Sequence record: OQ743992
Length of the DNA: 64,000 nucleotides
Reading direction: 5' to 3' (one strand)
Origin: Escherichia phage vB_EfeM_pEP20
Shown: piece after piece, positions 1 to 64,000 of the stretch
Layout of the letters: each line of letters starts with the position of its first letter
Position numbering within the stretch: position 1 is the stretch's first letter
Made by a program: the position numbers and the translations under genes
The notes under the pieces: model-generated
What the model was told of the DNA's origin: nothing
Databases searched by the model: none
What the model saw: the letters and a program-made list of their open reading frames with translations, nothing else

Positions 1-600
1 GGTAGCCCTTAACATCCCTGTAACATCCCCTTTGCAGAATTTTAAAATATCATTAACAATCTCTTAACAGTTACTACATCTTCTTAACAACTCTTCAGAG
101 GTCTTAACAGTCTCTTAACAGTTTTAACAAGGGGGGTAACAGTTTCTTAACAAGTGCTGAATAGTCTTTACAGAGGCTTAACAGATGACTAACAAGAGCT
201 AACAAGTTAATTTTAAAGAGTTATTTTGTTAAGATAATTAACAAGTTCCTAACAAGTGTTTAATCTTTTTAACAAGCTATTAACATGGTCACTATCTCTT
301 CTCTTATCGTTCCCTTTTCTCTCTTAGTGATTCTCTAAACATACCTCTTAAAAGCTCTCTATAGCTCCTTGTAAGCTCTTTTTAGTCTCTTCCTAGTTAC
401 TACACCCCAACTGTACAGATACCTTTTTATAGAGCTTTACAGGAGCTTTTAAGGCTATGCCAAAGGCTCTTACAAGGCTTTTACGTGGTCTTAACAGAGA
501 TTTAACAAGGGGCTAACAAGTTGCTAACAAGTGCCTTAAAAGCATAACTATGTAGGGGTTGTTAAGAAATTGTTAAGAAAATGTTAAGGGGGCTAGCATT
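1..600. repeat. Iteron-like noncoding block: about 25 direct copies of TAACA(A/G), mostly (c)TTAACA(a/g)g, spaced 10-20 bp; no credible ORF
   Basis: Read directly: ttaacag/ttaacaa/ctaacaag recur at ~11, 22, 53, 64, 84, 103, 114, 124, 137, 147, 178, 190, 200, 237, 249, 269, 279, 491, 504, 514, 524, 562, 572, 583. Confidence 0.6.
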
Positions 601-601
601 T

Positions 602-641
602 ACGTAACTTTTAAGCTATCTATCACGTAACTTTTAAGCTA
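602..641. repeat. Two direct copies of 17-bp ACGTAACTTTTAAGCTA separated by 6 bp
   Basis: Exact duplicate read in sequence. Confidence 0.55.
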
Positions 642-1010
642 CTTCAAAGTAACTTTATAGCCCCCTATAACATACTTTTTAGTGACTATCAAGGGGATTG
701 TTTAGTAGTTCACAAGATACTAGCCAACCTATTAGCTTACACCCTTATAAGATTCTTTTAAGCCTCTATAAAGCCCTGTAAAGAGCTTTTAAGGGTGAGT
801 TAATGCAATCCCTTAAGTTAGGTTGATAAGGCTGTTATAGCGCTTTATAGAGCGTTTAAATGGGCCATCCCCTTTCTGGGGTTATTGGCTTATATTTAAG
901 TTGATTTGATAAAAGGCTATAGAGTAGACTATAGAGTTATTGCTTTTAAGGTCTGATAAGATTCTAGAAAGGCGAGGGAAAGGAATTGTATAAGGCTATT
1001 ACATAGACGT

Positions 1011-1044
1011 AAAAAAAAAAAAAAGCCCCTATGAGAAGGAGCTT
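1011..1044 (-). terminator. Intrinsic terminator closing the early ORFan cluster (minus strand)
   Basis: Minus-strand RNA: 7-bp stem AGCUCCU/AGGGGCU (one G-U pair) followed by U14 (A14 run at 1011-1024 on plus strand). Confidence 0.6.
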
Positions 1045-1081
1045 TTCAGGTATCTGGGGCTATTTAGCCCCGTTGCGTCGA

Positions 1082-1330
1082 TTAGTTGCAACCTTGTTTA
1101 TTGTAGTACAGGGAGACAATCAAATCACCCCAATAATGGTAATGATACTCATCGTTCAACGCCTCTTTTACTGCATCTTTCCAGAAGTCATCAGTAGGGT
1201 TATAGTCTGGGATAACTTGCTTGATAACTGTCTTCACTAATGAAAAGCATTCATCAGTTCCACCAATATCAAATTTAACGTCCAGAGTGTAGCAGCCATA
1301 AGAATTTACAATTGCGCGGATAGTTGCCAT
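1082..1330 (-). CDS. Hypothetical early protein (82 aa)
   Basis: ATG 8 nt after GGAGA within conserved type-A cassette; ends just before terminator. Confidence 0.5.
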   Translation of the reverse strand: MATIRAIVNSYGCYTLDVKFDIGGTDECFSLVKTVIKQVIPDYNPTDDFWKDAVKEALNDEYHYHYWGDLIVSLYYNKQGCN

Positions 1331-1403
1331 TTTTTGAATCTCCTAGTTTAAGGACTTTATTTAGTGGGGAAGCTCATTCCCTCCCCGTTGATTAGTAATT
1401 TAC
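1331..1403 (-). repeat. Type-A intergenic cassette (stem-loop GGGGAGGGAATGAgCTTCCCC, then RBS GGAGA, then ATG)
   Basis: About 70-bp element, near-identical at 5 sites. Confidence 0.6.
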
Positions 1404-1930
1404 AGATTTTTGATTGTCTCGTCAATATCTTTTTCAATATCTTTTAAAGTTTTTTCTAAGTTCTTGATATTGAAAGTTAAACCTTCTCCCAGTGTCTTAG
1501 AGTAACCGCTAGGACGTAAATCATAAAGCTCGATTTCTTCCACTAGAGAAAGGTTAACAGTCCAGCCACCTATGCCGTAGGCCATTGAAACGGTATTTAC
1601 AGGGGCTTTATAGAACTTGTTCAAGGACTTGATAGAACGTTCATAAGCCATTTTATAACCATTTAAAAGGTTTTTAACGTGATTGTGAACGTTTTTACAA
1701 TCATCTAAGTAAAGACCTAAAAACATCGGGAGAAGTTCCGCGACAGCTTGCATAAAGTGAGAAACTACCACAGTAGAAACATTACGACGATGGACGTAAT
1801 AAGCCCCGTTTTCTGATTTGGTGATTGTTGCAAAATGTACACCATTACAACGGAATTCATAGGTATCTTTAACAGGCTTTGACATAACACTATTTGAACG
1901 AATGAAGTTGATAGCTTTGAACTTGTTCAT
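1400..1930 (-). CDS. Hypothetical early protein (176 aa)
   Basis: Start moved to ATG (MNKFK...) that sits in the cassette RBS context; the track's longer 5' extension runs through the cassette. Confidence 0.5.
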   Translation of the reverse strand: MNKFKAINFIRSNSVMSKPVKDTYEFRCNGVHFATITKSENGAYYVHRRNVSTVVVSHFMQAVAELLPMFLGLYLDDCKNVHNHVKNLLNGYKMAYERSIKSLNKFYKAPVNTVSMAYGIGGWTVNLSLVEEIELYDLRPSGYSKTLGEGLTFNIKNLEKTLKDIEKDIDETIKNL

Positions 1931-2001
1931 TTTTGAATCTCCTAGTTTAAGGACTTCACTTAGTGGGGAGGTTATTGCCTTCCCGTTGATTAGTAATTTA
2001 C
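1931..2001 (-). repeat. Type-A intergenic cassette (degenerate stem-loop variant)
   Basis: Sequence similarity to the other type-A copies. Confidence 0.5.
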
Positions 2002-2152
2002 TTGTTTTGATAGTTGATTGCAAGTAATTTTTTGAGCTTATCTATAAAGAATCTTTTAAGTTAATCCCTTTTAGATAAACCCCCTCGAACAAAGTTACCA
2101 ATGTCAAGAGGGATTGTCAACATCTTTTTAAAAGTTTTTTGTAAGTTATTGA

Positions 2153-2494
2153 TTAACTGATGAATATTTTTTCAGGCTTTACATAGCTGATACGCTGACT
2201 TTTTAGCAGGCTATCCCATAACAAGGCGGCAATGTGCCCATATCCGGCCTCACGCAGCCCCTTCATCGTTTCAACTCGACTCTCAAAACGATTTGCGTAA
2301 TACTCGCTATTAAGTGTCGTTTTGTTCCCTTCGTTATCTGTATGGATGATTTGCATCACTTGAAAGGGGCTGACATCCTCGCCTTTGTTCCACTGCTCAA
2401 AGTATTTTAGGCACTGCATAGGTGACATCTTATCACTTACTTGAGTTGACCAAGATGAATCTTCTTTATCGGTAATTACAGTTACATAAGCCAT
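2153..2494 (-). CDS. Hypothetical early protein (113 aa)
   Basis: ORF plus cassette RBS. Confidence 0.5.
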   Translation of the reverse strand: MAYVTVITDKEDSSWSTQVSDKMSPMQCLKYFEQWNKGEDVSPFQVMQIIHTDNEGNKTTLNSEYYANRFESRVETMKGLREAGYGHIAALLWDSLLKSQRISYVKPEKIFIS

Positions 2495-2566
2495 TTTAGA
2501 ATCTCCTAGTTTAAGGATTTTATTTAGTGGGGAAGGTCATTCCCTCCCCGTTGATTGACAATTTAC
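2495..2566 (-). repeat. Type-A intergenic cassette
   Basis: ggggaaggtcattccctcccc hairpin plus GGAGA RBS. Confidence 0.6.
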
Positions 2567-2585
2567 AGATTTTTATCAGGCTTGT

Positions 2586-2819
2586 CTAGTCTTTTTCAAT
2601 GATAATTTCATATTGACCATCGACACTGTCAAAATAGACGCCGTCTTCATCTTCTGTCTTAAAGTAGCATTGAATATCATCACTGGCGGGATAGTCTTGT
2701 CTTGCTATCTGGCAAACTTGAATAGCATTTTCTTTACTCCCTGTAAACTCCTCAAGCCCTTTAAAATCACATGAATGACCATTACAAATAGAAAGGATAA
2801 GATAAACGGTTGTAAGCAT
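2586..2819 (-). CDS. Hypothetical small protein with hydrophobic N-terminus (77 aa)
   Basis: ORF; N-terminal MLTTVYLILSICNG; no cassette upstream. Confidence 0.4.
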   Translation of the reverse strand: MLTTVYLILSICNGHSCDFKGLEEFTGSKENAIQVCQIARQDYPASDDIQCYFKTEDEDGVYFDSVDGQYEIIIEKD

Positions 2820-2882
2820 GATTTAAGCCCTTTAAATGGCCCTGTATGGGCCTTAAGTTGGAAGTTGGTGTCTTTGTACTGA

Positions 2883-3446
2883 TTAACCTAAAAAGTCTTT
2901 TAAATTGCGCTCTGTGATGTTTGCCGTGATTTTATCCAGCAAGTCACAAAACACGGAACTATCACCGCTATTCTGTACAATTTTCGCCATACTTAACAAA
3001 TCATCGTCAACATAGCCTAAATTGCGGTTAGTTGCATCTGGTACAAAGAAAGGTGCATACATCGCACTAAATTTCGTCGAGTGAAGGCCAATAATCCAAT
3101 TTTTATCAAAGTGTCCGGTAAAGCTGGCGATATCGCTCATGTTGTCACAAGAATAATCATCCTCTAGCTCTTCCTCTGGGATATCCATCTCAATGACAAT
3201 TACGTCCTGCGTTTCCATTTGGAAAGCTGCCGTAATAAGCCCAGATTCTAAAGCGTTTTGAATGCAGCGTTCACGAATGTAAGAATCTTCCTCATCTTCC
3301 AGACATTCCGTTTTGATAATCTTGTTCATTGGGTAAACGTAGAAACAATCATCCATGTAGGAGCAGTTCCAGATTCCTTCTGGCTTGTCACCACCATTCA
3401 GCAAGTTTACAAAGTTTTTGAGGGTAGTGCCGTGATAGCATTTCAT
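2883..3446 (-). CDS. Putative PARP/diphtheria-toxin-like (H-Y-E class) ADP-ribosyltransferase-like protein (187 aa); tentative
   Basis: N-terminal YHGTTLKNFVNLLNGG resembles PARP HGSRTTNFAGILSQG and toxin SYHGT; followed by SYMDDCFYVY (compare YMFGKGIYF) and a candidate catalytic Glu in VIVIEMD; type-B cassette upstream. Confidence 0.4.
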   Translation of the reverse strand: MKCYHGTTLKNFVNLLNGGDKPEGIWNCSYMDDCFYVYPMNKIIKTECLEDEEDSYIRERCIQNALESGLITAAFQMETQDVIVIEMDIPEEELEDDYSCDNMSDIASFTGHFDKNWIIGLHSTKFSAMYAPFFVPDATNRNLGYVDDDLLSMAKIVQNSGDSSVFCDLLDKITANITERNLKDFLG

Positions 3447-3538
3447 TTTTGAATCTCCAGTTTAGGATTTAGCGGTAAAGCTCTTTATCTGGGGCTTAAG
3501 ATATCAACTTTTAAGCCCCCTGTAAAGTACTTTATTAC
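3447..3538 (-). repeat. Type-B intergenic cassette (palindrome GTAAAGTACTTTAC, hairpin GGGGCTTAA...TTAAGCCCC, RBS)
   Basis: About 90-bp element found at 6 sites. Confidence 0.6.
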
Positions 3539-3736
3539 TTAATTTTTGACAACTTTTAAAACTGCAAGATAACCTAAGCAATAAGAATCACCGAAGAGAG
3601 TTCTACCCATGAAAGAATCCTCTTTGATATCCTTTGCAGTGACAGTTTTTTCTACGCCGTGGGAAAGGACTACATCACCAACTTTGATGTCTTTGATGTG
3701 TGTTGTTTCAATGGTTAAGCCGTTAATAATAGCCAT
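3539..3736 (-). CDS. Hypothetical early protein (65 aa)
   Basis: ORF plus type-A cassette RBS. Confidence 0.45.
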   Translation of the reverse strand: MAIINGLTIETTHIKDIKVGDVVLSHGVEKTVTAKDIKEDSFMGRTLFGDSYCLGYLAVLKVVKN

Positions 3737-3808
3737 TTTAGAATCTCCTAGTTTAAGGACTTTATTTAGTGGGGAAGGTCATTCCCTCCCCGTTGATTAG
3801 TAATTTAC
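3737..3808 (-). repeat. Type-A intergenic cassette
   Basis: Near-identical to the 2495-2566 copy. Confidence 0.6.
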
Positions 3809-3839
3809 TTGTTTTAAAAACCAAAATCAAGAGGAATTT

Positions 3840-4244
3840 TTATAGTTCTGCGTAAATTGCGTCACAGATATCACGAAAATCATGATTTGTTAAATTACGT
3901 TGCAACCATGTTGCGAAAAAGTCAGCGATTGCAAAATTTGCGTCATACTCGACAGATAACCACACTTTAACAGCAAAACGAAACATTTTTAAATCAAGCT
4001 CTTTATTCATTACCTTAGATTTGCCTAACATGTCAGCCATTTCATATTGTGCACCGTCTAGCGTGATACCTGCTGCAACGTCAGCCAGTGAGTTTTTTAC
4101 GTTTTCAACGTCTAAGATAACACTTTGAATCTTCCCGATAATGTTGTGCAATGTCTCATCCGGTGCTGATGATGTAATAACATTAATCCGATTAACGGTC
4201 AAACGTGCTTTTAAGATTGATAACTCACGGTTATTAATAGCCAT
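3840..4244 (-). CDS. Hypothetical early protein (134 aa)
   Basis: ORF plus type-B cassette RBS. Confidence 0.5.
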   Translation of the reverse strand: MAINNRELSILKARLTVNRINVITSSAPDETLHNIIGKIQSVILDVENVKNSLADVAAGITLDGAQYEMADMLGKSKVMNKELDLKMFRFAVKVWLSVEYDANFAIADFFATWLQRNLTNHDFRDICDAIYAEL

Positions 4245-4329
4245 TTTAGAATCTCCAATTTAGGATTGAGTGATAAAGCTCTTTATCTGGGGCTTACTTT
4301 ATCGAACTATAAGCCCCTTGTAAAGTACT
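4245..4329 (-). repeat. Type-B intergenic cassette (variant loop)
   Basis: ggggcttactttatcgaactataagcccc hairpin plus gtaaagtactttat. Confidence 0.55.
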
Positions 4330-4602
4330 TTATGCTAAATGCAGCTTTTTGCCTTTTACTATGATGTAACTTGATGCACTATTGCCGCATACATCTTGAT
4401 AAATTCTACGCAAACGGCCTTCGTAGTATACTTTCCAGCTAGTTGGAATCTTTTTCCCGTATCCGGTAGCAGTTTTTTGGAATCCTGCAAGTTGCCAATC
4501 CAAAATGTGCTGTTCAGCTTGTAAATCCTCGAAGTGCATTACACCGTTCACATAGTGGCGTAGGGTTACGTTTAGAGTGCGACTGTTGTTAGCAGTATAC
4601 AT
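4330..4602 (-). CDS. Hypothetical early protein (90 aa)
   Basis: Start moved to ATG (MYTANN...) directly after a cassette-type GGAGA RBS. Confidence 0.45.
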   Translation of the reverse strand: MYTANNSRTLNVTLRHYVNGVMHFEDLQAEQHILDWQLAGFQKTATGYGKKIPTSWKVYYEGRLRRIYQDVCGNSASSYIIVKGKKLHLA

Positions 4603-4627
4603 TCTAGAATCTCCTAGTTTAAGGATT

Positions 4628-4786
4628 TTATTTTGACAGTTCACTAATTAAGACATCAAAGATTATATCATTATCTGCTACAGTTGCAACACCAGTGATA
4701 TAATCAATTTCTAAGATAACAACAACTTTCGTACATAAACCGTCATCTATATCATTCCAGACAACTTTATCACCTGCACAAAACAT
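4628..4786 (-). CDS. Small hypothetical protein (52 aa), absent from the ORF track (below its size cutoff)
   Basis: Hand translation MFCAGDKVVWNDIDDGLCTKVVVILEIDYITGVATVADNDIIFDVLISELSK; ATG preceded by type-A cassette RBS. Confidence 0.35.
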   Translation of the reverse strand: MFCAGDKVVWNDIDDGLCTKVVVILEIDYITGVATVADNDIIFDVLISELSK

Positions 4787-4856
4787 TTTTAGATTCTCCA
4801 GTTTAGGACTTTATTTAGTGGGGAAGGTCATTCCCGCCCCGTTGATGTGTAATTTA
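4787..4856 (-). repeat. Type-A intergenic cassette
   Basis: ggggaaggtcattcccgcccc hairpin plus RBS. Confidence 0.55.
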
Positions 4857-4875
4857 ATCTATCTGAAAACCAGTG

Positions 4876-5208
4876 TCAACAGTTTTGTTTTCGTTTGTTC
4901 AGTTCTTGGACAATTACAGTGTAATAGTCTTTTAAGTCACTGATATTTAAAGCATTTATCAGAGAGTTATAATCATCGACAAGCTGAAAATCATCTTTGA
5001 AAATGTCGCTGATTTGATAAGTTTTTGATTGAAATCTGAAGCTCATTTCTAACCGTTTTATTTGTTCATCACTTAAACGCTCCAGAAAACTCATTACAAG
5101 GCTATTATTGACCTGTTGCGTGATTGCCTTACTTGCCAGATTGTAGGCGCTGTACGCCTTATATAGCGCCATAATAGCAATGATTGCAGTGACTCCCATC
5201 ATTAACAT
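4876..5208 (-). CDS. Hypothetical membrane protein (110 aa, N-terminal TM helix)
   Basis: ORF; hydrophobic MLMMGVTAIIAIMALY; start overlaps the stop of the upstream gene. Confidence 0.45.
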   Translation of the reverse strand: MLMMGVTAIIAIMALYKAYSAYNLASKAITQQVNNSLVMSFLERLSDEQIKRLEMSFRFQSKTYQISDIFKDDFQLVDDYNSLINALNISDLKDYYTVIVQELNKRKQNC

Positions 5209-5498
5209 GGTGTTACCTCTTTACGTGACACTTTGCCATTTACAGTTATCTCATAGGATTCTAATAAATCGCTTTTAGACTTTACAGGACTTTTAAAAGT
5301 ATCATCATAGATATTAACTTGCAATACAGGTTTTTTATACTCCCTGCAACTATTCCATAAGCAAATCACTACACGACGGCCTTTTATTTTGCCGTGTAAC
5401 CATTCCATAACATCATGACTATTCCTTGATGTCTCGATAAAATCGATTTTATTGAGTAATTTGCTAAGGTTTTCCCTAACTTTATTTGATAATTTCAT
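5202..5498 (-). CDS. Hypothetical early protein (98 aa)
   Basis: ORF plus type-B cassette RBS. Confidence 0.5.
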   Translation of the reverse strand: MKLSNKVRENLSKLLNKIDFIETSRNSHDVMEWLHGKIKGRRVVICLWNSCREYKKPVLQVNIYDDTFKSPVKSKSDLLESYEITVNGKVSRKEVTPC

Positions 5499-5590
5499 TT
5501 TAGAATCTCCTAGTTTAAGGGTTTTATTTGATAAATCTCTTTATCTGGGGCTATCCTACCAGCTTGATAGCCCCGTGTAAAGAGGTCTAT
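5499..5590 (-). repeat. Type-B intergenic cassette (variant)
   Basis: ggggctatcctaccagcttgatagcccc hairpin plus RBS. Confidence 0.5.
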
Positions 5591-6103
5591 TTAGTCCTTA
5601 AAGATATTCATCACTGAATCTTTTAATGCTTCCAAGCGTTCTAATACTTCAGATTCTGCGTCTGCGTTGTTCACTTCCTCTTTTAGTCTGCCATCTAAAT
5701 CATCGCCGTCACTGTAGCACCAATCGAAAGCATAACCAATATAAAAACTGTCTAAAACAGTGTTACCATCTGCATCTACAACTTTCGCGGCAATGTTATA
5801 CTCTGAAGCCTCTAAATCTCTTTCTAGTTCTTTCTGTAAGCTGGTGTAAGCCTCTTTTGATGGATTTTCCCGACCTTGTTTTGCATAGTCACTAGAAAGC
5901 TGTTTAAGGCTGTAATGTAAAGGGATTGCATATTTAAATTCATTATGCTGATGGTTGGGATTTTTAATAGTTACACCGCCTTGATGGTCATCTGTAAACT
6001 GCCAATTATCAAGATTATGGCTTGCTTCAAAGCAGTTTACAGCTTCATAGATGATAGAAAATTTTTCTTTTACAACTTCAAAGGTAGCGTCTACAGTTTT
6101 CAT
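5591..6103 (-). CDS. Hypothetical early protein (170 aa, acidic C-terminus)
   Basis: ORF plus type-B cassette RBS. Confidence 0.5.
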   Translation of the reverse strand: MKTVDATFEVVKEKFSIIYEAVNCFEASHNLDNWQFTDDHQGGVTIKNPNHQHNEFKYAIPLHYSLKQLSSDYAKQGRENPSKEAYTSLQKELERDLEASEYNIAAKVVDADGNTVLDSFYIGYAFDWCYSDGDDLDGRLKEEVNNADAESEVLERLEALKDSVMNIFKD

Positions 6104-6193
6104 TTTTGAATCTCCTAGTTTAAGGATTGAGTGGTAAAGCTCTTTATCTGGGGCTTAAGATATCAGCTTTTAAGCCCCCTGTAAAGTACTTTA
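6104..6193 (-). repeat. Type-B intergenic cassette
   Basis: Same element as 3447-3538. Confidence 0.6.
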
Positions 6194-6451
6194 TCAGATT
6201 AAATTGCCAGTTAATGATAAGTGCATTTTATAGCCTTTTTTGGTAAACACGTTCACTTTACCGAGTGATTTTACACCTTTAAAAAGATTGTTTGAACTGC
6301 GTTTTAAGGTTATTTGCTTATCAGCCTTCACGCTCCACCTTACAGCAGATTGTTTTCCGTTGTCAACAACTTTCCCGCCTAACTTTTTCGCCATGATGCG
6401 AGCGTCATCACGAGTTTTTGCAGGAACTACAACGTTTTTGATAATAGCCAT
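6194..6451 (-). CDS. Hypothetical basic protein (85 aa)
   Basis: ORF plus type-B cassette RBS. Confidence 0.5.
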   Translation of the reverse strand: MAIIKNVVVPAKTRDDARIMAKKLGGKVVDNGKQSAVRWSVKADKQITLKRSSNNLFKGVKSLGKVNVFTKKGYKMHLSLTGNLI

Positions 6452-6539
6452 TTTAGAATCTCCAATTTAGGATTGAGTGATAAAGCTCTTTATCTGGGGC
6501 TTACTTTATCGAACTATAAGCCCCTTGTAAAGTACTTTA
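6452..6539 (-). repeat. Type-B intergenic cassette
   Basis: Near-identical to 4245-4329. Confidence 0.6.
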
Positions 6540-6920
6540 TCAGTTAATTTTGAATATTGTCACATAACCATCACTACCAATTATTTGAGACGCTCCAGCT
6601 TTCTCCACTGAATAGCCCATATTTTCAAGATGGTAAACAGCATCATCATAACCATATGCGCCACCTTGATAACGTCTCTTATTGCAGCTTATCAGGTTTT
6701 TACCACGTCCAGCAAGTGCATTCAATACGGCTTTTTCACTTGATAGCGTACCATCTAACATGGTTGCCGTGTAATGGTTGATTTTATTCCCGTTAATATC
6801 ATACTTAAAATTGAATGCGTGAACAACAATCAATTTGCCGTTAAATTTTTCATCAAGTGACTTCTCCAGTGCGTTGCGGAAGTTGTCTTTGTTGATGAAT
6901 TTCGGTGCACGATAAGCCAT
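6540..6920 (-). CDS. Hypothetical early protein (126 aa)
   Basis: ORF plus type-B cassette RBS. Confidence 0.5.
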   Translation of the reverse strand: MAYRAPKFINKDNFRNALEKSLDEKFNGKLIVVHAFNFKYDINGNKINHYTATMLDGTLSSEKAVLNALAGRGKNLISCNKRRYQGGAYGYDDAVYHLENMGYSVEKAGASQIIGSDGYVTIFKIN

Positions 6921-7009
6921 TTTTGAATCTCCTAGTTTAAGGTTAATGTAGTAAAGCTCTTTATCTGGGGCTTAAGATATCAGCTTTTAAGCCCCCTGTA
7001 AAGTACTTT
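6921..7009 (-). repeat. Type-B intergenic cassette
   Basis: Same element as 6104-6193. Confidence 0.6.
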
Positions 7010-7216
7010 TTATTTATCGTAGTAGTAAATTGCTGTCTGTCTTGTAAACTTCTTAGTGTTTCTTGTAAGGTAGCAATTAGAATTAATAGCCGTTTCTACA
7101 TAGTTGCAATAGTCGGCTTCTGATATTCTGGACCATACGCCACAGATTTTCATGTAAAAACGTTTTGCCTTTGTGTTAACGTTAGTTGTAACCATTAATT
7201 CACGATAGTAAGTCAT
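7010..7216 (-). CDS. Hypothetical early protein (68 aa)
   Basis: ORF; RBS ggaga plus a different upstream hairpin. Confidence 0.45.
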   Translation of the reverse strand: MTYYRELMVTTNVNTKAKRFYMKICGVWSRISEADYCNYVETAINSNCYLTRNTKKFTRQTAIYYYDK

Positions 7217-7472
7217 TTTTGGATTCTCCAGTTTAGGAAGTGGGCTGGCTTGCCCGTCTGATGCAAATATTAGATAACCATACTCAAAGAGTCAATAGGA
7301 ATTTTAAAAATATTTTTGCAAAAAACTGTAATGAAACGGGCGCACGCGACTACCACAAAACAGAACTACAATCAAGAATTATTTTTCAATCAGCTACAAA
7401 TTTTTCTGTTGACTTTTCTTTTCAGATGTGGTAGCCTTGTGAGAAATGGCGACATCCCCACCTGCACCCACC

Positions 7473-7651
7473 TACCTGCACAATTCTAAAATGATTTTTC
7501 TTGCCCGACCTGAGCGGGGTCTGCACGTTTTGAAAATAAAAAAACCCTTTGGAGATTACCTGCACAGTTTGAAAATGAATTTTCTCTTTGGAGTTCAAAA
7601 TTTTCTCTATAGATTTCTCTACAGAACTCTACCTGCACAAATCTGAAATGA
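7473..7651. promoter_or_regulatory. Three direct copies of 22-bp motif TACCTGCACA(a/g)(a/t)T(c/t)TGAAAATGA at ~7473, 7557 and 7630, in a 500-bp intergenic region
   Basis: Read directly; about 80-bp spacing; candidate promoter or operator sites between two minus-strand gene blocks. Confidence 0.4.
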
Positions 7652-7724
7652 AAAAGCCCTCCTTACCTGAAAAATTTACCAGATAAGAAAGGCTTAGTCT
7701 ATTGTGAATATACTACGAAGTTTC

Positions 7725-8510
7725 TTAGTTCTTTGCGTCTAAGAAGGTAAGCTCTGGTGAAGAGAAGATTAACTCAATATCCTCATCAGTTCTTGCATAG
7801 ATATAAGCATCTGCATCACTGCCAAATGTTACTGCAATTCTGTGATTGCTCTTCGACAGGTGGGTAACTAGAGCGTTACTTAGAGACATCTTTTCAACCG
7901 GAGGGTTACTTTGATGTATCTTGCCTTTTCTTCGTCTGAAGAGGGTAACTGCATCATTAGTGAACACTACTACACCTGCAAAGTATTCTGGTTCACAGTA
8001 GTTCTTCCAACCTGAGCGTAACTTGTGGTACATCTCTCCTTCATAGACATATAGATACACATCTACACTCTTCATCACTTGATTAATGATAACTGTGACG
8101 GCTTGAGGGTCTAGTCCACCGATACCTGCACCAATCATAGGTAACCCAACTTTCTTCAACTGATTGACTTCACAGTATCTGTTAAGCTGTTTCAAAGATG
8201 ACTCTAAAGCACTGTATCGGGCATCTTTACCAGTCTTAAGCTGAGTGTAAAGGTTAGCTATACGACCTTGTTTTAAACGTGCTACAGAGAAATTACCTAG
8301 CAAATTTTCACAGGGTTTGTAGCCTATACCACCTGCATACAGATAAACTTCTGTATCAGTCTCATATGCTTTTGGGTAAAGTTTAGAAATCTTGTCAGCG
8401 ATACCTGCACCCATTAAGTTCATACAGTTGCAACCGTGACCGATGACGTCAAACTTACCTTTATCAAATGCTGCAAAGATATCACCATTGATGATTTTTA
8501 CAATACCCAT
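7725..8510 (-). CDS. Macrodomain protein (TARG1/OARD1- and DarG-like N-terminal domain plus about 110-aa C-terminal domain of unknown function)
   Basis: GDIF...HGCNCMNLMGAGIA and LPMIGAGIGGL resemble TARG1 GDLF...MGAGIA and MPRIGCGL; last gene of a coupled operon. Confidence 0.6.
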   Translation of the reverse strand: MGIVKIINGDIFAAFDKGKFDVIGHGCNCMNLMGAGIADKISKLYPKAYETDTEVYLYAGGIGYKPCENLLGNFSVARLKQGRIANLYTQLKTGKDARYSALESSLKQLNRYCEVNQLKKVGLPMIGAGIGGLDPQAVTVIINQVMKSVDVYLYVYEGEMYHKLRSGWKNYCEPEYFAGVVVFTNDAVTLFRRRKGKIHQSNPPVEKMSLSNALVTHLSKSNHRIAVTFGSDADAYIYARTDEDIELIFSSPELTFLDAKN

Positions 8511-8711
8511 TTAACATCTCTCCCAAGATTCTTTATCTTCTGAAGGTTTTACACGTTGTCCTTCGTGGTCTACCCAGATACACCCGCAGCCTTCACAGAT
8601 TACTGGCATTGCATAACCAGCTTTAAAGTCGTCTTCAGTGATAAGACCTTTTAAGTCTCCTGTATCACGTCCGAACATTTCGATAGAACAGTCTTTGCAG
8701 AAGTCAGCCAC
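8511..8711 (-). CDS. Small Cys-rich (zinc-ribbon-like) protein (66 aa)
   Basis: CKDC...CEGCGC; GTG start overlapping the upstream stop; its stop abuts the macrodomain ATG. Confidence 0.45.
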   Translation of the reverse strand: MADFCKDCSIEMFGRDTGDLKGLITEDDFKAGYAMPVICEGCGCIWVDHEGQRVKPSEDKESWERC

Positions 8712-8937
8712 GAATAATTACCTCTTGAGTGATAATACCTTTACCACAACGACTTTTAAAATCTTCTAATGGTTCAGAGAAGAAGTCACGGAAATGGTTA
8801 CTACACTCACGTTTCAGCACCTTCTTGTAAGTTAACACATCTTTTTCTGCAAACGGGATGACTTCATTTCTCCCTATGAATACTGCTGAACTTACAATCT
8901 TACGAGTCTTTTTATTTCTGGCTAGTATTACTTTCAT
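8704..8937 (-). CDS. Hypothetical protein (77 aa)
   Basis: ORF in translationally coupled chain. Confidence 0.4.
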   Translation of the reverse strand: MKVILARNKKTRKIVSSAVFIGRNEVIPFAEKDVLTYKKVLKRECSNHFRDFFSEPLEDFKSRCGKGIITQEVIIRG

Positions 8938-9238
8938 AGTTTACCTTCTCAGTTAGCTCATATAAATCAACATGCTCAATATTGTCAATGTTGATATTAA
9001 TCTTTTTGAAACGTTCTATCACTTCGTTGTCAGTCATCCATATTAGACACCAATGATTCTGAATGGATTCTTCAAGAAGGTCAACACAATCTTTAAAAGT
9101 TTTTGTATCACTTCTCGTTCCGACTACTGCGATTGTTCCATATAACCACTTACCATTACCATAAGTTACTTGTGCTACACCAACTTCTTTATCATTCTCA
9201 TAGTAAACGGCTACAAAATCTCTTCCATTAATCTGCAT
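8912..9238 (-). CDS. Hypothetical protein (about 108 aa)
   Basis: Start moved to ATG (MQINGRDF...) preceded by GAGGAG 7 nt upstream. Confidence 0.4.
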   Translation of the reverse strand: MQINGRDFVAVYYENDKEVGVAQVTYGNGKWLYGTIAVVGTRSDTKTFKDCVDLLEESIQNHWCLIWMTDNEVIERFKKININIDNIEHVDLYELTEKVNYESNTSQK

Positions 9239-9542
9239 TTGTAAGCTCCTCTGTTGGTAACTCACCATTTTCAGCAAAGTACTGAAGGTATGGCAATAAC
9301 TCTTTCACCTGTTCTTGGTTGAGTTTCATTCTTTGGTTACCTACAAAATCTTTGCCTACTAATGCTGGGATATCAAGTGTTTTCCAGCCACCATCTAGGT
9401 ACTGAACAGAGACCTCTTTAGCACCTAACCAGATACATGGTTCATATGATGAACTTTCTTGTAAAGTACAAATCTCTCCTTTAGCATCTTTAAATTCTGC
9501 ATAAGAAAATCCACGATTTGTTGGCTGGAATTGCATAATCAT
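9228..9542 (-). CDS. Hypothetical protein (104 aa)
   Basis: ATGA start/stop overlap with the upstream gene. Confidence 0.45.
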   Translation of the reverse strand: MIMQFQPTNRGFSYAEFKDAKGEICTLQESSSYEPCIWLGAKEVSVQYLDGGWKTLDIPALVGKDFVGNQRMKLNQEQVKELLPYLQYFAENGELPTEELTNAD

Positions 9543-9808
9543 TTCCTCGTTTTAAGAACTGCTAAGATTTCTTTAGAGTCTGGTAAGAACCATGTGTAGT
9601 GATTCTCTTTGATTTCTGGATGAGTGTCAACCTTTATTTTGCACTCTTTACCAACATGCTTAAGCTGTGCTGTGACACCTTGCATAAAGATATGGCACAT
9701 CACGTTATCCATAATGGTTGGTGAGAAATCAACCCGCATATAAGTTTCTTTTGGTCGTGGTAGTAGTAAGTACCCTTCTACATAGAAAGTATCTTCATTC
9801 TCTGTCAT
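9539..9808 (-). CDS. Hypothetical protein (89 aa)
   Basis: ATGA overlap with the lipoprotein gene stop. Confidence 0.45.
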   Translation of the reverse strand: MTENEDTFYVEGYLLLPRPKETYMRVDFSPTIMDNVMCHIFMQGVTAQLKHVGKECKIKVDTHPEIKENHYTWFLPDSKEILAVLKTRK

Positions 9809-10074
9809 TGCTGTTTGTTTCCTAATAAAATCATATCAATAAGGTTATTAGCTTTGATTGTGCACTGGTAAAAACCATCACGATAAAACTCAAGGGCTGC
9901 TGCCACATCGCTGCCAGTATTACCTTTGACAGTGAATCTTGATTCTTCTTGAGTGTACTTGTCACTCTCACTTACTTGGGAGTTTTTGAATGTACTGTTC
10001 ACTTTGTTCGTTGAACACCCTGACATAATTATCAGTAACACAAACATTATAAAACTCTGGCTTAGTCTTTTCAT
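9805..10074 (-). CDS. Lipoprotein (signal peptide plus lipobox IMSGC); o-spanin-like position, embedded in the 3' end of the upstream TM-protein gene
   Basis: MKRLSQSFIMFVLLIIMSGC; own RBS AGAGGT; 107-nt out-of-frame overlap with 9968-10315. Confidence 0.45.
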   Translation of the reverse strand: MKRLSQSFIMFVLLIIMSGCSTNKVNSTFKNSQVSESDKYTQEESRFTVKGNTGSDVAAALEFYRDGFYQCTIKANNLIDMILLGNKQQ

Positions 10075-10315
10075 ACGTTAGTACCTCTTTTGTGTGCTTA
10101 TTCTTAGCAAGCACATCTTTCAAATCATTTTTGTAATTGGTGCTGAGTGTGGCTAAACCTTCCTGATAAGCATCTTTAGCAACACTTATTAGTTTCTCAT
10201 TATTTAGCTCAGCTTCAGCAACTTGGTAGTCTCTGTAAGAGTATCCTCCCCAGACACCTGCCCCAACTAAGAAAACAATTATGAAAGTAGCTTGGCAGAA
10301 CTCTTTAAATGTCAT
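9968..10315 (-). CDS. N-terminally membrane-anchored coiled-coil protein (i-spanin-like), 115 aa
   Basis: TM helix FIIVFLVGAGVWGG then helical region; RBS caGGAGAttgttaaATG; first gene after a terminator. Confidence 0.4.
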   Translation of the reverse strand: MTFKEFCQATFIIVFLVGAGVWGGYSYRDYQVAEAELNNEKLISVAKDAYQEGLATLSTNYKNDLKDVLAKNKHTKEVLTYEKTKPEFYNVCVTDNYVRVFNEQSEQYIQKLPSK

Positions 10316-10334
10316 TTAACAATCTCCTGAAATG

Positions 10335-10355
10335 AAAAAGGCTCCCGAAGGAGCC
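10335..10355 (-). terminator. Intrinsic terminator (GGCUCC-UUCG-GGAGCC then U5)
   Basis: Perfect 6-bp stem with tetraloop followed by a U run on minus-strand RNA. Confidence 0.55.
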
Positions 10356-10367
10356 TGTATCTTAACC

Positions 10368-10832
10368 TTAACCGAGGACTTTAGCAAGGACATTTGCAGC
10401 CATCGAAGAAGCTTTTGCAGCAGCAGCTACTCCAGCTTTGACGGTGCTATCCTTGATAGCAGATACCGTTGCAGCATCAGTAAAGAGATAAGTAGTTGTT
10501 TTAGAACCACTTGTAAAGGAAAGCATAAGAGCAGTTTCCAGATTGAAAGAGCGATACGGAGCACCTTCTTTAACGATACCTTCAGCACCTAACTCTGAAG
10601 CCATACCCATATCATAGATAGTCATCAGGTTTTCTTTGTGTGCAGTCGTTGAACCAGCACCTTTGACGTGTTTCTTAACATTCAGAAGAGCACGATACTC
10701 TCGGATGTTACCGTCTGCTTTTACATTGACAGCACGGAAGATTTTACCCTCAAAGTTGCTTTTGATAATGTTACGAACTACTTCAGATTTGTTTGCCGTA
10801 ACATCCAGTGCTACCGTAATGATATTGTTCAT
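10368..10832 (-). CDS. Hypothetical protein (154 aa, Ala-rich amphipathic C-terminus)
   Basis: ORF. Confidence 0.45.
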   Translation of the reverse strand: MNNIITVALDVTANKSEVVRNIIKSNFEGKIFRAVNVKADGNIREYRALLNVKKHVKGAGSTTAHKENLMTIYDMGMASELGAEGIVKEGAPYRSFNLETALMLSFTSGSKTTTYLFTDAATVSAIKDSTVKAGVAAAAKASSMAANVLAKVLG

Positions 10833-10842
10833 AAGTTTTCTC

Positions 10843-11538
10843 TCAATGTTTTACTAACATAGTTTTAATGTGCGGAAGGATTCTGTTTACCTTCTGAACA
10901 TTCTTCTCTGTATCTTCTATAAAACATACTATATTAAAGTAAGGAAGAATGCAAGACTGAATCATCCTCACTTTCAAACTTTCTGCATTTATAGAGTTAG
11001 TTCCAAAACCACGCATAAAAAGCATGTAATCATGCTCTATGTTATGCCTTAAAAACATCTCAGTAGGTATTCTCTGAGATTCACCTCTAGCTGTCAAGAG
11101 TCCAATGGCAGCATGATTAGCAATTGCATCAATGATACTGAAAACATACGTTGGTTTTGCTCTTACAGAGTCAAGAAGATTAGTGTACTGTGAGAATGAC
11201 CCATCAGTCAATTCCGTTGAGCAATCTTCGTGATTAAAATTTGTAAGAACACCATCAATATCTGCTAAGATGAGGTTACCTTTTTCTACAAGGTCTTTAT
11301 TGACTATGACTAAACTGTCACGTCTTACACCTATAGATTGTCCAGTCTCTTTGTCCACAACGTTCACAATTAGTTCTGATGTGTGGAACTCTTCAAGTGA
11401 ACATACAACTTCTCTTGCAGTATCTTCAAAATCTCTGCACTGTTCTGGAGTCCATACACAGGAATCAAGACCTAACTCATGAGAATGCAAGTCGTAAGCA
11501 TGGCACAGTACTTCATCAGACTTTCTTAATTTTTTCAT
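10843..11538 (-). CDS. HAD-superfamily phosphatase-like protein (231 aa)
   Basis: Motif I ILADIDGVLT (DxDG) and LLTARGE. Confidence 0.5.
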   Translation of the reverse strand: MKKLRKSDEVLCHAYDLHSHELGLDSCVWTPEQCRDFEDTAREVVCSLEEFHTSELIVNVVDKETGQSIGVRRDSLVIVNKDLVEKGNLILADIDGVLTNFNHEDCSTELTDGSFSQYTNLLDSVRAKPTYVFSIIDAIANHAAIGLLTARGESQRIPTEMFLRHNIEHDYMLFMRGFGTNSINAESLKVRMIQSCILPYFNIVCFIEDTEKNVQKVNRILPHIKTMLVKH

Positions 11539-12064
11539 GATTTACCTTAGAAATGTTTGTTGCAAATTCACATTGAGCGATGACTTTCATGTTGTTATAG
11601 ACATCTTGAGAGTATTTCTTAGCTTTAGGAATTTTGTACGAATACCCAGCATTATAAGATGCTAGAACTTTTTGTAAAGTCTTCTTTGACTTTGGCTGAC
11701 CATGTACCTTCGTCCAAAACTCAAGCTCTTTGTGTGTTTCTTTTGCGGCATAATCAAAATCTTTTAAAAGTTTCTTTTTAGCCACATTAGGACTAATTTT
11801 GTTACGCTTTACAACAGTCTTCAAGTGATTCTGGAAAATACCATAGTCATGGGTCTTTTTATTCTCTACCTTCAGACCTAACTCTGACTCTTGTAAGGCT
11901 ATAGCAGCTAGAGTGATACCCCAACCTTTACCCATATTATTCTCACCATACTGGTAAGCTTTTAACATGTTTACTTTTTGGCTAATTGATAGCTCTGGGC
12001 AGTCAACTGCATAAGATAAGTGTGCTGTAAACATTAAGCACAAACCTAGAATCAATTTCTTCAT
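11516..12064 (-). CDS. Secreted lytic transglycosylase (SLT-domain) protein with cleavable signal peptide
   Basis: MKKLILGLCLMFTAHLSYA signal; QESELG...DYGIFQ and ASYNAGYSY resemble SLT motifs ES...GLMQ and AYNAG. Confidence 0.55.
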   Translation of the reverse strand: MKKLILGLCLMFTAHLSYAVDCPELSISQKVNMLKAYQYGENNMGKGWGITLAAIALQESELGLKVENKKTHDYGIFQNHLKTVVKRNKISPNVAKKKLLKDFDYAAKETHKELEFWTKVHGQPKSKKTLQKVLASYNAGYSYKIPKAKKYSQDVYNNMKVIAQCEFATNISKVNHEKIKKV

Positions 12065-12126
12065 TGGTTCTCCTGTTTAGTTTATCGTGACATCAATTAT
12101 ACAGCACTCTGCACAAAATACAAATA

Positions 12127-12151
12127 AAAAAGGCCGCCGAAGCAGCCTTTT
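12127..12151 (-). terminator. Intrinsic terminator after rIIB (GGCUGC-UUCG-GCGGCC then U6AU3)
   Basis: Stem-loop plus U run on minus-strand RNA. Confidence 0.55.
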
Positions 12152-12164
12152 AAGAAATTACTTA

Positions 12165-13274
12165 TTAGATTTCACGTTTACGTTGAGAGATGAGTTCACC
12201 AGCAGTACCAACGATGACATGCAAAGCCTCAGTCTTACCGTCCCATGCTTTCAGCACTTTACGTTGGTTATCAACGATTGCTGTAACTTCATAACGAGAT
12301 GAACGCATCTTCATATCGTTGTAATCAGTTGGAACAGATACAACATCTCGTGGATGGACACGAACCTTCAGAATTGTATCACCTGAGAAGCAGCGAACAT
12401 AATCCCAAGCACCAACATGAAGACCCTGAGAGCAAGTCACGTTACGGTTATTATCAACCATCCAACGTGGCATTTCTACAATGTTACCCAAATCATTAGG
12501 TACTTTGTATGTGCGGGAGTCAACCAGCTTGCCTTCATGAGTAGAGACTTTCTTCCAGCCAATGATGTAGCCTTCTTCATCAATCTCAACATCAAGGTGA
12601 GATACGAATCCCCAAAGTTGTTCTACAGAATCTTTAGATGGGTTTTCCATCAGTTTTTCGAAGAACATTACAAGTCGTTCAAAGCCTTTATCACCAGCCT
12701 TCATCATGTGAAGAATACGGTCAACCAGAGTAGAACGCATCTCAATAGCACCGTAGAATAGCTTGTCACCTTTGATTGTGATAGCCCCCTGAGTGAAGTT
12801 TTCGATAGACTTACGAATGTTCATCAGTTCGAAAGCTTTCTTATACTCACCGGATACAACAGCCATTACGATTTCTTTGTAGTTCGGATGGGTAGATTCA
12901 ACGATTTCAGAATCTGCACCGAAAGTCATGATAACAGAGTCACCAGTAATCATGTACTCAATCTGGTTGCCATTCTGCATAGCTTCATGCAGTTTATTTA
13001 CTGGAGCTTTCTGTACATCCTTGTTAACAGCCTTTTTAACTGGCTTGTCAGCTTTCTTTTTAACTGATTTAGCAACTTGCTTCAAAGTCTTCGTAGCTGG
13101 TTTAGAAGCTACCTTTTTCTTACCTTTTAAGGTTGCTTCATGACGCTCTACAGCACGACCAACTGAACGGGTTGAAGTGTTGAACTTCTGTGCAATCGCT
13201 GTTTTAGTCAGCTTACCTTCTTTAACCAGTTCGTAAATTTCTGCATCAATCTGTGCTTTAGTTTTAGTAGTCAT
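12165..13274 (-). CDS. rIIB: rIIB-like protein (369 aa)
   Basis: Immediately downstream of rIIA; C-terminal VHPRDVVSVPTDYNDMKMR matches my recollection of T4 rIIB. Confidence 0.7.
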   Translation of the reverse strand: MTTKTKAQIDAEIYELVKEGKLTKTAIAQKFNTSTRSVGRAVERHEATLKGKKKVASKPATKTLKQVAKSVKKKADKPVKKAVNKDVQKAPVNKLHEAMQNGNQIEYMITGDSVIMTFGADSEIVESTHPNYKEIVMAVVSGEYKKAFELMNIRKSIENFTQGAITIKGDKLFYGAIEMRSTLVDRILHMMKAGDKGFERLVMFFEKLMENPSKDSVEQLWGFVSHLDVEIDEEGYIIGWKKVSTHEGKLVDSRTYKVPNDLGNIVEMPRWMVDNNRNVTCSQGLHVGAWDYVRCFSGDTILKVRVHPRDVVSVPTDYNDMKMRSSRYEVTAIVDNQRKVLKAWDGKTEALHVIVGTAGELISQRKREI

Positions 13275-13353
13275 CTTATTACTCTCTCTTGTTAGTTAAT
13301 AAATCATTTTGTAAGGCTATTCTAAGGGGCTTTGAAGCCCCTTGTCAAACACT

Positions 13354-15720
13354 TTAATCGTAAATTGTAGTACCTTCTGGAACACACTTCACATCAAAGC
13401 CTAAGAACTTACTCACTTCGATGGGTGACACTTTATTCCAATCTAAATGGGAAAGCAAGAAGTTTTCTTGTTTTCTTTTTGAAAGGTAGTTTGTCAGTTT
13501 GATAACCATGCGGTCACCCGCTTTCTTAATCTTTTTGTACAGTTTTGTATCATTGTCAAGGCATGACTTCAAATCCTGAAGAACACTGATAGTATAAGTG
13601 TATGCAAACGGTGCAGCCACATACTGAATCTTACCAAACATTGCCTCAACAGCATTCTCATTACCTTCTAAGAAGATGGTTTTGTTTGTATCTCGTGAAT
13701 AGCAATACCCGCGAGAAATCTTCCTGTTATTGAATGTAAAGTTTCTGGCAATAATCCAGCTACTTGTAAGGTCAAGAACACCATTCATGTAGATGCGTGT
13801 CATATATCTGTTATGATTAATCCAATGAACATCAGTTAAGCTATCGTTCAAGAGCTTCTCATCTACTTCAATCCAGTCTTCTGGTATCTTTTTCCAATTT
13901 GCTTTTCGGAAAACATAGACTGTCTTTCCAATAACATTCGCAACTGACTTAGCTACATCTTCTGGAGATGAGCAAAAACACTCACCATCAACTGTGTCAC
14001 CAACTGCCTTAATGTAAAGCTGAGGCTCTTCAATTGTGTCTAAGTCTTCTGATACCTCTTTGTAGGAAGCTACACCTTCTGCTGGAACAGCTTTCCAGAG
14101 TTTTACAACACCTCTTACAGCTTCTTTACGCTGGTAATGGTGTTCCTTATCAGACATTTTCACAATCTTTAACAAGCTTTTATCAAGTTTGTGCAGATTG
14201 ATTAAGTCATCTAACTCTTTTTCAGTAGAGAATACAAAGACAATACCATTGTATCTGTGAAACAGACTTGACTCACTGGCATAGTCTCGACATGCACCAC
14301 GCAAGATTTGGTTGCGTCCTACAGTCTTCTCAGTACCGTTTTTATTGCGACGGTCATTTATAATAAACAAAAACTGTTCAATTTGGCTTTTACGCATTGC
14401 GCCAAAGATATTGAACATACTTGCCTCTTGAGTGTAGGAAAGTGCTGTTGCACGAATCTTACTCTCTAAAGAGTTGAACTTGACATAAGCAACTGGGTCA
14501 TAAAGGTAATCTACTTTAGGGATGTTGTTTCCATTCCTATCAACCTTAATATTACCTTTACCATCACGTTCATAAATAACTGAGCCGTCTTCTGCGTAGA
14601 TAATTCCACGACGAATGTTTAGCAATTCTTCTTCCATAGAATCAAGCTTAACGCCTCCCCACTCTAGCTTTGGGCATACAGCATTAAACATCTCTCGTGA
14701 GTTCAAACGTAACTCAGCATAAGCCTGTGCAGCATCCATGAGTGTAGGTTGACTATTAACTTTCTTGATAACATCCTTTGTAATTGCTTCAGTTATCTTT
14801 TTAGTAGCCTCAATGATAACATTTTTTGTCGTATCATTCATCTGCAATGCTTCACGAGAAGCTGCAATAGCAACTGAACCAATAGGCATGTAGATGTTTA
14901 CAAGGTCTACGCTCCTACGGAAAAATTCTGGCAAGACTTTGAAGAAATCATCACCAAGTAATGCTTCCATGTTCACTGGATAGGCAATATTACCCATCAC
15001 CACATTAAACTCTGTCCTGTTACCACTAGAACGCCAGCTTTGCTTATGAATCATGGCATCATAAACACCTTCTTCACGGGCAATGACATTCATATCTGCT
15101 AATACATCGTCATACTCGATATTGCTTTCTGGTTTTACAGCAAAGTATGAGTATACGTGACCAGCTTCTTCAAAGAACTTTGAGATACGATGGTCAGCAA
15201 CTGCTACACGTACAGCTAAACCATTAGGTTCTTTTGTTGGGTTAGTGGTTAGCTTAGTCACTTGAGGAATACCATTCTCAAGATAAACAGAGTATTTATT
15301 AACAACACCATCAACGTAGCTCGATACTGTGAATGACTGAGCAATTGCAAACGGTGACTTTGAGCCGATACCCATTGCACCAATGTAGTCATTAGAGTCA
15401 TTCTTTGTAGAAGCCCCGTAGTTCAGATACAGACTCATCACTTTGTCATGAGTTAATCCAGTTCCAAAATCACGAACTTCAAAGTAAGGCTCAAAACGAG
15501 TAGGTAAATGCACATGGAACGGGATGTTCTCTTTTCCAGCTTCTTTCTGAGCATCTACTGCGTTACATGACAGTTCACGAATGACTGCCCTTTCTTTAAA
15601 GGTATATACACCAGAACTCAAAAGACTGAACATTTCAGGTGTCATTGTAATCTGTGCTTGAGACGTCTCTAAAGAAGTTGAGCTTTTAATCACTTCTGCG
15701 TGGTCGTTTACCATGCGCAT
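13354..15720 (-). CDS. rIIA: rIIA-like protein (788 aa, GHKL ATPase-like N-terminus)
   Basis: RELSCNAVDAQ (compare T4 RELITNMIDAH) and IGAMGIGSKSPFAIAQSFTVSSY (compare T4 IGGFGLGSKSPF...SITSY). Confidence 0.8.
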   Translation of the reverse strand: MRMVNDHAEVIKSSTSLETSQAQITMTPEMFSLLSSGVYTFKERAVIRELSCNAVDAQKEAGKENIPFHVHLPTRFEPYFEVRDFGTGLTHDKVMSLYLNYGASTKNDSNDYIGAMGIGSKSPFAIAQSFTVSSYVDGVVNKYSVYLENGIPQVTKLTTNPTKEPNGLAVRVAVADHRISKFFEEAGHVYSYFAVKPESNIEYDDVLADMNVIAREEGVYDAMIHKQSWRSSGNRTEFNVVMGNIAYPVNMEALLGDDFFKVLPEFFRRSVDLVNIYMPIGSVAIAASREALQMNDTTKNVIIEATKKITEAITKDVIKKVNSQPTLMDAAQAYAELRLNSREMFNAVCPKLEWGGVKLDSMEEELLNIRRGIIYAEDGSVIYERDGKGNIKVDRNGNNIPKVDYLYDPVAYVKFNSLESKIRATALSYTQEASMFNIFGAMRKSQIEQFLFIINDRRNKNGTEKTVGRNQILRGACRDYASESSLFHRYNGIVFVFSTEKELDDLINLHKLDKSLLKIVKMSDKEHHYQRKEAVRGVVKLWKAVPAEGVASYKEVSEDLDTIEEPQLYIKAVGDTVDGECFCSSPEDVAKSVANVIGKTVYVFRKANWKKIPEDWIEVDEKLLNDSLTDVHWINHNRYMTRIYMNGVLDLTSSWIIARNFTFNNRKISRGYCYSRDTNKTIFLEGNENAVEAMFGKIQYVAAPFAYTYTISVLQDLKSCLDNDTKLYKKIKKAGDRMVIKLTNYLSKRKQENFLLSHLDWNKVSPIEVSKFLGFDVKCVPEGTTIYD

Positions 15721-15748
15721 AATACTTTCCTCTTAGTTTACTGTTAAA

Positions 15749-15925
15749 TTACTTATTAAACATTTTACCAGAACCGCCACACATAGGGCAACAACCTGCT
15801 CTTGTATACCCTTCTCCATTACAGTAGTCACACTTCTTGTACTCTGCATAGTACTTGCAAAGAAGGTAAACAAACACTGCTACACTACCAAGTGACAGTA
15901 AAATTTCTATCCAATATGCTTGCAT
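15749..15925 (-). CDS. Small membrane-anchored protein with two CxxCxGxG (DnaJ-type zinc-finger-like) motifs, 58 aa; absent from the ORF track
   Basis: Hand translation MQAYWIEILLSLGSVAVFVYLLCKYYAEYKKCDYCNGEGYTRAGCCPMCGGSGKMFNK. Confidence 0.35.
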   Translation of the reverse strand: MQAYWIEILLSLGSVAVFVYLLCKYYAEYKKCDYCNGEGYTRAGCCPMCGGSGKMFNK

Positions 15926-16242
15926 GACTCACCTCTCATATTCTTGTAAAGGATAAAGCTTCTGTCATGGACGATACTTGTAGATACTGCAAAGTTACTT
16001 TCAAGCATCTGTTTGTTTGGATTGTAGAAGCTTTCTTTAAACTCGTCAAGTGCAAATTGGTGATTGTCTGGAAGACCCTTTACACACACCTTTATTGTGA
16101 TTGCTGCTGCAACCTTGCCAGTCAGTTCTTCTTTAGCTGCTACTAAAATTTTGTTAAGGAACTTATGACCATCTTCAGGCTTCTTGATGTTCTCCCAACG
16201 TTCTTCTAAGACAATGTTGATGTTCATCTCTTTGATTTTCAT
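15907..16242 (-). CDS. Hypothetical protein (111 aa)
   Basis: ORF with RBS ggaga. Confidence 0.45.
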   Translation of the reverse strand: MKIKEMNINIVLEERWENIKKPEDGHKFLNKILVAAKEELTGKVAAAITIKVCVKGLPDNHQFALDEFKESFYNPNKQMLESNFAVSTSIVHDRSFILYKNMRGESCKHIG

Positions 16243-16260
16243 AGTTTTCTCCAGAAATTA

Positions 16261-16285
16261 AAAAGGCTCCCGTAGGAGCCTCTTA
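16261..16285 (-). terminator. Intrinsic terminator after the NAMPT-like gene (GGCUCC-UACG-GGAGCC then U5)
   Basis: Stem-loop plus U run on minus-strand RNA. Confidence 0.55.
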
Positions 16286-16295
16286 TCATATACTT

Positions 16296-18077
16296 TTAAA
16301 GTTGCTTGTCAATATTATTTCGAATATCACCAAGAGTTGTGTAACCATACTGCTCAGAATCACTAAAGACTAAGCGTAGAGCGCAAGCTGGATGTTCAAG
16401 TGCATCTTCAAAGCTTTGGAATCCATAGCCATCTACAGCTTTCAGTTTATCACCATCCCACATAGGTGCTACACCACCAAAAGCAGACTTCTTAACACCA
16501 CTATCTGTTTTAGGGTCTTTTGCAATCATAATCTCTTTACCACCAATGCTTGCAAGAGTTGCTTTAACAGCAAATGCAAAGGTGTCACGAGTCATGTACT
16601 GGTAAGTGTAAGAGCCTACGCCAAACACTACGTTAGAGCTTGCAAAACCCATTTCATACAGACGCTTCAGGATTTCGTTTGCACGTTCCAGTGTGATAGA
16701 GTCACCATAGATAAGGCCAATGTGCTCATCCAGTACCTTAAAACCTTTGGAGTTGATAGTCCCTCCGAAGATGTTATACAGGGTCTTAATAGCCCCATCA
16801 ATCTCTGCTACAGGACGTGTTACAACGTTTGCAGAGCCAACCATATAAGCATTTTTCAACATCACTGTATCGGCAACTTCAAAGTCTTCTCTGTCAACAA
16901 CCATTTCGTAGCCTTCTGACAGTAGCCATCCAGCAATACCATAACTGATGTTTTCAAGCTTCATGTTCAGAACAGCATTCAACATCGTGTCGCTGGCTTC
17001 AAGCTTGCTTAAGTGTTCGTAATAAGCCTTTTTAGCACACTCTAAATGGATTGCTTTGTATCCTGTGACAATATGTACAGGGTCTCCAGAATCAGGACGA
17101 ATTACCAGTTTGCCATCACGTCCCATAATCTCTTTGCGGAGTTCTGGTAATATGACTGATACAGTCCTCCAGAAATTATAAGTATCTGAGACAACACTTG
17201 CAATACCAGTTGGGTAAGTCTCTGTTAAAAAACGATGGAAGGTTTGTAACTCACCTTTAAAACGTCTTTCATCTTCAATCAACTCATTACCACCTTCCCA
17301 AGCAATGTTTGCACACATTACAGAGTGTTCAGTGGCTGGTACAGAGCTACCAATATCAGAGATTGGGTAGGACTGTCCATAGATACGTTTAGCTGTATAC
17401 ACAGCAGGGAAGCTATCAGTTCCTTTAAAGCTGGTTAAGTGACCTACAGCGTTAAATGCGTCATCAGTAAAGCCAGACATACCACGCATAGCGAAGTCAT
17501 GGCACTGATAAGGTAAATGTAAGTCGTTGTCACAAGTAAGGTCAGCCCACTTCTTACAGATACGTTTGTAGTGCAATGCAATAGTTGCAATGGTACAAGC
17601 CTTCCAAATCTCAGCAGAGAAAGCATCTTCCAGATACCCCGCTACCCAATGGAAACCTGAAACAGTGTTCTGGAAGACAATCATTGGTACACGCATAGGG
17701 ACAACTGTGCCTTCTTCTACAGCGTATACTTCAACTGGCAGATAACCTAAGTCGTGAAGTGCTTCCCAATGCTCTCGACCAATAGCATCTTTACCCAGAA
17801 CACCGTTCATGACTTCTAAGATTTCGTCAATTGCTTCTTTTTTGTCACGTTCGAAGAAGGTGGCGTTCCAGTGGTCTATCAGGTAATCTTTAACAAAACG
17901 CTGAATACCAAAAGCAACTACACCATCAATTGCTAAGGGGCTGTTAAACCATTTGTCGCTACGTGGTGTCAGGTTGAACATCAAGTACTCTGTTGCACTA
18001 GGATACTGGTAGATGTGACCAGATTTGTAAGCATCTGCGTTTAAACCTGCTGGTACTGCATAAAGTGATTTAGTCAT
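16296..18077 (-). CDS. Nicotinamide phosphoribosyltransferase family protein (NAMPT/NadV-like; candidate Namat of NARP1)
   Basis: N-terminal NADAYKSGHIYQYP matches NAMPT DSYKxxHxxQYP signature; 593 aa; adjacent to PRPP-synthetase-like gene. Confidence 0.75.
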   Translation of the reverse strand: MTKSLYAVPAGLNADAYKSGHIYQYPSATEYLMFNLTPRSDKWFNSPLAIDGVVAFGIQRFVKDYLIDHWNATFFERDKKEAIDEILEVMNGVLGKDAIGREHWEALHDLGYLPVEVYAVEEGTVVPMRVPMIVFQNTVSGFHWVAGYLEDAFSAEIWKACTIATIALHYKRICKKWADLTCDNDLHLPYQCHDFAMRGMSGFTDDAFNAVGHLTSFKGTDSFPAVYTAKRIYGQSYPISDIGSSVPATEHSVMCANIAWEGGNELIEDERRFKGELQTFHRFLTETYPTGIASVVSDTYNFWRTVSVILPELRKEIMGRDGKLVIRPDSGDPVHIVTGYKAIHLECAKKAYYEHLSKLEASDTMLNAVLNMKLENISYGIAGWLLSEGYEMVVDREDFEVADTVMLKNAYMVGSANVVTRPVAEIDGAIKTLYNIFGGTINSKGFKVLDEHIGLIYGDSITLERANEILKRLYEMGFASSNVVFGVGSYTYQYMTRDTFAFAVKATLASIGGKEIMIAKDPKTDSGVKKSAFGGVAPMWDGDKLKAVDGYGFQSFEDALEHPACALRLVFSDSEQYGYTTLGDIRNNIDKQL

Positions 18078-18122
18078 CTTTTAATCTCTCTCAAAATGGG
18101 GCTTTTAAGCCCCTATAAAGTT

Positions 18123-19004
18123 TTAATCAAGGTTGGCTACAGTAACTTGGCCATAATGTGTTAAGCCACGGTCTTTAGCTTCCCCTAAAGAGTTTGTAGT
18201 GTAGATGTGGTCAATGCCGTTGTCAAGAAGGTTTTCAACATCTTTAGAGAAGATACCATGTGTTACATAGAGTTCCACACGTTTTGCACCTGCTTCACGA
18301 AGATGTTTAGCTGCTTCTATGAAGGTTCGGCCCCCATCACAAATATCATCCAGAATCATGACGGTTTTATCTGTCAAATCAACATCATCAAGGATTCGCA
18401 TACCAGTAATTTCACCAGTCTTAAGGTTACGCACTTTAGACATTGTGATGTATGGTTTATCCACCTCTTTAGCAGTCTCTGCAATCTTCTTAGCAGCACC
18501 TGCATCTGGGGCTACTAAGTAATCAACCAGTGGGTCATTTGCATAGTGGACTGCAATTTCCTTTTGAGGAATACTCTGGAAGCAGTTAAATAGGTTATCT
18601 GGTACATAACTGTGAGGGTCAACTGCACAGACTGCATCAAAATCCATTGCATTAACCTGTTGTGCAAACACTTTCAAAGCTGCTGCATCGCCTTTAAACA
18701 TGTGACGGTCATAACGTGCATTTGGCAAATAGTAAAAGATAATGGTCTTCATAGCAAATTTATGAGGTACTAAATCATCAATTGCTTCTTTAGCAAGTGC
18801 CACAGCAAACAATGTGTCTTTATCATAACCTTTTACAATCATAATCACATTGTTGATGGATGATGCTGCATAAGCAGTGAAATCAACAAACTCTGGTGAA
18901 AAGTGTCCACCAATCTCACCAGAAGGGAATTGGATGATGTTAAACTCTTCTTCGTGAGTCCCTTTAGTGGGTGAATGGACTGTAACACGGATAGATGTTT
19001 TCAT
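18123..19004 (-). CDS. Ribose-phosphate pyrophosphokinase (PRPP synthetase)-like protein; candidate Adps of NARP1
   Basis: PRPP-binding loop VMILDDICDGGRT; start moved to ATG (MKTSIRV...); 293 aa. Confidence 0.7.
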   Translation of the reverse strand: MKTSIRVTVHSPTKGTHEEEFNIIQFPSGEIGGHFSPEFVDFTAYAASSINNVIMIVKGYDKDTLFAVALAKEAIDDLVPHKFAMKTIIFYYLPNARYDRHMFKGDAAALKVFAQQVNAMDFDAVCAVDPHSYVPDNLFNCFQSIPQKEIAVHYANDPLVDYLVAPDAGAAKKIAETAKEVDKPYITMSKVRNLKTGEITGMRILDDVDLTDKTVMILDDICDGGRTFIEAAKHLREAGAKRVELYVTHGIFSKDVENLLDNGIDHIYTTNSLGEAKDRGLTHYGQVTVANLD

Positions 19005-19015
19005 AGTTTTCTCTC

Positions 19016-19294
19016 TCAATCAAAAGTTACGTTTGTTACTGCCATTGCAGATTTGCATTTTGCAGGGTCTACAACGTGATAAAGCACACTACAGTTGCCT
19101 GTGCTGTCTGGTACAGGCTTTACCCATTGTTGCTTGACAGTTGGTTCTCCTAAATCTTTGTATGAACCATCTGTAAAATTGTTTACCATCTCAAGTGCAA
19201 TTGGTTCTGGAACATGACCTCGTATCATGTACATCTCACAACCATTACCACCTTCGCTAACTAATGGTAAAATCTCCCACTTTTCTTTAGCCAT
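19016..19294 (-). CDS. Hypothetical protein (92 aa)
   Basis: ORF; overlaps the HNH gene end by 8 nt. Confidence 0.4.
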   Translation of the reverse strand: MAKEKWEILPLVSEGGNGCEMYMIRGHVPEPIALEMVNNFTDGSYKDLGEPTVKQQWVKPVPDSTGNCSVLYHVVDPAKCKSAMAVTNVTFD

Positions 19295-19802
19295 TGTAAG
19301 TTGCCCTATAAACTGTCTCGAACTTCAACAGGAGAGATATTGCCAAATCTGTATAGTTGTTGTCAAGCACATCTGGCATATTATTTTTGATATATTTCTC
19401 TTGCTCTTCATAGGTCATCTTAGGGGTGCTTAGAAGGTTATTTCCTTGCTTCTGGTTATCAGCTTTAGTTTGGATAAACCAGTTTGCACAGTGATGTTCA
19501 CCACCTTTTGTAACAGGTTTGTGATGACCTAATGTGAAGGCTTGATTACCTGTATATCTGCAAAGTTTATTGAGTACTGTGATGGTGTTCTTCACAACAA
19601 AACATTCATACAGGTTATCTATGGTGTAATGTGGGTAATATCGGAATAATGCTCTTTCACGAGTGCTCTCACGATTCCAGAGAATCATGTGATTGGAGTT
19701 GGAAGGGTCGTATTGGTGGGAGTCAATGAACTCTTGACGTTCCTCAAAGCTGAGTCTTAGAACTGACATTGCAGCCGAACGTTTCAGGTTTGACAGATAC
19801 AT
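19287..19802 (-). CDS. HNH homing endonuclease-like protein (171 aa)
   Basis: LGHHKPVTKGGEHHCANWFIQTKADNQKQ resembles HNH motif HH..P...GG....N....C...N..K. Confidence 0.55.
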   Translation of the reverse strand: MYLSNLKRSAAMSVLRLSFEERQEFIDSHQYDPSNSNHMILWNRESTRERALFRYYPHYTIDNLYECFVVKNTITVLNKLCRYTGNQAFTLGHHKPVTKGGEHHCANWFIQTKADNQKQGNNLLSTPKMTYEEQEKYIKNNMPDVLDNNYTDLAISLLLKFETVYRATYNG

Positions 19803-19810
19803 ATTCTCTC

Positions 19811-19840
19811 CAAAATAAAAAGGGAACCTTTACAGTTCCC
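19811..19840 (-). terminator. Intrinsic terminator (GGGAAC stem then U5AU4)
   Basis: Stem-loop plus U run on minus-strand RNA. Confidence 0.5.
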
Positions 19841-19853
19841 TTATAGTATCTGT

Positions 19854-20174
19854 TTACTGAGCTACTTTCAAGATGCTTGTGAATGAAATCTCACTCTCAT
19901 CCATAAATTCTTTTGCTTCTCCAGTAACTTTTACAAAGTTATCTAGGCAGATAATTTTCTTATCTTTCTTGCTGTAGGTTAACTTAACCTTTTCAATATC
20001 TTTCTTAGAACTTTTCTCTTCATTAAAGAGTTTTACAGCTTCTTTGAATGGTAGATATGAGCCGTCATTATCACTAATGAATCCTGTACCACAATAGTAG
20101 TAGTTATACTCTTTAGCCATAAACTGGCACAGTACGAAAATCTGTAATTTACGAGTGTTATAAACTTTGCTCAT
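19854..20174 (-). CDS. Hypothetical protein (106 aa)
   Basis: ORF. Confidence 0.45.
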   Translation of the reverse strand: MSKVYNTRKLQIFVLCQFMAKEYNYYYCGTGFISDNDGSYLPFKEAVKLFNEEKSSKKDIEKVKLTYSKKDKKIICLDNFVKVTGEAKEFMDESEISFTSILKVAQ

Positions 20175-20176
20175 GA

Positions 20177-20443
20177 TTATTTAGCCTTCTTGTTACGTTT
20201 ACGGTTACGAGCTTTCTTAGCTGCTCGTTTAATAGCTGCTGCACCAGACTTGCGGTGGGCTTGTTTCTTACCACCTTTACCACGTCCAACGTAGATGTAA
20301 GGCTGCTGTTCAATTTGGCTTGTAAGAACCTGTGCAACCGCTGAAGCATCTACACCGACCTGCTTTCCAGCCATAGAAACAATTGCTGCTGCTTTTGCCA
20401 GCGCCTTCAAGAATCCAGCTTTCATATTACCTAAAATTCCCAT
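20177..20443 (-). CDS. Small protein with amphipathic N-terminus and very basic Lys/Arg-rich tail (88 aa)
   Basis: ...KRAAKKARNRKRNKKAK. Confidence 0.45.
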   Translation of the reverse strand: MGILGNMKAGFLKALAKAAAIVSMAGKQVGVDASAVAQVLTSQIEQQPYIYVGRGKGGKKQAHRKSGAAAIKRAAKKARNRKRNKKAK

Positions 20444-20458
20444 TTTTAGTCTCTCTCA

Positions 20459-20734
20459 TTATAGTTTAATACAGAACTTATGAAGTTCTTCTTCAGTGAT
20501 ACCAATTGGAGTGATACCTTCTCTGATGTTTTGAATCCTGTAGAAGTCTCCAAACTTATCTGATTCATGAATGTGAAAGGTAACGTTCTTCACCATCGTT
20601 GCAAGAGCACATAATGAATGTGCACCAAATTTTTCTCTCGTATAAATCATCCAAGCATCTAACTTGTTGATGTCGTAAGTCCACTTGCCAGAATAATCAC
20701 TCTGCTCGCCATTGACAATCACCTTGCCACCCAT
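20459..20734 (-). CDS. Hypothetical protein (91 aa) overlapping the nrdG 3' end
   Basis: Start moved to ATG with RBS GGAGAA 6 nt upstream; 38-nt overlap with nrdG. Confidence 0.4.
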   Translation of the reverse strand: MGGKVIVNGEQSDYSGKWTYDINKLDAWMIYTREKFGAHSLCALATMVKNVTFHIHESDKFGDFYRIQNIREGITPIGITEEELHKFCIKL

Positions 20735-21182
20735 ACTCTTTTCTCCATAGGTTTTGGTTATCAGAACCACGATACGGTTTAACTGTTGGTTTAGATGAAT
20801 CATACTTACCATCAATTACCACGTCAACATATTTCATCACATCTAGGTGAATTTTTTCGTGTAACTGGAATCCTGTCCAGAGCCAGATAGACTTCTCTGG
20901 GTAAACTGTTTTAATACGTTTGCATATGTTGGTAACCTCTTGAATATTTCTATCATCAAGAGGCTCTCCACCAAGTATTGACAACCCACTGATGGCCTCA
21001 TCATCCATTAATTTAATGATGCCGTAGAGGTTTGCATAAGTAAACTCTTTACCAGCATTAAACTTCCAAGACTCCCTGTTAAAGCAGCCTTCACAGTGAT
21101 GTTTGCAGCCAGCTACGAAGAGGCTTACACGAACCCCTTCACCATTAGCTGTGTCAAATGGTCTAATCTCCATGTAATTCAT
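20697..21182 (-). CDS. nrdG: Anaerobic ribonucleotide reductase activating protein (radical SAM)
   Basis: CKHHCEGC cluster (CxxxCxxC); C-terminus GSDNQNLW similar to NrdG; adjacent to nrdD. Confidence 0.75.
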   Translation of the reverse strand: MNYMEIRPFDTANGEGVRVSLFVAGCKHHCEGCFNRESWKFNAGKEFTYANLYGIIKLMDDEAISGLSILGGEPLDDRNIQEVTNICKRIKTVYPEKSIWLWTGFQLHEKIHLDVMKYVDVVIDGKYDSSKPTVKPYRGSDNQNLWRKEYGWQGDCQWRAE

Positions 21183-21217
21183 CTAGTTACCTCACCAATA
21201 TTATTTAAGCCTTTTAC

Positions 21218-21613
21218 TCATTCAAATACCACCTGACAAGGGACTTGTTTAGTAATAAATTCTTCACAGTGTTCTTTAATGAAGTTTTGTAATGGCACAC
21301 AGTCTTGTGCACACGTCATTAGCATAATGTACTCTGGATTCATAATATTTTCAATGGTGTAGAAGACAACATTGTCAAATAATTCATGACCGTCTTCTTC
21401 AGACCAAGTTCCAGTGACTATAGCTAATTTGTCAAGCAATTCATTAGGCAACGCTACACCATCTTCTACGGAATCACTTAGAACGTTGTCACCTATGTAC
21501 AATGTGAAGACCGTATGGAATGTTGAGTATCTTACGTGATTCTTTTCGCAAGAGCCACACTCTGAGGCGTAATCTTTAATCCACTCTAACTGTTTTTTGT
21601 TCAACTTAATCAT
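21218..21613 (-). CDS. Hypothetical protein (131 aa, Cys-containing)
   Basis: ORF. Confidence 0.45.
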   Translation of the reverse strand: MIKLNKKQLEWIKDYASECGSCEKNHVRYSTFHTVFTLYIGDNVLSDSVEDGVALPNELLDKLAIVTGTWSEEDGHELFDNVVFYTIENIMNPEYIMLMTCAQDCVPLQNFIKEHCEEFITKQVPCQVVFE

Positions 21614-21810
21614 AATTTCACCTTAGTTGGTAATGCACTGAATGCTATAGCTAACCCTAAAAATGGTTTGAAGCATGACCATAAATCCATCTGACCATGA
21701 TATGCGAAACTCCATTGTGGGTCTGAAAAACCCCATACCATAACACTAACTCCAAAAAAGAAGATTAGAATGTGAAGTATGTATATCAACGTTTTTGATA
21801 TTTTAAACAT
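21610..21810 (-). CDS. Small membrane protein (66 aa)
   Basis: Hydrophobic ILHILIFFFGVSVMVWGF. Confidence 0.35.
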   Translation of the reverse strand: MFKISKTLIYILHILIFFFGVSVMVWGFSDPQWSFAYHGQMDLWSCFKPFLGLAIAFSALPTKVKL

Positions 21811-21964
21811 TTTAACTTATCTCTCAACTCACAATAAGAGAGTCCTAAAAAGAACCCCAGTAAGACAGAACCTATGAACAGGCCAATGATGCTCTCTGCC
21901 ATATCTAACATCCAATAAAAAAGGTGATGTAAGCCTATCAAGACTCACACCACCTTGTCAAGTT

Positions 21965-24109
21965 TTACATAGAAACCCTGTCACGAATCTCAGCAATTTT
22001 TGCATCATTCATTCGGGATTCACCTTTAATCTTAGTCCACCCAAGATACCCACACACTCTGTTAATCACAGAGATGTCATGTGAATGACAAACCTCACAT
22101 TCTTCAACATCAGCCTTTGGTCTGTTGCCACAATGTTCGCAGATTGCTAAGTCAAAGTTAAGTCCCTGATAAAAGCCTTTCAACATCCCTCTTGTAATAC
22201 AACTTTTAAGTGCTGGTAAGTTTTCTGGGTTAGCTACCCTCACATACTGGATTCTGCCGCCTCTACAGATATGGAAGAATGGCTCTTCTAAGTCCTGCTT
22301 CTCAAATGGTGAGATATCTGCTGCAACATTCATATGGAAACTGTTTGTAAAATATTCCTTATCAGACACACCTTTGATAACGCCAAACATATCTCTGAAC
22401 TGTTTTAGTTGAGTTCCACAAAGTGATTCTGCTGGAGTACCATAGACGGCATATAAGAAGCCATCTTCATTTTTAAACTCTTCAGTTTTCATGTTAATAT
22501 ATGCCAGAACATCATATGCAAAACTATAGCTTCCAACTTCATGAAGTCGTTTACCCTCAGCAAGAACAGATAACTCATCAAGCGCAGTAACCCCAAAAGA
22601 AGCTGTGAAGGACTTCACGATATCCCAACCAACCTTGTCAGTAGGCTTCTTAGTCCCTTTGTACAGACCACCTTGTGTGAATGCAAGAGGGTTAGAACTT
22701 GCTGGCATATTAGCAATCATTTCGTAGCGTTTCTTGTGGAAGCTGCGAATCATCTCTAGGTACTTATCAAGCTCTTTCCAGAAATCTAAACCACTCTCTT
22801 TAGAATACTGGTAAATCATTGGTAAGTTCAAAGATACAGCACCAATGTTAGCACGACCAACGTAGAACTCTTCTCCATTCTCGTTAAGATATGGGGATAA
22901 GAAAGCTCTGCAACCCATCGGTGAAATTACCTTGCCAGAACGCTCAAAAGCCTCTGCTACAGCACCATGACCAGATACACTTAAGAAATCTGGATACATA
23001 GCTTTAGAGCAACACTCGATAGCTTTACTGTACAGTTGGCCTTGACAGATATTCTCATCGTGTCTCTTCTGGTCATGAATATAAACCAGTTTAGGGAATA
23101 CAACAGGCTTCTTACTCTTACCTTGTCCATTCATGCGAACATCAAGAATAGTGTTTGCAATCATGTATTGTAGTCGGTTGTCTTCATTAGACATGTCTGA
23201 GTCAAGCAAACCAAATGTTAAAGTTGTGAATGCGAAATCACCACGGCTACAAGGTACAGTATTTAGCTTCATCTCTAGTGACTGGAAGCCTTGAGTTAAT
23301 TCAATCTGTAGCTGCTCCATGACATAGTTATGGTAATGTTCTTTAGGAATACCGTAAGATGCTGCTTTCTCAGCATGATAGCGTAGAGACTTCTTAGCAT
23401 ACGGTACAAGCACCTTATCAATCTCTGCTAAAGTAAATCCACCAAATTGCTGTGCAGTTGCTGAAAGAACTACATCACCGATAACCTGTAAGGCTGACAG
23501 CACAGACTTTGGTTCACAGTATTCGATGCCAGACATTTCAAAGCCACCTTTCAGTACTTTACCAATGTCGAACAGGCAACAGTTAATACCACCAAAAATT
23601 AGGTCTCTTAAATCATGGATATAGATAAACCCTTTTTCAATGGCTTCAAGTTCCTCTGGTGTTAAATGGTACTGCTTAAAGATTTCTTTAGTCAGATAAC
23701 CACGAATAATTGAACCTTTTGTAGAAATTAAACTACTGTCAAAGTTAGCATTTTCACGGTCACCTAAGAAGAGTGTATCTCTAGTCTTTTGGTAAAGCTC
23801 ATCCCAATTTTGAGCAACCTCTTTACGGTAATTTCTATATGTTGAGTAAGACTCGTAAATCTCGTGGTTGACTTCTGCCAAAGCACCCTCAACAATACTG
23901 TGAATGTCATTTACCGAGATGAGCAAATTATTCTGCTTAGTGGACTTTACCAGAATCCTCATAAATGCTGACTCAAGAGCTTGGGTAACATCTGGTGGAA
24001 GTTCTTTATACCCAACCCTGTTAGCTGACTTAGTTACTGCTGCTAAAACTTTTTTGATATCAGGTTCTTCAAGTGAGCCATTCTTTTTAATAATCTGTAC
24101 TTTGTTCAT
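21965..24109 (-). CDS. nrdD: Anaerobic ribonucleoside-triphosphate reductase (class III, glycyl radical)
   Basis: C-terminal glycyl-radical motif RVCGYLG; zinc site CEHCG...CEVCHSHD; 714 aa. Confidence 0.85.
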   Translation of the reverse strand: MNKVQIIKKNGSLEEPDIKKVLAAVTKSANRVGYKELPPDVTQALESAFMRILVKSTKQNNLLISVNDIHSIVEGALAEVNHEIYESYSTYRNYRKEVAQNWDELYQKTRDTLFLGDRENANFDSSLISTKGSIIRGYLTKEIFKQYHLTPEELEAIEKGFIYIHDLRDLIFGGINCCLFDIGKVLKGGFEMSGIEYCEPKSVLSALQVIGDVVLSATAQQFGGFTLAEIDKVLVPYAKKSLRYHAEKAASYGIPKEHYHNYVMEQLQIELTQGFQSLEMKLNTVPCSRGDFAFTTLTFGLLDSDMSNEDNRLQYMIANTILDVRMNGQGKSKKPVVFPKLVYIHDQKRHDENICQGQLYSKAIECCSKAMYPDFLSVSGHGAVAEAFERSGKVISPMGCRAFLSPYLNENGEEFYVGRANIGAVSLNLPMIYQYSKESGLDFWKELDKYLEMIRSFHKKRYEMIANMPASSNPLAFTQGGLYKGTKKPTDKVGWDIVKSFTASFGVTALDELSVLAEGKRLHEVGSYSFAYDVLAYINMKTEEFKNEDGFLYAVYGTPAESLCGTQLKQFRDMFGVIKGVSDKEYFTNSFHMNVAADISPFEKQDLEEPFFHICRGGRIQYVRVANPENLPALKSCITRGMLKGFYQGLNFDLAICEHCGNRPKADVEECEVCHSHDISVINRVCGYLGWTKIKGESRMNDAKIAEIRDRVSM

Positions 24110-24127
24110 TATTGCCCCTTTACATGC

Positions 24128-24149
24128 TAAAAAGGTCTCCGAAGAGACC
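24128..24149 (-). terminator. Stem-loop plus U5 (GGUCUC-UUCG-GAGACC) between small membrane gene and nrdD
   Basis: Perfect hairpin followed by UUUUUAG on minus-strand RNA. Confidence 0.45.
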
Positions 24150-24157
24150 CTTTCATT

Positions 24158-24364
24158 TTAAATCTTTTTAGAAAACTTTGAAACGAGTTTTCTTAGTTTT
24201 TCAGTAATTCCTAGCTGTATCTCTAATATTTCAAAGATAACCCATAGTAACATGGCTCCAAACAATGAACCTTGTTCAAAATCAGTAAATAGGTTAACAA
24301 CAAGCATACCAATCACAATAGCTGGCGCATCAACAACCAAACCTTCCCAAAGGCGTTTAAGCAT
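24158..24364 (-). CDS. Small membrane protein (68 aa)
   Basis: Hydrophobic VVDAPAIVIGMLVVNLF. Confidence 0.35.
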   Translation of the reverse strand: MLKRLWEGLVVDAPAIVIGMLVVNLFTDFEQGSLFGAMLLWVIFEILEIQLGITEKLRKLVSKFSKKI

Positions 24365-24599
24365 TATTCACCTCTGCCATAAAATTCTGTAGTGTTCCAA
24401 CAGGTTTTAGATTTTGACCATCAGTTCTCATGATGAATGGCATCTGACGAACTGGCATCTGTGCAATATCCATCAGGTCTGATAACTCATAATCCTGCCC
24501 TAACATTCTCACAACATGGTTAATACCACGAGCCTTTGCAAAATTCTTTGCAGTCTCACACTGAGGGCATCCAGTTTTGGAGTAAATTACATAAGTCAT
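24357..24599 (-). CDS. nrdH: Glutaredoxin-like protein NrdH (80 aa)
   Basis: CPQC redox motif (YSKTGCPQCETAK); located between nrdB and nrdD. Confidence 0.65.
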   Translation of the reverse strand: MTYVIYSKTGCPQCETAKNFAKARGINHVVRMLGQDYELSDLMDIAQMPVRQMPFIMRTDGQNLKPVGTLQNFMAEVNNA

Positions 24600-25672
24600 T
24601 AAGGAACCTCTAAAAATCCACTATTCAAATCATCTACAACAGTATTCAATAAATACGCACCGTTCTGCTGCTCCTGATTAGCATTCTGCTCTTTATCAAT
24701 TTCCATCTTCTTAATCATATACTTCAAAGGTGGTTCTTTAGGAGCTACAAAATCTCTGGGAATGCCAAACATATCATACAGTGTGGCAGCATTATAGTAA
24801 ACCCACTCATGAAGAAGCTTTGTATTTAACCCAACTACAGCACGTCCTTCGGAGAAGATATAATACGACCATTTCTCTTCACTTTCAACTACTTCATCTA
24901 AGATTACTTTAATCTCTGGAAGAATTTGTTGGAAAGCTTTTTGCCACTCATCATCTCTTAAAGTTTCTTTTAAAACTTCAATATCAATTTTAGTGTGAAG
25001 GATTTCGTCAAGCATAATCTTCTGGACAGCTTGAGCAATACCTTGAAATTTATCTTGAGCATCAAGTGCAAAAGTACATGCAAAGGATGCCATAAAAGAA
25101 ATACCTTCAAGTGCAGTCACTGCAAATAGACCTTTTAGAATCACTTTATGGAAGTGCAAAGGGTCTTTATCCAGAAGTGAGTCACGGACATAACTCAGTC
25201 GATAGTTTATACCTTCATCCAGCAATTCTTCAAGAACACGATTCACAGTTTTTAATCGGTCTTGTACAGCAATGTTCTGGTTAATCTCATCTAAGATTGT
25301 TTCAGGATTTTTAATACACTGTCTTACAATCTCCGAGTAAGTAAGAGCATGTAGGTTTTCAATCTCAGACTGCTTCATAATTGCAGTTGCATAAATGTCA
25401 TCAGAGATGAATGGTGCAAAGGCAAACGCTAAGCTCTTAGCAACTTGGGTATCTGCTTCCCACTGCCACTTAAGAATCTCAAGCATTACACCTGACATTG
25501 ATGCTGGTACACTCTCAAAATCAAGACGTGATTGTTCAAAAGGGAACTCATCTTCTGACCAGTCTTGTGCTTTTTGTTGTTTATATAGCTCAAAGATTTT
25601 TGGGTAGTGCTTATTAAGTGAGTCGAATGTTTTTCTCTCACCACCTAAAAAGATTGGGTGTTGGTTAATCAT
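24599..25672 (-). CDS. nrdB: Ribonucleotide reductase class I small subunit
   Basis: Start moved to ATG (MINQHPIFLGG...); diiron-type helices; ATGA coupling with upstream gene; downstream of nrdA. Confidence 0.8.
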   Translation of the reverse strand: MINQHPIFLGGERKTFDSLNKHYPKIFELYKQQKAQDWSEDEFPFEQSRLDFESVPASMSGVMLEILKWQWEADTQVAKSLAFAFAPFISDDIYATAIMKQSEIENLHALTYSEIVRQCIKNPETILDEINQNIAVQDRLKTVNRVLEELLDEGINYRLSYVRDSLLDKDPLHFHKVILKGLFAVTALEGISFMASFACTFALDAQDKFQGIAQAVQKIMLDEILHTKIDIEVLKETLRDDEWQKAFQQILPEIKVILDEVVESEEKWSYYIFSEGRAVVGLNTKLLHEWVYYNAATLYDMFGIPRDFVAPKEPPLKYMIKKMEIDKEQNANQEQQNGAYLLNTVVDDLNSGFLEVP

Positions 25673-25926
25673 AGCGTGATTTCTCCTTTCTTTATCATCT
25701 CTAAGGCTTGTTTTCTGTCTAAAACTTCCCAATTTTCTTTGTTAAACATGTCATAAGGTCTTGCATAGATTTTACCATCTGCTGTAGAGATGTAAGAGAC
25801 ACCATCGACCCATGAGTCATCATTTTGTTTTATCATCACATCTGTGCTACTTACATAGTACAGTGTTTTCCGAGGTTTGTGGAGCAAGTATATGGGTCTC
25901 TCATGTTTTTCTATTAAGTCTTTCAT
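25669..25926 (-). CDS. Hypothetical protein (85 aa) between nrdA and nrdB
   Basis: Start moved to ATG (MKDLIEK...) after GGAGAA; stop overlaps nrdB start. Confidence 0.45.
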   Translation of the reverse strand: MKDLIEKHERPIYLLHKPRKTLYYVSSTDVMIKQNDDSWVDGVSYISTADGKIYARPYDMFNKENWEVLDRKQALEMIKKGEITL

Positions 25927-25981
25927 AGTTTCTCCAAAGTTAATTTTAGAGGGTCTTTTACGACCCTCATAGTTATTAAAA

Positions 25982-28216
25982 CTAAACACCACAACCCTCG
26001 CAATAAGCATCTTGCAGTGCAGATTTACCTACACCAATGCGACTGTTAAGGTAGTACATGGTTTTCATACCTACTGAGTTGGCATAAATCATGTACTTCA
26101 AAGCTTGAGCTAATGATACCTTCTTAGCTTTTGCGTAGTCAACATAGAAATCTGAAGAGATAGCTTGACCAGTGAACTTTTGAACAATTGCATAACAATC
26201 AATCAGGTCAAAGGTGTCAATATCCCAAGCAATTTCATAGACATACTTCAACTCTTCGTAATCTGGAACAATAAATAGTACGTTACCAGTTGCAGACTTT
26301 TTAGTTAAAATAAAGTCACGAATTGGATACAAGCCGTTTGTCGTATTAGTTGCCAGTGAAGAACTCTCATTAGGCATGTAAGCTTCTAATACAGAGTTAC
26401 GGATTCCACCATTTTCTTTAATACGTTGTGCTAAGTCATCCCAATCATAACGAAGTTTTGCATCATGCTTCTCATCAATCTTCCTGTTAGCTGTCTTCTG
26501 AGGAACCCAACCTTCAGGATACTTCGTGAACTGCATATACTCAGGTACACCACGCTCTTTAGCAAGTCTTAAAGAAGCTTCGTGTAAGTAGTAAGAGTGC
26601 ATTTCAGCAAGTTCATGAAGCTTCGTCTTACCTGCTCTTGAAGAATAGTTCACGTAGTTTTTTGCAAGGTAATGAGCCACATTTGTAAGGCCAATCCCAA
26701 CAGAGCGACGCTTCTGAACATGGTTGCGCATCGACGGATACGGATAATCCATAAGGTCAATAACGGAGTCAACCATTGCAAGAGCATAATAAGCAACGTC
26801 AGCGTATTCATCTTCTGAAATTCTCCCTGCAACCAAACTAGCTAGGAAGCAAAGAGCTACCTCACCATCCTCTTTCACAGCATCATCTCTGTAAAGGTCT
26901 GTCTCTTTCTCAAAGCCATACACTGGCAACACAATTTCCATACAAAGATTTGACATCTTCAAAGGCTCTTTGAATGGTGTATGTGTGTTTGCATTATTTG
27001 TGAAGAATGGATACACACGACCTGTTGCATAACGCTGCTGGATAAACAGTTTAGCAATTTCACGAGCCTTTACTCGTCTGTGCTTAACACCTGAATGTAC
27101 TGCGTGACCAACTGCCATAGCAAACTCATCAGCAGATGCTGTGTAGAACATGTCATAGAGTCTTGGTGCATCCTTGTAAGAGAATAGCAACCAGTCTGTA
27201 TCATATTGAACGCACTGCCAGAAATAATCATTTGTACCAAATGAGTAGTCCATCTCGTTAATACGTTTAGAAGGAACCGTTGTAGGGTGCTTCAAACGCA
27301 GTAAATCTTCAATCTGCGGGTCTAGAGCAGTGTAGAAGTTGTTAGCTGAACCACCACGGCTCTTCTGTTTGTTTGCCTCTACAGATGAACGTACAAGCTT
27401 GTAATAAGGCAGTTTACCCATATGCTCAATAGTATTTTGACGGATACCATCACCAATAGTGCGAGTCTCCATCAGCATTCCAATACCAGCTTGCTTTGTG
27501 GTCATGTCATAGGCAACCTTTGCGGCAATACCTAGAGATTCAGCAGTATCATTCGCTTTAATCAAACAGCATGACGCATAACCTGATTTAGTAGCTCTTA
27601 AACCATTCAGATAAGGCGTAGGAGCATTAATCTTCAGGTCAGATAGGTAAGTGTACAGCTTAATAACATCTTGTAGTCTACGGTGCTTTGGTTGCTTCTC
27701 AAAGGCTTTCATAGCCATACCCATAAACATAAACTGTGGTGACTCAAAAAGTCTTCCCGTTTTAATATCACGGATACCATACTTGTCTCTAAACTGTTTC
27801 AACACTGCATAGCCGTAAGATATATCTTTTGAGTGCACAATGTACCCTTGCAGATATTCAAGTTCTTCCTGAGAATAGTCCATCTTCTCCCAAAGTCCTG
27901 CTCTCTCCATATTTTTAACGAAGGTAACCAGCGTAGGAACCTTAGTAAAGCCTCCAAAGGCTTCTTTGTAGATAATACCCAGAAGTAGCCGTCCAGCCAT
28001 GTCTGAGTACTCTTGGGTTTGTTTATCAACACAAACATCAATCATGGCTTGGTGCATCTCTTTTGTAGTGCAACCCTCGTAGACACGCTTCATGGCTTCC
28101 ATAGTGACTTCTGACCAGATAATTCCACGCTTGTCTGCCCATGATGCCCACTTATTAAGTCTTTCTGGGTCAAAGCTTACTACTGTACCGTTTGATTTTT
28201 TAATTGTCTTAATCAT
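25982..28216 (-). CDS. nrdA: Ribonucleotide reductase class I large subunit
   Basis: 744 aa; N-terminal ATP-cone-like region; C-terminal CEGCGV redox pair; nrdA-nrdB synteny. Confidence 0.85.
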   Translation of the reverse strand: MIKTIKKSNGTVVSFDPERLNKWASWADKRGIIWSEVTMEAMKRVYEGCTTKEMHQAMIDVCVDKQTQEYSDMAGRLLLGIIYKEAFGGFTKVPTLVTFVKNMERAGLWEKMDYSQEELEYLQGYIVHSKDISYGYAVLKQFRDKYGIRDIKTGRLFESPQFMFMGMAMKAFEKQPKHRRLQDVIKLYTYLSDLKINAPTPYLNGLRATKSGYASCCLIKANDTAESLGIAAKVAYDMTTKQAGIGMLMETRTIGDGIRQNTIEHMGKLPYYKLVRSSVEANKQKSRGGSANNFYTALDPQIEDLLRLKHPTTVPSKRINEMDYSFGTNDYFWQCVQYDTDWLLFSYKDAPRLYDMFYTASADEFAMAVGHAVHSGVKHRRVKAREIAKLFIQQRYATGRVYPFFTNNANTHTPFKEPLKMSNLCMEIVLPVYGFEKETDLYRDDAVKEDGEVALCFLASLVAGRISEDEYADVAYYALAMVDSVIDLMDYPYPSMRNHVQKRRSVGIGLTNVAHYLAKNYVNYSSRAGKTKLHELAEMHSYYLHEASLRLAKERGVPEYMQFTKYPEGWVPQKTANRKIDEKHDAKLRYDWDDLAQRIKENGGIRNSVLEAYMPNESSSLATNTTNGLYPIRDFILTKKSATGNVLFIVPDYEELKYVYEIAWDIDTFDLIDCYAIVQKFTGQAISSDFYVDYAKAKKVSLAQALKYMIYANSVGMKTMYYLNSRIGVGKSALQDAYCEGCGV

Positions 28217-28235
28217 TTTTGAATCCTACAGGTGA

Positions 28236-28256
28236 AAAGAGCCTCCGAAGAGGCTC
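28236..28256 (-). promoter_or_regulatory. Stem-loop (GAGCCUC-UUCG-GAGGCUC) 20 nt upstream of the nrdA RBS; weak terminator or processing/stability element
   Basis: Perfect 7-bp stem followed by only U4. Confidence 0.4.
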
Positions 28257-28262
28257 CCTAGT

Positions 28263-28637
28263 TTAAATCTTGAAAATTTGCTCATTCTGCCACATATCGT
28301 AAAACTTATCACTTACTTTTGTGACTGAAGAAGTGTGCATACAATTCAGTAAGAACCATGAGGATGTATTATCCTCCATAAGTGTTTCAAGTTTTTGTGT
28401 GGCATTCACATCCATGTCTGAAACAACGTAATTACCTCGCATCTTGCAAACAATTCTTCCAAACAAGATTGCACTTCTACCTCTTCGGTCGTCACAGTAC
28501 ATAACTGTGTCTCCGTGCTTAACATCTTGTCCGATACTATCAACACCTAATTTAGCACCTGAGATAATGTCATCATAAGATAACTTTTTTTGCTTTAGAC
28601 ACGGTATTTCTCCAAGTTTCTTTTTAGATATAGCCAA
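28263..28637 (-). CDS. Hypothetical protein (124 aa)
   Basis: ORF. Confidence 0.4.
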   Translation of the reverse strand: MAISKKKLGEIPCLKQKKLSYDDIISGAKLGVDSIGQDVKHGDTVMYCDDRRGRSAILFGRIVCKMRGNYVVSDMDVNATQKLETLMEDNTSSWFLLNCMHTSSVTKVSDKFYDMWQNEQIFKI

Positions 28638-28927
28638 CCATAGTCAGTTCTTTCTACACCCATGAAGAGTGGAGCCATTACAACTTTACCAAAAGTATTC
28701 CTGTGTTGACAGATTTCAAAAGAATACTCTTTCTCAATATCAATCCCGTATTTGTATAGGACTGCTTTTAAAACTTGTTCATTATCCAGAAGTGTATCTG
28801 GAGTCTCACCATACTTCTCAAGTAACGGGTCATTCATAAACACCGTCATAGAGATATTGTAGTTTGAGAAGTGGCTCTTCTGAGCCACACCTTCTTTATT
28901 AATGTTCTGTGAATCCATTATAACCAA
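28595..28927 (-). CDS. Hypothetical protein (110 aa)
   Basis: ORF. Confidence 0.4.
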   Translation of the reverse strand: MVIMDSQNINKEGVAQKSHFSNYNISMTVFMNDPLLEKYGETPDTLLDNEQVLKAVLYKYGIDIEKEYSFEICQHRNTFGKVVMAPLFMGVERTDYGWLYLKRNLEKYRV

Positions 28928-29654
28928 CCCCTTTTAACCAGCACTTCAGGTTATTAGCATCATAATTCAGTTTCGGGTATGAGGTTACATGGAACTGCTC
29001 ACCATCATAGTAGACAATATCTGCAATCCATAGTCCGTTCTCTTTACAGAAATCTTTATCTGCTTTAGAGGTAATTGGATTAACTTCTACAAAACCATCT
29101 ACACCCAAATCCTTTAAGCTACATACAATACCTTTGCAGATAACGCATGTATCAGATACTACCACAAAAAGTTCTTGGCTTTCAAGTTCTACAATGTATT
29201 CACCAAGTTGAACTTTAGGGAGATTTGATTGCTTCATAATCTTCCCATCGGCTGCACGGGCAATCGCATACCACTCTTTACCATCAACTACTGACATTCT
29301 GATGATACACTCTTGACCAGTACGCTTCTCAATATCTGCAAGACGTTTTAAAGCTTCTTCATAGTCGTCTGTGTACTTCAGGTCATTATTATGGCAAACA
29401 GCTTCCATAGCACCATTGTGGTCATGTTGTGACAGATAAATTAGACCGTCAAGAACATATTGCAAATCTGCCTGAGCATCCAGTGTCTCAATGGGGTCTT
29501 TCTCTTCAATTGCTTTTACAAGCTCTTTTGCTTCTTCAAGCATACACAGAGACTGGGATTTCAAAGATTCCCAATACTCATCACTGTAAGGTTGCTTTTG
29601 GGTGTTTCCGCAACGAAGATTCCAGTTTTTTACTGATTCTCTTGAGTTAAACAT
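28899..29654 (-). CDS. Hypothetical protein (251 aa)
   Basis: ORF; no confident motif. Confidence 0.4.
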   Translation of the reverse strand: MFNSRESVKNWNLRCGNTQKQPYSDEYWESLKSQSLCMLEEAKELVKAIEEKDPIETLDAQADLQYVLDGLIYLSQHDHNGAMEAVCHNNDLKYTDDYEEALKRLADIEKRTGQECIIRMSVVDGKEWYAIARAADGKIMKQSNLPKVQLGEYIVELESQELFVVVSDTCVICKGIVCSLKDLGVDGFVEVNPITSKADKDFCKENGLWIADIVYYDGEQFHVTSYPKLNYDANNLKCWLKGVGYNGFTEH

Positions 29655-29892
29655 TCGGACTCCTTAAAAATCTATTAACTTTTAGCTCTCGTGTTTCAAT
29701 ATATTCCAGATGCTCACGTAACTCTTGACGTTTAAGCATTAGGTGCTGCATTTGAGATTCAACAGCTTCAACTTCTTTAATTATTGACTCTCTGGCATTT
29801 GCAAGAATGCGCTCAAGTTCTTCAATCTTGCTGTCAACCTTTGCTACATGGCTCACAGCTTTACTTTTGTTAAACATTTTATTCTCTCTCAA
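29647..29892 (-). CDS. Small coiled-coil protein (81 aa)
   Basis: ORF; charged heptad-like sequence. Confidence 0.4.
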   Translation of the reverse strand: MRENKMFNKSKAVSHVAKVDSKIEELERILANARESIIKEVEAVESQMQHLMLKRQELREHLEYIETRELKVNRFLRSPNV

Positions 29893-29898
29893 TAGTTA

Positions 29899-30396
29899 TC
29901 AAGCACAGTTTGATTTCATTACCTTATGGATTCTTTTTTCAGCATCTTCATAAGTTTCTTTAGTAATAAACTTAATTGCTGCAATATTGGCATTGTAGAA
30001 GAGTCTGAGCTTAGAGTCAATCCTTTTTGTCATGACATCGAATTTATGTTGAAGGTTTGCTTCGCCATAAACTAGACCACCTTTCGTGTAGTAGGTTTGG
30101 ATAATGTAAAAGTCAAAAAATTCTTTTCCAAAGCTCTCAATATCCTTTTTAATATACTCAGAAGAAGTCTCATAAGTCATCCAATCACTCTCCTTAGTGA
30201 CTACCTTCTTCCGAGTCTTACCAGCAACTTTTCTTTTGGTCACACTATTAAGCTGTTTCTTTCCGATATAATATTGTCCGGTTTTCTTACAGTGTACTAA
30301 ATAGACAAAGCCAAAATGTTTAGTGGGGTCAACTTCCCCACATAAAGATACCCAATGACCATAGGTAGGACAATTGCCAAATCCTTTAATCTTCAT
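29899..30396 (-). CDS. Putative GIY-YIG-type homing endonuclease-like protein (165 aa)
   Basis: FGFVYLVHCKKTGQYYIGKK resembles the GIY-x10-YIG motif. Confidence 0.4.
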   Translation of the reverse strand: MKIKGFGNCPTYGHWVSLCGEVDPTKHFGFVYLVHCKKTGQYYIGKKQLNSVTKRKVAGKTRKKVVTKESDWMTYETSSEYIKKDIESFGKEFFDFYIIQTYYTKGGLVYGEANLQHKFDVMTKRIDSKLRLFYNANIAAIKFITKETYEDAEKRIHKVMKSNCA

Positions 30397-31426
30397 TCAT
30401 ACACGGCTCCCAATTATATTTCTTAAAAGAGAAATTATCTTTTGGATTTCTCTCTTGATATGCTATCCAGAAATGCTGCTCCATTAACTCTAATGGTGTC
30501 TTTGTGATAGTCTGTCCATCCCATGATACATAGGTGTATGACTCTTTTTTAGCATAGAGTTCATAGATAGCATCAAGGCACTCTTTATAGGTCTCTTTAC
30601 CATCTAAAGCATTCATCACAGCTACTTTACCAGCACCTTTAAGGCCGAAGTAGTTATCTGCATTATCCCCAGCAACAGCCTGATAACACAAGAATTTAAA
30701 ACCTACACCAACTGTTTTTGCAGCTTTTGGTTTTGATTTGATAGGACAATCCCAGATATCTCCAACATTATTGTCAGCAATAAAAATTAGTGGTGACTTC
30801 TCATAGGTCATATCAATACAATAAGTCCCTTCAGCTTGTCGAAGGTCTTTGTCAATACTCATAAGAGCAGCCTTCTTACCCATCTTTTCAGCTTTAGCAA
30901 TTACGATGGAGTCGGCTTCGAAGCCTCCCTTTAAGAGCTTGAACTCTGGTCTTGACAGAAGATATTCACGACAAGCAACTAAGTGTGTTGGTGTGACAGC
31001 ATCTTTACGGTTACCTTGATATTGGTGCTCAAGACCTTTCACGTCTTTATGTTTATGTACACCTTTCTCTGTTAAGTAACCTACCCAAGTTCTTTCTTTA
31101 CCAACAACCTTAAGCCATTCCTGAAGAACCTGCTGAGTAGCCATGATAGCTTCTTTTTCACTCTTAGCTTCTTTCCAAGTCTGTCTTTCCCATTCATCTT
31201 CATCAAATGCTAGGCCAAGCTCTTCTACAAGGATTCTCTGGTCTGCTAACCATCTTGCAGCATCTTTTGCATTATCAAATGGTTCAGATTCTTCTGCTGT
31301 GAGTTTATTGACATATTTATATTTTGCTTTCTCAACTACACAAGCACCTTTATAGGCAATACTATCAGAGTCAATAAAGACATGTGTAACTGAATCGGGA
31401 AGTTTTGTTAGCGTATACTTCTCCAT
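30386..31426 (-). CDS. 5'-3' exonuclease / flap endonuclease (T4 RNase H-like)
   Basis: VFIDSDSIAYKG (compare T4 ICLIDFSQIA), GFEADSIVIA (EADD-type motif), SIDKD. Confidence 0.6.
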   Translation of the reverse strand: MEKYTLTKLPDSVTHVFIDSDSIAYKGACVVEKAKYKYVNKLTAEESEPFDNAKDAARWLADQRILVEELGLAFDEDEWERQTWKEAKSEKEAIMATQQVLQEWLKVVGKERTWVGYLTEKGVHKHKDVKGLEHQYQGNRKDAVTPTHLVACREYLLSRPEFKLLKGGFEADSIVIAKAEKMGKKAALMSIDKDLRQAEGTYCIDMTYEKSPLIFIADNNVGDIWDCPIKSKPKAAKTVGVGFKFLCYQAVAGDNADNYFGLKGAGKVAVMNALDGKETYKECLDAIYELYAKKESYTYVSWDGQTITKTPLELMEQHFWIAYQERNPKDNFSFKKYNWEPCMNED

Positions 31427-31488
31427 TGTGACTCTCCATATGAAAAAGCCCCATACTAAGTACAGGGCTTTAAAGTAACTTTTAGAGA

Positions 31489-32346
31489 TTAGTCTTCTGT
31501 ATCGAAGTCTTCATCTCCTTCGTCATCTGGGTCTGGCAAGTCTTCGTCGTCACCATCATCAGAATCATTCGAAGGTTTGTGGTCTTTTGCGTCTTCTTCA
31601 GTGATTTCACCGTTATCTTCAACACCATCAAGACCAAGCATAGCCAGTTCGTCTTCATCCAGTTCAGGTTCGCCATTAGCACCGTTACCACCAGTGTAAG
31701 GTACAAGGGTATCAATGATAAACTGTTCCTGAATAGGTTTTGTCAGAACATTGTTCTCAAAGGTGTAGAAGTGAGTAGAAAGAATCACACTACCAAAAGA
31801 ACCATTACCAACTGCAATATCTGGATGAATTACATCATAGTTCTTGTCATCTTCATGCTTATCAGATGCTTGAGCTTTGATTTTCTTCATCGGCTGTTTA
31901 ACAGCTACACGCTTACCATTTACTTCTTCAATCAGCATTACAGGGAATGACTGTTTAGCTGTCCACACAGCACCATCTTTATAAGCTGCTGCACGACTTA
32001 CTTTCAAGATGTAGTAAGTGTCTGCTTCAAAAGGTGGTTTGCAACCAAACTTCTCTTCGAAGTCATCTGCATCAACTGCTTCAGTAGTAACTTTATCCCA
32101 ACCTTCTGGGTTTTTCTTAGACTTAGTGAACTCTTTAAACAGCTTGTTACCATCTTCTGCCAGAATTGAAACACTATAGTTGCAGTCTTTTCCTGGGAAT
32201 TTCTTATCAATGGATTTACCTTTTCCCGGACGTGGTGAAGTGTTCAGGTAATAAAACCAAACATCTTTCAGCAGGTAACGCAGAGTTTGACGTTCAGTAC
32301 CATTGTACTTCTCTACCGGAGCTTTCATTTTAACAACTTTAGACAT
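31489..32346 (-). CDS. Putative ssDNA-binding protein (T7 gp2.5-like architecture: globular domain plus acidic C-terminal tail)
   Basis: C-terminal DDGDDEDLPDPDDEGDEDFDTED; located between primase-helicase and FEN. Confidence 0.45.
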   Translation of the reverse strand: MSKVVKMKAPVEKYNGTERQTLRYLLKDVWFYYLNTSPRPGKGKSIDKKFPGKDCNYSVSILAEDGNKLFKEFTKSKKNPEGWDKVTTEAVDADDFEEKFGCKPPFEADTYYILKVSRAAAYKDGAVWTAKQSFPVMLIEEVNGKRVAVKQPMKKIKAQASDKHEDDKNYDVIHPDIAVGNGSFGSVILSTHFYTFENNVLTKPIQEQFIIDTLVPYTGGNGANGEPELDEDELAMLGLDGVEDNGEITEEDAKDHKPSNDSDDGDDEDLPDPDDEGDEDFDTED

Positions 32347-32418
32347 TATTTAAACCTCTATCTCAATTTATGAAGAGTACCAATTCTAATTTGTTGATAC
32401 TCTATTGTCAAACATTAA

Positions 32419-32568
32419 TTACTGGAAGTTGTGCTTATCTTTAGAAGCTGCTTTACGTGCAGTTTTTCCAGTTCTTACACGCTTCTCTTCATAGTATTTT
32501 GCTGGTTTTCCAGCAGTGGCTTTTAAGGAATCCCCAAAAACTTTTTCAAATGCTTTAGAGTGTTTCAT
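32419..32568 (-). CDS. Small basic protein (49 aa), absent from the ORF track
   Basis: Hand translation MKHSKAFEKVFGDSLKATAGKPAKYYEEKRVRTGKTARKAASKDKHNFQ; RBS GGAGAA; ATGA overlap with upstream stop. Confidence 0.3.
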   Translation of the reverse strand: MKHSKAFEKVFGDSLKATAGKPAKYYEEKRVRTGKTARKAASKDKHNFQ

Positions 32569-32846
32569 GATATTCTCCGATATACTTGATATTCAAACAC
32601 ATTTTCTTTAATTATAAACAGCCAACCAATATTATGTCGAGGTATAGTAATAGTGACTGTTATTATACTGTGATGGAACTTTTCTTCTACCTCAACGCCT
32701 CCATCACATTTCATGTAGAGCATTCTATAGAACCTATCAACCTTTGTCAAACACTCTTCCTGAAATTCATTTAAACTTTTTTCTTCAAAGAAGGGTATGA
32801 ACCCCTCTCTTTTATAACTATCACTCAGTTTCGAATGGGCAGTCAT
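32565..32846 (-). CDS. Hypothetical protein (about 93 aa)
   Basis: Start moved to ATG (MTAHSK...) 6 nt after GAGG; overlaps primase-helicase 3' end. Confidence 0.35.
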   Translation of the reverse strand: MTAHSKLSDSYKREGFIPFFEEKSLNEFQEECLTKVDRFYRMLYMKCDGGVEVEEKFHHSIITVTITIPRHNIGWLFIIKENVFEYQVYRRIS

Positions 32847-34806
32847 CTGCATCCTCACTTAATACAGGTGGAATCGTTGAGCTTTGACGCTGCTCTTCAG
32901 TATAAACTTCACCAGTCTCACGGTCAAACACTTCATCCTCGTAATGAGGTAAGGAGTCATCATAATGGTCTTCAGCTTCACCAATACCAAACTGTTGACG
33001 AATATTCTCTGCTGCACCATCAATGTCAACACCACACCCAGAAGCTTTGATAAGACGTCCTGTGTCTGGATTGTACCAAGTATGACCAGCGATACCTGTT
33101 GACTTACCATGACGACGACACTTAGTTAACTTGATTTTTGTCAAGTTTTTCTTAACAGGGTCTGGGTCAACCTTGTTACGCATTAACAGAATGTTGTTCA
33201 TGGAAATCTGGAAGTATGCACCAGAACCCTTAATGTCCTCTTCAGAGATATCTCCACCTTCAGAGTTAGCTTTCTGACCACCTGCACTCTTACGAACGTG
33301 ACAGACGTTAACCTGTGCATACTGATAGCGTTTGCAACGACGCAGTAGTTCAGACAAAACTTCCTCTTCATCAGTATCAGAACGTGACAGAGCCAACGTA
33401 ATAGGGTCAAGAATAATAATCTTACAGTCTAAACTGTTAACAAGATAGTCAACAAATTCCAGCAGGTTATCTTGGTCAATTGCCCCTTGATGGTCAACGA
33501 TATGGATACGACGGCCTTTAGATAGTTCTGCGTGTGCTTCCTTCAATTCATCCCAATCACGTTCGTCATAAGGAATCTCAGAAATCTGCTTGCTTAGGTG
33601 AATTGCACAGAGCATCTCCATCAACTCTTCATAGGTGTCTTCTACAGGAATTACACCGATATTGTAATCAGTTTCTTTCCAAGCTGAATAAATCATCTCA
33701 CGAGTGTAAGCTGACTTACCTACTGAAGATGGTGCTGCAATAGTTGTAATCTCACCTAAACCATAACCACCATAAGTCAGCCTGTTCAAATCCCCGAAAG
33801 ATTCTGGGAAAGGAATCAATGGAATCTGACCACGATTCTTCATTGCCTCAAAACCATCTGCAAAGTTCTTGATACCAGCAGGACAGTAACGAGGTGCATT
33901 GTAGATACGCTGCTTAAATCCTTCCAGAACTGTGTCTTTCTCTTTATAGAACTTTGTCCACCATTCATTAAGGTCTTTTACACCTTCTGGATACTGGAAC
34001 AAACGAACCTTCTCAATAGGTAAGATGCCAGCAGCCTCTTTTGTTGCTTTAGCACCTGCTTCATCGTTATCAAAGCACAAGTAAATCTCATCAAATGATG
34101 TGATGTACTGATAGTTGTCTTTGATAGACTTAATGTTTGCACCTGATGGAACAGATACGTGACAGTAATTCTTACGACGAGACTTATCTTTAATTGCCAG
34201 AGAAGTCATGTAGATAGCTGTCGCACATTCCATCTCACCTTCCCAGATGAATAGTCGGTTCCCACCTTCTGGAGCAATCCATGAACCGAACATTGCCAGT
34301 TCACCTTTAATATCTCCAACACCACCTGAAAAGTCTTTTAACTTACCACGTAGGTGTTCTTTTGGATGGTCTTCTGGGTAACGGTGACGAACACGGTAAC
34401 CAACATGTTCTAGCTTGCCATCTTCATTACGTTTGTAAGTCGGATAGAAATGTGCATCAATTTCACCGTCACTATCAATGTCAACCTTAATACCTAAACG
34501 CTCAAGGACTTTTGCAGGAATCTTCCTGTCTTTCAAATCCATTGCTTCTAGGTTTTCTTTTACATCATCTAAATCCATTCCACGGAAAGTACGGTTTTTA
34601 TTATCTGAACCAGTAGAATAAGTGCTCACGATTTGTCCTTTATCAAAATCCCACTCTGGGAAACCTTTGTTACAGCTAAAGCAAGTCATCGAATAAGAAC
34701 CATCGTCATGATGGTAGATTGAACCCGCATCTGATGAACCACAACGTGGACATGCACAATGACCAATAAACTGACCAGCCTCTTTCAATTTACGACCTTT
34801 AGACAT
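32821..34806 (-). CDS. DNA primase-helicase (T7 gp4-like: zinc ribbon, primase/TOPRIM region, DnaB-type helicase)
   Basis: CACPRCGSSD...CFSC zinc finger; Walker A GEITTIAAPSSVGKS; start moved to ATG (MSKGRK...). Confidence 0.75.
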   Translation of the reverse strand: MSKGRKLKEAGQFIGHCACPRCGSSDAGSIYHHDDGSYSMTCFSCNKGFPEWDFDKGQIVSTYSTGSDNKNRTFRGMDLDDVKENLEAMDLKDRKIPAKVLERLGIKVDIDSDGEIDAHFYPTYKRNEDGKLEHVGYRVRHRYPEDHPKEHLRGKLKDFSGGVGDIKGELAMFGSWIAPEGGNRLFIWEGEMECATAIYMTSLAIKDKSRRKNYCHVSVPSGANIKSIKDNYQYITSFDEIYLCFDNDEAGAKATKEAAGILPIEKVRLFQYPEGVKDLNEWWTKFYKEKDTVLEGFKQRIYNAPRYCPAGIKNFADGFEAMKNRGQIPLIPFPESFGDLNRLTYGGYGLGEITTIAAPSSVGKSAYTREMIYSAWKETDYNIGVIPVEDTYEELMEMLCAIHLSKQISEIPYDERDWDELKEAHAELSKGRRIHIVDHQGAIDQDNLLEFVDYLVNSLDCKIIILDPITLALSRSDTDEEEVLSELLRRCKRYQYAQVNVCHVRKSAGGQKANSEGGDISEEDIKGSGAYFQISMNNILLMRNKVDPDPVKKNLTKIKLTKCRRHGKSTGIAGHTWYNPDTGRLIKASGCGVDIDGAAENIRQQFGIGEAEDHYDDSLPHYEDEVFDRETGEVYTEEQRQSSTIPPVLSEDADDCPFETE

Positions 34807-34999
34807 TAGCACCTCTTCGTTGCAGTTCTGCCTTCAATCCATTTTCAATCTTGTCCAGTTCATGAATCTCATCTGCAATCTCTTTCCTTCGTGATTCAAC
34901 TCTCTTAAGACGTTCAATCATTACCTCATTGGAAAGAGATGAGAGTTCCACTAAACGATGGTCAATAACCTTAAAATTATCTTTTACTCTCATCTTCAT
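34799..34999 (-). CDS. Small coiled-coil protein (66 aa)
   Basis: ORF; stop overlaps primase start. Confidence 0.4.
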   Translation of the reverse strand: MKMRVKDNFKVIDHRLVELSSLSNEVMIERLKRVESRRKEIADEIHELDKIENGLKAELQRRGANV

Positions 35000-35007
35000 T
35001 CTCTCTT

Positions 35008-35751
35008 TTAAATTTTCAGGATAGCTCTTAGCTTACTTTCAAGGTCTGCAAGAGTACCATTATTATGGATAATGTCACGCGCATATTTGGTAGAAATTCC
35101 ATTTTCTGAAACATGTGATGAAACCTTGTCCACATTGTCTCTTTTTACTTCAATAGTCTGGTGTGCAAATCTACTCAGCCACTCAGCTTCAGAGTCAAAC
35201 CTTAAGTCACTGATTAAAACAACACCCTCTTGATTCATAAGTGAACAAGATTCAAAGAAGCGAGCCATTCGTTTTTCAAGGTCTTTAGCCCAGAATTTGT
35301 CACCCATAACTTTACGGATAACTTCGGTGCCCCAAATCTGTTGAATCTGTCTTGATGAGAATTTATACTTTTTACTAAATCCAAGACGTGTTAATATGGT
35401 AGGTTTAGCAACCTTCTTCAGTTCCATAATTAATCGTCCTGTTAACTCTGACATAAGTTTGAAGTCCGTATGGTAACGTTCGCCTCTGAAGGTAAACTCC
35501 ATAGCTTCTGTAACTTTGAACAGGAGTTCAGAGTATGATAAATCAAAAACCTGTGGAATCTCTTTAGTTTCACCGTACAGGTCATTCCAAGTCAGGTCAA
35601 ATATCTTTGATGCAGAGAGTTTAAGATTATCTGCATAGGCCATCACTTCAACATTGTAGCCGTACTCATCCTCTAAGATGTTCTTCACAATAGAACATGA
35701 AGTGTCTTTTCCAGAACGTGCCTTTCCAGTAAATGCAATAATATTACTCAT
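35008..35751 (-). CDS. Deoxynucleoside monophosphate kinase (T4 gp1-like)
   Basis: P-loop FTGKARSGKDT (compare T4 LSGVKRSGKDT); C-terminus NNGTLADLESKLRAILKI resembles T4 gp1 C-terminus. Confidence 0.7.
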   Translation of the reverse strand: MSNIIAFTGKARSGKDTSCSIVKNILEDEYGYNVEVMAYADNLKLSASKIFDLTWNDLYGETKEIPQVFDLSYSELLFKVTEAMEFTFRGERYHTDFKLMSELTGRLIMELKKVAKPTILTRLGFSKKYKFSSRQIQQIWGTEVIRKVMGDKFWAKDLEKRMARFFESCSLMNQEGVVLISDLRFDSEAEWLSRFAHQTIEVKRDNVDKVSSHVSENGISTKYARDIIHNNGTLADLESKLRAILKI

Positions 35752-35812
35752 TCTATCTCCCTTAATTACTAAAAAGCCCCCAACTAAGGAGGCTTGTAAG
35801 ATTTATAAAGAC

Positions 35813-36625
35813 TTAGTGCAGTTGGTCACTAGTAATCTGTGATTGCTCTTTTTCAGCCATAGCTGAGACTTGCTTCACAAAATCGTCACCAAAGTTAATG
35901 CGCAGTTTTTCTTCAATGATTGAAGCGCCAATGTTTACCAAAACATCATTGATTGCTTGCATACTGACACCACCAGTCATCTCCTCAACGAACTCAATGG
36001 TTACCCCCAACATCTGAGAAAGTTGGATTAGTGCAACGATATTCATCATTGTAGAGATAGCTGGAATCATCAGAGCAACCTTCACCTGTAGCGGTTCTAC
36101 ATCAGCTACAGAGTCATCTTTCACAGCTTCTGCTAAAGAGTCTTTAGTTTGCTGGATAATCTCTTTGATTCGTGGGTTTAACTCTTCTACACCCCAATCA
36201 AGTTTTTCATATCGTGACAGCTTCTCTTCCATTCGCTTCTCAAGAGCAGCCATAACAGCACTTGTTGACGAAATTAACAGGTCAACTAGCTCATCATAAC
36301 CTAAGAGCAGTAGTGAGTCTTTTTCTTCAGAGGTCATGGCAATATAGTCATTTTTCTGCATCTCATAGAAAATGAACTCTGCAAGAGCATCAACACCTAC
36401 AACGATAGATGCTAAAGCAAGTGTTTTATCACACAGCATCATATTAACCTGTTCTGCAAAAGCACCGTTATCAGACTTGTCTTTAGGCAAGTTATAGCTT
36501 GCAGGCATAAACTGTTCTGTGTAGTTGTTTCCACGAAGAATCATAGCCATGCTTTCTACGGCATTGATTAAGAATGCTTCGCCAATACCTTTTTCTTCAA
36601 GCATCTGGTCTACAGTAGTGTTCAT
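35813..36625 (-). CDS. Hypothetical protein (270 aa)
   Basis: ORF. Confidence 0.5.
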   Translation of the reverse strand: MNTTVDQMLEEKGIGEAFLINAVESMAMILRGNNYTEQFMPASYNLPKDKSDNGAFAEQVNMMLCDKTLALASIVVGVDALAEFIFYEMQKNDYIAMTSEEKDSLLLLGYDELVDLLISSTSAVMAALEKRMEEKLSRYEKLDWGVEELNPRIKEIIQQTKDSLAEAVKDDSVADVEPLQVKVALMIPAISTMMNIVALIQLSQMLGVTIEFVEEMTGGVSMQAINDVLVNIGASIIEEKLRINFGDDFVKQVSAMAEKEQSQITSDQLH

Positions 36626-36626
36626 A

Positions 36627-37049
36627 TTATTTCTCTCTCAGTTGGTTAAGTTTCTTTCTAGAACATTTTAAGTTTTCGGATGAAGAAAAGTCAAGTGTCT
36701 TTTCAGAACGTGGATAGTAATGTCTATCCCAAGAAGTTTCAACATCATTAATCAGTGACGCTAGATTACACAGGTCTGTACCACTTTGCAACCTCTTTTT
36801 AAGAGAATCTAGTAAAGCAACCGTGTCTTTAGCTTTACGTCTAGCTGTAGCAACATCTTTCATATGCTCAAATACAGAGCATTTTAAGTCATCTTCGTAG
36901 TCTTCAGACAACTCTATTTCATGTTGTATATCAACCATTCTCCTGTGATGGTGAGCATATTCCCGTTGAGCAGCAATGTCAAGTTCTTCCAACTTCTGCA
37001 AAGCCCTAACAAAGTCAGCTATGTCTGGGTGAACAAACATTTTCTGCAT
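36627..37049 (-). CDS. Hypothetical protein (140 aa)
   Basis: ORF; first gene of the minus-strand unit diverging from the DNA polymerase gene. Confidence 0.5.
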   Translation of the reverse strand: MQKMFVHPDIADFVRALQKLEELDIAAQREYAHHHRRMVDIQHEIELSEDYEDDLKCSVFEHMKDVATARRKAKDTVALLDSLKKRLQSGTDLCNLASLINDVETSWDRHYYPRSEKTLDFSSSENLKCSRKKLNQLREK

Positions 37050-37306
37050 GTAAGCCTCTTTTAAGTAACTATTAAGTTTTAATCTTTTATCTTAACGTAT
37101 TCTATACGTTATACTTTAAAGCTTTTTAAAAGCTATTAAATAATCTTTTAAGAGTTTTAAAGTATCTGTATAGTTAAACTGTTAAGTAACCTTTTAAGTA
37201 AAAACCCACTTCGCAAAGATTAACACCTTGTCAAGTACATTGTCAACTTGCTTTTTATAATTTTTTGCAGTAATGTATGAGGTTAATGATTTTAGAGGGA
37301 GTAAAA

Positions 37307-39449
37307 ATGGAAAACGTAGATTTTAAAAACTTACATTTAGTTGGTGATACAGAAACTGATGGTTTACTCCTTGAGTTCACTAAAGTACACGTAATGGCTT
37401 TCGCAGACTATAAATCTGACGATGAAGAGCCACCTGTATGGGTCTTTACAGATGAGCCTATCCTCGGTCACAAGTATACCAAGTACATTAAGGGTGGTTT
37501 GCGTGAAGGTGTTGAGTTTGCGTTAAAGGCAAAACGGCTTTGCATCCATAATGGTCTGGGTTATGACTGGTGGGTTTTCAATCACATTGCACCTGATTTA
37601 TGGAACTTTGATAATCCAAAGTGTAAGCCGTGGAGTAATTTCTTTCAGGATTCTCTTATCCAGTCTCGTGTTCAGTGGATGGATAGACCAACTCCAAAAG
37701 GCTATAAAGGTGCTCATGGCTTGGCAGCGTGGGGTGCTCGTGTTGGTGTTCGTAAACCAGAGATTGAACATTGGGGTGTGTGGAATGCAGAAATCTTCAC
37801 TCGTGTTGTAGAAGATATCCGTATTAACGCCAAAACTAAACGTGCACTGGATAATGAATATCTCAAACTTAAGAAGTGTGGTATAGACACTTATGAAACC
37901 TATATGAGAGCTAAAGAAACATCTTTCTGGATGAGTCAACAAGCTATCAATGGTTGGAAAGCTGATAAAGAGCTTATGGAGTTCCATGTAAAGGAACTTG
38001 ACAAGTTGACTAATGAGCTTGCTTCAGAAGTTGAACCACATCTTCCTCCAACTATTAAGACCAAAGGTAAAGTCACTGGAGAAGAGTTTGCAAAAGCTTG
38101 GAATGAATATGTTGAAACATTCGGTCATGCAGATGGACTGAAGAGAATTACAAAGTACCCTAAGACGAAGTATCGCCAACAGGTACGTAACGGTGAGATG
38201 CAGACATACGAAATCAAGCCATTTGGGAAGCCAACTACAAAGATTTTTAACATTGAAAAGCGGAATTGCTATACACCAACCAACTCCGTAACTGGTGAAG
38301 AGTACAAGGAAGGTTTTGTAGCAATGAAGGATGCTCGTGCAATTTGCAATGAGTTGAATGCAAAGATTGGTAAGAAGTGCAAAGACTGGAAGCCAGTAAA
38401 AACAGTTAAAACTGTGAAGTACTATAACAGCCATGTTGTTAACCACTTTGAACTTGAGTCAAGTCGCTACACAGGTTTGATTGATGCACCATATACACCA
38501 ATTGAGTTCGAAGTTTCTCGTATGACTCAGGTAGCAGTTGTTAAAGACTACTTGAAATCAGTTGGTTGGATTCCAGATGACTGGAACTACAAGAAAGACT
38601 CAGATGGTCGTCCTGTTAAGGTTTGTCGCTTCAAAGACAACAAAAAGATGATTACAAAACATCCTAAGTGGGATGAGATGGTGGAACGGTGTGGTTTGAG
38701 TTATGTTGAACACGAAGGTGTCCAGTACATTGAACATAACTGGTCTGTTAAGAAGTACACAGATTTGCTTGAGCCTTGCTTAATCCGTACTTCACCAAAA
38801 CTTACTGAATCATCTTATGACACGATTGAAGGTGAGCTTGGACAGAAGATTGCGAAATACTATACTTTGATGCACCGACGTAGAACTATTGAGAACTCAA
38901 AAGATGATGAAAAAGGTTGGTTGAACCAGATTCGTCCTGATGGTCGCCTTAGTGCTGGTGCAATGGTGTTTGGTACTTCAACTGGACGTATGACACAATA
39001 TGGTATTGTAAACGTGCCGTCTGGTGCTGCTGTCTATGGAGCACCTATGAGGGAGGTCTGGACTTGTGAAGAAGGTACTAATATTGTTTCAGCCGACATG
39101 AATAGCGCCCAACTTGTGCTACTGTGTAACTTTATGGGCGATAAAGATTTCACTAAAGCGGTGACAGAGGGTAAAGAAGAGGTTGAATTTGTCAAACAAG
39201 AGGATGGTAGATACTATTGCAAACATTTTGACCAGTATCTAAACCCAGCTATTGACAAGTATTTACATTATGATTCTGAAAATGACTTATACGTGGTGTA
39301 CTCAGGGACTGATGCACACACTTTGAATAGTATCTACTTCAGTCTTAATAAAGAGGAAGACATCTTGACATGTCGAGCTACTCAGGATACAAGTCTTCTT
39401 CAAGAAATTAGTAAAGGTCGTAAGAAAGCCAAAAATGGCATCTATGCGT
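37307..39449 (+). CDS. DNA polymerase, family A (T7 gp5-like), exon 1 (3'-5' exonuclease and most of the polymerase domain, to within motif B)
   Basis: N-terminal HLVGDTETDGL exonuclease motif; ends RKKAKNGIYA (compare T7 RDNAKTFIYGF) at a T; RBS GAGGGAG; continues at 40252. Confidence 0.75.
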
Positions 39450-40251
39450 CAGTGGCGCATGTAAAACGTTGTGAATTGCTGGAAGCCTAAGTCTGTAAAG
39501 ATATGGTAATCAGCAGCGAAGTCTCTGTTAGGACTCCTAAAACAAAGGAGAGAGACAATGGCAGGTTACGAAGAGAGATTATGCACTGAGTGTGGTACGG
39601 AGTTTAAACCATATCAATACAATCAGAAACGGTGCAGAAGTTGTGTATTAAAGTTTGACAGAAGGGCAGAACACAGGGTTCTTACTAAGAAATGCCCTAG
39701 TTGTGAGAAGGTGTTCATGCCGAGAACAGCAAGGCAAGTTTATTGTTCGTCACATTGCGGTGAGAAAGGTAGAGTTAAGAATTACTACCTAAGAACATAT
39801 GGATTGGAAAGAGGAGAGGTTGAGGCTCTACTCCGTGACTGTGATTACAAATGTCAAATTTGTGGCGGTGAAGGTTTTATCATGAATGGTTCACGACACA
39901 AGGCTAAACTTGTTGTTGACCATGACCATAAAACCGGAAAGGTAAGAGGTATGTTATGCCACAATTGCAACAGAGCTTTGGGGTTGCTTGCAGATAGTGT
40001 TGATAACATGCAAAGAGCAATTGACTATCTAAGCAAATGATATAACTATAGAGATTCCTAACAGAGAAACGTTCAGAGACTATCGAAAAGCATACTTAAC
40101 GTATGAACTGAGTAGAGTAGGGTGGTAAGCTAATGACCATTCCCAAGTGCAACGGTAGTATTACTACTACGTGATATAGTCCGACACTCCGTAGAAATGC
40201 GGAGAAGTTCATAAGAGAACTGGTACACCTTGCGAGTGTATTGACCAGATG
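39450..40251 (+). mobile_element. Intervening sequence in the polymerase gene, probably a group I intron, carrying an HNH endonuclease ORF
   Basis: Polymerase homology resumes in frame 802 bp downstream; 5' exon ends in T and insert ends in G; internal ORF has its own RBS. Confidence 0.6.
39558..40040 (+). CDS. HNH homing endonuclease (intron-encoded)
   Basis: Zinc-finger CxxC pairs plus VDHDHKTGKVRGMLCHNCNRALG HNH motif; RBS AAGGAG. Confidence 0.75.
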   Translation: MAGYEERLCTECGTEFKPYQYNQKRCRSCVLKFDRRAEHRVLTKKCPSCEKVFMPRTARQVYCSSHCGEKGRVKNYYLRTYGLERGEVEALLRDCDYKCQICGGEGFIMNGSRHKAKLVVDHDHKTGKVRGMLCHNCNRALGLLADSVDNMQRAIDYLSK

Positions 40252-40808
40252 TATTGTTCGGTGCAGGTGATGAGAAGTTTGCTAAGACGATTAAAGCATC
40301 TACAACTGAGGAAGGTGCTTTAACTAAGCAAACATACTTTGTACGTCTCCCTAAAATTAAGAAGCTGCTGGATAATTTAGAAGCAGACTTCAAAGCCACT
40401 AAGAAGGCTCTTGAAGAGGTATTTGGTAAGACTGCCGCAATCTCTAAAGGGGGTTTTGTAAAGGTTGCTGGAGCTTGGTTGTGGTGTAAATCTCCACATA
40501 AGTTATTGAATTATTTGCTTATGGGTTCTGAAAGTCAGGTTCAGAATGAAGCCATCAACCTTGCTTGTAGAAGAACTTGTGAAGAGGGTCTTACAAAGTT
40601 GAATGGTCGAAAACCAGCTATTGGCGCTAGATTGCTTTTAGCATATCACGATGAGAATAGTTGGGAGTGCCCAGAAGACATGACGCAGGATGTTAAAGCA
40701 GTAATTGACTGGATGTATGGTCAAGCGTCAAGAAATTTAGGGCTTAAGAAAGAAACGCTTGTTACGGGCACTGGTAAGGTTGGTAAAAGCTGGCTTGAAG
40801 TACACTAA
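40252..40808 (+). CDS. DNA polymerase, family A, exon 2 (rest of motif B to motif C and C-terminus)
   Basis: (L)LFGAGDEKF (compare T7 LYGAGDEKIG), SPHKLLNYLL (compare SPHAALNTLL), AYHDENSWEC motif C (compare WVHDEIQVGC), C-terminal GKSWLEVH (compare GPNWAICH). Confidence 0.75.
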
Positions 40809-40869
40809 TTAGTATTGACAAGGTGCTCATGGAAGAGTACCTTATACAATATCTTGTATAGGAGGACAT

Positions 40870-41088
40870 ATGACACTTTCAGAGATTGAAGTTCAGTTGC
40901 AATGTGCAGGTTATTCTCAAAAAGAGATTGAAGGGATGTTTATTGTTCTTTGCAGTAGCTGTAGGAATTTGAAGGTAAACCCTGAAGTTCTACGTAGAGT
41001 AGATATCTTTATTGCTGGAGGTAAAATCGCAAAAGATAAGACAGGCTACTTAAAAGGTGAGCGTGTAAATATTGAGAGTTTACTATGA
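40870..41088 (+). CDS. Small protein (72 aa), paralog of 41291-41503
   Basis: RBS AGGAGG; shared C-terminal IAGGKIAKDKTGYLKGERVNIE with the paralog. Confidence 0.5.
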   Translation: MTLSEIEVQLQCAGYSQKEIEGMFIVLCSSCRNLKVNPEVLRRVDIFIAGGKIAKDKTGYLKGERVNIESLL

Positions 41089-41294
41089 GCCACCGTGGAA
41101 GAACCCATGCAGCAATGATGAAAGGTGCTTCAAAGGAAACTATCAAGAACCGTAAGCAGAAGTTGTTTGAGAGAATGAACAGGCTAATTGACAATTCATC
41201 TCTTTCAGGTTCTGAGAAGGTTTTCTTGAAAGGTAATCTGAAAAGCATTGCACAAGAACTTATTGATATTGAATATTGGAGACATCAAAAATGA
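41085..41294 (+). CDS. Small basic protein (69 aa)
   Basis: ORF; overlapping start/stop with neighbours. Confidence 0.4.
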   Translation: MSHRGRTHAAMMKGASKETIKNRKQKLFERMNRLIDNSSLSGSEKVFLKGNLKSIAQELIDIEYWRHQK

Positions 41295-41503
41295 CACTTG
41301 CAGACGTTATTCAGCAACTTCACGATAATTGCTACACTCCAGAGTTGATTCAAGAGATGCTTATTGTGGTGATGCCTAGTAAGTTCGTAAAAGGTTTTAA
41401 TAGTGAATCTTTAAAGTCTGCGCATATCCTTATTGTTGACGGTAAGATTGCAAGAGACCGCACAGGAGTCCTTAAGGGTGAACGTATCAGTATTGACCTC
41501 TGA
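41291..41503 (+). CDS. Small protein (70 aa), paralog of 40870-41088
   Basis: Start moved to ATG (MTLADV...) after GGAGA; C-terminal IVDGKIARDRTGVLKGERISID. Confidence 0.5.
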   Translation: MTLADVIQQLHDNCYTPELIQEMLIVVMPSKFVKGFNSESLKSAHILIVDGKIARDRTGVLKGERISIDL

Positions 41504-41520
41504 GTATTGGGAACACCAAA

Positions 41521-41676
41521 ATGAAACGCAAAGTAAAATTATTTAGTTTATATGGGAGAGTCGGTAAAGGTTTTGATTGGCAACTGCTACGCTCAGATGT
41601 TAAAAGCAACGAATTAGCACAACTCATCATAAACTACCGGCGTACATACAGAGAAGTAGAACATCGTGAACAATAA
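41521..41676 (+). CDS. Small basic protein (51 aa), absent from the ORF track
   Basis: Hand translation MKRKVKLFSLYGRVGKGFDWQLLRSDVKSNELAQLIINYRRTYREVEHREQ; weak RBS. Confidence 0.3.
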   Translation: MKRKVKLFSLYGRVGKGFDWQLLRSDVKSNELAQLIINYRRTYREVEHREQ

Positions 41677-41691
41677 AACAGGAGATGTGTT

Positions 41692-41928
41692 ATGTGGAAA
41701 GCAGTAATTACACTTGGTGTTATTTTTCTAACTGGCTGCAACCCTTCTTATGAAGATAAGAATGCTTCTTATAGCCTCCCACCAGAAATGCAAGATTGTA
41801 AGGTCTATAAGTTACATGGTGATGCCATAAGCAGAGATATTGTTGTTGTCAGATGTCCAAACTCTCAAACAACAACATCTTATAGCTATGGCAAAAATGG
41901 TCAATCACACACTACTGTTATTGAGTGA
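41692..41928 (+). CDS. Small lipoprotein (78 aa)
   Basis: Signal peptide plus lipobox VIFLTGC; RBS AGGAG. Confidence 0.5.
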   Translation: MWKAVITLGVIFLTGCNPSYEDKNASYSLPPEMQDCKVYKLHGDAISRDIVVVRCPNSQTTTSYSYGKNGQSHTTVIE

Positions 41929-41938
41929 GGTTTTCAAG

Positions 41939-42145
41939 ATGGAAGTCCTAGTAAACTATATCTATTGTTATGATGTTGTTCACTCCACTACAACCGTAGC
42001 TCAACGTAATCCAATCGTCCCACGAGAAGGTGAGTTGGTTCGCATCGAGGGTTGGACTTACACTGTGGGAAGCATCATTCATAAGTTTGATGTTGCTGGT
42101 GATGTTCAAGTTATCGACGTAGAGATTGGTGGTAAGAGAAAATGA
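41939..42145 (+). CDS. Hypothetical protein (68 aa)
   Basis: Start moved to ATG (MEVLVN...) after GTGAGG. Confidence 0.4.
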   Translation: MEVLVNYIYCYDVVHSTTTVAQRNPIVPREGELVRIEGWTYTVGSIIHKFDVAGDVQVIDVEIGGKRK

Positions 42146-42333
42146 ACAAAGAAGACAAGCATAAAAATGCTGTACGAACTCCTGATGGAAAGGTTCAATC
42201 CTTCATCCTGACAGTTGGTGGAAAGCCGTTTCGTTGCCACTGCGGAGCAAACTGTTTTCATAAACCAGATAAAAATGACTTAGAGCTTTACGCATGTAAT
42301 GCTTGCAATACTTGGTATCACTCAGAGGAATAA
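42142..42333 (+). CDS. Small zinc-ribbon protein (63 aa)
   Basis: CHCGANCFHK...CNACNTWYH. Confidence 0.45.
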   Translation: MNKEDKHKNAVRTPDGKVQSFILTVGGKPFRCHCGANCFHKPDKNDLELYACNACNTWYHSEE

Positions 42334-42334
42334 A

Positions 42335-43438
42335 ATGACAATACTGTACAAACAAAATAAAGACGGCTCTTTTAACGTCTGGTCATGCGTTGCTGTAGGT
42401 GACAAAGTTATTACAACCTACGGTAAAGAAAATGGCAAGATGATGTTTGAAGAGTACACAGTAGAACCGAAAAACATCGGTAAAAAGAATGAGCGTAACG
42501 CTGAACAGCAAGCTCTCTTTGAAGTTGCTGCTAAGTATAAAAAGCAAGTTGACCGCAAAGGCTATGCTTACACAAAAGAGTCTGCACAGAATACTGAGAA
42601 GGTAGGTGTGCAGCTTGCTCATGATGCTGCAAAGGTTAGTCATGCAAAGTATTTGAAATTCCCTGCTGATGCTCAACCGAAGCTTGATGGTGTCCGTTGT
42701 AGGATTTCGAGGCACTTAAGCATTGGTAGTGTATTTACAGCATACTCTCGTGAGAATACTGTTTATAAAATCCCTACTGAACTAATACCTGACATTATGG
42801 CAATGTTAAGGCTCCACAAAGATGTTGATGAATTTGATGGAGAGATTTATGCTCATGGGTGGGACTTAGAAGATATCGTCTCCATGATTAAAAATGAAGA
42901 CAATCCTGACAGACACTTGCTCAAGTTTTACTGGTACGATATCTGTGACAGTACTAAGACGTGGCCTGAGCGTAGAGATATTATTGAGACTTCACCACTG
43001 AATGACTTTAGAGACGGCTGTAAAGTTGTTCCTGTTAAGTCTCGTCGTGTAAATTCTTGGGAAGAGTTTGATGAAGCTCATGATAAGTGGGTTGAAGCCA
43101 AGTTTGAAGGTGCAATGTACCGTTCAATCTCTGAAGACTCCTTCTATGAGTGTTGTCACCGTTCATACTTCTTGATTAAGCACAAGAAGATGCACACTGA
43201 AGAGTTTAAAGTGACTGGTGTAAAGACTGATAAGCGTGGTCATGGCAAGTTCGTTGTAGAGACTCTTCCTAACGTCTTTGTAGATGTCTCATGGAAGACT
43301 ACTCATGAGAAGAAACAGTATCTTGCTGAACATCCTGAAGAGTTTATCGGGAAACCTTTGACGGTTCAGTTCCAGAAGATGACTCGTAAAGGTTCTTTAC
43401 AGTTCCCTGTTGGCCTCGTTATACGAGATTATGAATAA
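42335..43438 (+). CDS. ATP-dependent DNA ligase
   Basis: Adenylation motif I KLDGVR (KxDGxR); RBS AGAGGA; 367 aa. Confidence 0.7.
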   Translation: MTILYKQNKDGSFNVWSCVAVGDKVITTYGKENGKMMFEEYTVEPKNIGKKNERNAEQQALFEVAAKYKKQVDRKGYAYTKESAQNTEKVGVQLAHDAAKVSHAKYLKFPADAQPKLDGVRCRISRHLSIGSVFTAYSRENTVYKIPTELIPDIMAMLRLHKDVDEFDGEIYAHGWDLEDIVSMIKNEDNPDRHLLKFYWYDICDSTKTWPERRDIIETSPLNDFRDGCKVVPVKSRRVNSWEEFDEAHDKWVEAKFEGAMYRSISEDSFYECCHRSYFLIKHKKMHTEEFKVTGVKTDKRGHGKFVVETLPNVFVDVSWKTTHEKKQYLAEHPEEFIGKPLTVQFQKMTRKGSLQFPVGLVIRDYE

Positions 43439-43444
43439 AAGTTG

Positions 43445-43472
43445 TTGACATAGAAAATTTGGTGAGTATACT
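43445..43472 (+). promoter_or_regulatory. Sigma70-like promoter (TTGACA, 16 bp, TATACT)
   Basis: Read directly downstream of the ligase stop. Confidence 0.4.
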
Positions 43473-43535
43473 GAGCAGCATAAACCAACTGGTACTCACC
43501 AGCATCACTTAAGAATCTTTAAGAGGGGTTTTTAA

Positions 43536-43635
43536 GTGAGGTATGGTAAGGCGCGGTGAGGTCAGGTAATGTGATGTTTGGTTTGGTGCGGTGATGTGCT
43601 GTCCGGTAATGTCCGGTGCGGTAAGGTATGGGTAG
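43536..43635. repeat. Pentanucleotide-periodic array 1: about 19 units of NNGGT
   Basis: gaggt atggt aaggc gcggt gaggt caggt aatgt gatgt ttggt ttggt gcggt gatgt gctgt ccggt aatgt ccggt gcggt aaggt atggg. Confidence 0.6.
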
Positions 43636-43700
43636 TTAGTCTCAGCTACATTAAAATGAAACTTACCTTTTTAAAAGGTCTTTAAGAGGGTTTTTTAATA

Positions 43701-43770
43701 AGGTCTGGTGTAGTAGGGTTGGGCATGGTATAGTCCGGTGTGGTGTGGCACGGTATGGGTGGATGGTAGT
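43701..43770. repeat. Pentanucleotide-periodic array 2: about 14 units of NNGGT
   Basis: aaggt ctggt gtagt agggt tgggc atggt atagt ccggt gtggt gtggc acggt atggg tggat ggtag. Confidence 0.6.
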
Positions 43771-43848
43771 AGCCACGTTAAAAATCTACCAAGTTTCTAA
43801 AGAGTCTTCTGTTGAGGGTTCTTTACAAACAACTTAACAATCAACTAA

Positions 43849-44454
<606 letters not shown>

Positions 44455-44456
44455 TT

Positions 44457-44897
44457 ATGAATACAAAAGCATTAGCAGCAAAGTTTAGTTACGGTGACAC
44501 TGTATCACATTCTGAGATGGACACCTTCTTAGGTATTGTGAAGCCAACTTATCAAGGCGACATTGTTAAGTACGAAGATGAAATGAAGGCTTATGCACTT
44601 ACACGTCTAAACCGACTTGAGAAGTTTATTGAGAAGCTTCTTAAAGAAGAGAAGATTTATCTGGTTGCTTCAATGGGTGTTGGTTATCGTGTGGTTGAAC
44701 CTAAACATCAAGCAACTATTGCAAAACGTAAAATGTCTGGTAAGATTGGTCGAGCTTTAAAGCAAGCCACTCAAGCTATTGAGAATGTGAACACTATGGA
44801 ACTTAGCCATCAAGAACGCTCACGACTGATTGAACAGCAAAACCACTTAGCTGCTATGAAAGCTAACATTAACAAGCAACGTAGAAAACCTTTCTAA
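44457..44897 (+). CDS. Hypothetical protein (146 aa)
   Basis: ORF 3 nt after upstream stop. Confidence 0.5.
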   Translation: MNTKALAAKFSYGDTVSHSEMDTFLGIVKPTYQGDIVKYEDEMKAYALTRLNRLEKFIEKLLKEEKIYLVASMGVGYRVVEPKHQATIAKRKMSGKIGRALKQATQAIENVNTMELSHQERSRLIEQQNHLAAMKANINKQRRKPF

Positions 44898-44908
44898 GTT
44901 GACTAGGT

Positions 44909-44931
44909 AGCCTCTTCGGAGGCTCCTTTTT
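44909..44931 (+). terminator. Intrinsic terminator (AGCCUC-UUCG-GAGGCU then U5)
   Basis: Hairpin plus U run immediately after the 44457-44897 stop. Confidence 0.55.
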
Positions 44932-44960
44932 AAAAGGTCTTTAAACAGGGTCTTTTAATA

Positions 44961-45026
44961 AGGTGCGGTGCTGTCCTGTTCTGTAGTGTCTGGTAAGACC
45001 TAGTAATGTTCGGTCAGGTATGGGTA
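44961..45026. repeat. Pentanucleotide-periodic array 3: about 13 units of NNGGT
   Basis: aaggt gcggt gctgt cctgt tctgt agtgt ctggt aagac ctagt aatgt tcggt caggt atggg. Confidence 0.6.
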
Positions 45027-45090
45027 GTTAGTCTCAGCTACATTAAAATGAGACTTACATCACTTAAGAGTCTTTTAAGAGGGTTTTTAA

Positions 45091-45176
45091 GTGAGGTGTG
45101 GCACGGTAATGTTAGGTAGGGTCAGGTCAGGTCAGGTGAGGTAAGGTAAGGTAATGTATGGAAGGATGGCAGTAGC
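45091..45176. repeat. Pentanucleotide-periodic array 4: about 16 units of NNGGT, including GGTCA x3
   Basis: gaggt gtggc acggt aatgt taggt agggt caggt caggt caggt gaggt aaggt aaggt aatgt atgga. Confidence 0.6.
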
Positions 45177-45212
45177 CTTATAAAAAATCTGCCAAATAAG
45201 CTATAAAATCTG

Positions 45213-45241
45213 TTGACAAGTCAGGTGTTATAGCCTATTTT
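45213..45241 (+). promoter_or_regulatory. Sigma70-like promoter (TTGACA, 17 bp, TATTTT)
   Basis: Read directly; about 45 bp upstream of the ATG at 45286. Confidence 0.4.
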
Positions 45242-45285
45242 TATACTCAATGTAATACAAAATTTAATATAGCTTTGAGGTTATT

Positions 45286-45669
45286 ATGAAAAAGGTTTTA
45301 TTAGCCGCTGCAATGGTTATGGCAATGAATTTACCAGTCAATGCAACAGAACTTCCAAATGTAGACTTATCAGGTGTTCCAGAAGACACTTGTCAGATTG
45401 TTAAAGGTGTTGCTTTGGCTAATGGTGAGTTACTTAAACCAATCTCTGAAGAGTCTTTAACAGAGATGACTGACAAGGTAACTGACTATCAGTATCGTGT
45501 TCTTGGAGAGTATTTCCTGCAATCTGCAAATATTAAAGAAAAGCACCATGATGATATTGATGTACAGACTATGCTTAATCATCGTATTCAGTTTAAAGAA
45601 GATTTGATGCAAAAAGCTATGTATGGTGTTGAGTATTTCTTAGAAAACAGAAGCTGCACAGGTATTTGA
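45286..45669 (+). CDS. Secreted/periplasmic hypothetical protein (127 aa)
   Basis: Signal peptide MKKVLLAAAMVMAMNLPVNA; RBS GAGG. Confidence 0.5.
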   Translation: MKKVLLAAAMVMAMNLPVNATELPNVDLSGVPEDTCQIVKGVALANGELLKPISEESLTEMTDKVTDYQYRVLGEYFLQSANIKEKHHDDIDVQTMLNHRIQFKEDLMQKAMYGVEYFLENRSCTGI

Positions 45670-45670
45670 T

Positions 45671-45883
45671 ATGGCTCTTAAAAAGTTACATCCCAGAAGC
45701 GGTTATGGTAAGATAATTGATGATACAGATGGCTTTACAGTCTTTACAGTTATCTGTCAAGATGATTCACAGATTGAGAAGACTCTTGATGATTATCTTA
45801 ACGATGTACGTGAAAAGGTTAGGGCTACAAACATAGATTCATTGATTGACACTTCACGTAAACGGAAGAAGAAAGATGAATGA
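45671..45883 (+). CDS. Hypothetical protein (70 aa)
   Basis: ORF. Confidence 0.4.
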   Translation: MALKKLHPRSGYGKIIDDTDGFTVFTVICQDDSQIEKTLDDYLNDVREKVRATNIDSLIDTSRKRKKKDE

Positions 45884-46175
45884 GGTTTTTGACCCTTATG
45901 CTCCACAAGATGGTTGGGAGGCTGACAGAGAGGCTGAAATGGAGAGTTATATTTGTCCAATGGATGTAGACGAAATGAGAGATTTCGTTGCACATCGTTT
46001 TAAGAGAGAGATTAAATCCAGAGGTCTTTCTCAAGAGCAAGTTGCTAAAATTTGTGGTATCTCTCAGGCTCGTGTATCCAACATAATTAATCTCACTGGT
46101 AATGTCTCTCTTGAGTTTATGTTGGAAGTATGTGAAAAATTTGGTGTTAATTTTAATTTAAGGCTGGCAGATTAA
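45876..46175 (+). CDS. Putative helix-turn-helix DNA-binding protein (99 aa)
   Basis: LSQEQVAKICGISQARVSNII is XRE-like HTH; start moved to ATG overlapping upstream stop. Confidence 0.45.
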   Translation: MNEVFDPYAPQDGWEADREAEMESYICPMDVDEMRDFVAHRFKREIKSRGLSQEQVAKICGISQARVSNIINLTGNVSLEFMLEVCEKFGVNFNLRLAD

Positions 46176-46176
46176 T

Positions 46177-46536
46177 ATGAAACGTGAAAACATTATCCAC
46201 TCTGAAAACTTCGCATTAGGTTTTTATGGTGTACCGACTCACCTTGAAAAGTATTATGGTGTGAAGATTCTTTCCAATCTCATTATGGCTTACAAAGATG
46301 GTAAGATTAAGCATACTGAGAAGAAACGTGTCATGGGTTATATGGCTGTAGGTTCAGCAATCTCTAACATTAAGCTGGAAACAACTAGCAGTCAGATTGT
46401 AAAAGACCACTTCATCAAAGAGCTTTACCAGAATCTTGATGGTGTAGATGTTCAGGCTGTTTGGCTGGATGTTGATGGTCACAACTACACAAGTTTCGTT
46501 TTCAAAAACGATGACATTAAGTGTCTGTTCCCATAA
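46177..46536 (+). CDS. Hypothetical protein (119 aa)
   Basis: ORF. Confidence 0.45.
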   Translation: MKRENIIHSENFALGFYGVPTHLEKYYGVKILSNLIMAYKDGKIKHTEKKRVMGYMAVGSAISNIKLETTSSQIVKDHFIKELYQNLDGVDVQAVWLDVDGHNYTSFVFKNDDIKCLFP

Positions 46537-46549
46537 TAGGTGATTAACT

Positions 46550-47065
46550 ATGATTGATATCTACTTACAAGATGCTCATGCAGATTTCCTTAAAGCGATG
46601 CTTAAAAAGTTTATGGCTTCACAGTATGAGAATGAAGCATCTTTTAAAATAGTTACATGTGGCGATGAAGCTGGTTTTGTTGAGATTGAACATGAAGGTT
46701 CTGGAAAGACTGTTTGTAAGTTACCGGATAGCATGTTCTCTAGCACATTCTTAACAAAGAATAGCATAAATGTTAAGCTTGTGCCTCAGATTGAAACATA
46801 CTCTGGTACAGATTACCCTAAAGGTTTTAAGTCACTGATGAAGTACTTCTTAGATGTCTTTGTGAGTAATCTTCTGAGAGAGGTAAAAGAAAGTCGTACA
46901 GTGTTGACTGTAGAGAATATGGGAGGCACTATTAGGGTTACTTCTGACTGTTTTGTTATGAGCCTCTTCGACTTCGTTCCTAAGAACTTTGATGGTATTC
47001 TGGATGAAGAAGACGACTGTGTAGACTTTATATTGGTTCTTGAGCCAGTTTTTGAGGTTAAATAG
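46550..47065 (+). CDS. Hypothetical protein (171 aa)
   Basis: ORF. Confidence 0.5.
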   Translation: MIDIYLQDAHADFLKAMLKKFMASQYENEASFKIVTCGDEAGFVEIEHEGSGKTVCKLPDSMFSSTFLTKNSINVKLVPQIETYSGTDYPKGFKSLMKYFLDVFVSNLLREVKESRTVLTVENMGGTIRVTSDCFVMSLFDFVPKNFDGILDEEDDCVDFILVLEPVFEVK

Positions 47066-47326
47066 ATGAAAATTGAACACTGCTATGAGTCTGATGGAAC
47101 ACCTATCCGTTGTCCACATTGTGGATGTACAGACTTGCAAGGTGAGGTAAGTGAAATAGTAAACGGTCATATCGCTGAAGAGAGTACAAGGTGTACAGGG
47201 TGTAATGAAATTATCGCTTTCTGGGCCTATGGTTCATACCAACCGTCTCCACATTTTATCTACCATCGTAGTAAAGCTGTGAAGATTGTTATCAACTGGT
47301 TTATTAAGAAAGGATTTACAAAATGA
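47066..47326 (+). CDS. Small zinc-ribbon protein (86 aa)
   Basis: CPHCGC...CTGCNE. Confidence 0.45.
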   Translation: MKIEHCYESDGTPIRCPHCGCTDLQGEVSEIVNGHIAEESTRCTGCNEIIAFWAYGSYQPSPHFIYHRSKAVKIVINWFIKKGFTK

Positions 47327-47868
47327 TTAAATTAATCTTTGCAAGTGGTGAAAATGGGGAGTTTGGTACTCCAACTGGTATGCCGTGGCCTAGACATAAA
47401 CAGGACATGCAAGAATTTAAGAGACTCACTAAAAACAACTTAGTGGTAATGGGTAATGAGACTTTTAAGACTCTGGGTAGTAAACCTTTACCAGAACGTG
47501 CAAACCTAATCTTAACAAACTCTGTACCATACTTAGGTATAGACTTTGGCAAAGATGATGTAATGTATGCTAAGACCAGTAAAGAGTCTTTTGGAGCATT
47601 TTTGAAGTATCTTGACAGCTCTATTGATGAAGATGTCTTTGTAATTGGTGGTGCAGGTATCCTTGTCAATGCTTTACCGTATGCTGATGTAGTGTTCCAT
47701 ACAGTTTTCCATAAAGTTACTGAAGAGGCCACTGTTCATTTACCTTTTGAAAACTTCTTTGAAAAGTTGTATGATAACCGTGTATTTACAAAGGTACAGT
47801 CAAAACCATCAGAGGATGGTAAAGCAACTTTTGAAATTTATGTTCCACAAGTAAAAGGACACTTTTGA
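47323..47868 (+). CDS. frd: Dihydrofolate reductase
   Basis: N-terminal IFASGENGEFG...MPW and VVMGNETFKTLGSKPLPERANLILT match DHFR signatures; adjacent to thymidylate synthase. Confidence 0.8.
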   Translation: MIKLIFASGENGEFGTPTGMPWPRHKQDMQEFKRLTKNNLVVMGNETFKTLGSKPLPERANLILTNSVPYLGIDFGKDDVMYAKTSKESFGAFLKYLDSSIDEDVFVIGGAGILVNALPYADVVFHTVFHKVTEEATVHLPFENFFEKLYDNRVFTKVQSKPSEDGKATFEIYVPQVKGHF

Positions 47869-47869
47869 T

Positions 47870-48769
47870 ATGTCACAAGCAGATTCAAGTTATAAAAATA
47901 TCCTGAACCATGTTTTATCAGTTGGTGAACTGCGTACTACACGAACTGGAGATGTTATCTCTGCATTTGCTCCACCTCAGTTTCGTTTTGATATGCGAAC
48001 TGGTTTCCCGCTCTTAACATCTAAACAGGTGTTTACACGGCAAGTTATTGGGGAAGCTCTATGGTTCCTGAACGGTGAGAATAAGCTGGGTGAACTTCGT
48101 TACCGTACTTGGGGTGAAAATGACGGAGAACGCTGGACTATCTGGTCAGATGATTTTAAACGCTGGTTAAGCTCTAACTATTCTTCTGAACAAGATTGGT
48201 TAGAGGATGCAGGTGGAAGAATCTACGGAGTTCAGTGGAGAAACTTTGAAGGTCATAATGGTTGTGTTGTAGACCAGTTAGAGACCTTAGTAACGAAGAT
48301 GAAGGGTGATATCACAGACCGTTACATGCTTGTTAATGCTTGGAATGCAGCAGATATTGCAGCAAACTTAATGGCTCTAGCACCTTGTCATGTTCTGTTT
48401 CAGATTTATATCACTAACGAGGGTGAAGTTGACTTACAATGGTATCAGCGTTCTGTAGACACCTTTTTAGGACTTCCGTTTAATATTGCATCTTATGGAT
48501 TTATTCTGGAAGTTCTTTGTAAGATGACTGGATACACTCCACGGTACTTGATAGGTGTTTTTGGAGATACTCAGATTTATCAGAATCATATGAAGCAGGT
48601 TTATGAACTGATGAACAATGAAGAGTTTCATGCACCGACTTTTGAGATTGGTTTACAGCTTAACACTTTAAGTGACTTAAAACATCTCACTGCAAGTGAC
48701 TTTATCGGTGGTATTAACAATTACCAACATGCAGGAAAGATTGAAGCACCTTTGTCAGTAGGTAAATAA
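47870..48769 (+). CDS. td: Thymidylate synthase
   Basis: Active-site LAPCHVLFQIY (PCH motif); 299 aa. Confidence 0.85.
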   Translation: MSQADSSYKNILNHVLSVGELRTTRTGDVISAFAPPQFRFDMRTGFPLLTSKQVFTRQVIGEALWFLNGENKLGELRYRTWGENDGERWTIWSDDFKRWLSSNYSSEQDWLEDAGGRIYGVQWRNFEGHNGCVVDQLETLVTKMKGDITDRYMLVNAWNAADIAANLMALAPCHVLFQIYITNEGEVDLQWYQRSVDTFLGLPFNIASYGFILEVLCKMTGYTPRYLIGVFGDTQIYQNHMKQVYELMNNEEFHAPTFEIGLQLNTLSDLKHLTASDFIGGINNYQHAGKIEAPLSVGK

Positions 48770-48772
48770 AAC

Positions 48773-48806
48773 AAAAAAAAAAAAAAGGCTCCCGTAAAAA
48801 GGAGCC
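48773..48806. terminator. Convergent terminator between td (plus) and the tail operon (minus): GGCTCC stem, strong for minus strand
   Basis: A14 run then hairpin GGCTCC...GGAGCC; on minus-strand RNA the hairpin is followed by U14. Confidence 0.65.
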
Positions 48807-48813
48807 TTAAACT

Positions 48814-49185
48814 TTACTTTTCAGTATTCTTTGTGTTCTTTTCAGTAATAGCTTGGAGAGCTGATACTGATTGAGCCAGATTGTTCACACTATCAGAGAA
48901 TTTATCAAGAGTCTTAGTAAGTTTTGCGTTCTCACCCTTAACATTCTCTAACTGAACTTTCTGGTTCTCCATCCCTAGCTGAAGCAGCCTCATATCAGAC
49001 TGTAAATCACGAATAGCTGAATAATTACTTTTGGAATAATTATCTAACTGCTGTAACTTTGTTGTGATAGACACTTCTTGTTTACCATCCGAAACTTGCA
49101 TGGTGGTATACATCCCAATAACACTAAAAATACCAACTACAATTGCACCAATATTATTTTTAAAAGCTTCCTCTAGCCACTTCAT
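48814..49185 (-). CDS. Membrane-anchored coiled-coil protein (123 aa)
   Basis: N-terminal TM IGAIVVGIFSVIGMY then heptad-rich region. Confidence 0.4.
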   Translation of the reverse strand: MKWLEEAFKNNIGAIVVGIFSVIGMYTTMQVSDGKQEVSITTKLQQLDNYSKSNYSAIRDLQSDMRLLQLGMENQKVQLENVKGENAKLTKTLDKFSDSVNNLAQSVSALQAITEKNTKNTEK

Positions 49186-49379
49186 TTATTCTCCCCCTTA
49201 AAAGCTTTTTCTAAGTTATCTACGAACTCATCATCAATAGGTGTGTCTGTTTTACTAGCAAGATATCTTGCAAGCCTAAAGAACACTTTCTCAATCATGT
49301 ATTCACTTAGAAGGGATAAAATGAGTTTCCAGAAGAAGCTACCTAGATTTTTTAGAAGAATTGCTAGGATTGTAGGCAT
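49182..49379 (-). CDS. Small membrane protein (65 aa), holin-like size
   Basis: Hydrophobic N-terminus; ATGA overlap with downstream gene. Confidence 0.35.
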   Translation of the reverse strand: MPTILAILLKNLGSFFWKLILSLLSEYMIEKVFFRLARYLASKTDTPIDDEFVDNLEKAFKGENK

Positions 49380-49458
49380 TTAATCACCTCATCAGCCAAG
49401 ATGGTGAGAATACCCATAAAGAATATTAACACCATCTTAACAATCAGTCAACAAGGGA

Positions 49459-51816
49459 TTAAGCAGTTCTTACCCAAGCCATTAACTTATAGAACTGGTT
49501 AGTAACACTAAATGCTGAACCAGAACCAGTACCACCTGTGTTACCGCTAACTGTGTGGCTGTGAGCACCAATACCAACAGTGTGCGCGTGGTTGCCAGTT
49601 GTGTTGGTTACACCTGTCCAAGTTCTTGACGCGTGGAAATCAGCAGCAGCACCGTAAGTGAAGTCAGAGCCTGTGAAGCCATGTGAAGCCTGAGCACTAC
49701 CCATCTGAAACGCACCGCCCGCAGTGTAGAATGCACTGTTATCACTTCTGAACCAACCAACCACACCAGAAATCTCCATGTTACCTCTATCGTGAGCATG
49801 GTTGCCAGTCGTATTTGTCGCCTTAGTACCATAATCAAATGATGAAGTGGTAGAAGAGAAACTATGCGTGTGTGAAGGTAAGTTACCAACAGATAACGTT
49901 ACAGAGTCTGAACCCCCAGTTGTAGCAACATCTGAACCGTTTGCTGCTGCAATTCTAATAGTTCTACCAACACCATTATTCAGGTACGTCCAAGTTAGAC
50001 CAGGAAGTGCTGTATTAGGGTTAACATTACTGTTAAACCACGTCACAATACCTACTGGATAGATTTTATTCAGGTCTGTAGAGTTACTAATTGCTTCTGC
50101 AATCTTCTGGTCAGTTTCAGCTTTAGTGTATGCACCAATCTCTGAAGGGGTAGGTTTCTGAGCTTCAGTGTAAACCTTAGACCATTCAACCTCAAAGCCA
50201 AGTGTGTCTCTGGCTGACCTGTACCACATCCCACCATTTTTCGATTCAAATCTTAATTGTGCAGATGGTGTTAGAGCTTTCGCATTAGAGGCCATGTGCA
50301 AGACTAAACGGTTTTGCCCGCTAGATTTTGTCTCAAGATAGATTCCTGAGGGTTGGTCCCAAGCCACACCACCAGCAGCCTCGGTCTTCGAAGCTCTGAA
50401 TGCTGACCAGAAATACTTTGAATCGGCTTCGGCTTTACCGTAATACCTTGCATCAAAGTTTGTGAAGTTGCTAGGTTGTACTTGACCACCAATTACTAAG
50501 TTTGCATTAATTGATACTTCGGAACCAATGCTTAGGCTTTTACCAGTTTTATAGTTATACAAACTAACAGTGTCACTACCGTCGTCATTGCCAACATACC
50601 ACCTATTCGTTCCATCATAATCCTTACCCCTAATGTAAAGTGCGGCGGTTGATTTTCCTTGTAACACGAGAGCTTCACCATTAGTGTTAATAACCTGCTT
50701 TGCAGTGAACGTGTTACTTCCATTAGTTCTTGCAATCGTACTTAATGTTGCTGCCGGAATATATCTAGAGTCGATGTTAGCCCAATCTGAAGGTTGAACT
50801 TGACCAGTGATTCTGACATTTTTATTTGCTGATACTCCAGCAGCATCTAAGACCAAAGAGGTGTTAGTGGTGTAGTTGTAGATAGTTACACCATCACCTG
50901 AGCTACCTTTACCAAAATACCATAAGTTCCCGCCTTCATAATCTTTTGCAAGTAGATACAGGGATTCGTTTGCTGATGCACATTGCAATGTGATAGCAGC
51001 AGCATTCGAGATAACACTCATAGTCCTAAATGTATTAGCACCTGTAAAAGTGTTATTACCAGCTAACTGTGCAAATCTCTGATTAGCGACTGTCTGAGTA
51101 AAGTATCTAGCATCTAAGTTAGAGAAATCTGAAGGTTGGACTTGACCAGTGATTCTAAGTGACTTATTAAATGCTGCTGTTGCATCAAGGGTTAACATTG
51201 CACCAGTAGCATGATTGTACAAATATACATTAGTACTGTTTGCATTTCCCTGTCCAACATACCAAGTTTGCTGGTTATTAGAATCTCTACCTTGAATATA
51301 TGAAGCACCTGCATTGGTTGCCTTCTTAAGAGTTAACTGCTCACCATCAGTTACGATTGCTTGCCTAATGCTGAAGTTATTTGTGACAGCAAGCCTTGCA
51401 TATCTTGCATCATTCTCTTCATTAGTTCTCATACCAAGTTCATTAGGGCTTGGTTTATTCAAAGTATGATAAACAGTTGCCGACCTTGAAGCATCTGCAA
51501 TAGTGAGTTTAAGACCATTTGAGTTAATTTTAAAAGTCTTTAAAATATCCCCAATAGTAATCTCAGAAGAATCTGTTGGGTCAAATACAGCCTTACCACC
51601 GTAAAGTAACTTGACAATACCTAAATCCCCCGTCATAGTGCTCCCAGCAATCTGAACAAACCTTTCTAGTTTGAAGGAAGCTAAGAAGTCTTGATAGGTC
51701 ATTCTACGGTCTTCGTCGCCCAACATTTCAGGTCTTTTCTTAACTCTGATGTGCAATAGGTCTTCTGAACGAATTGTGTCGATTGAGTTTAATTGACTCA
51801 ATTTGTAATCTGCCAT
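49459..51816 (-). CDS. Tail fibre protein (785 aa) with His-rich C-terminal module
   Basis: Repetitive Gly/Ser/Thr-rich sequence; HTHS/HAH motifs; C-terminus shared with next fibre gene (AFSV...W.RTA). Confidence 0.6.
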   Translation of the reverse strand: MADYKLSQLNSIDTIRSEDLLHIRVKKRPEMLGDEDRRMTYQDFLASFKLERFVQIAGSTMTGDLGIVKLLYGGKAVFDPTDSSEITIGDILKTFKINSNGLKLTIADASRSATVYHTLNKPSPNELGMRTNEENDARYARLAVTNNFSIRQAIVTDGEQLTLKKATNAGASYIQGRDSNNQQTWYVGQGNANSTNVYLYNHATGAMLTLDATAAFNKSLRITGQVQPSDFSNLDARYFTQTVANQRFAQLAGNNTFTGANTFRTMSVISNAAAITLQCASANESLYLLAKDYEGGNLWYFGKGSSGDGVTIYNYTTNTSLVLDAAGVSANKNVRITGQVQPSDWANIDSRYIPAATLSTIARTNGSNTFTAKQVINTNGEALVLQGKSTAALYIRGKDYDGTNRWYVGNDDGSDTVSLYNYKTGKSLSIGSEVSINANLVIGGQVQPSNFTNFDARYYGKAEADSKYFWSAFRASKTEAAGGVAWDQPSGIYLETKSSGQNRLVLHMASNAKALTPSAQLRFESKNGGMWYRSARDTLGFEVEWSKVYTEAQKPTPSEIGAYTKAETDQKIAEAISNSTDLNKIYPVGIVTWFNSNVNPNTALPGLTWTYLNNGVGRTIRIAAANGSDVATTGGSDSVTLSVGNLPSHTHSFSSTTSSFDYGTKATNTTGNHAHDRGNMEISGVVGWFRSDNSAFYTAGGAFQMGSAQASHGFTGSDFTYGAAADFHASRTWTGVTNTTGNHAHTVGIGAHSHTVSGNTGGTGSGSAFSVTNQFYKLMAWVRTA

Positions 51817-51862
51817 TATAAATTTTCCTCTTAAAAGGGGCTACAAAGCCCCTGTAAAGAAA

Positions 51863-53038
51863 TTAAGCTGTTCTCTGCCATACATATACGACAAAAGATG
51901 GCTGCTCAACACTGAAAGCTTGACCACCACCCACAGAACCAGATGTCCCTGAGTGTGTATGTTCAGAGTTAGAGACAGTAACAGTACCCGTATGACTGTG
52001 TGAACCAATATTAACAGTGTGGCTATGAGCACCAATTGCAACAGTATGGCTATGAGCACCAGATGATGCAGTTGTGCCTGAGAAGCTATGGGTGTGAGCA
52101 CCTGCTAAATCAGTATAAATATTATTATCAATCCCAGCATAAGCAGATGCAGTAATAGCATTTGACCCACTTCTATCATTACCCCTCAGTGGTACTCTAT
52201 GGTTATGGTTACCATCATTACTTGTCGTGCCGCTAAACGTATGAGTGTGAGCACCAGCACTATTAGTCGTTTTTGTACCGTAATCAAAAGTTGATGTACT
52301 TTTTGAACCATAATCAAAACTAGAGATAGATACGCTTGCAGAGTGTGTGTGACCACCACCTGTTAGATAGATAGAGTGAGTATGTGCTGGTAAATTATTA
52401 TTTGTTAATGCTACAGTCTGAGAACCAAACGTTGAACCAACAGGTCTAGAATCTGTATCATAACCAACTAGTGCTCTACCTTTAGAAACTAACTCCCAAG
52501 TACCTCCACAAAGCAAGTAAGTGGATGGGTTAGCAGAGTTAACAGATAGATGAATAGTCCCTACTGGATATGATGCTTGAATAGCTTTGTATAAATTATT
52601 CACTGCTCTCGCGGTAGCGTACTTATCAGCATCTTCGTTGTACAGGTTAGATGTTGTCCAGTTCTGAACATTACTTAAACCGACCTGTGCTTTAGTTGTA
52701 TTGTGTGGGTTACTTTTGTCGTCAATATGCTGCTGAATTAAGTTATTCACTTCATCTGACGACATAATTTGTAGATTAGCTCTTGCCTCAGCAACATTTA
52801 CAATGTCTGACAAGTTATTAGCTGCAACTAATTGAAGAGAGTTAATAACATTATCAAGACCTACTTGTGATTTAGTTACACCATGAGGGTTATTCCTCAA
52901 AGATGCGTGAGGTGATAACAACTGTTCAAGCGTACATCTTTTATCCTCAACACCTTGCTTAAGATGGAAGATATCACTCAAATCAATTGGTAAGGCCGCT
53001 TGTGGCAAGGCACTAATTTGAATTTCACCTACTGCCAT
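51863..53038 (-). CDS. Tail fibre protein (391 aa) with HxH repeats
   Basis: GAHTHSFSGTT, GAHSHTV repeats; C-terminal AFSVEQPSFVVYVWQRTA. Confidence 0.6.
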   Translation of the reverse strand: MAVGEIQISALPQAALPIDLSDIFHLKQGVEDKRCTLEQLLSPHASLRNNPHGVTKSQVGLDNVINSLQLVAANNLSDIVNVAEARANLQIMSSDEVNNLIQQHIDDKSNPHNTTKAQVGLSNVQNWTTSNLYNEDADKYATARAVNNLYKAIQASYPVGTIHLSVNSANPSTYLLCGGTWELVSKGRALVGYDTDSRPVGSTFGSQTVALTNNNLPAHTHSIYLTGGGHTHSASVSISSFDYGSKSTSTFDYGTKTTNSAGAHTHTFSGTTSNDGNHNHRVPLRGNDRSGSNAITASAYAGIDNNIYTDLAGAHTHSFSGTTASSGAHSHTVAIGAHSHTVNIGSHSHTGTVTVSNSEHTHSGTSGSVGGGQAFSVEQPSFVVYVWQRTA

Positions 53039-53040
53039 TA

Positions 53041-53343
53041 TTAAGCTCCTACATATTCATATGTGTAAAGGTTTCTTGTACTTGTTGATGCAGTCCCAGT
53101 CTCAGACTTAATCAGATTCCAGCCATTAGCCACTAAATCTGGTTGCTCGGTTGCATATGAGCGAACTTCACCAACAGTGCCATTTACTTTATTCAGCAGG
53201 TAGTTGATAATATAGTTGAACCACTGTCTACCCATAGGCTCACCCTTTAAAAGACCTGTCTCTTGAATTTCTGGTGGTGGTAAAACTTTTAACTGATTAC
53301 CATCAGTATCCACTTCATTTGTAGACCAATTTAAAACTGCCAT
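53041..53343 (-). CDS. Hypothetical tail/baseplate-associated protein (100 aa)
   Basis: ORF in tail module. Confidence 0.4.
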
Positions 53344-54197
53344 TAAGAATTTCCTTCTTGTTGTGATTTATCTTTTCTGCCTTTGACAATTTGTGCAACC
53401 TCAGCCATGATTCCATATGCACCACCTGCAACAGCTTCTTTACCAACGATGAAATATCCACTATTATTAGACCTATCTACAGTCATGTAATCATCACTCT
53501 GTGAGTTTGCTGTTCTGTCAACCTTAAAGTAACCATCAATAACACCAGTATCTGCAAGACTACCTACTAAGTTAGACTCCAGAGAGCCACCAGCGTTATT
53601 TGTGACAAGACCTCTGTTAGCATCAGTTACAAACCAGTTCTCTTTATCATCCACAATAGCAAGTGCTGAATCAGCAACCTCTACAGGTGTCCAAGCAGTC
53701 CCCTTTAAAGTAACATCTCTTAAGATAACAGCAGAACCAGTGGTTGTTGCAGAAATCTTTGATAGCGTATATGCAGCATCAAGAACGTTTTTTCTGGTGT
53801 TAATACGGATAACGATACCACCAGTCTTAGGAGTAATATGCTCAAAAATCTGAGAGAAAGTTGCACCATATAGCGTCATAATTGCTTTTTGCAAGAATGT
53901 TGGAGTAGTGTCAGAGCGTCTTAGGAAGATTTGGATATAAAGCATAGCTCTATATGTTTCATCATCAGCACCTAAAGGTCTAGGAACTTTAATCAGTGAG
54001 CCAATATTATCAAGTTGTTGGCCTACTGACGTCCTAATATTTCTCTCTGTGTGCATCTGCCAGCAAACATCCTCTAATGTTTGTAACTCATCAGTGATTG
54101 CTTTCAAGATACTTGTGTAGATAAACTTATCTTTAAACTGTGTTACAGTTCGTTCATCAAGTGTTTTGTAATAAACACTATCAATCTTTTCAAACAT
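53343..54197 (-). CDS. Putative baseplate wedge protein (284 aa)
   Basis: Position between baseplate-J-like gene and fibres. Confidence 0.4.
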
Positions 54198-54199
54198 TA

Positions 54200-55668
54200 T
54201 TACTCCTTAGTGATGGTATACTGGCTACTTTCCCAAACAGTATATTGGTCACCGTCAACAGTAATTCTTGCTGTAGTATACTGCCCGTCACTAGGTGGAA
54301 CTGATTGGTTATTTGATAATGCTACTTTAACTTCATTAATCTCAATACCTTTAATTACGTCATAGATATGTCCATAGGTTCTGTTAGGGATAACATCATT
54401 ACCAACCTTAAGAGTTCTTCCGTAGGCATTAATACCTTGTACAATGCTGTCTCTGATATCCTCTTCAGGGATTGTCAAGCTTTCTTCATCATATAAAGAG
54501 TAAGAGACTTTAACAAATGCGTATTTTGGTGTTGGTCTGCTGAAATAAATATTATGTGCCAAACCACCTAAATCATGGGCTGTACCAAAAATTGAGCCAT
54601 AAGCCCTAATACCAGCAGGTTTTGTATCCCAGATTGCTTGAGCTACATTATCATTTTGACCACCAACTACGACAATCTTAAAAGATTTTGGTGGGAGACC
54701 TTCTGAGTTTGTCTCTTCAGTATCATTTTCAACACCTGAAGCATCTGAGACACCTTGAACTCTTTTAACAGCAGCTACAATTGCATCTAAAGTCCCTACA
54801 CCAGTAACTGCTAAGGATTCTAAATATCTCTGTCTAAGTTCTGTGTCAGTTTCTTCGTTTCTACCAGTTGTTAAGTCATATCTGTTATAAATACTGTCAA
54901 GACCATCAACAGTTGTCTCAATCTCAATAAGCGTACCAGCCAAAGCAGGGGTAGCACCCACCTCTTCAGCTACTACATCTGAAATAGTTGTAATTTTTGT
55001 AAAGGTCAGAAATGTTGTCGCAGTGACAACCATAGGGTTTGTTCTGGCAATGATATCACCCTCATCTTTATAGACTCTCAATGATGCTCCATCATTAATG
55101 ACTTCTGCCTTTGCTACAATACCACCATTAATAGCTTCTGCTAATTTTGTTAGAAGTGTGGTGATTGTGTCTGATGAGGTTGGTTTATATGAGAAAATGA
55201 CGTTATCAATAATAATAACATAATCTGCATCAGTTCGTAAAGAGTTAACTTCAAGGACAGCTTCAACACAATATGATGGGGTTAGGGTAATGTTGTTAAC
55301 TGGATAAAAGATATTTCCGGCAGTACTTCTTAATCTTGTTGTTGAAGGAATGGTAGCACCAGTCGTTCCAGTAAACTCTACCTGACCTCTTGTTGCCTGT
55401 GCAACATATCTATATACAGCATTTAAAGCTGTAATATCATCAAGGTTAAAGCCTTCGGCCTTGTCAATTGTTCCACCGTCATAGACTTCTGATAGAATCT
55501 CATGGGTATCTGCTAAAGACCTTGCAATTGAAGCTAGGAAGAGTCCTAATTGACTATCTTCAGAAACGTCAAGGTTTGGTGAAATATCTCTAAGAAGTCT
55601 TGATTTGATATTATCAAAAATCTCCTGATATCTTAGAGTTTGTAATCCTGTTGTAGTTAGTCCTGCCA

Positions 55669-55669
<1 letters not shown>
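54200..55669 (-). CDS. Putative baseplate J-like protein (489 aa)
   Basis: Size and position (Mu/P2-like order). Confidence 0.45.
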
Positions 55670-61053
<5,384 letters not shown>

Positions 61054-61054
<1 letters not shown>

Positions 61055-61293
61055 TACATTTTTCCTGCTCTTCTAAGTTCGTTGTAAGCAATTTCCTCTT
61101 TATACGACCTCTGAATTTCAAGAAATTGTCTCAATGATAATAAATCAGAGAATGTCATAGCAAAGAGTTGGTCAAGTGTTTCTTTACACCCTTCCATACC
61201 ATAAATAGCAAGCACAAATTTCATCTCGTCTGCTTCTTCATAGGTTGCCTCTACAGCAGCATCAGTTAGTGGTGTCTGTAGAGTGTTACCCAT
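61054..61293 (-). CDS. Putative tail assembly chaperone (79 aa)
   Basis: Small ORF between tube and tape measure. Confidence 0.4.
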
Positions 61294-61295
61294 GT

Positions 61296-61694
61296 TTACT
61301 GAGAAGTTAGGCTTTTGAAAATGCTTGCTTCGAAAAAACTTCCGAAGTTTGCCTCCAGCGCAAATGCTAAGTAATCAATAAATTCACCATAGTTTGCTTG
61401 GAAGTATGTATCAATATTAAGTGGGAAGTCATCAACAGTTGCCCCTTGAAATAGCAGGGTAGCCATTTCTTCAAGGTTAATTTCTTCAATTCTGTCAAAA
61501 CAAGCCTCAACAAGTTCTTTAAATGGAACCATTGGAACTTCTTTCTTATCTTTATCAGTCAGACTTGATAGCATCTGTGCAAAAGTTGGAACAACAATTT
61601 TACCCAACTTCATAGACATCTTAATACCATCTCTTGCCCCAAGCAGAACGATATTTACTTTCTTACCATTAATTACTCTAGCTTCTGTTTTCAT
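61296..61694 (-). CDS. Putative tail assembly chaperone (132 aa)
   Basis: Position-based. Confidence 0.45.
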   Translation of the reverse strand: MKTEARVINGKKVNIVLLGARDGIKMSMKLGKIVVPTFAQMLSSLTDKDKKEVPMVPFKELVEACFDRIEEINLEEMATLLFQGATVDDFPLNIDTYFQANYGEFIDYLAFALEANFGSFFEASIFKSLTSQ

Positions 61695-61767
61695 TGTGAT
61701 TCCTTAATACTTTTAAAAGAAACAAAAAAGGGGAAGACCTTTTAAAGTCTCCCCCTTATAGGATTTA

Positions 61768-62214
61768 TTAAACACTTGACGCTGGAATTGTAGAAGTGTA
61801 GTCTAGCTTCTCACAACCAAAAATCCAAGTTTTAGAGTTCTGGTCACGACCAAGTTCAATCTGAGGTAGTTCCTGCAACCAAGCATTAATACCGGTTGCC
61901 AGAACAGAGCCTGATGGGTCGTAGATTACGAAGTTAGAAGAGATATCTTCTTCAAGTTCCATATTGTCTTGTTTAGCTTGAATTGCAGAAAGCATCTGAT
62001 TAGAGAGAGAAGTCTGCATTAGCTCAATCTCAATAGTACCTGTCTTGTCTGCATTTCTTGTCAGAGCAACCTGACCACCCGCACCTACAACTGGTGTGAT
62101 AAGTGGTGATGTTCTCTGTAGACGTAAGAATGAATCTGGAGCAAAGCCTTCAATAGCAATGCCGTTCCAGCTACATACAACGTCTTTAGGGGAATATTGC
62201 TGATACATAGCCAT
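61768..62214 (-). CDS. Putative tail tube protein (148 aa)
   Basis: Size and position after sheath. Confidence 0.5.
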   Translation of the reverse strand: MAMYQQYSPKDVVCSWNGIAIEGFAPDSFLRLQRTSPLITPVVGAGGQVALTRNADKTGTIEIELMQTSLSNQMLSAIQAKQDNMELEEDISSNFVIYDPSGSVLATGINAWLQELPQIELGRDQNSKTWIFGCEKLDYTSTIPASSV

Positions 62215-62229
62215 TCCAATTTACCTCTA

Positions 62230-63582
62230 TTATTCGTAAGCCACTGTACCTTTCAAGTCAACATCCAAGATAGCCCCTGCTAAGATACCTGAGAAGGTAA
62301 CATCTTTCAGGATACGAGCTTTCTTGTCTGCTAAAGCAACTTGAGAGGCTTTAGGAACATTAACTGTGTAAGATGACAGGAAGTTTCTGTTGACTGCTCT
62401 TTGTAGAGAGGTTTCAATGACTTGACGAATACGGGTAATACCAGTATCATCATAAGTAATCTTACCACCCTTCTGGTTAATTAGCAAGTCTCTCAGAGAA
62501 GTTTTCAGGTCTGATTCTAACCAGTCAACACCACGGATGATATCAATCCATTCCCCACCAGAAGTAATCCCTCTACGAACCACTGGAACACCACCATCAA
62601 GGTCAATAAAGTTACAGTGACGTGCATCTAAAGCTGACTTCTGAATACTTGTCAGAGGTCTCTGATTAGATGGTTGTAGAGAAGCAGCTACACCAGTTAA
62701 CTGTGCGTTACCCCAAGCAATTGAACCTGCATCATATGGAGCACCATAAGCAATGTATGCCATTTCTGGATAGTCTTCTGCTGCTGTGTGATGCCACAAG
62801 CAAACGGTACGAGTGTACTGACTCTTAGCAAGCTGTGCTGGAACATCATTTGAACTAGCTAATTCTGTACCTTGCAGTGCTGTTACATCAGAGTTAGCTG
62901 TAAAGAAAATCTTCTTACGAGCTTGAATCTCAGAAGCCATTGCTAAGACAAACTGTTGAGTTCTGTCTTCTGCTGCAATGAAATACCAGTCAGTTGAATA
63001 AGCTTCAATAGCTGCCAGAGCAGTCGATGCTGTGTCAGCAGTTGTACTTGCAATTGACACTGTTTGTGCTGTAGTAGTAACCTTCACGAAGTCGTTCACA
63101 CCAGCTTTGGTGATTACCATTGTTGCTGAACCGCCAGCACCAGTTACATTGACAGTGACCTTATCTTTAATTGTTGGGTCAGCTTCAATCTGTGTTTTGA
63201 ACTGCTGTAGCACTTTCTCAGCGGTATCTGATGTCTGTGCTGTATACTGGAATGGCTGGGAAACTCCACCGCTCACAGCTACAGTTAAAGAATAATCTGT
63301 GCTCTCAGCAACCTCATCAGGAATTGATACAGTGTACTGCATAGCACGTCTACCAATATAAAGCTGGGTTACTTTAGGAGTCTGACTCCAAAGTTGTTTA
63401 GCAGCCTTATATGCAGCAGAGTTTTCATCGAAATCTTCAGCAACTTCAGTTAAGGAAGTGTAACCACGGACTCTTTCTTCAAAGTTATCTGTTGAAGCTA
63501 AAAATAGTGGTAGCCCAAAACCTTCTCTTGTAGTTCCTGCGGTGTTCAATGTAATATCTACATTAACAATTGGATTCCACAT
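62230..63582 (-). CDS. Putative tail sheath protein (450 aa)
   Basis: Size and position before tube gene (contractile-tail order). Confidence 0.55.
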   Translation of the reverse strand: MWNPIVNVDITLNTAGTTREGFGLPLFLASTDNFEERVRGYTSLTEVAEDFDENSAAYKAAKQLWSQTPKVTQLYIGRRAMQYTVSIPDEVAESTDYSLTVAVSGGVSQPFQYTAQTSDTAEKVLQQFKTQIEADPTIKDKVTVNVTGAGGSATMVITKAGVNDFVKVTTTAQTVSIASTTADTASTALAAIEAYSTDWYFIAAEDRTQQFVLAMASEIQARKKIFFTANSDVTALQGTELASSNDVPAQLAKSQYTRTVCLWHHTAAEDYPEMAYIAYGAPYDAGSIAWGNAQLTGVAASLQPSNQRPLTSIQKSALDARHCNFIDLDGGVPVVRRGITSGGEWIDIIRGVDWLESDLKTSLRDLLINQKGGKITYDDTGITRIRQVIETSLQRAVNRNFLSSYTVNVPKASQVALADKKARILKDVTFSGILAGAILDVDLKGTVAYE

Positions 63583-63906
63583 TTATTTTACCCCTTTGGA
63601 GTCTACATCTAGATGGATAGTGTATTCTGGTGGCTCTTGCCCTTCTTCGTAAGCTAATTCACCATCAACAATGACACGCTCAATAATACTTCCACGTTCA
63701 TCCTTCAGGACTGAATTTTTTACAAGAGTTACAACAAGAGGCGCAGAATTTTCGAAATCTGTATTAAGATAAGTATAGTCATTTGGGATAGCTCCAGTGT
63801 CTAAAACTGTAGCTCCCGTCTCTTCAAGAATTAAATCCCTGACTGAACTCATCTCTAATCGTTGTTTAAGCTCAAGCATGATGCTGTGAGCACCTTTACC
63901 ATTCAC
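63583..63906 (-). CDS. Hypothetical structural protein (107 aa; start codon uncertain)
   Basis: Track start is a non-ATG codon; an upstream ORF continues past the window end. Confidence 0.35.
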   Translation of the reverse strand: MNGKGAHSIMLELKQRLEMSSVRDLILEETGATVLDTGAIPNDYTYLNTDFENSAPLVVTLVKNSVLKDERGSIIERVIVDGELAYEEGQEPPEYTIHLDVDSKGVK

Positions 63907-64000
63907 CGTAATTAGTACAGGAATCTGAAAAGCAATTCTGTAGCAAACTACATCATCCTCAACAAACTTATCAAGAACCCAACCATAAGGTGTTGCAGCA

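What the first reader, a model, noticed from the sequence alone, without database searches (positions are those of the whole stretch)
1..1010. One-kb gene-free block with about 25 TAACA(A/G) iterons and other short direct repeats
The iteron density and absence of ORFs suggest a protein-binding array: a replication origin, partition or packaging site, or a genome-end-associated region. It lies just past the terminator of the early operon. A second layer of repeats (ACGTAACTTTTAAGCTA x2; recurring ctataga/ctttataga words at 780-950) follows.
Basis: seen in the sequence. Interest (0 to 1): 0.6.

Follow-up and report, generated by a model that had tools for sequence, protein, structure and literature searches.

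The report
Phage terminal repeat packed with iterons
The block is the left physical end of a Felix O1-like phage genome: a known ~593-bp direct terminal repeat, filled edge to edge with about 25 helically phased TAACA sites that probably bind a protein marking where the DNA is cut for packaging, followed by about 420 bp of conserved non-coding DNA.

Summary
Positions 1-593 hold 25 TAACA cores (21 exact TAACA(A/G)). Rest-of-window rates and dinucleotide shuffles predict about 2. Spacings are multiples of about 10.5 bp. No ORF of 34 aa or more lies in 1-1010.

The window is a Felixounavirus genome that starts at its physical left end. Positions 1-593 are the direct terminal repeat (DTR). Two related records carry this stretch at both ends and start or stop exactly at window base 1. 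A Mooglevirus record annotates the same span as its terminal repeat. Published DTRs are 581-613 bp.

The array runs from 9 bp inside one DTR boundary to 7 bp inside the other. The outermost copies are inverted and unchanged in 16 genomes. Core columns are more conserved than spacers (97% versus 84% identity). The same core and phasing occur in Suspvirus and in the unalignable DTR of an Erwinia Kolesnikvirus.

Positions 594-1010 are conserved unique non-coding DNA with a related word family, ending at the terminator of the leftmost operon.

The best reading is a phased protein-binding array that defines the DTR for concatemer cutting and packaging, as with the T7 and SP6 terminal arrays. The binding protein is unknown. 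An end-linked replication role, or binding by host ArcA, is not excluded. The DTR is known; I found no description of the array.

The parts
1..593 (.). Left copy of the direct terminal repeat (DTR) of a Felixounavirus genome. Base 1 is the physical left terminus.
   Evidence: ECP2307 carries the window 1-593 equivalent as an exact 592-bp repeat at both record ends. Ro111lw carries it as an exact 613-bp repeat. Both records start or stop at window base 1. The HP1 repeat_region 1-570 is coterminous with window 1-593. Published DTRs: 613 bp by PhageTerm, 581 bp, 608 bp by Bal31 plus run-off sequencing.
1..15 (+). Left boundary word GGTAGCCCTTAACAT, an imperfect inverted partner of 581-593.
   Evidence: The start GGTAGCCCTTAACA is identical in 16 of 16 aligned DTRs. 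Arms 6-15 and 581-590 are 100% complementary (I25).
10..286 (+). Iteron block A: 17 plus-strand TAACA cores and one minus-strand copy at 227. Consensus is CTTAACA(A/G), spaced at 9-12, 20, 31-33 or 39 bp.
   Evidence: Most copies are exact in 14-16 of 16 genomes.
290..485 (.). Segment of the DTR free of TAACA and rich in C and T. It keeps the 11-bp periodicity through degenerate units such as AGCTC and GCTTTTAC.
   Evidence: Lag-11 autocorrelation is 0.45 against a 0.28 baseline.
492..530 (+). Iteron block B: four TAACA(A/G) copies at exactly 11-bp spacing (492, 503, 514, 525).
559..593 (-). Three inverted copies (TTGTTAAGAAA, TTGTTAAGAAA, ATGTTAAGGGG) at exactly 11-bp spacing, ending at the right DTR boundary ...AAGGGGGC|TAGC.
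   Evidence: All three cores are invariant in 16 of 16 genomes.
594..1010 (.). Unique, left-end-proximal conserved non-coding region with CT(T/A)T(T/A)(A/T)AG words and weaker 11-12-bp periodicity up to about 800.
   Evidence: The 13-genome alignment shows long invariant blocks. The words occur at 28.8 per kb versus 1.25 per kb in the rest of the window.
602..663 (+). Tandem 22-23-nt units: ACGTAACTTTTAAGCTA at 602-618 and 625-641, and a degenerate third unit at about 647-663. They lie directly inside the DTR boundary and vary in copy number among relatives.
   Evidence: families D5 and D11. One search shows about 1.5 to at least 6 copies among relatives.
864..897 (+). G+C-rich hairpin followed by TTATATTT; possibly a weak plus-strand terminator.
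   Evidence: Free energy is -15.5 kcal/mol with z -2.3 on the plus strand. Two haplotypes among relatives differ by a compensatory A-T to C-G change. Function was not tested.
1010..1047 (-). Intrinsic terminator of the leftmost operon, which is transcribed toward the genome end. The last gene is at 1082-1330 on the minus strand.
   Evidence: AYO145A annotates a terminator at the equivalent place.

Best explanation
SHOWN: The window is a Felix O1-like (Felixounavirus) genome that opens at its physical left end. Positions 1-593 are the left copy of the short, non-permuted direct terminal repeat. Positions 594-1010 are unique conserved non-coding DNA that runs up to the terminator of the leftmost, end-directed operon. 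The DTR is in effect one array of degenerate 11-bp units. About 25 of these units carry the core TAACA (TGTTA on the other strand; extended consensus TGTTAAGA). They are phased on one face of the helix. The array starts 9 bp from one DTR boundary and ends 7 bp from the other. The outermost copies point inward in inverted orientation.

INFERRED (mechanism): A sequence-specific protein binds the phased sites cooperatively and coats or wraps the single DTR copy that sits between genomes in the replicative concatemer. That protein could be the DNA-recognition component of the terminase or an accessory factor. The complex marks the DTR and places the large terminase so that it nicks at the two conserved boundary words, 593 bp apart. 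Strand-displacement synthesis then duplicates the repeat, so that each packaged genome carries it at both ends, as described for T7-type short-DTR phages. The flanking non-coding DNA would supply accessory sites, like the repeat arrays beside the T7 and SP6 terminal repeats. In this window that DNA is 594-1010. In relatives there are a further ~575 bp on the other side of the DTR.

Confidence that this is the DTR and genome end is about 0.95. Confidence that the array is a selected protein-binding array is about 0.85. Confidence that its role is end definition and packaging is about 0.45. The figure given for this field refers to the whole chain.
For: Identity of the region:
- 253-258 Ounavirinae records match it.
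- Window gene content is Felix O1-like: rIIA, NAMPT, Nrd, primase-helicase, DNA polymerase and tail genes.

DTR:
- Exact repeats of 592 bp (ECP2307) and 613 bp (Ro111lw) sit at both ends of those records. They start at window base 1 and stop at window 593.
- HP1 annotates a coterminous 570-bp repeat_region.
- The literature gives 613 bp by PhageTerm, 581 bp and 608 bp by Bal31 with run-off sequencing. Erwinia phage M7 has a 444-bp DTR.

The array is not chance:
- 25 TAACA cores against about 2 expected.
- Helical phasing is matched by 0 of 5000 random placements.
- Lag-11 autocorrelation is 0.44-0.56 across 1-800, and no other part of the window shows it.

Selection on the cores:
- 19-21 plus-strand and 3-6 minus-strand copies are kept in 16 DTRs of 569-633 bp. 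BLAST identity of relatives' DTRs to window 1-593 runs from about 74% to 94%.
- Core columns are 97.2% identical and 80% invariant. Spacer columns are 84.0% identical and 43% invariant (Mann-Whitney p 1e-14).
- The same core, extended consensus and 11-bp spacing occur in Suspvirus SUSP1 and in the unalignable DTR of Kolesnikvirus M7.

Link to end formation:
- The array and the DTR are coextensive.
- The boundary words GGTAGCCCTTAACA and ATGTTAAGGGGGC are invariant in 16 of 16 genomes and are inverted relative to each other.

Analogy tested here:
- T7 has 17 TAAAG cores in its first 360 bp with a 13-bp period.
- SP6 has 12 CTAAG cores just inside its DTR with a 12-bp period.
- The single-copy repeat in concatemers and its duplication at packaging are stated for T7-like phages in PMC10438801.
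Against: - No binding protein is identified. The large terminase lies outside the window. No small terminase is recognisable. The 66-aa gene upstream of TerL in AYO145A matches only an unknown-function family.
- Nothing computed here separates a packaging role from a replication or recombination role of the same array.
- Scattered TAACA copies also lie outside the DTR in relatives' right-end non-coding DNA. M7 has TGTTAAG clusters beyond its DTR.
- In M7 the right boundary does not abut a copy. The last core is 48 nt inside.
- The two 5' ends are not exactly symmetric: 8 versus 6 nt from the end to TTAACAT.
- Other short-DTR phages (phiKMV, N4) show no such array, so an array is not a general requirement of DTR packaging.
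- The DTR of this particular genome is inferred from relatives, because its right end is not in the window.
Confidence: 0.5

Rival explanations
1. End-linked replication element. The phased iterons bind an initiator or architectural protein that opens the DNA or recruits the replisome or recombination machinery at the terminal repeat. This would act as an origin, or promote DTR-mediated concatemer formation. It would resemble the protein p6 arrays at the ends of phi29 DNA, or iterons at plasmid and phage origins.
For: The phased, conserved array is also what an origin-type nucleoprotein complex would look like. An unrelated phi29-like contig (L085; protein-primed PolB, phi29-type capsid, connector and gp16) has 119-bp inverted terminal repeats made of GTAACA copies at 11-12 bp. 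In that virus type the ends are the origins; this point and the phi29 p6 precedent come from my own knowledge.
Against: There is no DnaA box in 1-1010. The annotated flanking genes are all small hypothetical proteins, so no initiator gene is recognisable there. The core is only 5-8 bp, unlike the 17-22-bp iterons typical of origins (a figure from my own knowledge). GC skew follows gene orientation only. A second AT-rich repeat-bearing region directly upstream of the DNA polymerase gene (37050-37276) is at least as plausible an origin. The exact coincidence of the array with the DTR boundaries is not explained by an origin role.
Confidence: 0.2
2. Host response-regulator array. The iterons are ArcA-P-type direct repeats. 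Host ArcA, or another OmpR/PhoB-family winged-helix regulator, or a phage mimic of one, coats the terminal repeat. This would couple a DNA transaction at the genome end to host redox state. It concerns who binds, so it is compatible with either a packaging or a replication role.
For: The ArcA direct-repeat element is ATGTTAAAAA. Its most conserved 5 bp are TGTTA. Neighbouring elements lie 11 bp centre to centre, with extra elements at 11 or 22 bp, and added elements raise affinity (PMC4173790). The iteron core here is TGTTA, has A at position 6 in 18 of 25 copies, and is spaced at 11, 20-22 or 31-33 bp. Positions 559-590 read TTGTTAAGAAA TTGTTAAGAAA ATGTTAAGG. The core is identical in four genera whose hosts are all Enterobacterales, even where the DTRs cannot be aligned. 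A fixed host specificity would explain that. The phage carries anaerobic and aerobic ribonucleotide reductases.
Against: Outside the core, the copies match the ArcA consensus no better than random TGTTA sites in this AT-rich genome (7.0 versus 6.65 of 10). Position 7 is G in about half the copies, both here and in M7, where ArcA has A. That points to a different or additional specificity. Hexamer direct repeats at 10-11 bp are generic for this regulator family (my own knowledge) and could equally fit a phage protein. No binding data exist.
Confidence: 0.12
3. Transcriptional element. The region is a buffer or insulator between two convergent operons in the concatemer or circular form, or a cluster of phage-specific promoters or regulator sites.
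For: In relatives the interval lies between two convergent terminators. There is a possible extra plus-strand terminator hairpin at 864-897. The CTTTTAAG-type words recur in the divergent promoter region at 37.05-37.28 kb and upstream of left-end genes at about 2030-2160.
Against: Sigma-70-like matches are no more frequent than in shuffles (8 versus 6.2 +/- 2.6). No gene lies downstream of any putative promoter in 1-1010. There are no Rfam families. A buffer would not need 25 phased, conserved cores ending at the DTR boundaries.
Confidence: 0.06
4. Non-functional repeat debris. The array is a decaying product of replication slippage of an 11-bp unit in dispensable non-coding DNA.
For: The whole 1-800 stretch is 11-bp periodic. 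The adjacent 23-nt unit varies in copy number among relatives, which shows that slippage does occur here.
Against: Cores are far more conserved than spacers. Copy number and orientation are stable across 16 genomes. The same core persists in DTRs that no longer align.
Confidence: 0.03

Closest known systems
Short direct terminal repeats of Felix O1-like phages (Ounavirinae): UAB_Phi87 608 bp, Ro111lw 613 bp, Pr103Blw 581 bp, HP1 570 bp, M7 444 bp
   Same: Same locus, same boundaries and same sequence family. Window 1-593 aligns end to end with these repeats.
   Different: Nothing structural differs. What is added here is the internal anatomy: the phased TAACA array coextensive with the repeat and the inverted boundary copies. 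I found no description of this in the papers searched.
Short repeat arrays at the ends of T7 (CCTAAAG) and SP6 (CCTTAG) genomes
   Same: A 5-7-bp core is reiterated at roughly one helical turn, in and beside a short DTR of a non-permuted genome. T7 has 17 TAAAG cores in its first 360 bp with lag-13 autocorrelation 0.54. SP6 has 12 CTAAG cores in 175-600 with lag 12. The DTR exists as one copy in concatemers and is duplicated at packaging.
   Different: The virus families are unrelated (myovirus versus Autographiviridae). The core differs, and the period is 11 bp rather than 12-13. In T7 and SP6 most copies lie just inside the repeat boundary, in unique DNA. Here the array fills the 593-bp repeat from edge to edge and ends in inverted copies at both boundaries.
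ArcA-P binding sites of E. coli (direct repeats of ATGTTAAAAA, core TGTTA, 11-bp centre-to-centre)
   Same: Identical 5-bp core, A at position 6 in most copies, 11- and 22-bp spacing, and multi-element arrays.
   Different: ArcA sites have 2-5 elements; this array has about 25. The 3' half is not specifically ArcA-like, and G is favoured at position 7. The setting is a phage terminal repeat, not a promoter. Binding is untested.
Phased protein arrays at phi29-type genome ends, and terminase recognition sites built from short repeats (lambda cosB R sites, P1 pac hexamers). These are recalled from my own knowledge and were not tested here.
   Same: Multiple short sites near a genome end or cut site organise a nucleoprotein complex for replication initiation or terminase cutting. 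A phi29-like contig with TAACA-type arrays in its ITRs was seen.
   Different: The end chemistries differ: protein-primed ITRs, cohesive ends, and headful pac. The proteins are unrelated and the site numbers are far lower. No homology is implied.

Membership tests
Short, non-permuted direct terminal repeat (DTR) of Ounavirinae | The same sequence is present at both ends of the virion DNA. | tested here: inconclusive
   The right end of this genome is outside the 64-kb window, so it cannot be checked for this genome. It is met in relatives: exact 592-bp (ECP2307), 613-bp (Ro111lw) and 444-bp (M7) repeats at both record ends, and the HP1 repeat_region.
Short, non-permuted direct terminal repeat (DTR) of Ounavirinae | The boundaries coincide with mapped physical termini. 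| tested here: met
   Window base 1 and base 593 align with the first and last bases of the repeats in ECP2307, Ro111lw and HP1. The Ro111lw termini come from PhageTerm (613 bp). A 608-bp DTR was mapped by Bal31 and run-off sequencing in UAB_Phi87. The boundary words are identical in 16 of 16 genomes.
Short, non-permuted direct terminal repeat (DTR) of Ounavirinae | A large terminase of the Felix O1 DTR clade. | not tested
   TerL is not in the window. In AYO145A it carries Terminase_6N and 6C domains. Clustering of Felix O1-type terminases as a DTR group is reported in PMC4837284.
T7/SP6-type terminal short-repeat arrays | A short core reiterated at about one helical turn, in or next to the DTR. 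| tested here: met
   Here the lag-11 autocorrelation is 0.47 with 25 cores. T7 gives lag 13 at 0.54 with 17 cores. SP6 gives lag 12 with 12 cores. This is a resemblance of architecture only, with no sequence homology.
Replication-origin iterons | Iterons next to an initiator gene, DnaA boxes or an AT-rich unwinding element. | tested here: not met
   There is no DnaA-box match in 1-1010. The annotated flanking genes are small hypothetical proteins, so no initiator is recognisable. G+C is 35%, against 36-42% elsewhere, so there is no marked AT-rich island. Origin activity itself cannot be tested with these tools.
ArcA-P binding site | Two or more TGTTA direct-repeat elements at 11-bp centre-to-centre spacing. 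| tested here: met
   Examples are 492/503/514/525 and 560/571/582, each run at exactly 11 bp. The definition is from PMC4173790.
ArcA-P binding site | A match of the full 10-bp element (ATGTTAAAAA) beyond the core. | tested here: inconclusive
   The mean is 7.0 of 10, against 6.65 of 10 for other TGTTA sites in the window. G is preferred at position 7 both here and in M7.
ArcA-P binding site | Phosphorylation-dependent binding by ArcA. | not testable with these tools
   This needs footprinting, EMSA or ChIP.
Structured RNA or known RNA family | A match to an Rfam covariance model. | tested here: not met
   No hit comes near a gathering score. The best E-values are 0.6-0.9, four of the five on the terminator.

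The most novel reading that the evidence does not exclude
The terminal repeat of Felix O1-like phages is a roughly 25-site landing pad of ArcA-type direct repeats (TGTTA at 11-bp phasing). A host OmpR/PhoB-family response regulator, with ArcA-P as the exact core match, would coat the DTR and act as a molecular ruler whose edges define the two terminase cuts. That would tie genome maturation or end-dependent replication to the redox state of the enteric host. An unrelated phi29-like contig with similar arrays in its ITRs (L085) would then point to a host factor used at linear phage genome ends more generally.
Probability: 0.1. Interest if true: 0.75.

Novelty: new member of a known kind. Interest (0 to 1): 0.4.

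Why it matters
Felix O1-like phages are widely used for Salmonella and E. coli typing, biocontrol and therapy. Most deposited genomes are opened arbitrarily and omit or misplace the DTR. The invariant boundary words (GGTAGCCCTTAACA ... ATGTTAAGGGGGC) give a sequence-only way to place the true ends in any Ounavirinae assembly.

How short-DTR phages recognise and measure their terminal repeat is poorly understood even for T7. Here the repeat is coextensive with a phased, conserved array ending in inverted copies at both cuts. That makes the idea that a bound protein array defines the repeat directly testable by mutating copies and mapping the resulting ends. It also gives a defined DNA bait for finding the unknown recognition protein, since no small terminase is recognisable in this group. 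If the binding protein turns out to be a host regulator such as ArcA, that would be a new kind of host dependency.

Tried and rejected
- Rfam scan of 1-1400 at E-value up to 1: only sub-threshold hits, four of five on the terminator. I rejected an RNA-element reading.
- Sigma-70 promoter scan: no excess over shuffles.
- DnaA boxes: none in the region.
- GC-skew profile: it follows gene orientation and says nothing about an origin.
- The UAB_Phi87 GenBank record (JN225449), used to read the experimentally mapped DTR directly: the deposited record is not opened at the termini. I used ECP2307, Ro111lw, HP1 and M7 instead.
Most hits were unrelated simple tandem repeats in AT-rich contigs. It was useful only for extra Ounavirinae loci and the phi29-like contig L085.
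- Search for a small terminase beside TerL in AYO145A: only a 66-aa protein of unknown function.
- Literature searches for a description of the array, or of Felixounavirus promoters and transcriptomes: nothing found. One search was wasted because 'pacB' matched 'PacBio'.
- One mis-set coordinate (third sequence) should be ignored.
- Partition-site reading: no dedicated test was run. The large ORFs scanned gave no partition-type family, and nothing else pointed to this reading in a lytic phage.
Full report
**What the sequence shows**

Positions 1-1010 contain no ORF of 34 aa or more. The only ORF of 30 aa or more is a 33-aa TTG ORF at 104-205 on the minus strand. The next gene, at 1082-1330 on the minus strand, is followed by an intrinsic terminator at 1047-1020 whose T-run reaches about 1010.

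Exact TAACA(A/G) occurs 22 times in 1-1010. Of these, 21 lie in 1-593. The 5-bp core TAACA occurs 25 times in 1-593, 21 on the plus strand and 4 on the minus strand.

The rest of the window predicts 1.1 TAACAR and 2.0 TAACA in 593 nt (Poisson p about 1e-19 to 1e-20). In 2000 dinucleotide-preserving shuffles of 1-593 itself, TAACA averaged 2.4 +/- 1.5 and never exceeded 8. No other 593-nt stretch of the window has more than 5 TAACAR.

- **Helical phasing.** Successive spacings are 9-12, 20, 31-33 or 39 bp. Phase coherence is R=0.80 at 10.5 bp, matched by 0 of 5000 random placements.
- **A pervasive 11-bp periodicity.** It covers all of 1-800, including the TAACA-free stretch 290-485. Lag-11 autocorrelation is 0.44-0.56 against a 0.27-0.28 baseline, and the seven highest-scoring 300-nt windows in the 64 kb all lie here.

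**What the locus is**

The region matches 253-258 phage records, nearly all Felix O1-like (Ounavirinae), at 74-94% identity. The window's large genes fit that group: rIIA, NAMPT, aerobic and anaerobic ribonucleotide reductases, primase-helicase, DNA polymerase, tail fibre, baseplate, tape measure and sheath.

- Two records begin or end exactly at window base 1. Both carry the equivalent of window 1-593 as an exact repeat at both record ends: 592 bp in ECP2307 and 613 bp in Ro111lw.
- The 613-bp value is the PhageTerm result published for Ro111lw (PMC6454146).
- A Mooglevirus record (HP1) annotates a 570-bp repeat_region that is coterminous with window 1-593.
- Pr103Blw has a 581-bp DTR by PhageTerm (PMC8303462).
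- UAB_Phi87 has a 608-bp DTR mapped with Bal31 and run-off sequencing (PMC4837284).
- The original Felix O1 paper already inferred short terminal repeats.

Window 1-593 is therefore the left copy of the direct terminal repeat, and base 1 is the physical left end. For this particular genome that is an inference, because its right end lies outside the window. The boundary words are identical to those of the mapped relatives.

In records that run through the concatemer junction, the gene-free interval is about 1.6 kb between two convergent terminators. It consists of about 575 bp of right-end non-coding DNA, the single DTR, and about 420 bp of left-end non-coding DNA. The window start hides the first part.

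**Anatomy of the repeat**

The first core starts at base 10 and the last ends at base 586. The array and the DTR are thus coextensive to within 9 and 7 bp.

The DTR starts GGTAGCCCTTAACAT and ends ATGTTAAGGGGGC. These are imperfect inverted repeats, with arms 6-15 and 581-590 100% complementary. Read inward from either physical terminus, the virion DNA begins G..CCC-TTAACAT.

Most copies point one way: 10-286 and 492-530. The last three (560, 571, 582) and one at 227 are inverted.

Just past the right boundary lie 22-23-nt tandem units (ACGTAACTTTTAAGCTA at 602-618 and 625-641, plus a degenerate third). Their copy number varies among relatives from about 1.5 to at least 6.

Beyond them, CT(T/A)T(T/A)(A/T)AG words (CTTTTAAG, CTTTATAG, CTATAAAG) are about 20-fold enriched. 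They share TTAAG with the inverted iteron TGTTAAG and keep the 11/22-bp rhythm up to about 800.

Positions 594-1010 are strongly conserved in long blocks across 13 genomes. They contain a G+C-rich hairpin with a T-rich tail at 864-897 on the plus strand. Its free energy is -15.5 kcal/mol (z -2.3), and there is one compensatory change between haplotypes.

**Evidence for function**

Sixteen DTRs of 569-633 bp all keep 19-21 plus-strand and 3-6 minus-strand cores, with identical boundary words.

In their alignment, core columns are 97.2% identical to the window and 80% invariant. Spacer columns are 84.0% identical and 43% invariant (p 1e-14). The cores were defined on the window sequence, which gives a mild ascertainment bias.

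Suspvirus SUSP1 has the same layout, with a DTR of about 571 bp.

The 444-bp DTR of Erwinia phage M7 (Kolesnikvirus) cannot be aligned with this one beyond about 80 bp. It nevertheless carries 20 cores at 11-bp rhythm, with plus-strand copies on the left and minus-strand copies on the right. Its extended consensus is the same, TGTTAAGA, and it starts with a similar word, TTAGCCACTTTTACAT.

A motif that survives when everything around it has diverged, sits on one face of the helix, and ends at the cut sites is best explained as a cooperative protein-binding array tied to the terminal repeat.

**Most likely mechanism (inferred)**

In T7-type phages the concatemer holds one copy of the repeat, and a second copy is synthesised at packaging (PMC10438801). 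I propose that a protein bound to the phased sites coats or wraps the single DTR in the concatemer. This would position the large terminase to nick at the two conserved, inverted boundary words 593 bp apart. Strand-displacement synthesis would then duplicate the repeat.

The architecture was compared directly with other short-DTR phages:
- T7 has 17 TAAAG cores in its first 360 bp at a 13-bp period.
- SP6 has 12 CTAAG cores just inside its DTR at a 12-bp period.
- phiKMV and N4 have no such periodicity.

This locus is therefore a further, and unusually extreme, example of a known kind of terminal array. It is not a universal feature of DTR packaging.

**What remains open**

The binding protein is unknown. 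TerL lies outside the window. No small terminase is recognisable beside TerL in AYO145A; there is only a 66-aa protein of unknown function.

A replication or recombination role at the ends cannot be excluded. I found no DnaA box, and the annotated flanking genes are all small hypothetical proteins, so no initiator gene is recognisable. The AT-rich, repeat-bearing divergent region just upstream of the DNA polymerase gene (37050-37276) is an alternative origin candidate.

In its favour, an unrelated 14.1-kb phi29-like contig (L085) has 119-bp inverted terminal repeats built of GTAACA copies at 11-12 bp. In that virus type the ends are the replication origins, a point from my own knowledge.

**A lead on the binding protein**

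On the other strand the core is TGTTA with A at position 6, spaced at 11 or about 22 bp. That is the published definition of the E. coli ArcA-P direct-repeat element: ATGTTAAAAA, core TGTTA, 11-bp centre to centre, with extra elements at 11 or 22 bp (PMC4173790).

A host factor of fixed specificity would explain why the core is identical in four phage genera of enterobacterial hosts.

Against it, the 3' half of the copies matches ArcA no better than random TGTTA sites in this genome (7.0 versus 6.65 of 10). G is favoured at position 7 both here and in M7. Hexamer repeats at 10-11 bp are also generic for winged-helix regulators. I rate this at about 10-12%.

**Novelty and verdict**

The DTR of Felix O1-like phages is known and is annotated in a few records. 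I found no description of its internal phased array, its coextension with the repeat, or its inverted boundary copies. The searchable literature is incomplete, so this is not proof of absence.

Its interpretation is partly supported: the region is genome-end-associated and is probably a packaging-related protein-binding array. A partition role is unsupported and an origin role is unproven.

I classify it as a new member of a known kind, of moderate interest. It offers a practical sequence signature for the true genome ends of Ounavirinae and a clean system for testing how a short terminal repeat is measured.

Noticed in passing
window 37050-37276: AT-rich divergent intergenic region between a minus-strand gene ending at 37049 and the DNA polymerase gene (37277-39490). 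It holds the only cluster of CTTTTAAG-type words outside the left end (6 in 300 nt) plus a TTGTCA...TATAAT promoter-like site. It could be a regulatory region or a replication origin.
   Followed up: partly
window 864-897 (+): G+C-rich hairpin (GCCA.CCCC/GGGG.TGGC) followed by TTATATTT. Free energy is -15.5 kcal/mol, z -2.3. Relatives show a second haplotype (GCCC..CCC/GGG..GGGC) with a compensatory A-T to C-G change. It may be a backstop terminator for plus-strand read-through across the DTR.
   Followed up: partly
window 602-663; L074 (IMG/VR contig), equivalent region: The 22-23-nt unit TTTACGTAACTTT(T/A)(A/T)AGCC directly inside the DTR boundary varies in copy number: about 1.5 copies in bumzen and EP1, 3 in the window, at least 6 in L074.
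   Followed up: partly
L085 1-119 and 13987-14105: A 14,105-bp phi29-like viral contig (protein-primed PolB, phi29-type capsid, connector, gp16 ATPase) has 119-bp inverted terminal repeats made of GTAACA copies at 11-12-bp spacing. They begin TTTCTTAGCC, which resembles the Ounavirinae termini (GGTAGCCC-TTAACA; M7 TTAGCCAC-TTTTACA). This may be chance or a shared host factor.
   Followed up: partly
L139 12921-14615 (phiSUSP1), reverse-complemented positions 650-1220: Suspvirus SUSP1 has the same DTR architecture. Both boundary copies are degenerate (GGTAGCCCTAAACA and ATGTAAAGGGGGC), while internal copies are intact.
   Followed up: partly
L009 620-660 and 780-830 (Erwinia phage M7): Two further clusters of 3-4 TGTTAAGA copies lie outside the 444-bp DTR of M7, in the left-end non-coding DNA, under two tiny annotated ORFs (gp001, gp002) that are probably spurious.
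   Followed up: no
whole window: The DnaA-box consensus TTWTNCACA occurs only twice in 64 kb, against 11.3 +/- 3.8 expected from shuffles. This looks like depletion.
   Followed up: no
L137 11751-11951 (AYO145A gene 052): A conserved 66-aa gene lies immediately upstream of the large terminase. It matches only an unknown-function phage family (phrog_4397). No recognisable small terminase is annotated in this phage group.
   Followed up: partly
L004 (JN225449, UAB_Phi87): The GenBank record of the phage whose DTR was mapped experimentally is 87,603 bp and opens in the tRNA region, not at the termini. The paper reports 87,669 bp with 608-bp repeats. The deposited record therefore does not display the mapped ends.
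   Followed up: no
window 2030-2160 (-): The upstream region of the second left-end gene carries tandem TTGACA-type promoter-like hexamers, followed by CTTAAAAG and CTTTATAG words in the leader. These are the same word family as in 594-1010.
   Followed up: no

Follow-up and report, generated by a model that had tools for sequence, protein, structure and literature searches.

A hyperplastic accessory-gene region of a Felixounavirus, probably built from promoter and stem-loop cassettes that work like T4-type PeSL

The 64-kb window analysed here (64,000 nt; OQ743992) belongs to Escherichia phage vB_EfeM_pEP20, a Felixounavirus (Felix-O1-like phage). We regard it as probable that the block of small genes at 1082-7216 is a Felixounavirus hyperplastic accessory-gene region, made of composite cassettes of promoter, stem-loop and ribosome-binding elements whose mode of action resembles that of the PeSL (promoter-early stem-loop) of T4-type phages. 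Both cassette types, A and B, carry predicted sigma-70-type promoters. In each cassette, the predicted promoter is packed against the upstream stop codon, and the pairing of the hairpin is kept by compensatory change. The cassettes were aligned in 14 genomes or loci from four Ounavirinae genera (Felixounavirus, Kolesnikvirus, Mooglevirus and Suspvirus) and are conserved among them. Among relatives, whole gene units are inserted, deleted or exchanged for another allele, with the junctions in the cassettes.

The block comprises 15 open reading frames of 52-187 aa, all on the minus strand, as are all elements described below, and it has terminators on both sides. The upstream boundary is an intrinsic terminator-like hairpin with a T-run (7654..7695), equivalent to t13 of Felix O1 (PMC3185647 Table 2), which closes the preceding operon. 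The downstream boundary is a second such hairpin with a 14-T run (1020..1047), equivalent to Felix O1 t23. The terminator scan of the block region matched these two sites (7695-7654 and 1047-1020) and one chance-level site within a coding region, and found no U-tract after the cassette hairpins of either type. This agrees with the sequence-only reading, which had described hairpins lacking U-tracts; their use as processing or stability sites rather than terminators is plausible from the sequence. The small-gene cluster that it had called hyperplastic and rich in ORFans is real on each count. Among related records, 7 of 256 cover at least 80% of the block, compared with 211 of 277 for the adjoining 6.4 kb. 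A Pfam search with the 15 genes gave no hit, and their PHROG matches are of unknown function in every case.

Genes of unknown function are those of 68 aa (7010..7216; phrog_5293), 126 aa (6540..6920), 85 aa (6194..6451) and 170 aa (5591..6103; missing in phage LinBro), and further downstream those of 90 aa (4330..4602), 134 aa (3840..4244), 65 aa (3539..3736), 77 aa (2586..2819), 113 aa (2153..2494), 176 aa (1400..1930) and 82 aa (1082..1330). Among relatives, the 85-aa and the 82-aa genes each occur as two alleles that are approximately 71% identical. The genes of 98 aa (5202-5498) and 110 aa (4876-5208) form an overlapping pair (4876..5498) with a 7-nt overlap and no cassette between them. 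Of the 12 genomes compared from Felixounavirus, Mooglevirus and Suspvirus, only MET-P1-301, which has another gene in place of the 98-aa gene, does not keep them as neighbours. The presence of the 52-aa gene (4628..4786) varies among relatives. The 187-aa gene (2883..3446) encodes a protein with an ADP-ribosyltransferase fold, in agreement with the putative ART that had been placed in the block. Its product has an N-terminal YHGT, with H4, G5, T6, Y35, D96, S98 and C99 near-invariant, and relatives carry two alleles that are 64-66% identical.

Five type A and six type B cassettes lie upstream of 11 of the 15 genes. Type A has a TTGACA-like hexamer, 17 nt, TAAATT, 10 nt and then a G/C hairpin, which puts the hairpin near +4 of the predicted transcript. 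The copy at 4787..4879 has its -35 TTGACA at 4879-4874, including the TGA stop of the upstream gene, TAAATT at 4856-4851 and the hairpin at 4840-4820. At 3737..3830, TTGATT (3830-3825) precedes TAAATT (3807-3802) and the hairpin (3791-3771). The copy at 2495..2588 has TAGACA (2588-2583), including the upstream TAG stop, TAAATT (2565-2560) and the hairpin (2549-2529), and that at 1931..2023 has TTGCAA (2023-2018), TAAATT (2000-1995) and a diverged hairpin (1984-1965). In the last copy (1331..1425), TTGACG (1425-1420) lies within the upstream gene, TAAATT (1402-1397) includes its TAA stop, and the hairpin is at 1386-1366. Four copies of the hairpin GGGGAGGGAATGACCTTCCCC occur with at most one mismatch, where shuffles give an expectation of 0; the diverged copy (1965-1984) is the fifth. 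The first promoter cassette of the block, P1 (7217..7295), has the type A architecture, with TTGACT (7295-7290), TAATAT (7272-7267), the hairpin GGGCAAGCCAGCCC (7255-7242) and a ribosome-binding module (7237-7214), and is preceded by a stretch with 91% A+T. A promoter scan recovers the TTGACA-like-17-TAAATT arrangement at three type A copies and P1; the remaining two match 8 of 12 promoter positions. Across the 14 loci, all 66 copies of type A and P1 keep the order of -35, N17, TAAATT, TAATAT or TAAAGT (TAGTAT once), N6, CAAC and hairpin, and the 37 distinct hairpin sequences all fold. The 22 nt upstream of the -35 have a mean A+T of 75%, compared with 61% in the window.

In type B, TTTACA-N17-TAnnnT lies inside a 60-nt two-tier hairpin. 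The copy at 6921..7011 has TTTACA (7002-6997), TATCTT with an extended TGn (6979-6974), the long hairpin (7011-6951) and a ribosome-binding module (6942-6918). The -35, the -10 and the long hairpin lie at 6531-6526, 6508-6503 (TAAAGT) and 6540-6480 in the copy at 6452..6540; at 6185-6180, 6162-6157 (TATCTT) and 6194-6134 in that at 6104..6194 (MFE -21.8 kcal/mol, z -4.2); at 4324-4319, 4301-4296 (TAAAGT) and 4333-4273 in that at 4245..4333 (MFE -21.6 kcal/mol, z -5.4); and at 3526-3521, 3503-3498 (TATCTT) and 3535-3475 in that at 3447..3535. The variant at 5499..5590 (-35 at 5581-5576, TAGGAT at 5558-5553, hairpin at 5590-5531; MFE -24.2 kcal/mol, z -5.0) has lost the left arm palindrome, and compensatory changes preserve its long hairpin. 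The MFE thus ranges from -21.6 to -24.2 kcal/mol, with z from -4.2 to -5.4. The element CCCCAGATAAAGAGCTTTA occurs six times, against 0.04 expected. The perfect palindrome in it is the 12-bp TAAAGTACTTTA; the 14-mer that had been quoted as a palindrome matches at 13 of 14 positions. The hairpin had been read as GGGGCUUAA and UUAAGCCCC only, which is too short, as the actual helix has about 22 pairs over 60 nt.

The promoter scan found TTTACA-17-TAnnnT at all six type B copies. Over the 14 loci, TAnnnT is kept in 74 of 74 copies at 16-18 nt from TTTACA, with 10 different hexamers in use, and the extended -10 TGn is present in 36 of the 74. T33/A34 in the loop and C14/A15 in the internal loop never vary, unlike the bases next to them, and pairing is not able to explain their conservation. 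Sigma-70 promoter bases are the most strongly conserved non-pairing positions of the cassettes. The helix itself is also maintained: 90% of cells are paired, compared with 35-53% in shifted controls. Double-sided changes occur at seven pairs and G.U cells outnumber A.C cells by 79 to 5 (terminal pair excluded), counts that are of non-independent events because the cassettes share descent and exchange. The antisense fold is equally or more stable in four of five copies of the window. The sense strand is favoured only at p = 0.065 over all 44 unique sequences, and in 14 of 14 copies of other genera; thermodynamics alone leaves the strand undecided.

Both cassette types end in a shared translation-initiation module of 25-30 nt. 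Its motif CCT(T)AAAYT(A)GGAG occurs 13 times in 64 kb, always on the minus strand and always within 1340-7237. The sequence-only reading had put a cassette of one of two families before each gene. The two families are real, and four genes lack an A or B cassette. The gene at 7010-7216 has P1, and that at 4876-5208 overlaps the gene upstream. The gene at 4330-4602 is preceded by the module alone, in a 25-nt intergenic region (4603..4627) that is the junction of the 52-aa gene indel in the gene maps. The gene at 2586-2819 follows an atypical intergenic region (2820..2882) with a different hairpin, GGCCCATACAGGGCC (2852-2838), in which no promoter could be recognised. In phage wV8, the annotation gives a terminator at the homologous site, and in skuden and NBEco004 this site includes a U-tract.

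With a predicted promoter in each cassette, each gene would be its own transcription unit. Host RNA polymerase would initiate at every cassette soon after infection, making the small genes autonomous expression units. The case for the promoters is built on position and conservation. The -10 hexamers are mediocre (3-5 of 6 matches to TATAAT), and the scan of the whole region gave a modest excess of 40 hits over 27.8 +/- 5.3 in shuffles. Promoters of this type had gone unmentioned in the sequence-only reading. A search of the accessible literature found no mapped transcript ends for any Felixounavirus, so that the use of the promoters, their start sites and any cleavage are predicted. The type A hairpin, some 3-5 nt from the predicted 5' end, is probably a 5'-terminal mRNA stabiliser. 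The type B hairpin covers the promoter from about -45 to +17 and would form only in read-through RNA from upstream, where it probably attenuates, pauses or is cleaved as an RNase III-type substrate, leaving insulated units; the promoter's own transcript would begin at the base of the upper stem. The block had been called early. This holds for four Felix O1 homologues, which peak at 5 min by RT-PCR, and not for the others, which peak at 25 min (PMC3185647 Table 3). In this endpoint RT-PCR, early expression was not uniform and genes behind A and B did not differ.

Comparison of gene content between the cassettes, which had been proposed as a check, shows whole units of gene and cassette inserted or deleted between like cassettes. 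The 187-aa gene lies behind B in most genomes and behind A in Mijalis, and the 113-aa gene, behind A elsewhere, lies behind B in phiSUSP1. In Felix O1, the promoter half of the cassette of the 113-aa gene is that of the 65-aa gene in other phages. From one gene to the next, the identity to relatives changes abruptly within a range of 64% to 100%, in a mosaic of alleles with the breakpoints at cassette edges. Cassettes within one genome are 82-100% identical and so would be substrates for homologous recombination, by which the genes between them would be shuffled.

The same patterns can be read in other ways. Cassettes might be alike from a common need for strong signals, without being preferred recombination sites, other recombinants being non-functional and lost. 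What is conserved coincides exactly with the functional signals (promoter, hairpin, ribosome-binding module), and the compared phages are independent isolates that have already passed through selection; cassette junctions could in part reflect the survival of recombinants that keep expression signals rather than preferred crossover. As the whole explanation, this is possible but rather doubtful. The type B copies at 6452..6540 and 4235-4333 are 100% identical across 99 nt, including non-consensus positions and first codons. Functionally equivalent loop variants are shuffled across orthologous positions, the closest relative is non-orthologous for 22 of 100 cassettes, and mini-circles gave direct evidence of recombination between cassettes of this kind in T4-type phages (PMC2839356). 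That the repeats are themselves mobile, MITE-like or homing-associated and spread through intergenic regions, is hardly credible, although many near-identical copies lie within one region and Felix O1 and wV8 annotate them merely as direct repeats. Every copy fits precisely into the gap from a stop codon to the following start, always in the orientation of the genes, and all are limited to one block of the 64 kb. The copies are without terminal inverted repeats or target duplications, and the Pfam and PHROG annotation of the block genes revealed no nuclease or transposase gene nearby.

Two further readings concern the hairpins. They might serve just processing or stability, as in the sequence-only reading; the block would then be transcribed as a single polycistronic RNA that starts from the promoter at 7295-7267, and the promoter-like hexamers would be incidental. 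There is a good promoter upstream of the block, terminators lie at its bounds, the structure of the hairpins is conserved, and the size and internal loop of the type B helix fit an RNase III substrate. We consider this very unlikely, because the unpaired -35 and -10 consensus bases do not vary in four genera whereas the loop bases beside them do, the spacing is constant at 17 nt, and about half of the copies have the extended -10 TGn. In type A, moreover, the hairpin includes neither the -35 nor the -10, yet both are conserved, the -35 in at least five variants, every one at N17. Alternatively, a dimeric phage or host regulator might bind the type B near-palindromes TAAAGTACTTTA (over the -35) and TAAAGAGCTTTA (about +4 to +15) and shut off or time the promoters, the apparent long RNA helix being a by-product of the likeness between the two palindromes; this is compatible with promoter function. 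The perfect 12-bp palindrome at the -35 fits such an operator, as do the right arm AGATAAAGAG, near-invariant in 41 aligned sequences from four genera beyond what pairing requires, the Kolesnikvirus copies, which read TAAAGAGCTTTA at both sites, and the about equal folding of both strands in the window. It is nevertheless unlikely. In the variant 5499-5590 and its homologues, the left site reads AGATTTCTTTA or AGACCTCTTTA, non-palindromic yet complementary to the co-changed right arm. Pair 6 changes from G-C to U-A in 7 of 44 sequences, new G.U pairs arise, and the asymmetry of G.U over A.C is unexpected for a duplex-DNA site. A domain search of the 15 genes revealed no DNA-binding domain.

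Composite promoter and stem-loop cassettes have known counterparts. PeSL were defined and put through reporter assays in T4-type phages (PMC2839356 section 14, Arbiol, Comeau, Krisch 2010; PMC4122927, Comeau 2014). Their T4/PST consensus is TTTACW-N17-TAYWAT, and the stem-loop is placed between the two hexamers, across the -10 or immediately downstream of it (PMC2839356). When assayed with a reporter, a G/C stem-loop terminated or attenuated transcription strongly (PMC2839356 section 14). The likeness to them that had been suggested holds feature by feature (PMC2839356 section 14). Both have an A+T-rich stretch, a sigma-70-type promoter, a G-run/loop/C-run stem-loop and a 3' Shine-Dalgarno, both cluster in hyperplastic ORFan regions, and both bound indels and replacements between relatives. 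The Felixounavirus cassettes match PeSL in every sequence-level feature, without sequence homology. They belong to another phage family, and by BLAST they match in Ounavirinae only; no copies with target-site duplications turned up elsewhere in genomes or in phages of other groups. They further differ in the type B stem-loop, a two-tier helix over the whole promoter that is conserved in four genera, and in the long ribosome-binding module joining two cassette types. The promoter and terminator activity and the mini-circles of PeSL are experimental, whereas the Felix-type cassettes are known from sequence.

The T7 RNase III signals R0.3-R1.3 separate small early genes that the host polymerase transcribes; they are hairpins of about 50-60 nt, with two helices of about 10 bp, an internal loop between them and no U-tract. 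Type B shares this size, layout and lack of a U-tract. After cleavage in the T7 internal loop, the upstream mRNA reportedly keeps a 3' hairpin that protects it. T7 early genes have three upstream promoters in common and the RNase III sites are not superimposed on promoters, whereas type B overlaps its promoter and its cleavage is putative; the type A hairpin, at 7-8 bp, is too short as a substrate. In the ompA 5' UTR, a 5'-terminal stem-loop is said to stabilise the mRNA. Type A and P1 likewise have a stable hairpin a few nucleotides from the 5' end, then an unstructured A/U-rich leader and Shine-Dalgarno, although here the start site is predicted. Lambdoid morons and the SPO1 host-takeover module reportedly consist of small accessory genes with their own promoters. 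The block resembles them in its many clustered short, putatively early genes, strong predicted promoters, strong ribosome-binding sites and variable gene content, but a moron is as a rule a lone insertion that brings its own terminator. To our knowledge, neither has been described as two families of near-identical composite cassettes serving as recombination joints. Cassette-wise gain, loss and swap of genes has until now been described for T4-like phages only. If the Felixounavirus cassettes recombine, any recombinant would automatically retain working expression signals.

By megablast, the region 1000–7400 matches 256 phage records, the best being Salmonella phage PK6 (92.8%). Nearly all of them are Felix-O1-like myoviruses (hosts Escherichia, Salmonella, Shigella, and Citrobacter), and we therefore assign the window to Felixounavirus. 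Fifteen open reading frames of 52–187 aa occupy 1082–7216, every one on the minus strand. The terminator scan placed a hairpin with a T-run at each limit of this block, at 7695–7654 upstream and 1047–1020 downstream (both minus strand). The two sites match terminators t13 and t23 of Felix O1 (PMC3185647, Table 2), and thus the block corresponds to Felix O1 genes 14–23. Searching Pfam with the 15 proteins gave no match, and the 14 that matched PHROGs fell in families of unknown function only, which bears out the ORFan content claimed by the sequence-only reading. Its description of the block as hyperplastic also held. The block was covered to at least 80% in one piece by 7 of the 256 records (1140 matching places), as against 211 of 277 records (282 places) for the adjacent 6.4 kb. 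At the gathering score, Rfam gave no match within the 64 kb, and no tRNAs were found within the window.

The edges of the block have features of their own. A non-coding gap of 508 nt separates the terminator at 7695–7654 from the promoter at 7295–7267 (minus strand), and it holds three to four copies of a motif of about 24 nt, (C/T)ATTTTCA(A/G)ANTGTGCAGGTA, at 7470–7660 (minus strand). This motif has no copies elsewhere in the 64 kb. They may be sites for a regulator or promoters of a non-sigma-70 class. Past the terminator that ends the block, positions 1–1000 of the window are non-coding and contain 18 TTAACA and 10 TAACAAG in 1 kb, along with several inverted repeats. Felix O1 has approximately 1.5 kb without genes at the counterpart of this region. 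The short terminal repeats of Felix-like phages (608 bp in UAB_Phi87) raise the possibility that positions 1–1000 lie near an origin, a packaging site, or the end of the genome.

The repeats claimed for the block are real and far above chance. The type A hairpin occurs in four copies at ≤1 mismatch, against 0 expected, with a fifth, diverged copy at 1965–1984; the type B element occurs in six copies, against 0.04 expected. The 64 kb contain 13 copies of the ribosome-binding module CCT(T)AAAYT(A)GGAG, every one of them on the minus strand between 1340 and 7237. Within the 64 kb, the cassette motifs are limited to 1340–7295. The Shine-Dalgarno sequence and start codon of the next gene form the 3′ end of the cassettes. 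It had been proposed that a cassette precedes each gene. This applies to 11 of the 15 genes, which have type A or type B. The other four have neither: the first gene of the block lies behind a separate promoter of type A architecture (P1, 7217–7295), one gene has the 25-nt ribosome-binding module alone, one overlaps the upstream gene by 7 nt, and one has a different hairpin upstream. Two details of type B needed correction. The perfect palindrome is 12 bp and not 14 bp, and what was described as a short hairpin is actually a two-tier helix of 60 nt. The absence of U-tracts was confirmed for all cassette hairpins by the terminator scan and by the sequence: the scan for intrinsic terminators returned none of them, and the stems are followed by ACUAAAUA in type A and AGAUAAAG in type B.

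In the ribosome-binding modules (1340–7237, minus strand), a conserved CCU(U) lies 6 nt upstream of the Shine-Dalgarno GGAG, and the two can pair around a UAAACU loop. Among 117 cassettes, the extra T of the 5′ arm and the extra A of the 3′ arm are both present in 63, both missing in 54, and mixed in 0. This small hairpin could be a weak structure that masks the Shine-Dalgarno sequence, or the two states could merely be linked haplotypes. Extra sequence is present at 2024–2152 (minus strand), the upstream part of the 222-nt gap preceding the gene at 1400–1930. Its length and content are kept in relatives (gaps of about 176–223 nt), and TTGACA occurs in it twice, along with the inverted repeats AATCCCTC...GAGGG...AGGGATT. 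At 2820–2882 (minus strand), ahead of the 77-aa gene, the hairpin GGCCCAUACAGGGCC has just AUUU after its stem; its counterparts have a proper U-tract in skuden and NBEco004 and a terminator annotation in wV8. No promoter belonging to the 77-aa gene itself was recognisable at 2820–2882.

Both cassette types carry predicted sigma-70 promoters that the sequence-only reading overlooked. On the coding strand, type A reads as a -35 hexamer (TTGACA, TTGACG, TTGCAA, TTGATT, or TAGACA), N17, TAAATT, N6-CAAC, and the hairpin. Type B reads TTTACA, N17, and then TATCTT, TAAAGT, or TAGGAT, with the GGGGCTTAA/TTAAGCCCC stem sitting in the spacer and overlapping the -10. A sigma-70-type promoter (-35, approximately 17 nt, -10) is found in 12 of 12 cassettes in the window. 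We compared the homologous block in 14 genomes from four Ounavirinae genera: Felixounavirus, Kolesnikvirus (Erwinia), Mooglevirus (Citrobacter), and Suspvirus. A TAnnnT hexamer lies 16–18 nt from TTTACA in 74 of 74 type B copies (exactly 17 nt in 70), with ten different -10 hexamers in use and an extended -10 (TGn) in 36. In type A and P1 copies, the order -35, N17, -10, N6-CAAC, hairpin is kept in 66 of 66 across the four genera. When 41 distinct type B copies were aligned, loop positions T33 and A34 and the unpaired -35 positions C14 and A15 were invariant, and the adjacent loop positions varied freely. Base pairing does not explain this pattern; a promoter does. In 10 of the 12 cassettes, the preceding gene's stop codon either falls 5–12 nt ahead of the -35 or is contained in one of the two hexamers. 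Three stop codons lie within promoter hexamers (-35 TTGACA, -35 TAGACA, and -10 TAAATT). The 22 nt upstream of the -35 have a mean A+T content of 75%, against 61% for the window. The promoter identity of the cassettes is thus well supported at the sequence level, and the model predicts 12 start sites, approximately 7 nt after each -10, and with them the transcript architecture of this accessory block. The predicted starts, all on the minus strand, fall near 1390, 1988, 2553, 3491, 3795, 4289, 4844, 5546, 6150, 6496, 6967, and 7260. The searchable literature yielded no transcript maps for Felixounavirus. We also considered a likeness to the T4 MotA box, as some type B copies of relatives contain TGCTTTA. 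It was rejected because the motif lies 19 nt from the -10 and not approximately 12 nt, and because the window copies read TACTTTA.

The hairpins are structures under selection. Type B folds into a 9-bp upper stem, a 3×3 internal loop, and a lower stem of 12–13 bp with one mismatch, with minimum free energies of -21.6 to -24.2 kcal/mol and z scores of -4.2 to -5.4. Pairing was counted over 44 distinct type B sequences anchored at both ends. Standard pairs fill 90% of the cells over 22 pairs, and this value falls to 35–53% when the partner is shifted by 1–3 nt as a control. Seven pairs show double-sided changes: for example, G-C and U-A occur in 39 and 5 sequences at pair 19 and in 32 and 7 at pair 6, and pairs 23–25 each take several pair types. 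Two independent palindromic operators would be another way to read the repeats in type B. In the variant cassette at 5499–5590, the left "palindrome" is destroyed and its complementarity to a co-changed right arm is retained, which argues against such operators. With the terminal pair excluded, G·U cells outnumber A·C cells by 79 to 5, and this excess points to the coding-strand RNA. The sense fold of type B is more stable than the antisense fold in 29 of 44 sequences (p = 0.065), which is not decisive alone; it is more stable in 14 of 14 copies of the three other genera, but not in the window. The 37 different type A hairpin sequences all fold as G/C stems of 4–8 bp at the same site. Their start lies 10–11 nt after the -10 in 66 of 66 type A and P1 copies, which implies +3 to +5 from the predicted start.

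The type B right arm and leader, CAGATAAAGAG(C/A)TTTA, is near-invariant across the four genera, including the unpaired G47 and A48, a degree of conservation for which neither pairing nor the promoter hexamers account. It lies at 3475–3496, 4273–4294, 5531–5552, 6134–6155, 6480–6501, and 6951–6972, all on the minus strand. The leader AGATAAAGAG is itself near-invariant, beyond the needs of pairing.

The sequence-only reading compared the cassettes with the promoter-early stem-loops (PeSLs) of T4-type phages. A PeSL begins at an upstream stop codon, continues through an A+T-rich stretch and a sigma-70-type promoter with a stem-loop, and ends with a Shine-Dalgarno sequence and a start codon. Its stem-loop can occupy the spacer between the -35 and -10, cover the -10, or follow it, and the T4/PST promoter consensus is TTTACW-N17-TAYWAT. 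PeSLs cluster in hyperplastic ORFan regions and bound indels between relatives. Promoter and terminator/attenuator activity in reporters, as well as mini-circles, were shown for RB49 and phi1 (PMC2839356). The PeSL authors refer solely to T4-like phages. Every one of the sequence-level features recurs here. The repeated intergenic motif holds a sigma-70-type promoter in 74 of 74 type B and 66 of 66 type A/P1 copies. A stem-loop of G-run, loop, and C-run is placed in the spacer and over the -10 (type B upper stem) or after the -10 (type A). An A+T-rich stretch with the upstream stop codon precedes the -35, and a Shine-Dalgarno sequence and start codon end the cassette. The motifs keep to an ORFan region (1340–7295; 15 genes with no Pfam match), and indels and replacements between relatives are bounded by cassettes. 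The likeness is one of function and architecture and not of homology, because blastn at word size 11 with both cassettes gave matches in Ounavirinae records only. One matched record (PV390658.1) stands under a Straboviridae/Tequatrovirus taxonomy line, evidently by mislabelling, and is in fact an 88-kb Felixounavirus. Overall, we consider it likely that the cassettes are a PeSL-type system of promoter, hairpin, and ribosome-binding site in Ounavirinae. The sequence-only interpretation is supported in part. The repeats have been recorded before, as "direct repeats" of 57 bp and 39 bp listed without interpretation for Felix O1 (PMC3185647) and as DR_1 to DR_9 in the wV8 record, and a preprint on essentiality in Bas63 does not discuss them. 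No paper reading them functionally as promoter-hairpin cassettes was found in the searched literature.

Comparison of the gene content between cassettes showed that whole units are gained and lost. In the gene-and-cassette maps, complete units are inserted or deleted between like cassettes. Between B cassettes, the 126-aa and 85-aa genes are missing from Felix O1, the 170-aa gene is missing from LinBro, and an 82-aa gene is present in P54. Between A cassettes, skuden has an 87-aa gene, and the trio of 65-, 187-, and 77-aa genes is missing from Felix O1. The 52-aa gene is a unit between two ribosome-binding modules. Genes assort independently of cassettes: the 187-aa gene is behind B in most phages and A in Mijalis, the 113-aa gene is behind A yet behind B in phiSUSP1, and the extra 82-aa gene has B upstream in P54 and A in phiSUSP1. 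Gene-by-gene identity to skuden is 100, 90, 93, 90, 64, 90, 82, 89, and 71%, as against 95–96% to relatives everywhere for the flanking macro-domain gene. The 85-aa and 187-aa genes have two alleles each, and all four combinations are seen. The divergent segment around the 187-aa gene extends from approximately 10 nt past its ATG to the ribosome-binding site of the next gene.

The cassettes within a genome are 82–100% identical, and for 22 of 100 cassettes the closest copy is at a non-orthologous position. The type B cassettes at 4235–4333 and 6442–6540 share a 99-nt stretch with 100% identity that takes in the first three codons of two unrelated genes, which suggests recent gene conversion within this genome. 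In Felix O1, the promoter half of the cassette preceding the 113-aa gene is the one used before the 65-aa gene in other phages. A crossover within the hairpin and ribosome-binding part that the cassettes share would produce such a hybrid. Junctions at cassettes could partly reflect survivorship bias, since only recombinants with expression signals are observed. We hold cassette-bounded shuffling, like promoter identity, with higher confidence than the overall reading.

What the hairpins do may differ between the two types. If transcription starts approximately 7 nt past the -10, as predicted, the hairpin of type A would begin at +3 to +5. Work on ompA reportedly showed that 5′-terminal stem-loops at such positions near the 5′ end protect E. 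coli mRNAs. In type B, the upper stem is immediately followed by A46, the predicted start, so that the promoter's own transcript would lack the hairpin, which would form only in RNA coming from upstream. RNase III signals lie between the early genes of T7, and type B resembles them in size and internal loop. Like these signals, type B has an irregular helix of roughly two turns interrupted by an internal loop; type A, at 7–8 bp, does not. In a T4-type PeSL, a G/C stem-loop lowered the expression of a reporter placed downstream to the same extent as rrnB T1 (PMC2839356, section 14). From a hairpin confined to read-through RNA, the likeness to T7 RNase III signals, and this reporter effect, we read type B as a probable insulator acting on read-through RNA through attenuation or processing. 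For each specific hairpin role, we see the chances of being right or wrong as about equal. A more elaborate view of type B is a two-level module, in which a 60-nt hairpin of RNase III or pause type lies on a sigma-70 promoter base for base, read-through RNA would be cut or halted at the start of the module's own transcript, and the AGAUAAAGAG leader would be a handle for a regulator; we think this improbable. If true, each gene would have the same monocistronic mRNA whatever its neighbors, and a gene between two cassettes would be insulated and expressed at once in a plug-and-play socket.

A putative ADP-ribosyltransferase (ART) had been placed in the block. This holds at the level of a predicted fold for the 187-aa protein (2883–3446, minus strand), and the activity stays putative. 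AlphaFold gave a pLDDT of 44 with a 12-sequence alignment and succeeded after diverse relatives, from a profile search of a 1.84-billion-protein library, were added. The closest match of the modeled fold is the RNA 2′-phosphotransferase Tpt1/KptA. In 76 diverse relatives, H4-G5-T6, Y35, and D96 are invariant or nearly so, and they are compatible with a catalytic motif of the H-Y-[ED] type. The protein had no Pfam match, and searches of PDB sequences with the protein and the profile gave no meaningful match. The Bas63 preprint describes Gp107, which by locus tag appears to be the homologue, as slightly similar to the NAD-binding domain of RNA 2′-phosphotransferase and more essential on strain S17-1. 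The gene at 7725–8510 (minus strand), which directly precedes the block, encodes a macro-domain protein (PF01661, E 1e-7; database name "phosphatase"), and relatives have a polynucleotide kinase annotated a few genes further upstream. Together, the ART fold, macro-domain, and kinase suggest a theme of RNA repair or ADP-ribose. A first clustering indicated paralogy of the 65-aa and 90-aa genes; this was a single-linkage artefact, and BLASTP shows no similarity. The description of the genes as early is only partly backed, because RT-PCR in Felix O1 placed four block homologues at 5 min and the remaining ones at 25 min (PMC3185647). No link was seen between cassette type and this timing.

This reading would give a function to elements listed hitherto only as "direct repeats" for Felix O1 and wV8. 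The PeSL idea, that a regulatory cassette can double as a recombination joint, would then reach beyond T4-like phages to an unrelated phage group. Felix O1-like phages are widely used in diagnostics, biocontrol, and therapy for Salmonella and E. coli, and the cassettes would be natural portable expression sockets for phage engineering. The genes of the block, including that of the predicted ART-fold protein, would be independently expressed and exchangeable candidates for screens of host takeover and anti-defence.

Follow-up and report, generated by a model that had tools for sequence, protein, structure and literature searches.

NARP1, a Tk.4/Adpp-family macrodomain and a predicted minimal ADP-ribosyltransferase-fold protein in a Felixounavirus: co-inherited modules, probably not one dedicated system

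When an ADP-ribosyltransferase (ART)-like gene, a macrodomain gene and a NAD+-rebuilding pair lie within about 16 kb of one phage genome, do they form a single three-part device or separate functions inherited together? We addressed this question in a window of 64,000 nucleotides from Escherichia phage vB_EfeM_pEP20 (record OQ743992), which belongs to Felixounavirus (Felix-O1-like coliphages), the genus of phage Bas63, in which NARP1 was first found (bioRxiv 10.1101/2024.02.11.579819). An earlier note had placed all three modules in this region, and their coding sequences are indeed present:

2883..3446, minus strand: 187-aa protein, predicted ADP-ribosyltransferase fold (phrog_3303)
7725..8039, minus strand: C-terminal extension (~100 aa) of the macrodomain protein, found in Ounavirinae only
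8040..8510, minus strand: macrodomain, residues 1-157 of a 261-aa protein (Pfam Macro, phrog_335, Tk.4/Adpp family)
16296..18077, minus strand: Namat (nicotinamide ADP-ribose transferase), NARP1 enzyme 2 (Pfam NAPRTase, NAMPT_N)
18123..19004, minus strand: Adps (ADP-ribose diphosphokinase, Prs-like), NARP1 enzyme 1 (Pfam Pribosyltran, Pribosyl_synth)

On balance, we favor as the best explanation that these are NARP1, a macrodomain hydrolase of the Tk.4/Adpp family and a minimal ART-fold protein, and not one dedicated system. The three are separate genes inherited together, a single three-part system is not demonstrated, and the products of all three plausibly handle NAD+ or ADP-ribose. In this view the region would be the early, host-takeover arm of a Felixounavirus, and each of the three functions, all drawing on NAD+ or ADP-ribose, would be transcribed independently.

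The Adps/Namat-like pair of the earlier note consists of orthologs of Bas63 gp79 (Adps, 79.9% identity) and gp80 (Namat, 97.5%), and the NARP1 part of the region was therefore already known. Genus, gene order and flanking genes are all shared with Bas63 (JohannRWettstein), as is the arrangement as a two-gene unit between terminator-like hairpins; nothing substantive differs, Namat being nearly identical and Adps another allele (80% identity). Adps starts at the ATG at 19004, although its ORF is extendable to a TTG at 19019. The unit is framed by the following features:

16261..16284, minus strand: terminator-like hairpin directly 3' of the Namat stop
16312-16285, minus strand: promoter-like site (11/12 match) adjoining the post-Namat hairpin
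19016..19802, minus strand: two ORFs (171 aa, 92 aa) upstream of Adps, orthologs of bas63_0077 and bas63_0078
19842-19820, minus strand: terminator-like hairpin upstream of the NARP1 unit

The 171-aa and 92-aa ORFs, which matched no Pfam family, have the upstream terminator on one side and Adps on the other and probably share a transcript with NARP1. NARP1 itself is backed by experiment within the genus: the function of both enzymes was shown in Bas63 (and that of Namat also in SpbetaL1), and the ADPR-PP chemistry was demonstrated (10.1101/2024.02.11.579819). A selectivity clamp has also been reported for Bas63 Namat. In the present phage, Adps would pyrophosphorylate free ADP-ribose set free by host NADase defences, and Namat would couple ADPR-PP with nicotinamide to yield NAD+, as shown for the Bas63 orthologs. 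Deletion of Bas63 gp79-80 lowers plating efficiency on SIR2-HerA ~20-fold (10.1101/2024.02.11.579819), a phenotype seen with the macrodomain and ART-like genes still in place.

The second module, ORF 7725-8510 (261 aa, minus strand), carries an N-terminal macrodomain that matches Pfam Macro over residues 25-141 (E=1e-7). Its best PDB sequence match is TARG1/OARD1 (E=1e-5) and its best NCBIfam and PADLOC profile matches are DarG macro profiles (E=1.7e-12 and 3e-13), with a DarG score far under the family cut-off (47 versus 250 bits). It differs from DarG in having neither a DarT partner nor the DarG C-terminal domain, and from TARG1 in that the catalytic K84 and D125 correspond to Q90 and G131, a loss common to the whole phage family, active Gary Adpp included. 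Within that family, the domain aligns with RB3 Tk.4 at 34% identity over its full ~155 aa (E about 1e-16), with Adpp of Vibrio phage Gary at 26% over all 158 aa of Adpp, and with NARP1-embedded homologs at 26-30%, slightly below Tk.4; between Gary Adpp and Tk.4, identity is 39%, higher than that of either to the present protein. All members share the motifs H-G-C-N-C..MGxGIA, NLYxQ and GLPxIGxGxxGxD, and the H-x-C-N-C..G-x-G-I-A motif of Tk.4 also occurs in yeast Poa1p. Beyond Ounavirinae, the homologs (T4-type Tk.4 and those of Pakpunavirus, Vibrio phage K470 and Gary) stop at about 150-160 aa, and tblastn coverage of the 261-aa protein there is 55-62%. For the C-terminal extension, no PDB sequence match and no similarity to known proteins was detected; together with the position of the gene outside the NARP1 unit, its acquisition may signal another role for the protein.

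That position is defined by a terminator-bounded unit running from 10315 to 7725, separated from NARP1 by the rII genes:

7654..7695, minus strand: terminator-like hairpin (17 pairs) directly 3' of the macrodomain stop
8511..10315, minus strand: seven tightly packed genes upstream of the macrodomain gene, namely i-spanin, o-spanin (Bas63 annotation) and five small ORFs
10356-10339, minus strand: terminator-like hairpin upstream of the macrodomain unit
12165-13274, minus strand: rIIB, as annotated in relatives (98.6% identity to the Bas63 protein)
13354-15720, minus strand: rIIA, as annotated in relatives (87.5% identity to the Bas63 protein)

One of the small ORFs encodes a 66-aa CxxC..CxxC protein. 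The macrodomain predicted by the earlier note is real, but its operon, which also holds the spanins and small ORFs, is not a dedicated ADP-ribose operon. Some 18 genes and 7.8 kb separate the gene from NARP1 here. By contrast, the NARP1 operon itself contains the homolog in Pakpunavirus CAb02 (order Adps-x-Namat-x-Macro) and in Vibrio phage K470 (order Adps-Macro-Namat), where it is the sole macrodomain-family gene found in the searched parts of both genomes.

Two functional precedents bear on the macrodomain. Gary Adpp is an ADPR-1''-phosphate phosphatase that supplies NARP1, an arrangement described as NARP1-AP (bioRxiv 10.64898/2026.01.28.702374). T4 Tk.4/AdfM is reported as an anti-DarTG2 factor whose mechanism was deduced without biochemistry, from a phenotype and from structural similarity (HIDEN-SEQ preprint 10.1101/2025.11.20.689424). 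Phage macrodomains have also been predicted to act on soluble ADP-ribose derivatives such as ADPR-1''P (PMC9503650). Judged from sequence, removal of ADP-ribosyl marks, the role that had been proposed for this protein, and dephosphorylation of ADPR-1''-phosphate are equally plausible. In our reading, the substrate of the hydrolase would be ADPR-1''-phosphate, which RES-type NAD+ phosphorylases such as aRES produce, and its product ADP-ribose; the phage would then encode a 'split' NARP1-AP with its phosphatase 7.8 kb from the NARP1 operon. The hydrolase may also, or instead, free ADP-ribose from DarT2-made ADP-ribosylated thymidine in DNA, as proposed for T4 Tk.4/AdfM. Either activity would yield the NARP1 substrate, tying these two modules through a common metabolite. 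The parallel with Gary extends to the presence of NARP1 in the genome, the shared motifs and the operon-embedded arrangement in related lineages, whereas the separate transcription unit, the C-terminal extra and the 26% identity set the present protein, known here from sequence, apart. The NARP1-AP study required a macrodomain 'within two genes' of NARP1 (10.64898/2026.01.28.702374), and the present gene would therefore be missed.

The 187-aa protein is predicted to be a minimal ART-fold protein of an undescribed, phage-restricted family (phrog_3303). It matched no Pfam model and has no significant sequence similarity to known ART families (Tpt1/KptA NAD+ lobe, DarT, pertussis S1, LT, TreX/TreTu); a Foldseek comparison with the PDB returned nothing significant (best E=0.1), and the best profile-to-PDB sequence match was weak, to the 'HGT' strand of Tpt1 (E=0.085). 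H5-G6-T7, W26, S29, Y36, D97, S99 and M103 are nevertheless conserved at 93-100%, with D97, S99 and W26 at 100% and H5 and Y36 at 99% among 137 sequences whose mean column identity is about 20%, and these residues match the positions of ART NAD+-site motifs. The H-G-T / Y / D-x-S conservation suggests a working NAD+ site, although the third residue of the putative triad (H-Y-D) is assigned by conservation alone; where canonical ARTs have Glu as the acidic residue, this family has an invariant Asp within D-x-S-C-x-N-M. The protein would then be a NAD+-consuming transferase acting on a host or nucleic-acid target. It is small, acidic and stand-alone, without a target-recognition domain, PARP accessory domains or the Tpt1 RNA lobe.

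Among 50,697 phage records, 372 carry the ART family, 2850 the macrodomain family and 1407 Adps; under independent assortment, fewer than one record should hold all three, and we estimate from the cultured lineages checked that a few hundred do. All three modules occur in Felixounavirus, Kolesnikvirus, a Pectobacterium ounavirus, Pakpunavirus and K470, and every cultured ART-bearing lineage checked also has NARP1 and the macrodomain. The expected co-occurrence across related phages thus holds in Ounavirinae, Pakpunavirus and K470, but elsewhere the families are separable: T4-type phages have the macrodomain family and lack the ART-like one, and around distant ART-family members, on metagenomic contigs, neither a macrodomain nor NARP1 occurs within 10 kb. 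Since the all-three genomes represent only about three deep lineages, the excess over chance is largely shared descent, and since these lineages have further early genes in common, rIIA and rIIB among them, shared descent suffices to explain the pattern. The earlier note took the co-occurrence not to be a known system, but the macrodomain-NARP1 pairing appeared in the January 2026 preprint, and a 2022 survey found that NAD+/ADP-ribose-network domains widely co-occur in large myoviruses, the ADP-ribose-processing ones above chance (PMC9503650).

Could the three genes still have been selected together as layered anti-immunity, with the ART-like protein writing ADP-ribose marks, the macrodomain erasing or recycling them and NARP1 rebuilding NAD+? 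All three chemistries converge on ADP-ribose, the genomic co-occurrence is as described, and the metabolic link from macrodomain to NARP1 is published and operon-embedded in two other ART-bearing lineages; that much of the layered strategy stands. However, the genes occupy three distinct transcription units, the ART-like gene of Pakpunavirus is on the other strand and at the far end of the linear genome, the family sizes are discordant, ART and Adps alleles reassort independently within Felixounavirus, and NARP1 deletion has a phenotype by itself. We therefore regard integration as improbable; the ART-like protein is tied to the other modules by nothing beyond shared inheritance. A better case, tenable if not favored, is that the macrodomain is purely an AdfM-type anti-DarT factor, removing ADP-ribose from phage-DNA thymidine and functionally unrelated to NARP1. 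Its closest characterized homolog by identity is Tk.4, likewise a stand-alone early gene of a virulent myovirus, and in the present phage the gene is not coupled to NARP1. T4-type phages are not known to carry NARP1, an absence that the 997 Escherichia records with the macrodomain versus 177 with Adps support only indirectly; if it holds, the family must be of value without NARP1. The DarG profile match is, however, non-discriminating, Gary Adpp and the operon-embedded homologs matching equally well; the catalytic lysine is Gln throughout the phage family, and sister lineages keep the gene inside NARP1.

For the ART-fold protein, it is doubtful that it binds without catalyzing, either soaking up NAD+-derived immune signals as a sponge or inhibiting a host NADase or ART by mimicry or occupancy. 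Its build would suit such a role, as would its alleles, which share ~55% identity within the genus versus 95-98% for neighboring genes, a level of divergence typical for proteins in contact with host factors, and there are several recent examples of phage proteins that counter NAD+-linked defences by binding and not by catalysis (aRES preprint, Discussion). The near-invariant NAD+-site positions look more like an active site, although a conserved ligand pocket would produce the same pattern. Very improbable is an RNA-end repair chain in which a Tpt1/KptA-like activity on RNA 2'- or 5'-phosphates is followed by a HAD phosphatase (gene at 10843-11538) and the macrodomain, which process ends and ADPR by-products, with NARP1 recycling ADPR. 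The T4 ARTs Alt, ModA and ModB are members of the R-S-E clade with known targets, e.g. RNA polymerase and ribosomal proteins, whereas the first motif of the 187-aa protein is of the H type and its sequence is unrelated. With its Tk.4/NADAR erasers, T4 shares with the present phage the theme of a virulent myovirus that combines ART-fold proteins and ADP-ribose-removing enzymes (PMC9503650).

The 16.3-kb region that carries the three modules is 92–94% identical at the DNA level throughout to Felix-O1-like myoviruses of E. coli and Salmonella; it matched 278 records, 61 of them with query coverage of 80% or more. Over the first 36 kb of the window, genes lie on the minus strand, among them the four that make up the modules:

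2883-3446, minus strand: ART-like protein, 187 aa, phrog_3303, annotated as 'unknown function'
7725-8510, minus strand: macrodomain protein, 261 aa
16296-18077, minus strand: Namat, Nampt-like, with NAPRTase and NAMPT_N domains
18123-19004, minus strand: Adps, Prs-like, with Pribosyl_synth and Pribosyltran domains; ORF extendable to a TTG at 19019

We read this region as three independent early functions that would draw on one metabolite pool. NARP1, the Adps–Namat pair, rebuilds NAD+ from ADPR and nicotinamide, as shown in Felixounavirus; the macrodomain protein would, by homology, free ADPR from ADPR-1''-phosphate (ADPR-1''P), from DarT2-modified DNA, or from both—either source yielding the substrate of NARP1; and the ART-fold protein would bind NAD+ and probably transfer ADP-ribose to some target.

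An Adps/Namat-like pair had been proposed in the earlier note, and its identity is confirmed by the Pfam domains, by adjacency (same strand, 45 nt between the genes), and by orthology to gp79 and gp80 of Bas63 (JohannRWettstein), a phage of the same genus, Felixounavirus, whose genome (MZ501086) we compared directly with the window. Namat is 97.5% identical to gp80 and Adps 79.9% identical to gp79, with conserved synteny, and terminator-like hairpins at 19842-19820 and 16284-16261 flank a unit of two small ORFs, Adps, and Namat. The Bas63 enzymes make ADPR-PP from ADPR and ATP and then build NAD+ from ADPR-PP and nicotinamide; deletion of Adps/Namat abolished ADPR-PP formation, reduced NAD+ recovery, and lowered plating efficiency on SIR2-HerA about 20-fold (bioRxiv 10.1101/2024.02.11.579819). 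From these orthologs, we infer the same ADPR to ADPR-PP to NAD+ chemistry and defence rescue for the window pair. Bas63 Namat also has an adenine 'selectivity clamp' formed by aromatic residues of the SCL loop and SCH helix (PMC12774641), which we assume for window Namat from its high identity. Because NARP1 was discovered in Felixounavirus, the window copy brings nothing new. With Adps only 80% identical to its Bas63 counterpart against 97.5% for the neighbouring Namat, the NARP1 operon itself is mosaic. By tblastn, the Adps alleles of the genus fall into two identity classes, at least 90% and about 77–80%. NARP1 adjoins rIIA/rIIB both in Ounavirinae and in Vibrio phage K470 (window 12165-19004; K470 as L040, with compared records L038/L039 and L046), the gene order being Adps–Namat–rIIA–rIIB in Ounavirinae versus rIIA–rIIB–Adps–Macro–Namat in K470.

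The 261-aa product of 7725-8510 matches Pfam Macro over residues 25-141 (E=1e-7). A PDB sequence search gave TARG1 as the best match (E=1e-5), with coronavirus Mac1 at about 1e-3 and yeast Poa1p at 0.02; DarG macrodomain profiles matched at E=1.7e-12 and 3e-13, covering the macro part only and scoring 47 bits against a family cut-off of 250 bits. A MAFFT alignment with TARG1 places Q90 and G131 of the window protein at TARG1 K84 and D125, and the substitutions at both positions are the same in all aligned phage family members. Compared with DarG, whose catalytic lysine is K80, the counterpart of TARG1 K84, the window protein lacks this lysine, a DarT partner, and the C-terminal DarT-binding domain: the four module proteins, the ART-fold candidate included, match no DarT or other defence ART model in PADLOC, and the C-terminal 100 aa of the macrodomain protein match nothing. 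The label 'TARG1/DarG-like' is therefore fair as a description of resemblance but fails as a statement of membership, given the replacement of K84 and D125 and the missing partner and C-terminal domain. Nor is the proposed operon a dedicated one, as the unit, bounded by terminator-like hairpins at 10356-10339 and 7695-7654, also carries i- and o-spanins and five small ORFs.

Homologs of this macrodomain are abundant in phages, with 2850 phage records matching its N-terminal 155 aa by tblastn. BLASTP aligned residues 3-154 with residues 1-156 of Adpp from Vibrio phage Gary at 26% identity (pairwise E=9e-14). The protein is likewise homologous, at 34% identity, to T4-type Tk.4, with tblastn E values of 1e-15 to 1e-17 in T4-like phages at the tk.4 locus beside vs, where the RB3 copy also sits. 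Identity between Tk.4 and Adpp is 39% (Gary Adpp, L002:4001-4477; RB3 Tk.4, L003:1498-1977), and all motifs are common to the three proteins: H-x-x-N-C..MGxGIA, N-L/V-Y-x-Q, and GLPxIGxGxxGxD. A C-terminal extension of about 100 aa (window 7725-8039, residues 158-261) is confined to Ounavirinae macrodomain proteins and is strongly divergent even between Felixounavirus and Kolesnikvirus; searches of Pfam and PDB sequences returned no match and no detectable relatives for it, and it may serve in targeting or regulation.

Two published functions meet in this family. Adpp is the product of Gary KNV71_gp137 and, as a purified protein, acts as an ADPR-1''-phosphate phosphatase. Its gene lies between Adps and Namat, and with it NARP1 can overcome aRES, a RES-domain NAD+ phosphorylase; this arrangement is termed NARP1-AP (bioRxiv 10.64898/2026.01.28.702374). 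T4 Tk.4, renamed AdfM, protects T4 from DarTG2 according to transposon screening and a clean knockout, the evidence being a genetic phenotype in T4 only (bioRxiv 10.1101/2025.11.20.689424). Sequence does not separate the two, as none of the comparisons tried sorts the members. The DarG-profile match was rejected as evidence of anti-DarT activity because it does not discriminate: the same sub-threshold match is given by the verified phosphatase Adpp and by all other phage members compared. Similarity to PDB sequences fails to sort the family, too: the nearest entries are BT1257 and Poa1p for Tk.4 and TARG1 for Adpp, the reverse of what one would expect from the published functions. ADPR-1''P phosphatase activity, anti-DarT2 activity, or both are therefore plausible for the window protein. 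We lean slightly toward its freeing ADPR from ADPR-1''P; that it would also, or instead, free ADPR from DarT2-modified DNA we rate a little short of an even prospect, the two activities not being exclusive. The proposed removal of ADP-ribosyl marks is thus plausible by homology to Tk.4/AdfM, with the phosphatase reaction equally plausible by sequence. Adpp and AdfM may even be one enzyme family carrying both activities, and since the Felixounavirus macrodomain is unlinked from NARP1, Bas63-type phages are genetically well suited to deciding, without confounding by operon linkage, whether a single enzyme serves both functions.

The genomic setting bears on how NARP1-AP has been counted. Homology to Gary Adpp is present in the window, but location in the NARP1 operon is not: the macrodomain gene lies 7.8 kb from NARP1, outside the two-gene distance that marks NARP1-AP, with rIIA, rIIB, and other genes intervening and terminator-like hairpins dividing the units. 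In Pakpunavirus CAb02 (Adps(ORF24)–ORF23–Namat(ORF22)–ORF21–Macro(ORF20)) and K470 (Adps–Macro–Namat), the macrodomain homologs lie within the NARP1 operon. All Ounavirinae that we examined—the window, Bas63, 26 Felix-like IMG/VR contigs, Erwinia phiEa21-4, and Pectobacterium Wc4—carry the macrodomain gene, with its C-terminal extension, downstream of rIIA, rIIB, and a HAD phosphatase gene. The NARP1-AP study scanned two genes either side of NARP1 (bioRxiv 10.64898/2026.01.28.702374), and Ounavirinae with their distal macrodomain therefore went uncounted. Felix-like records (at least 60% identity) account for about 250 of the 1407 records bearing Adps, and a matching macrodomain occurs in about 243 records. 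Operon-based counting of NARP1-AP may thus be an underestimate, as Felix-like Adps records carry a distal macrodomain gene. If the macrodomain protein does free ADPR from ADPR-1''P, Felixounaviruses, Bas63 included, would be natural 'split' NARP1-AP phages, and roughly twice the published 15% of NARP1 phages would be equipped against RES-type NAD+ phosphorylases.

Around the macrodomain gene itself, the minus-strand gene at 8511-8711 encodes a 66-aa protein with two CxxC pairs and a zinc-ribbon look (phrog_2210, unknown function); it ends exactly at the macrodomain gene start, which suggests translational coupling. The roughly 500 bp 3' of the macrodomain gene (7217-7724) contain no minus-strand ORF of at least 68 aa, with ORFs of 50-66 aa on both strands, and hold the strongest hairpin of the region (17 pairs, 7695-7654), which has no Rfam match, as indeed an Rfam search of the window gave zero matches; two small opposite-strand CDS are annotated in the Bas63 counterpart. 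In Pakpunavirus CAb02, a Nudix (MutT) hydrolase, ORF30 (L037 13424-13978), lies about 2.3 kb upstream of Adps and is another candidate for ADPR handling; no Nudix-type counterpart is annotated among the Felix-like records read.

The 187-aa protein matched nothing in Pfam, NCBIfam, PADLOC, or PDB sequences, a word-indexed homolog search recovered Ounavirinae relatives only, and an initial AlphaFold model built on 13 aligned close homologs was unusable (pLDDT 48). Among 1.84 billion cluster representatives, a profile search recovered 306 relatives at E<=0.001, the phrog_3303 family spanning 306 clusters at 50% identity; among the matches listed, full-length relatives are all stand-alone proteins, mostly of 160-240 aa, and searching with a diverse ART alignment gained only a few new long contigs. 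The family occurs in E. coli, Salmonella, Erwinia, Pectobacterium, Pseudomonas, and Vibrio myoviruses. AlphaFold2 on a 137-sequence alignment gave a pLDDT of 95.3 and a pTM of 0.90, and Foldseek matched a phage DarT in BFVD (E=7e-4). Against PDB, Foldseek found nothing significant, with pertussis S1 at the top of the list. Among PDB sequences, the best match of the family profile was the 'LFHGT + helix' segment that opens the Tpt1 NAD+ lobe, a weak one (E=0.085). Judged from the predicted structure, a split beta-sheet ART fold is highly probable. Mean column identity in the family is about 20%, and H5, G6, T7, W26, S29, Y36, D97, S99, and M103 are conserved in 93-100% of the 137 sequences. H5 (99%) and Y36 (99%) fit ART motifs 1 and 2; no Glu is invariant, E86 being 61% conserved, and D97 and S99 are invariant. 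This pattern, read from conservation, would fit an H-Y-[acid] NAD+ site with Asp in place of Glu, and we give catalytic activity as an ART an even chance.

The protein differs from PARP proper in matching no PARP catalytic domain model and having no PARP accessory domains, and from the two-lobed Tpt1/KptA in having no N-terminal RNA lobe with its R-H-R(-R) catalytic residues. Of the 'PARP-like' designation, the ART fold holds, on the AlphaFold2 model and the BFVD match, and PARP family membership falls away. Within Felixounavirus (relatives L004-L030 and Bas63), the gene has two alleles that share about 55% identity amid neighbours that are 95-98% identical, and DNA homology to most relatives ends right at its 5' end (about window 3412-3445); by these comparisons, it looks like a hotspot of recombination or diversifying selection. 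Unusually divergent alleles with a conserved putative active site are what one typically sees in genes for host interaction or counter-defence. To judge from the literature searched, the assignment of an ART fold to phrog_3303 seems to be new, and it is a good experimental lead: the fold is now assignable to a widespread phage-only family, giving a concrete candidate for experiment.

The ART-like family occurs in 372 phage records, namely Ounavirinae plus 78 Pseudomonas, 23 Vibrio, and 4 Pectobacterium records; the Pseudomonas records that were placed are Pakpunavirus-like, of about 92-94 kb. As read from representative genomes rather than record by record, every cultured lineage checked that has the ART-like gene also has NARP1 and the macrodomain, in keeping with the co-occurrence proposed earlier; these lineages are related large myoviruses, several of which also have rIIA/rIIB neighbours in common. 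Four metagenomic contigs from two distant lineages of the family carry no macrodomain or NARP1 within 10 kb of the ART-like gene, and ART alleles do not track Adps alleles within Felixounavirus: identities to the window are 55% for ART and 100% for Adps in relative L014, 55% and 80% in Bas63, and 99% for both in relative L012. In Pakpunavirus, the ART-like gene is found on the opposite strand at the far end of the linear genome, and in Escherichia phages the macrodomain family greatly outnumbers NARP1 (997 versus 177 records).

A layered NAD+/ADP-ribose strategy, as the earlier note envisaged, is partly supported, as three independent functions that would share one metabolite pool; a dedicated writer, eraser, and rebuilder system is not supported, and we consider it very unlikely. 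Quite unlikely, too, is the reading of phrog_3303 as a new phage ART clade with an H-Y-D-type site working together with the macrodomain and NARP1, in which, for example, the ART would mark a host NADase effector or nucleic-acid ends and the other two would recycle ADP-ribose; were it true, Ounavirinae, Pakpunavirus, and K470-like Vibrio phages would carry a conserved NAD+/ADPR counter-defence kit of three enzymes. The novelty of the co-occurrence also narrows: NARP1 is known and its link to a macrodomain is known in principle, but the unlinked arrangement seen in the window has not been described, and literature searches linking Bas63 or Felixounavirus to a macrodomain, DarTG, or an ART turned up no pertinent work. 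The general NAD+/ADPr theme is not new, because a 2022 survey reported that 30% of myoviruses have ARTs and 41% have Macro domains, and that NadV occurs in 22% of medium-sized phages; it also predicted soluble ADPr derivatives, RES-made ADPR-1''P among them, to be the main substrates of phage macrodomains (PMC9503650).

Two annotations call for correction. The minus-strand ORF at 29899-30396 goes by 'NAD synthetase' in several relatives; it was weighed as a fourth NAD+ module and rejected, being a SegE-type GIY-YIG endonuclease (Pfam E=9e-28); the label on its homologs is a propagated misannotation of a homing-endonuclease domain. The closest GenBank record, PV390658.1 (phage vB_EcoM_P54), is filed under Straboviridae/Tequatrovirus but is actually an 88-kb Felixounavirus-type genome. 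Finally, the 231-aa product of 10843-11538 (minus strand), placed between NARP1 and the macrodomain unit, is annotated as 'polynucleotide kinase' or 'phosphatase'; by sequence reading, it has the HAD motifs DIDGV, LLTAR, and EDTEKN, resembles the T4 Pnk 3'-phosphatase domain, and has no kinase P-loop, and it could act on phosphorylated ADPR species or RNA ends.
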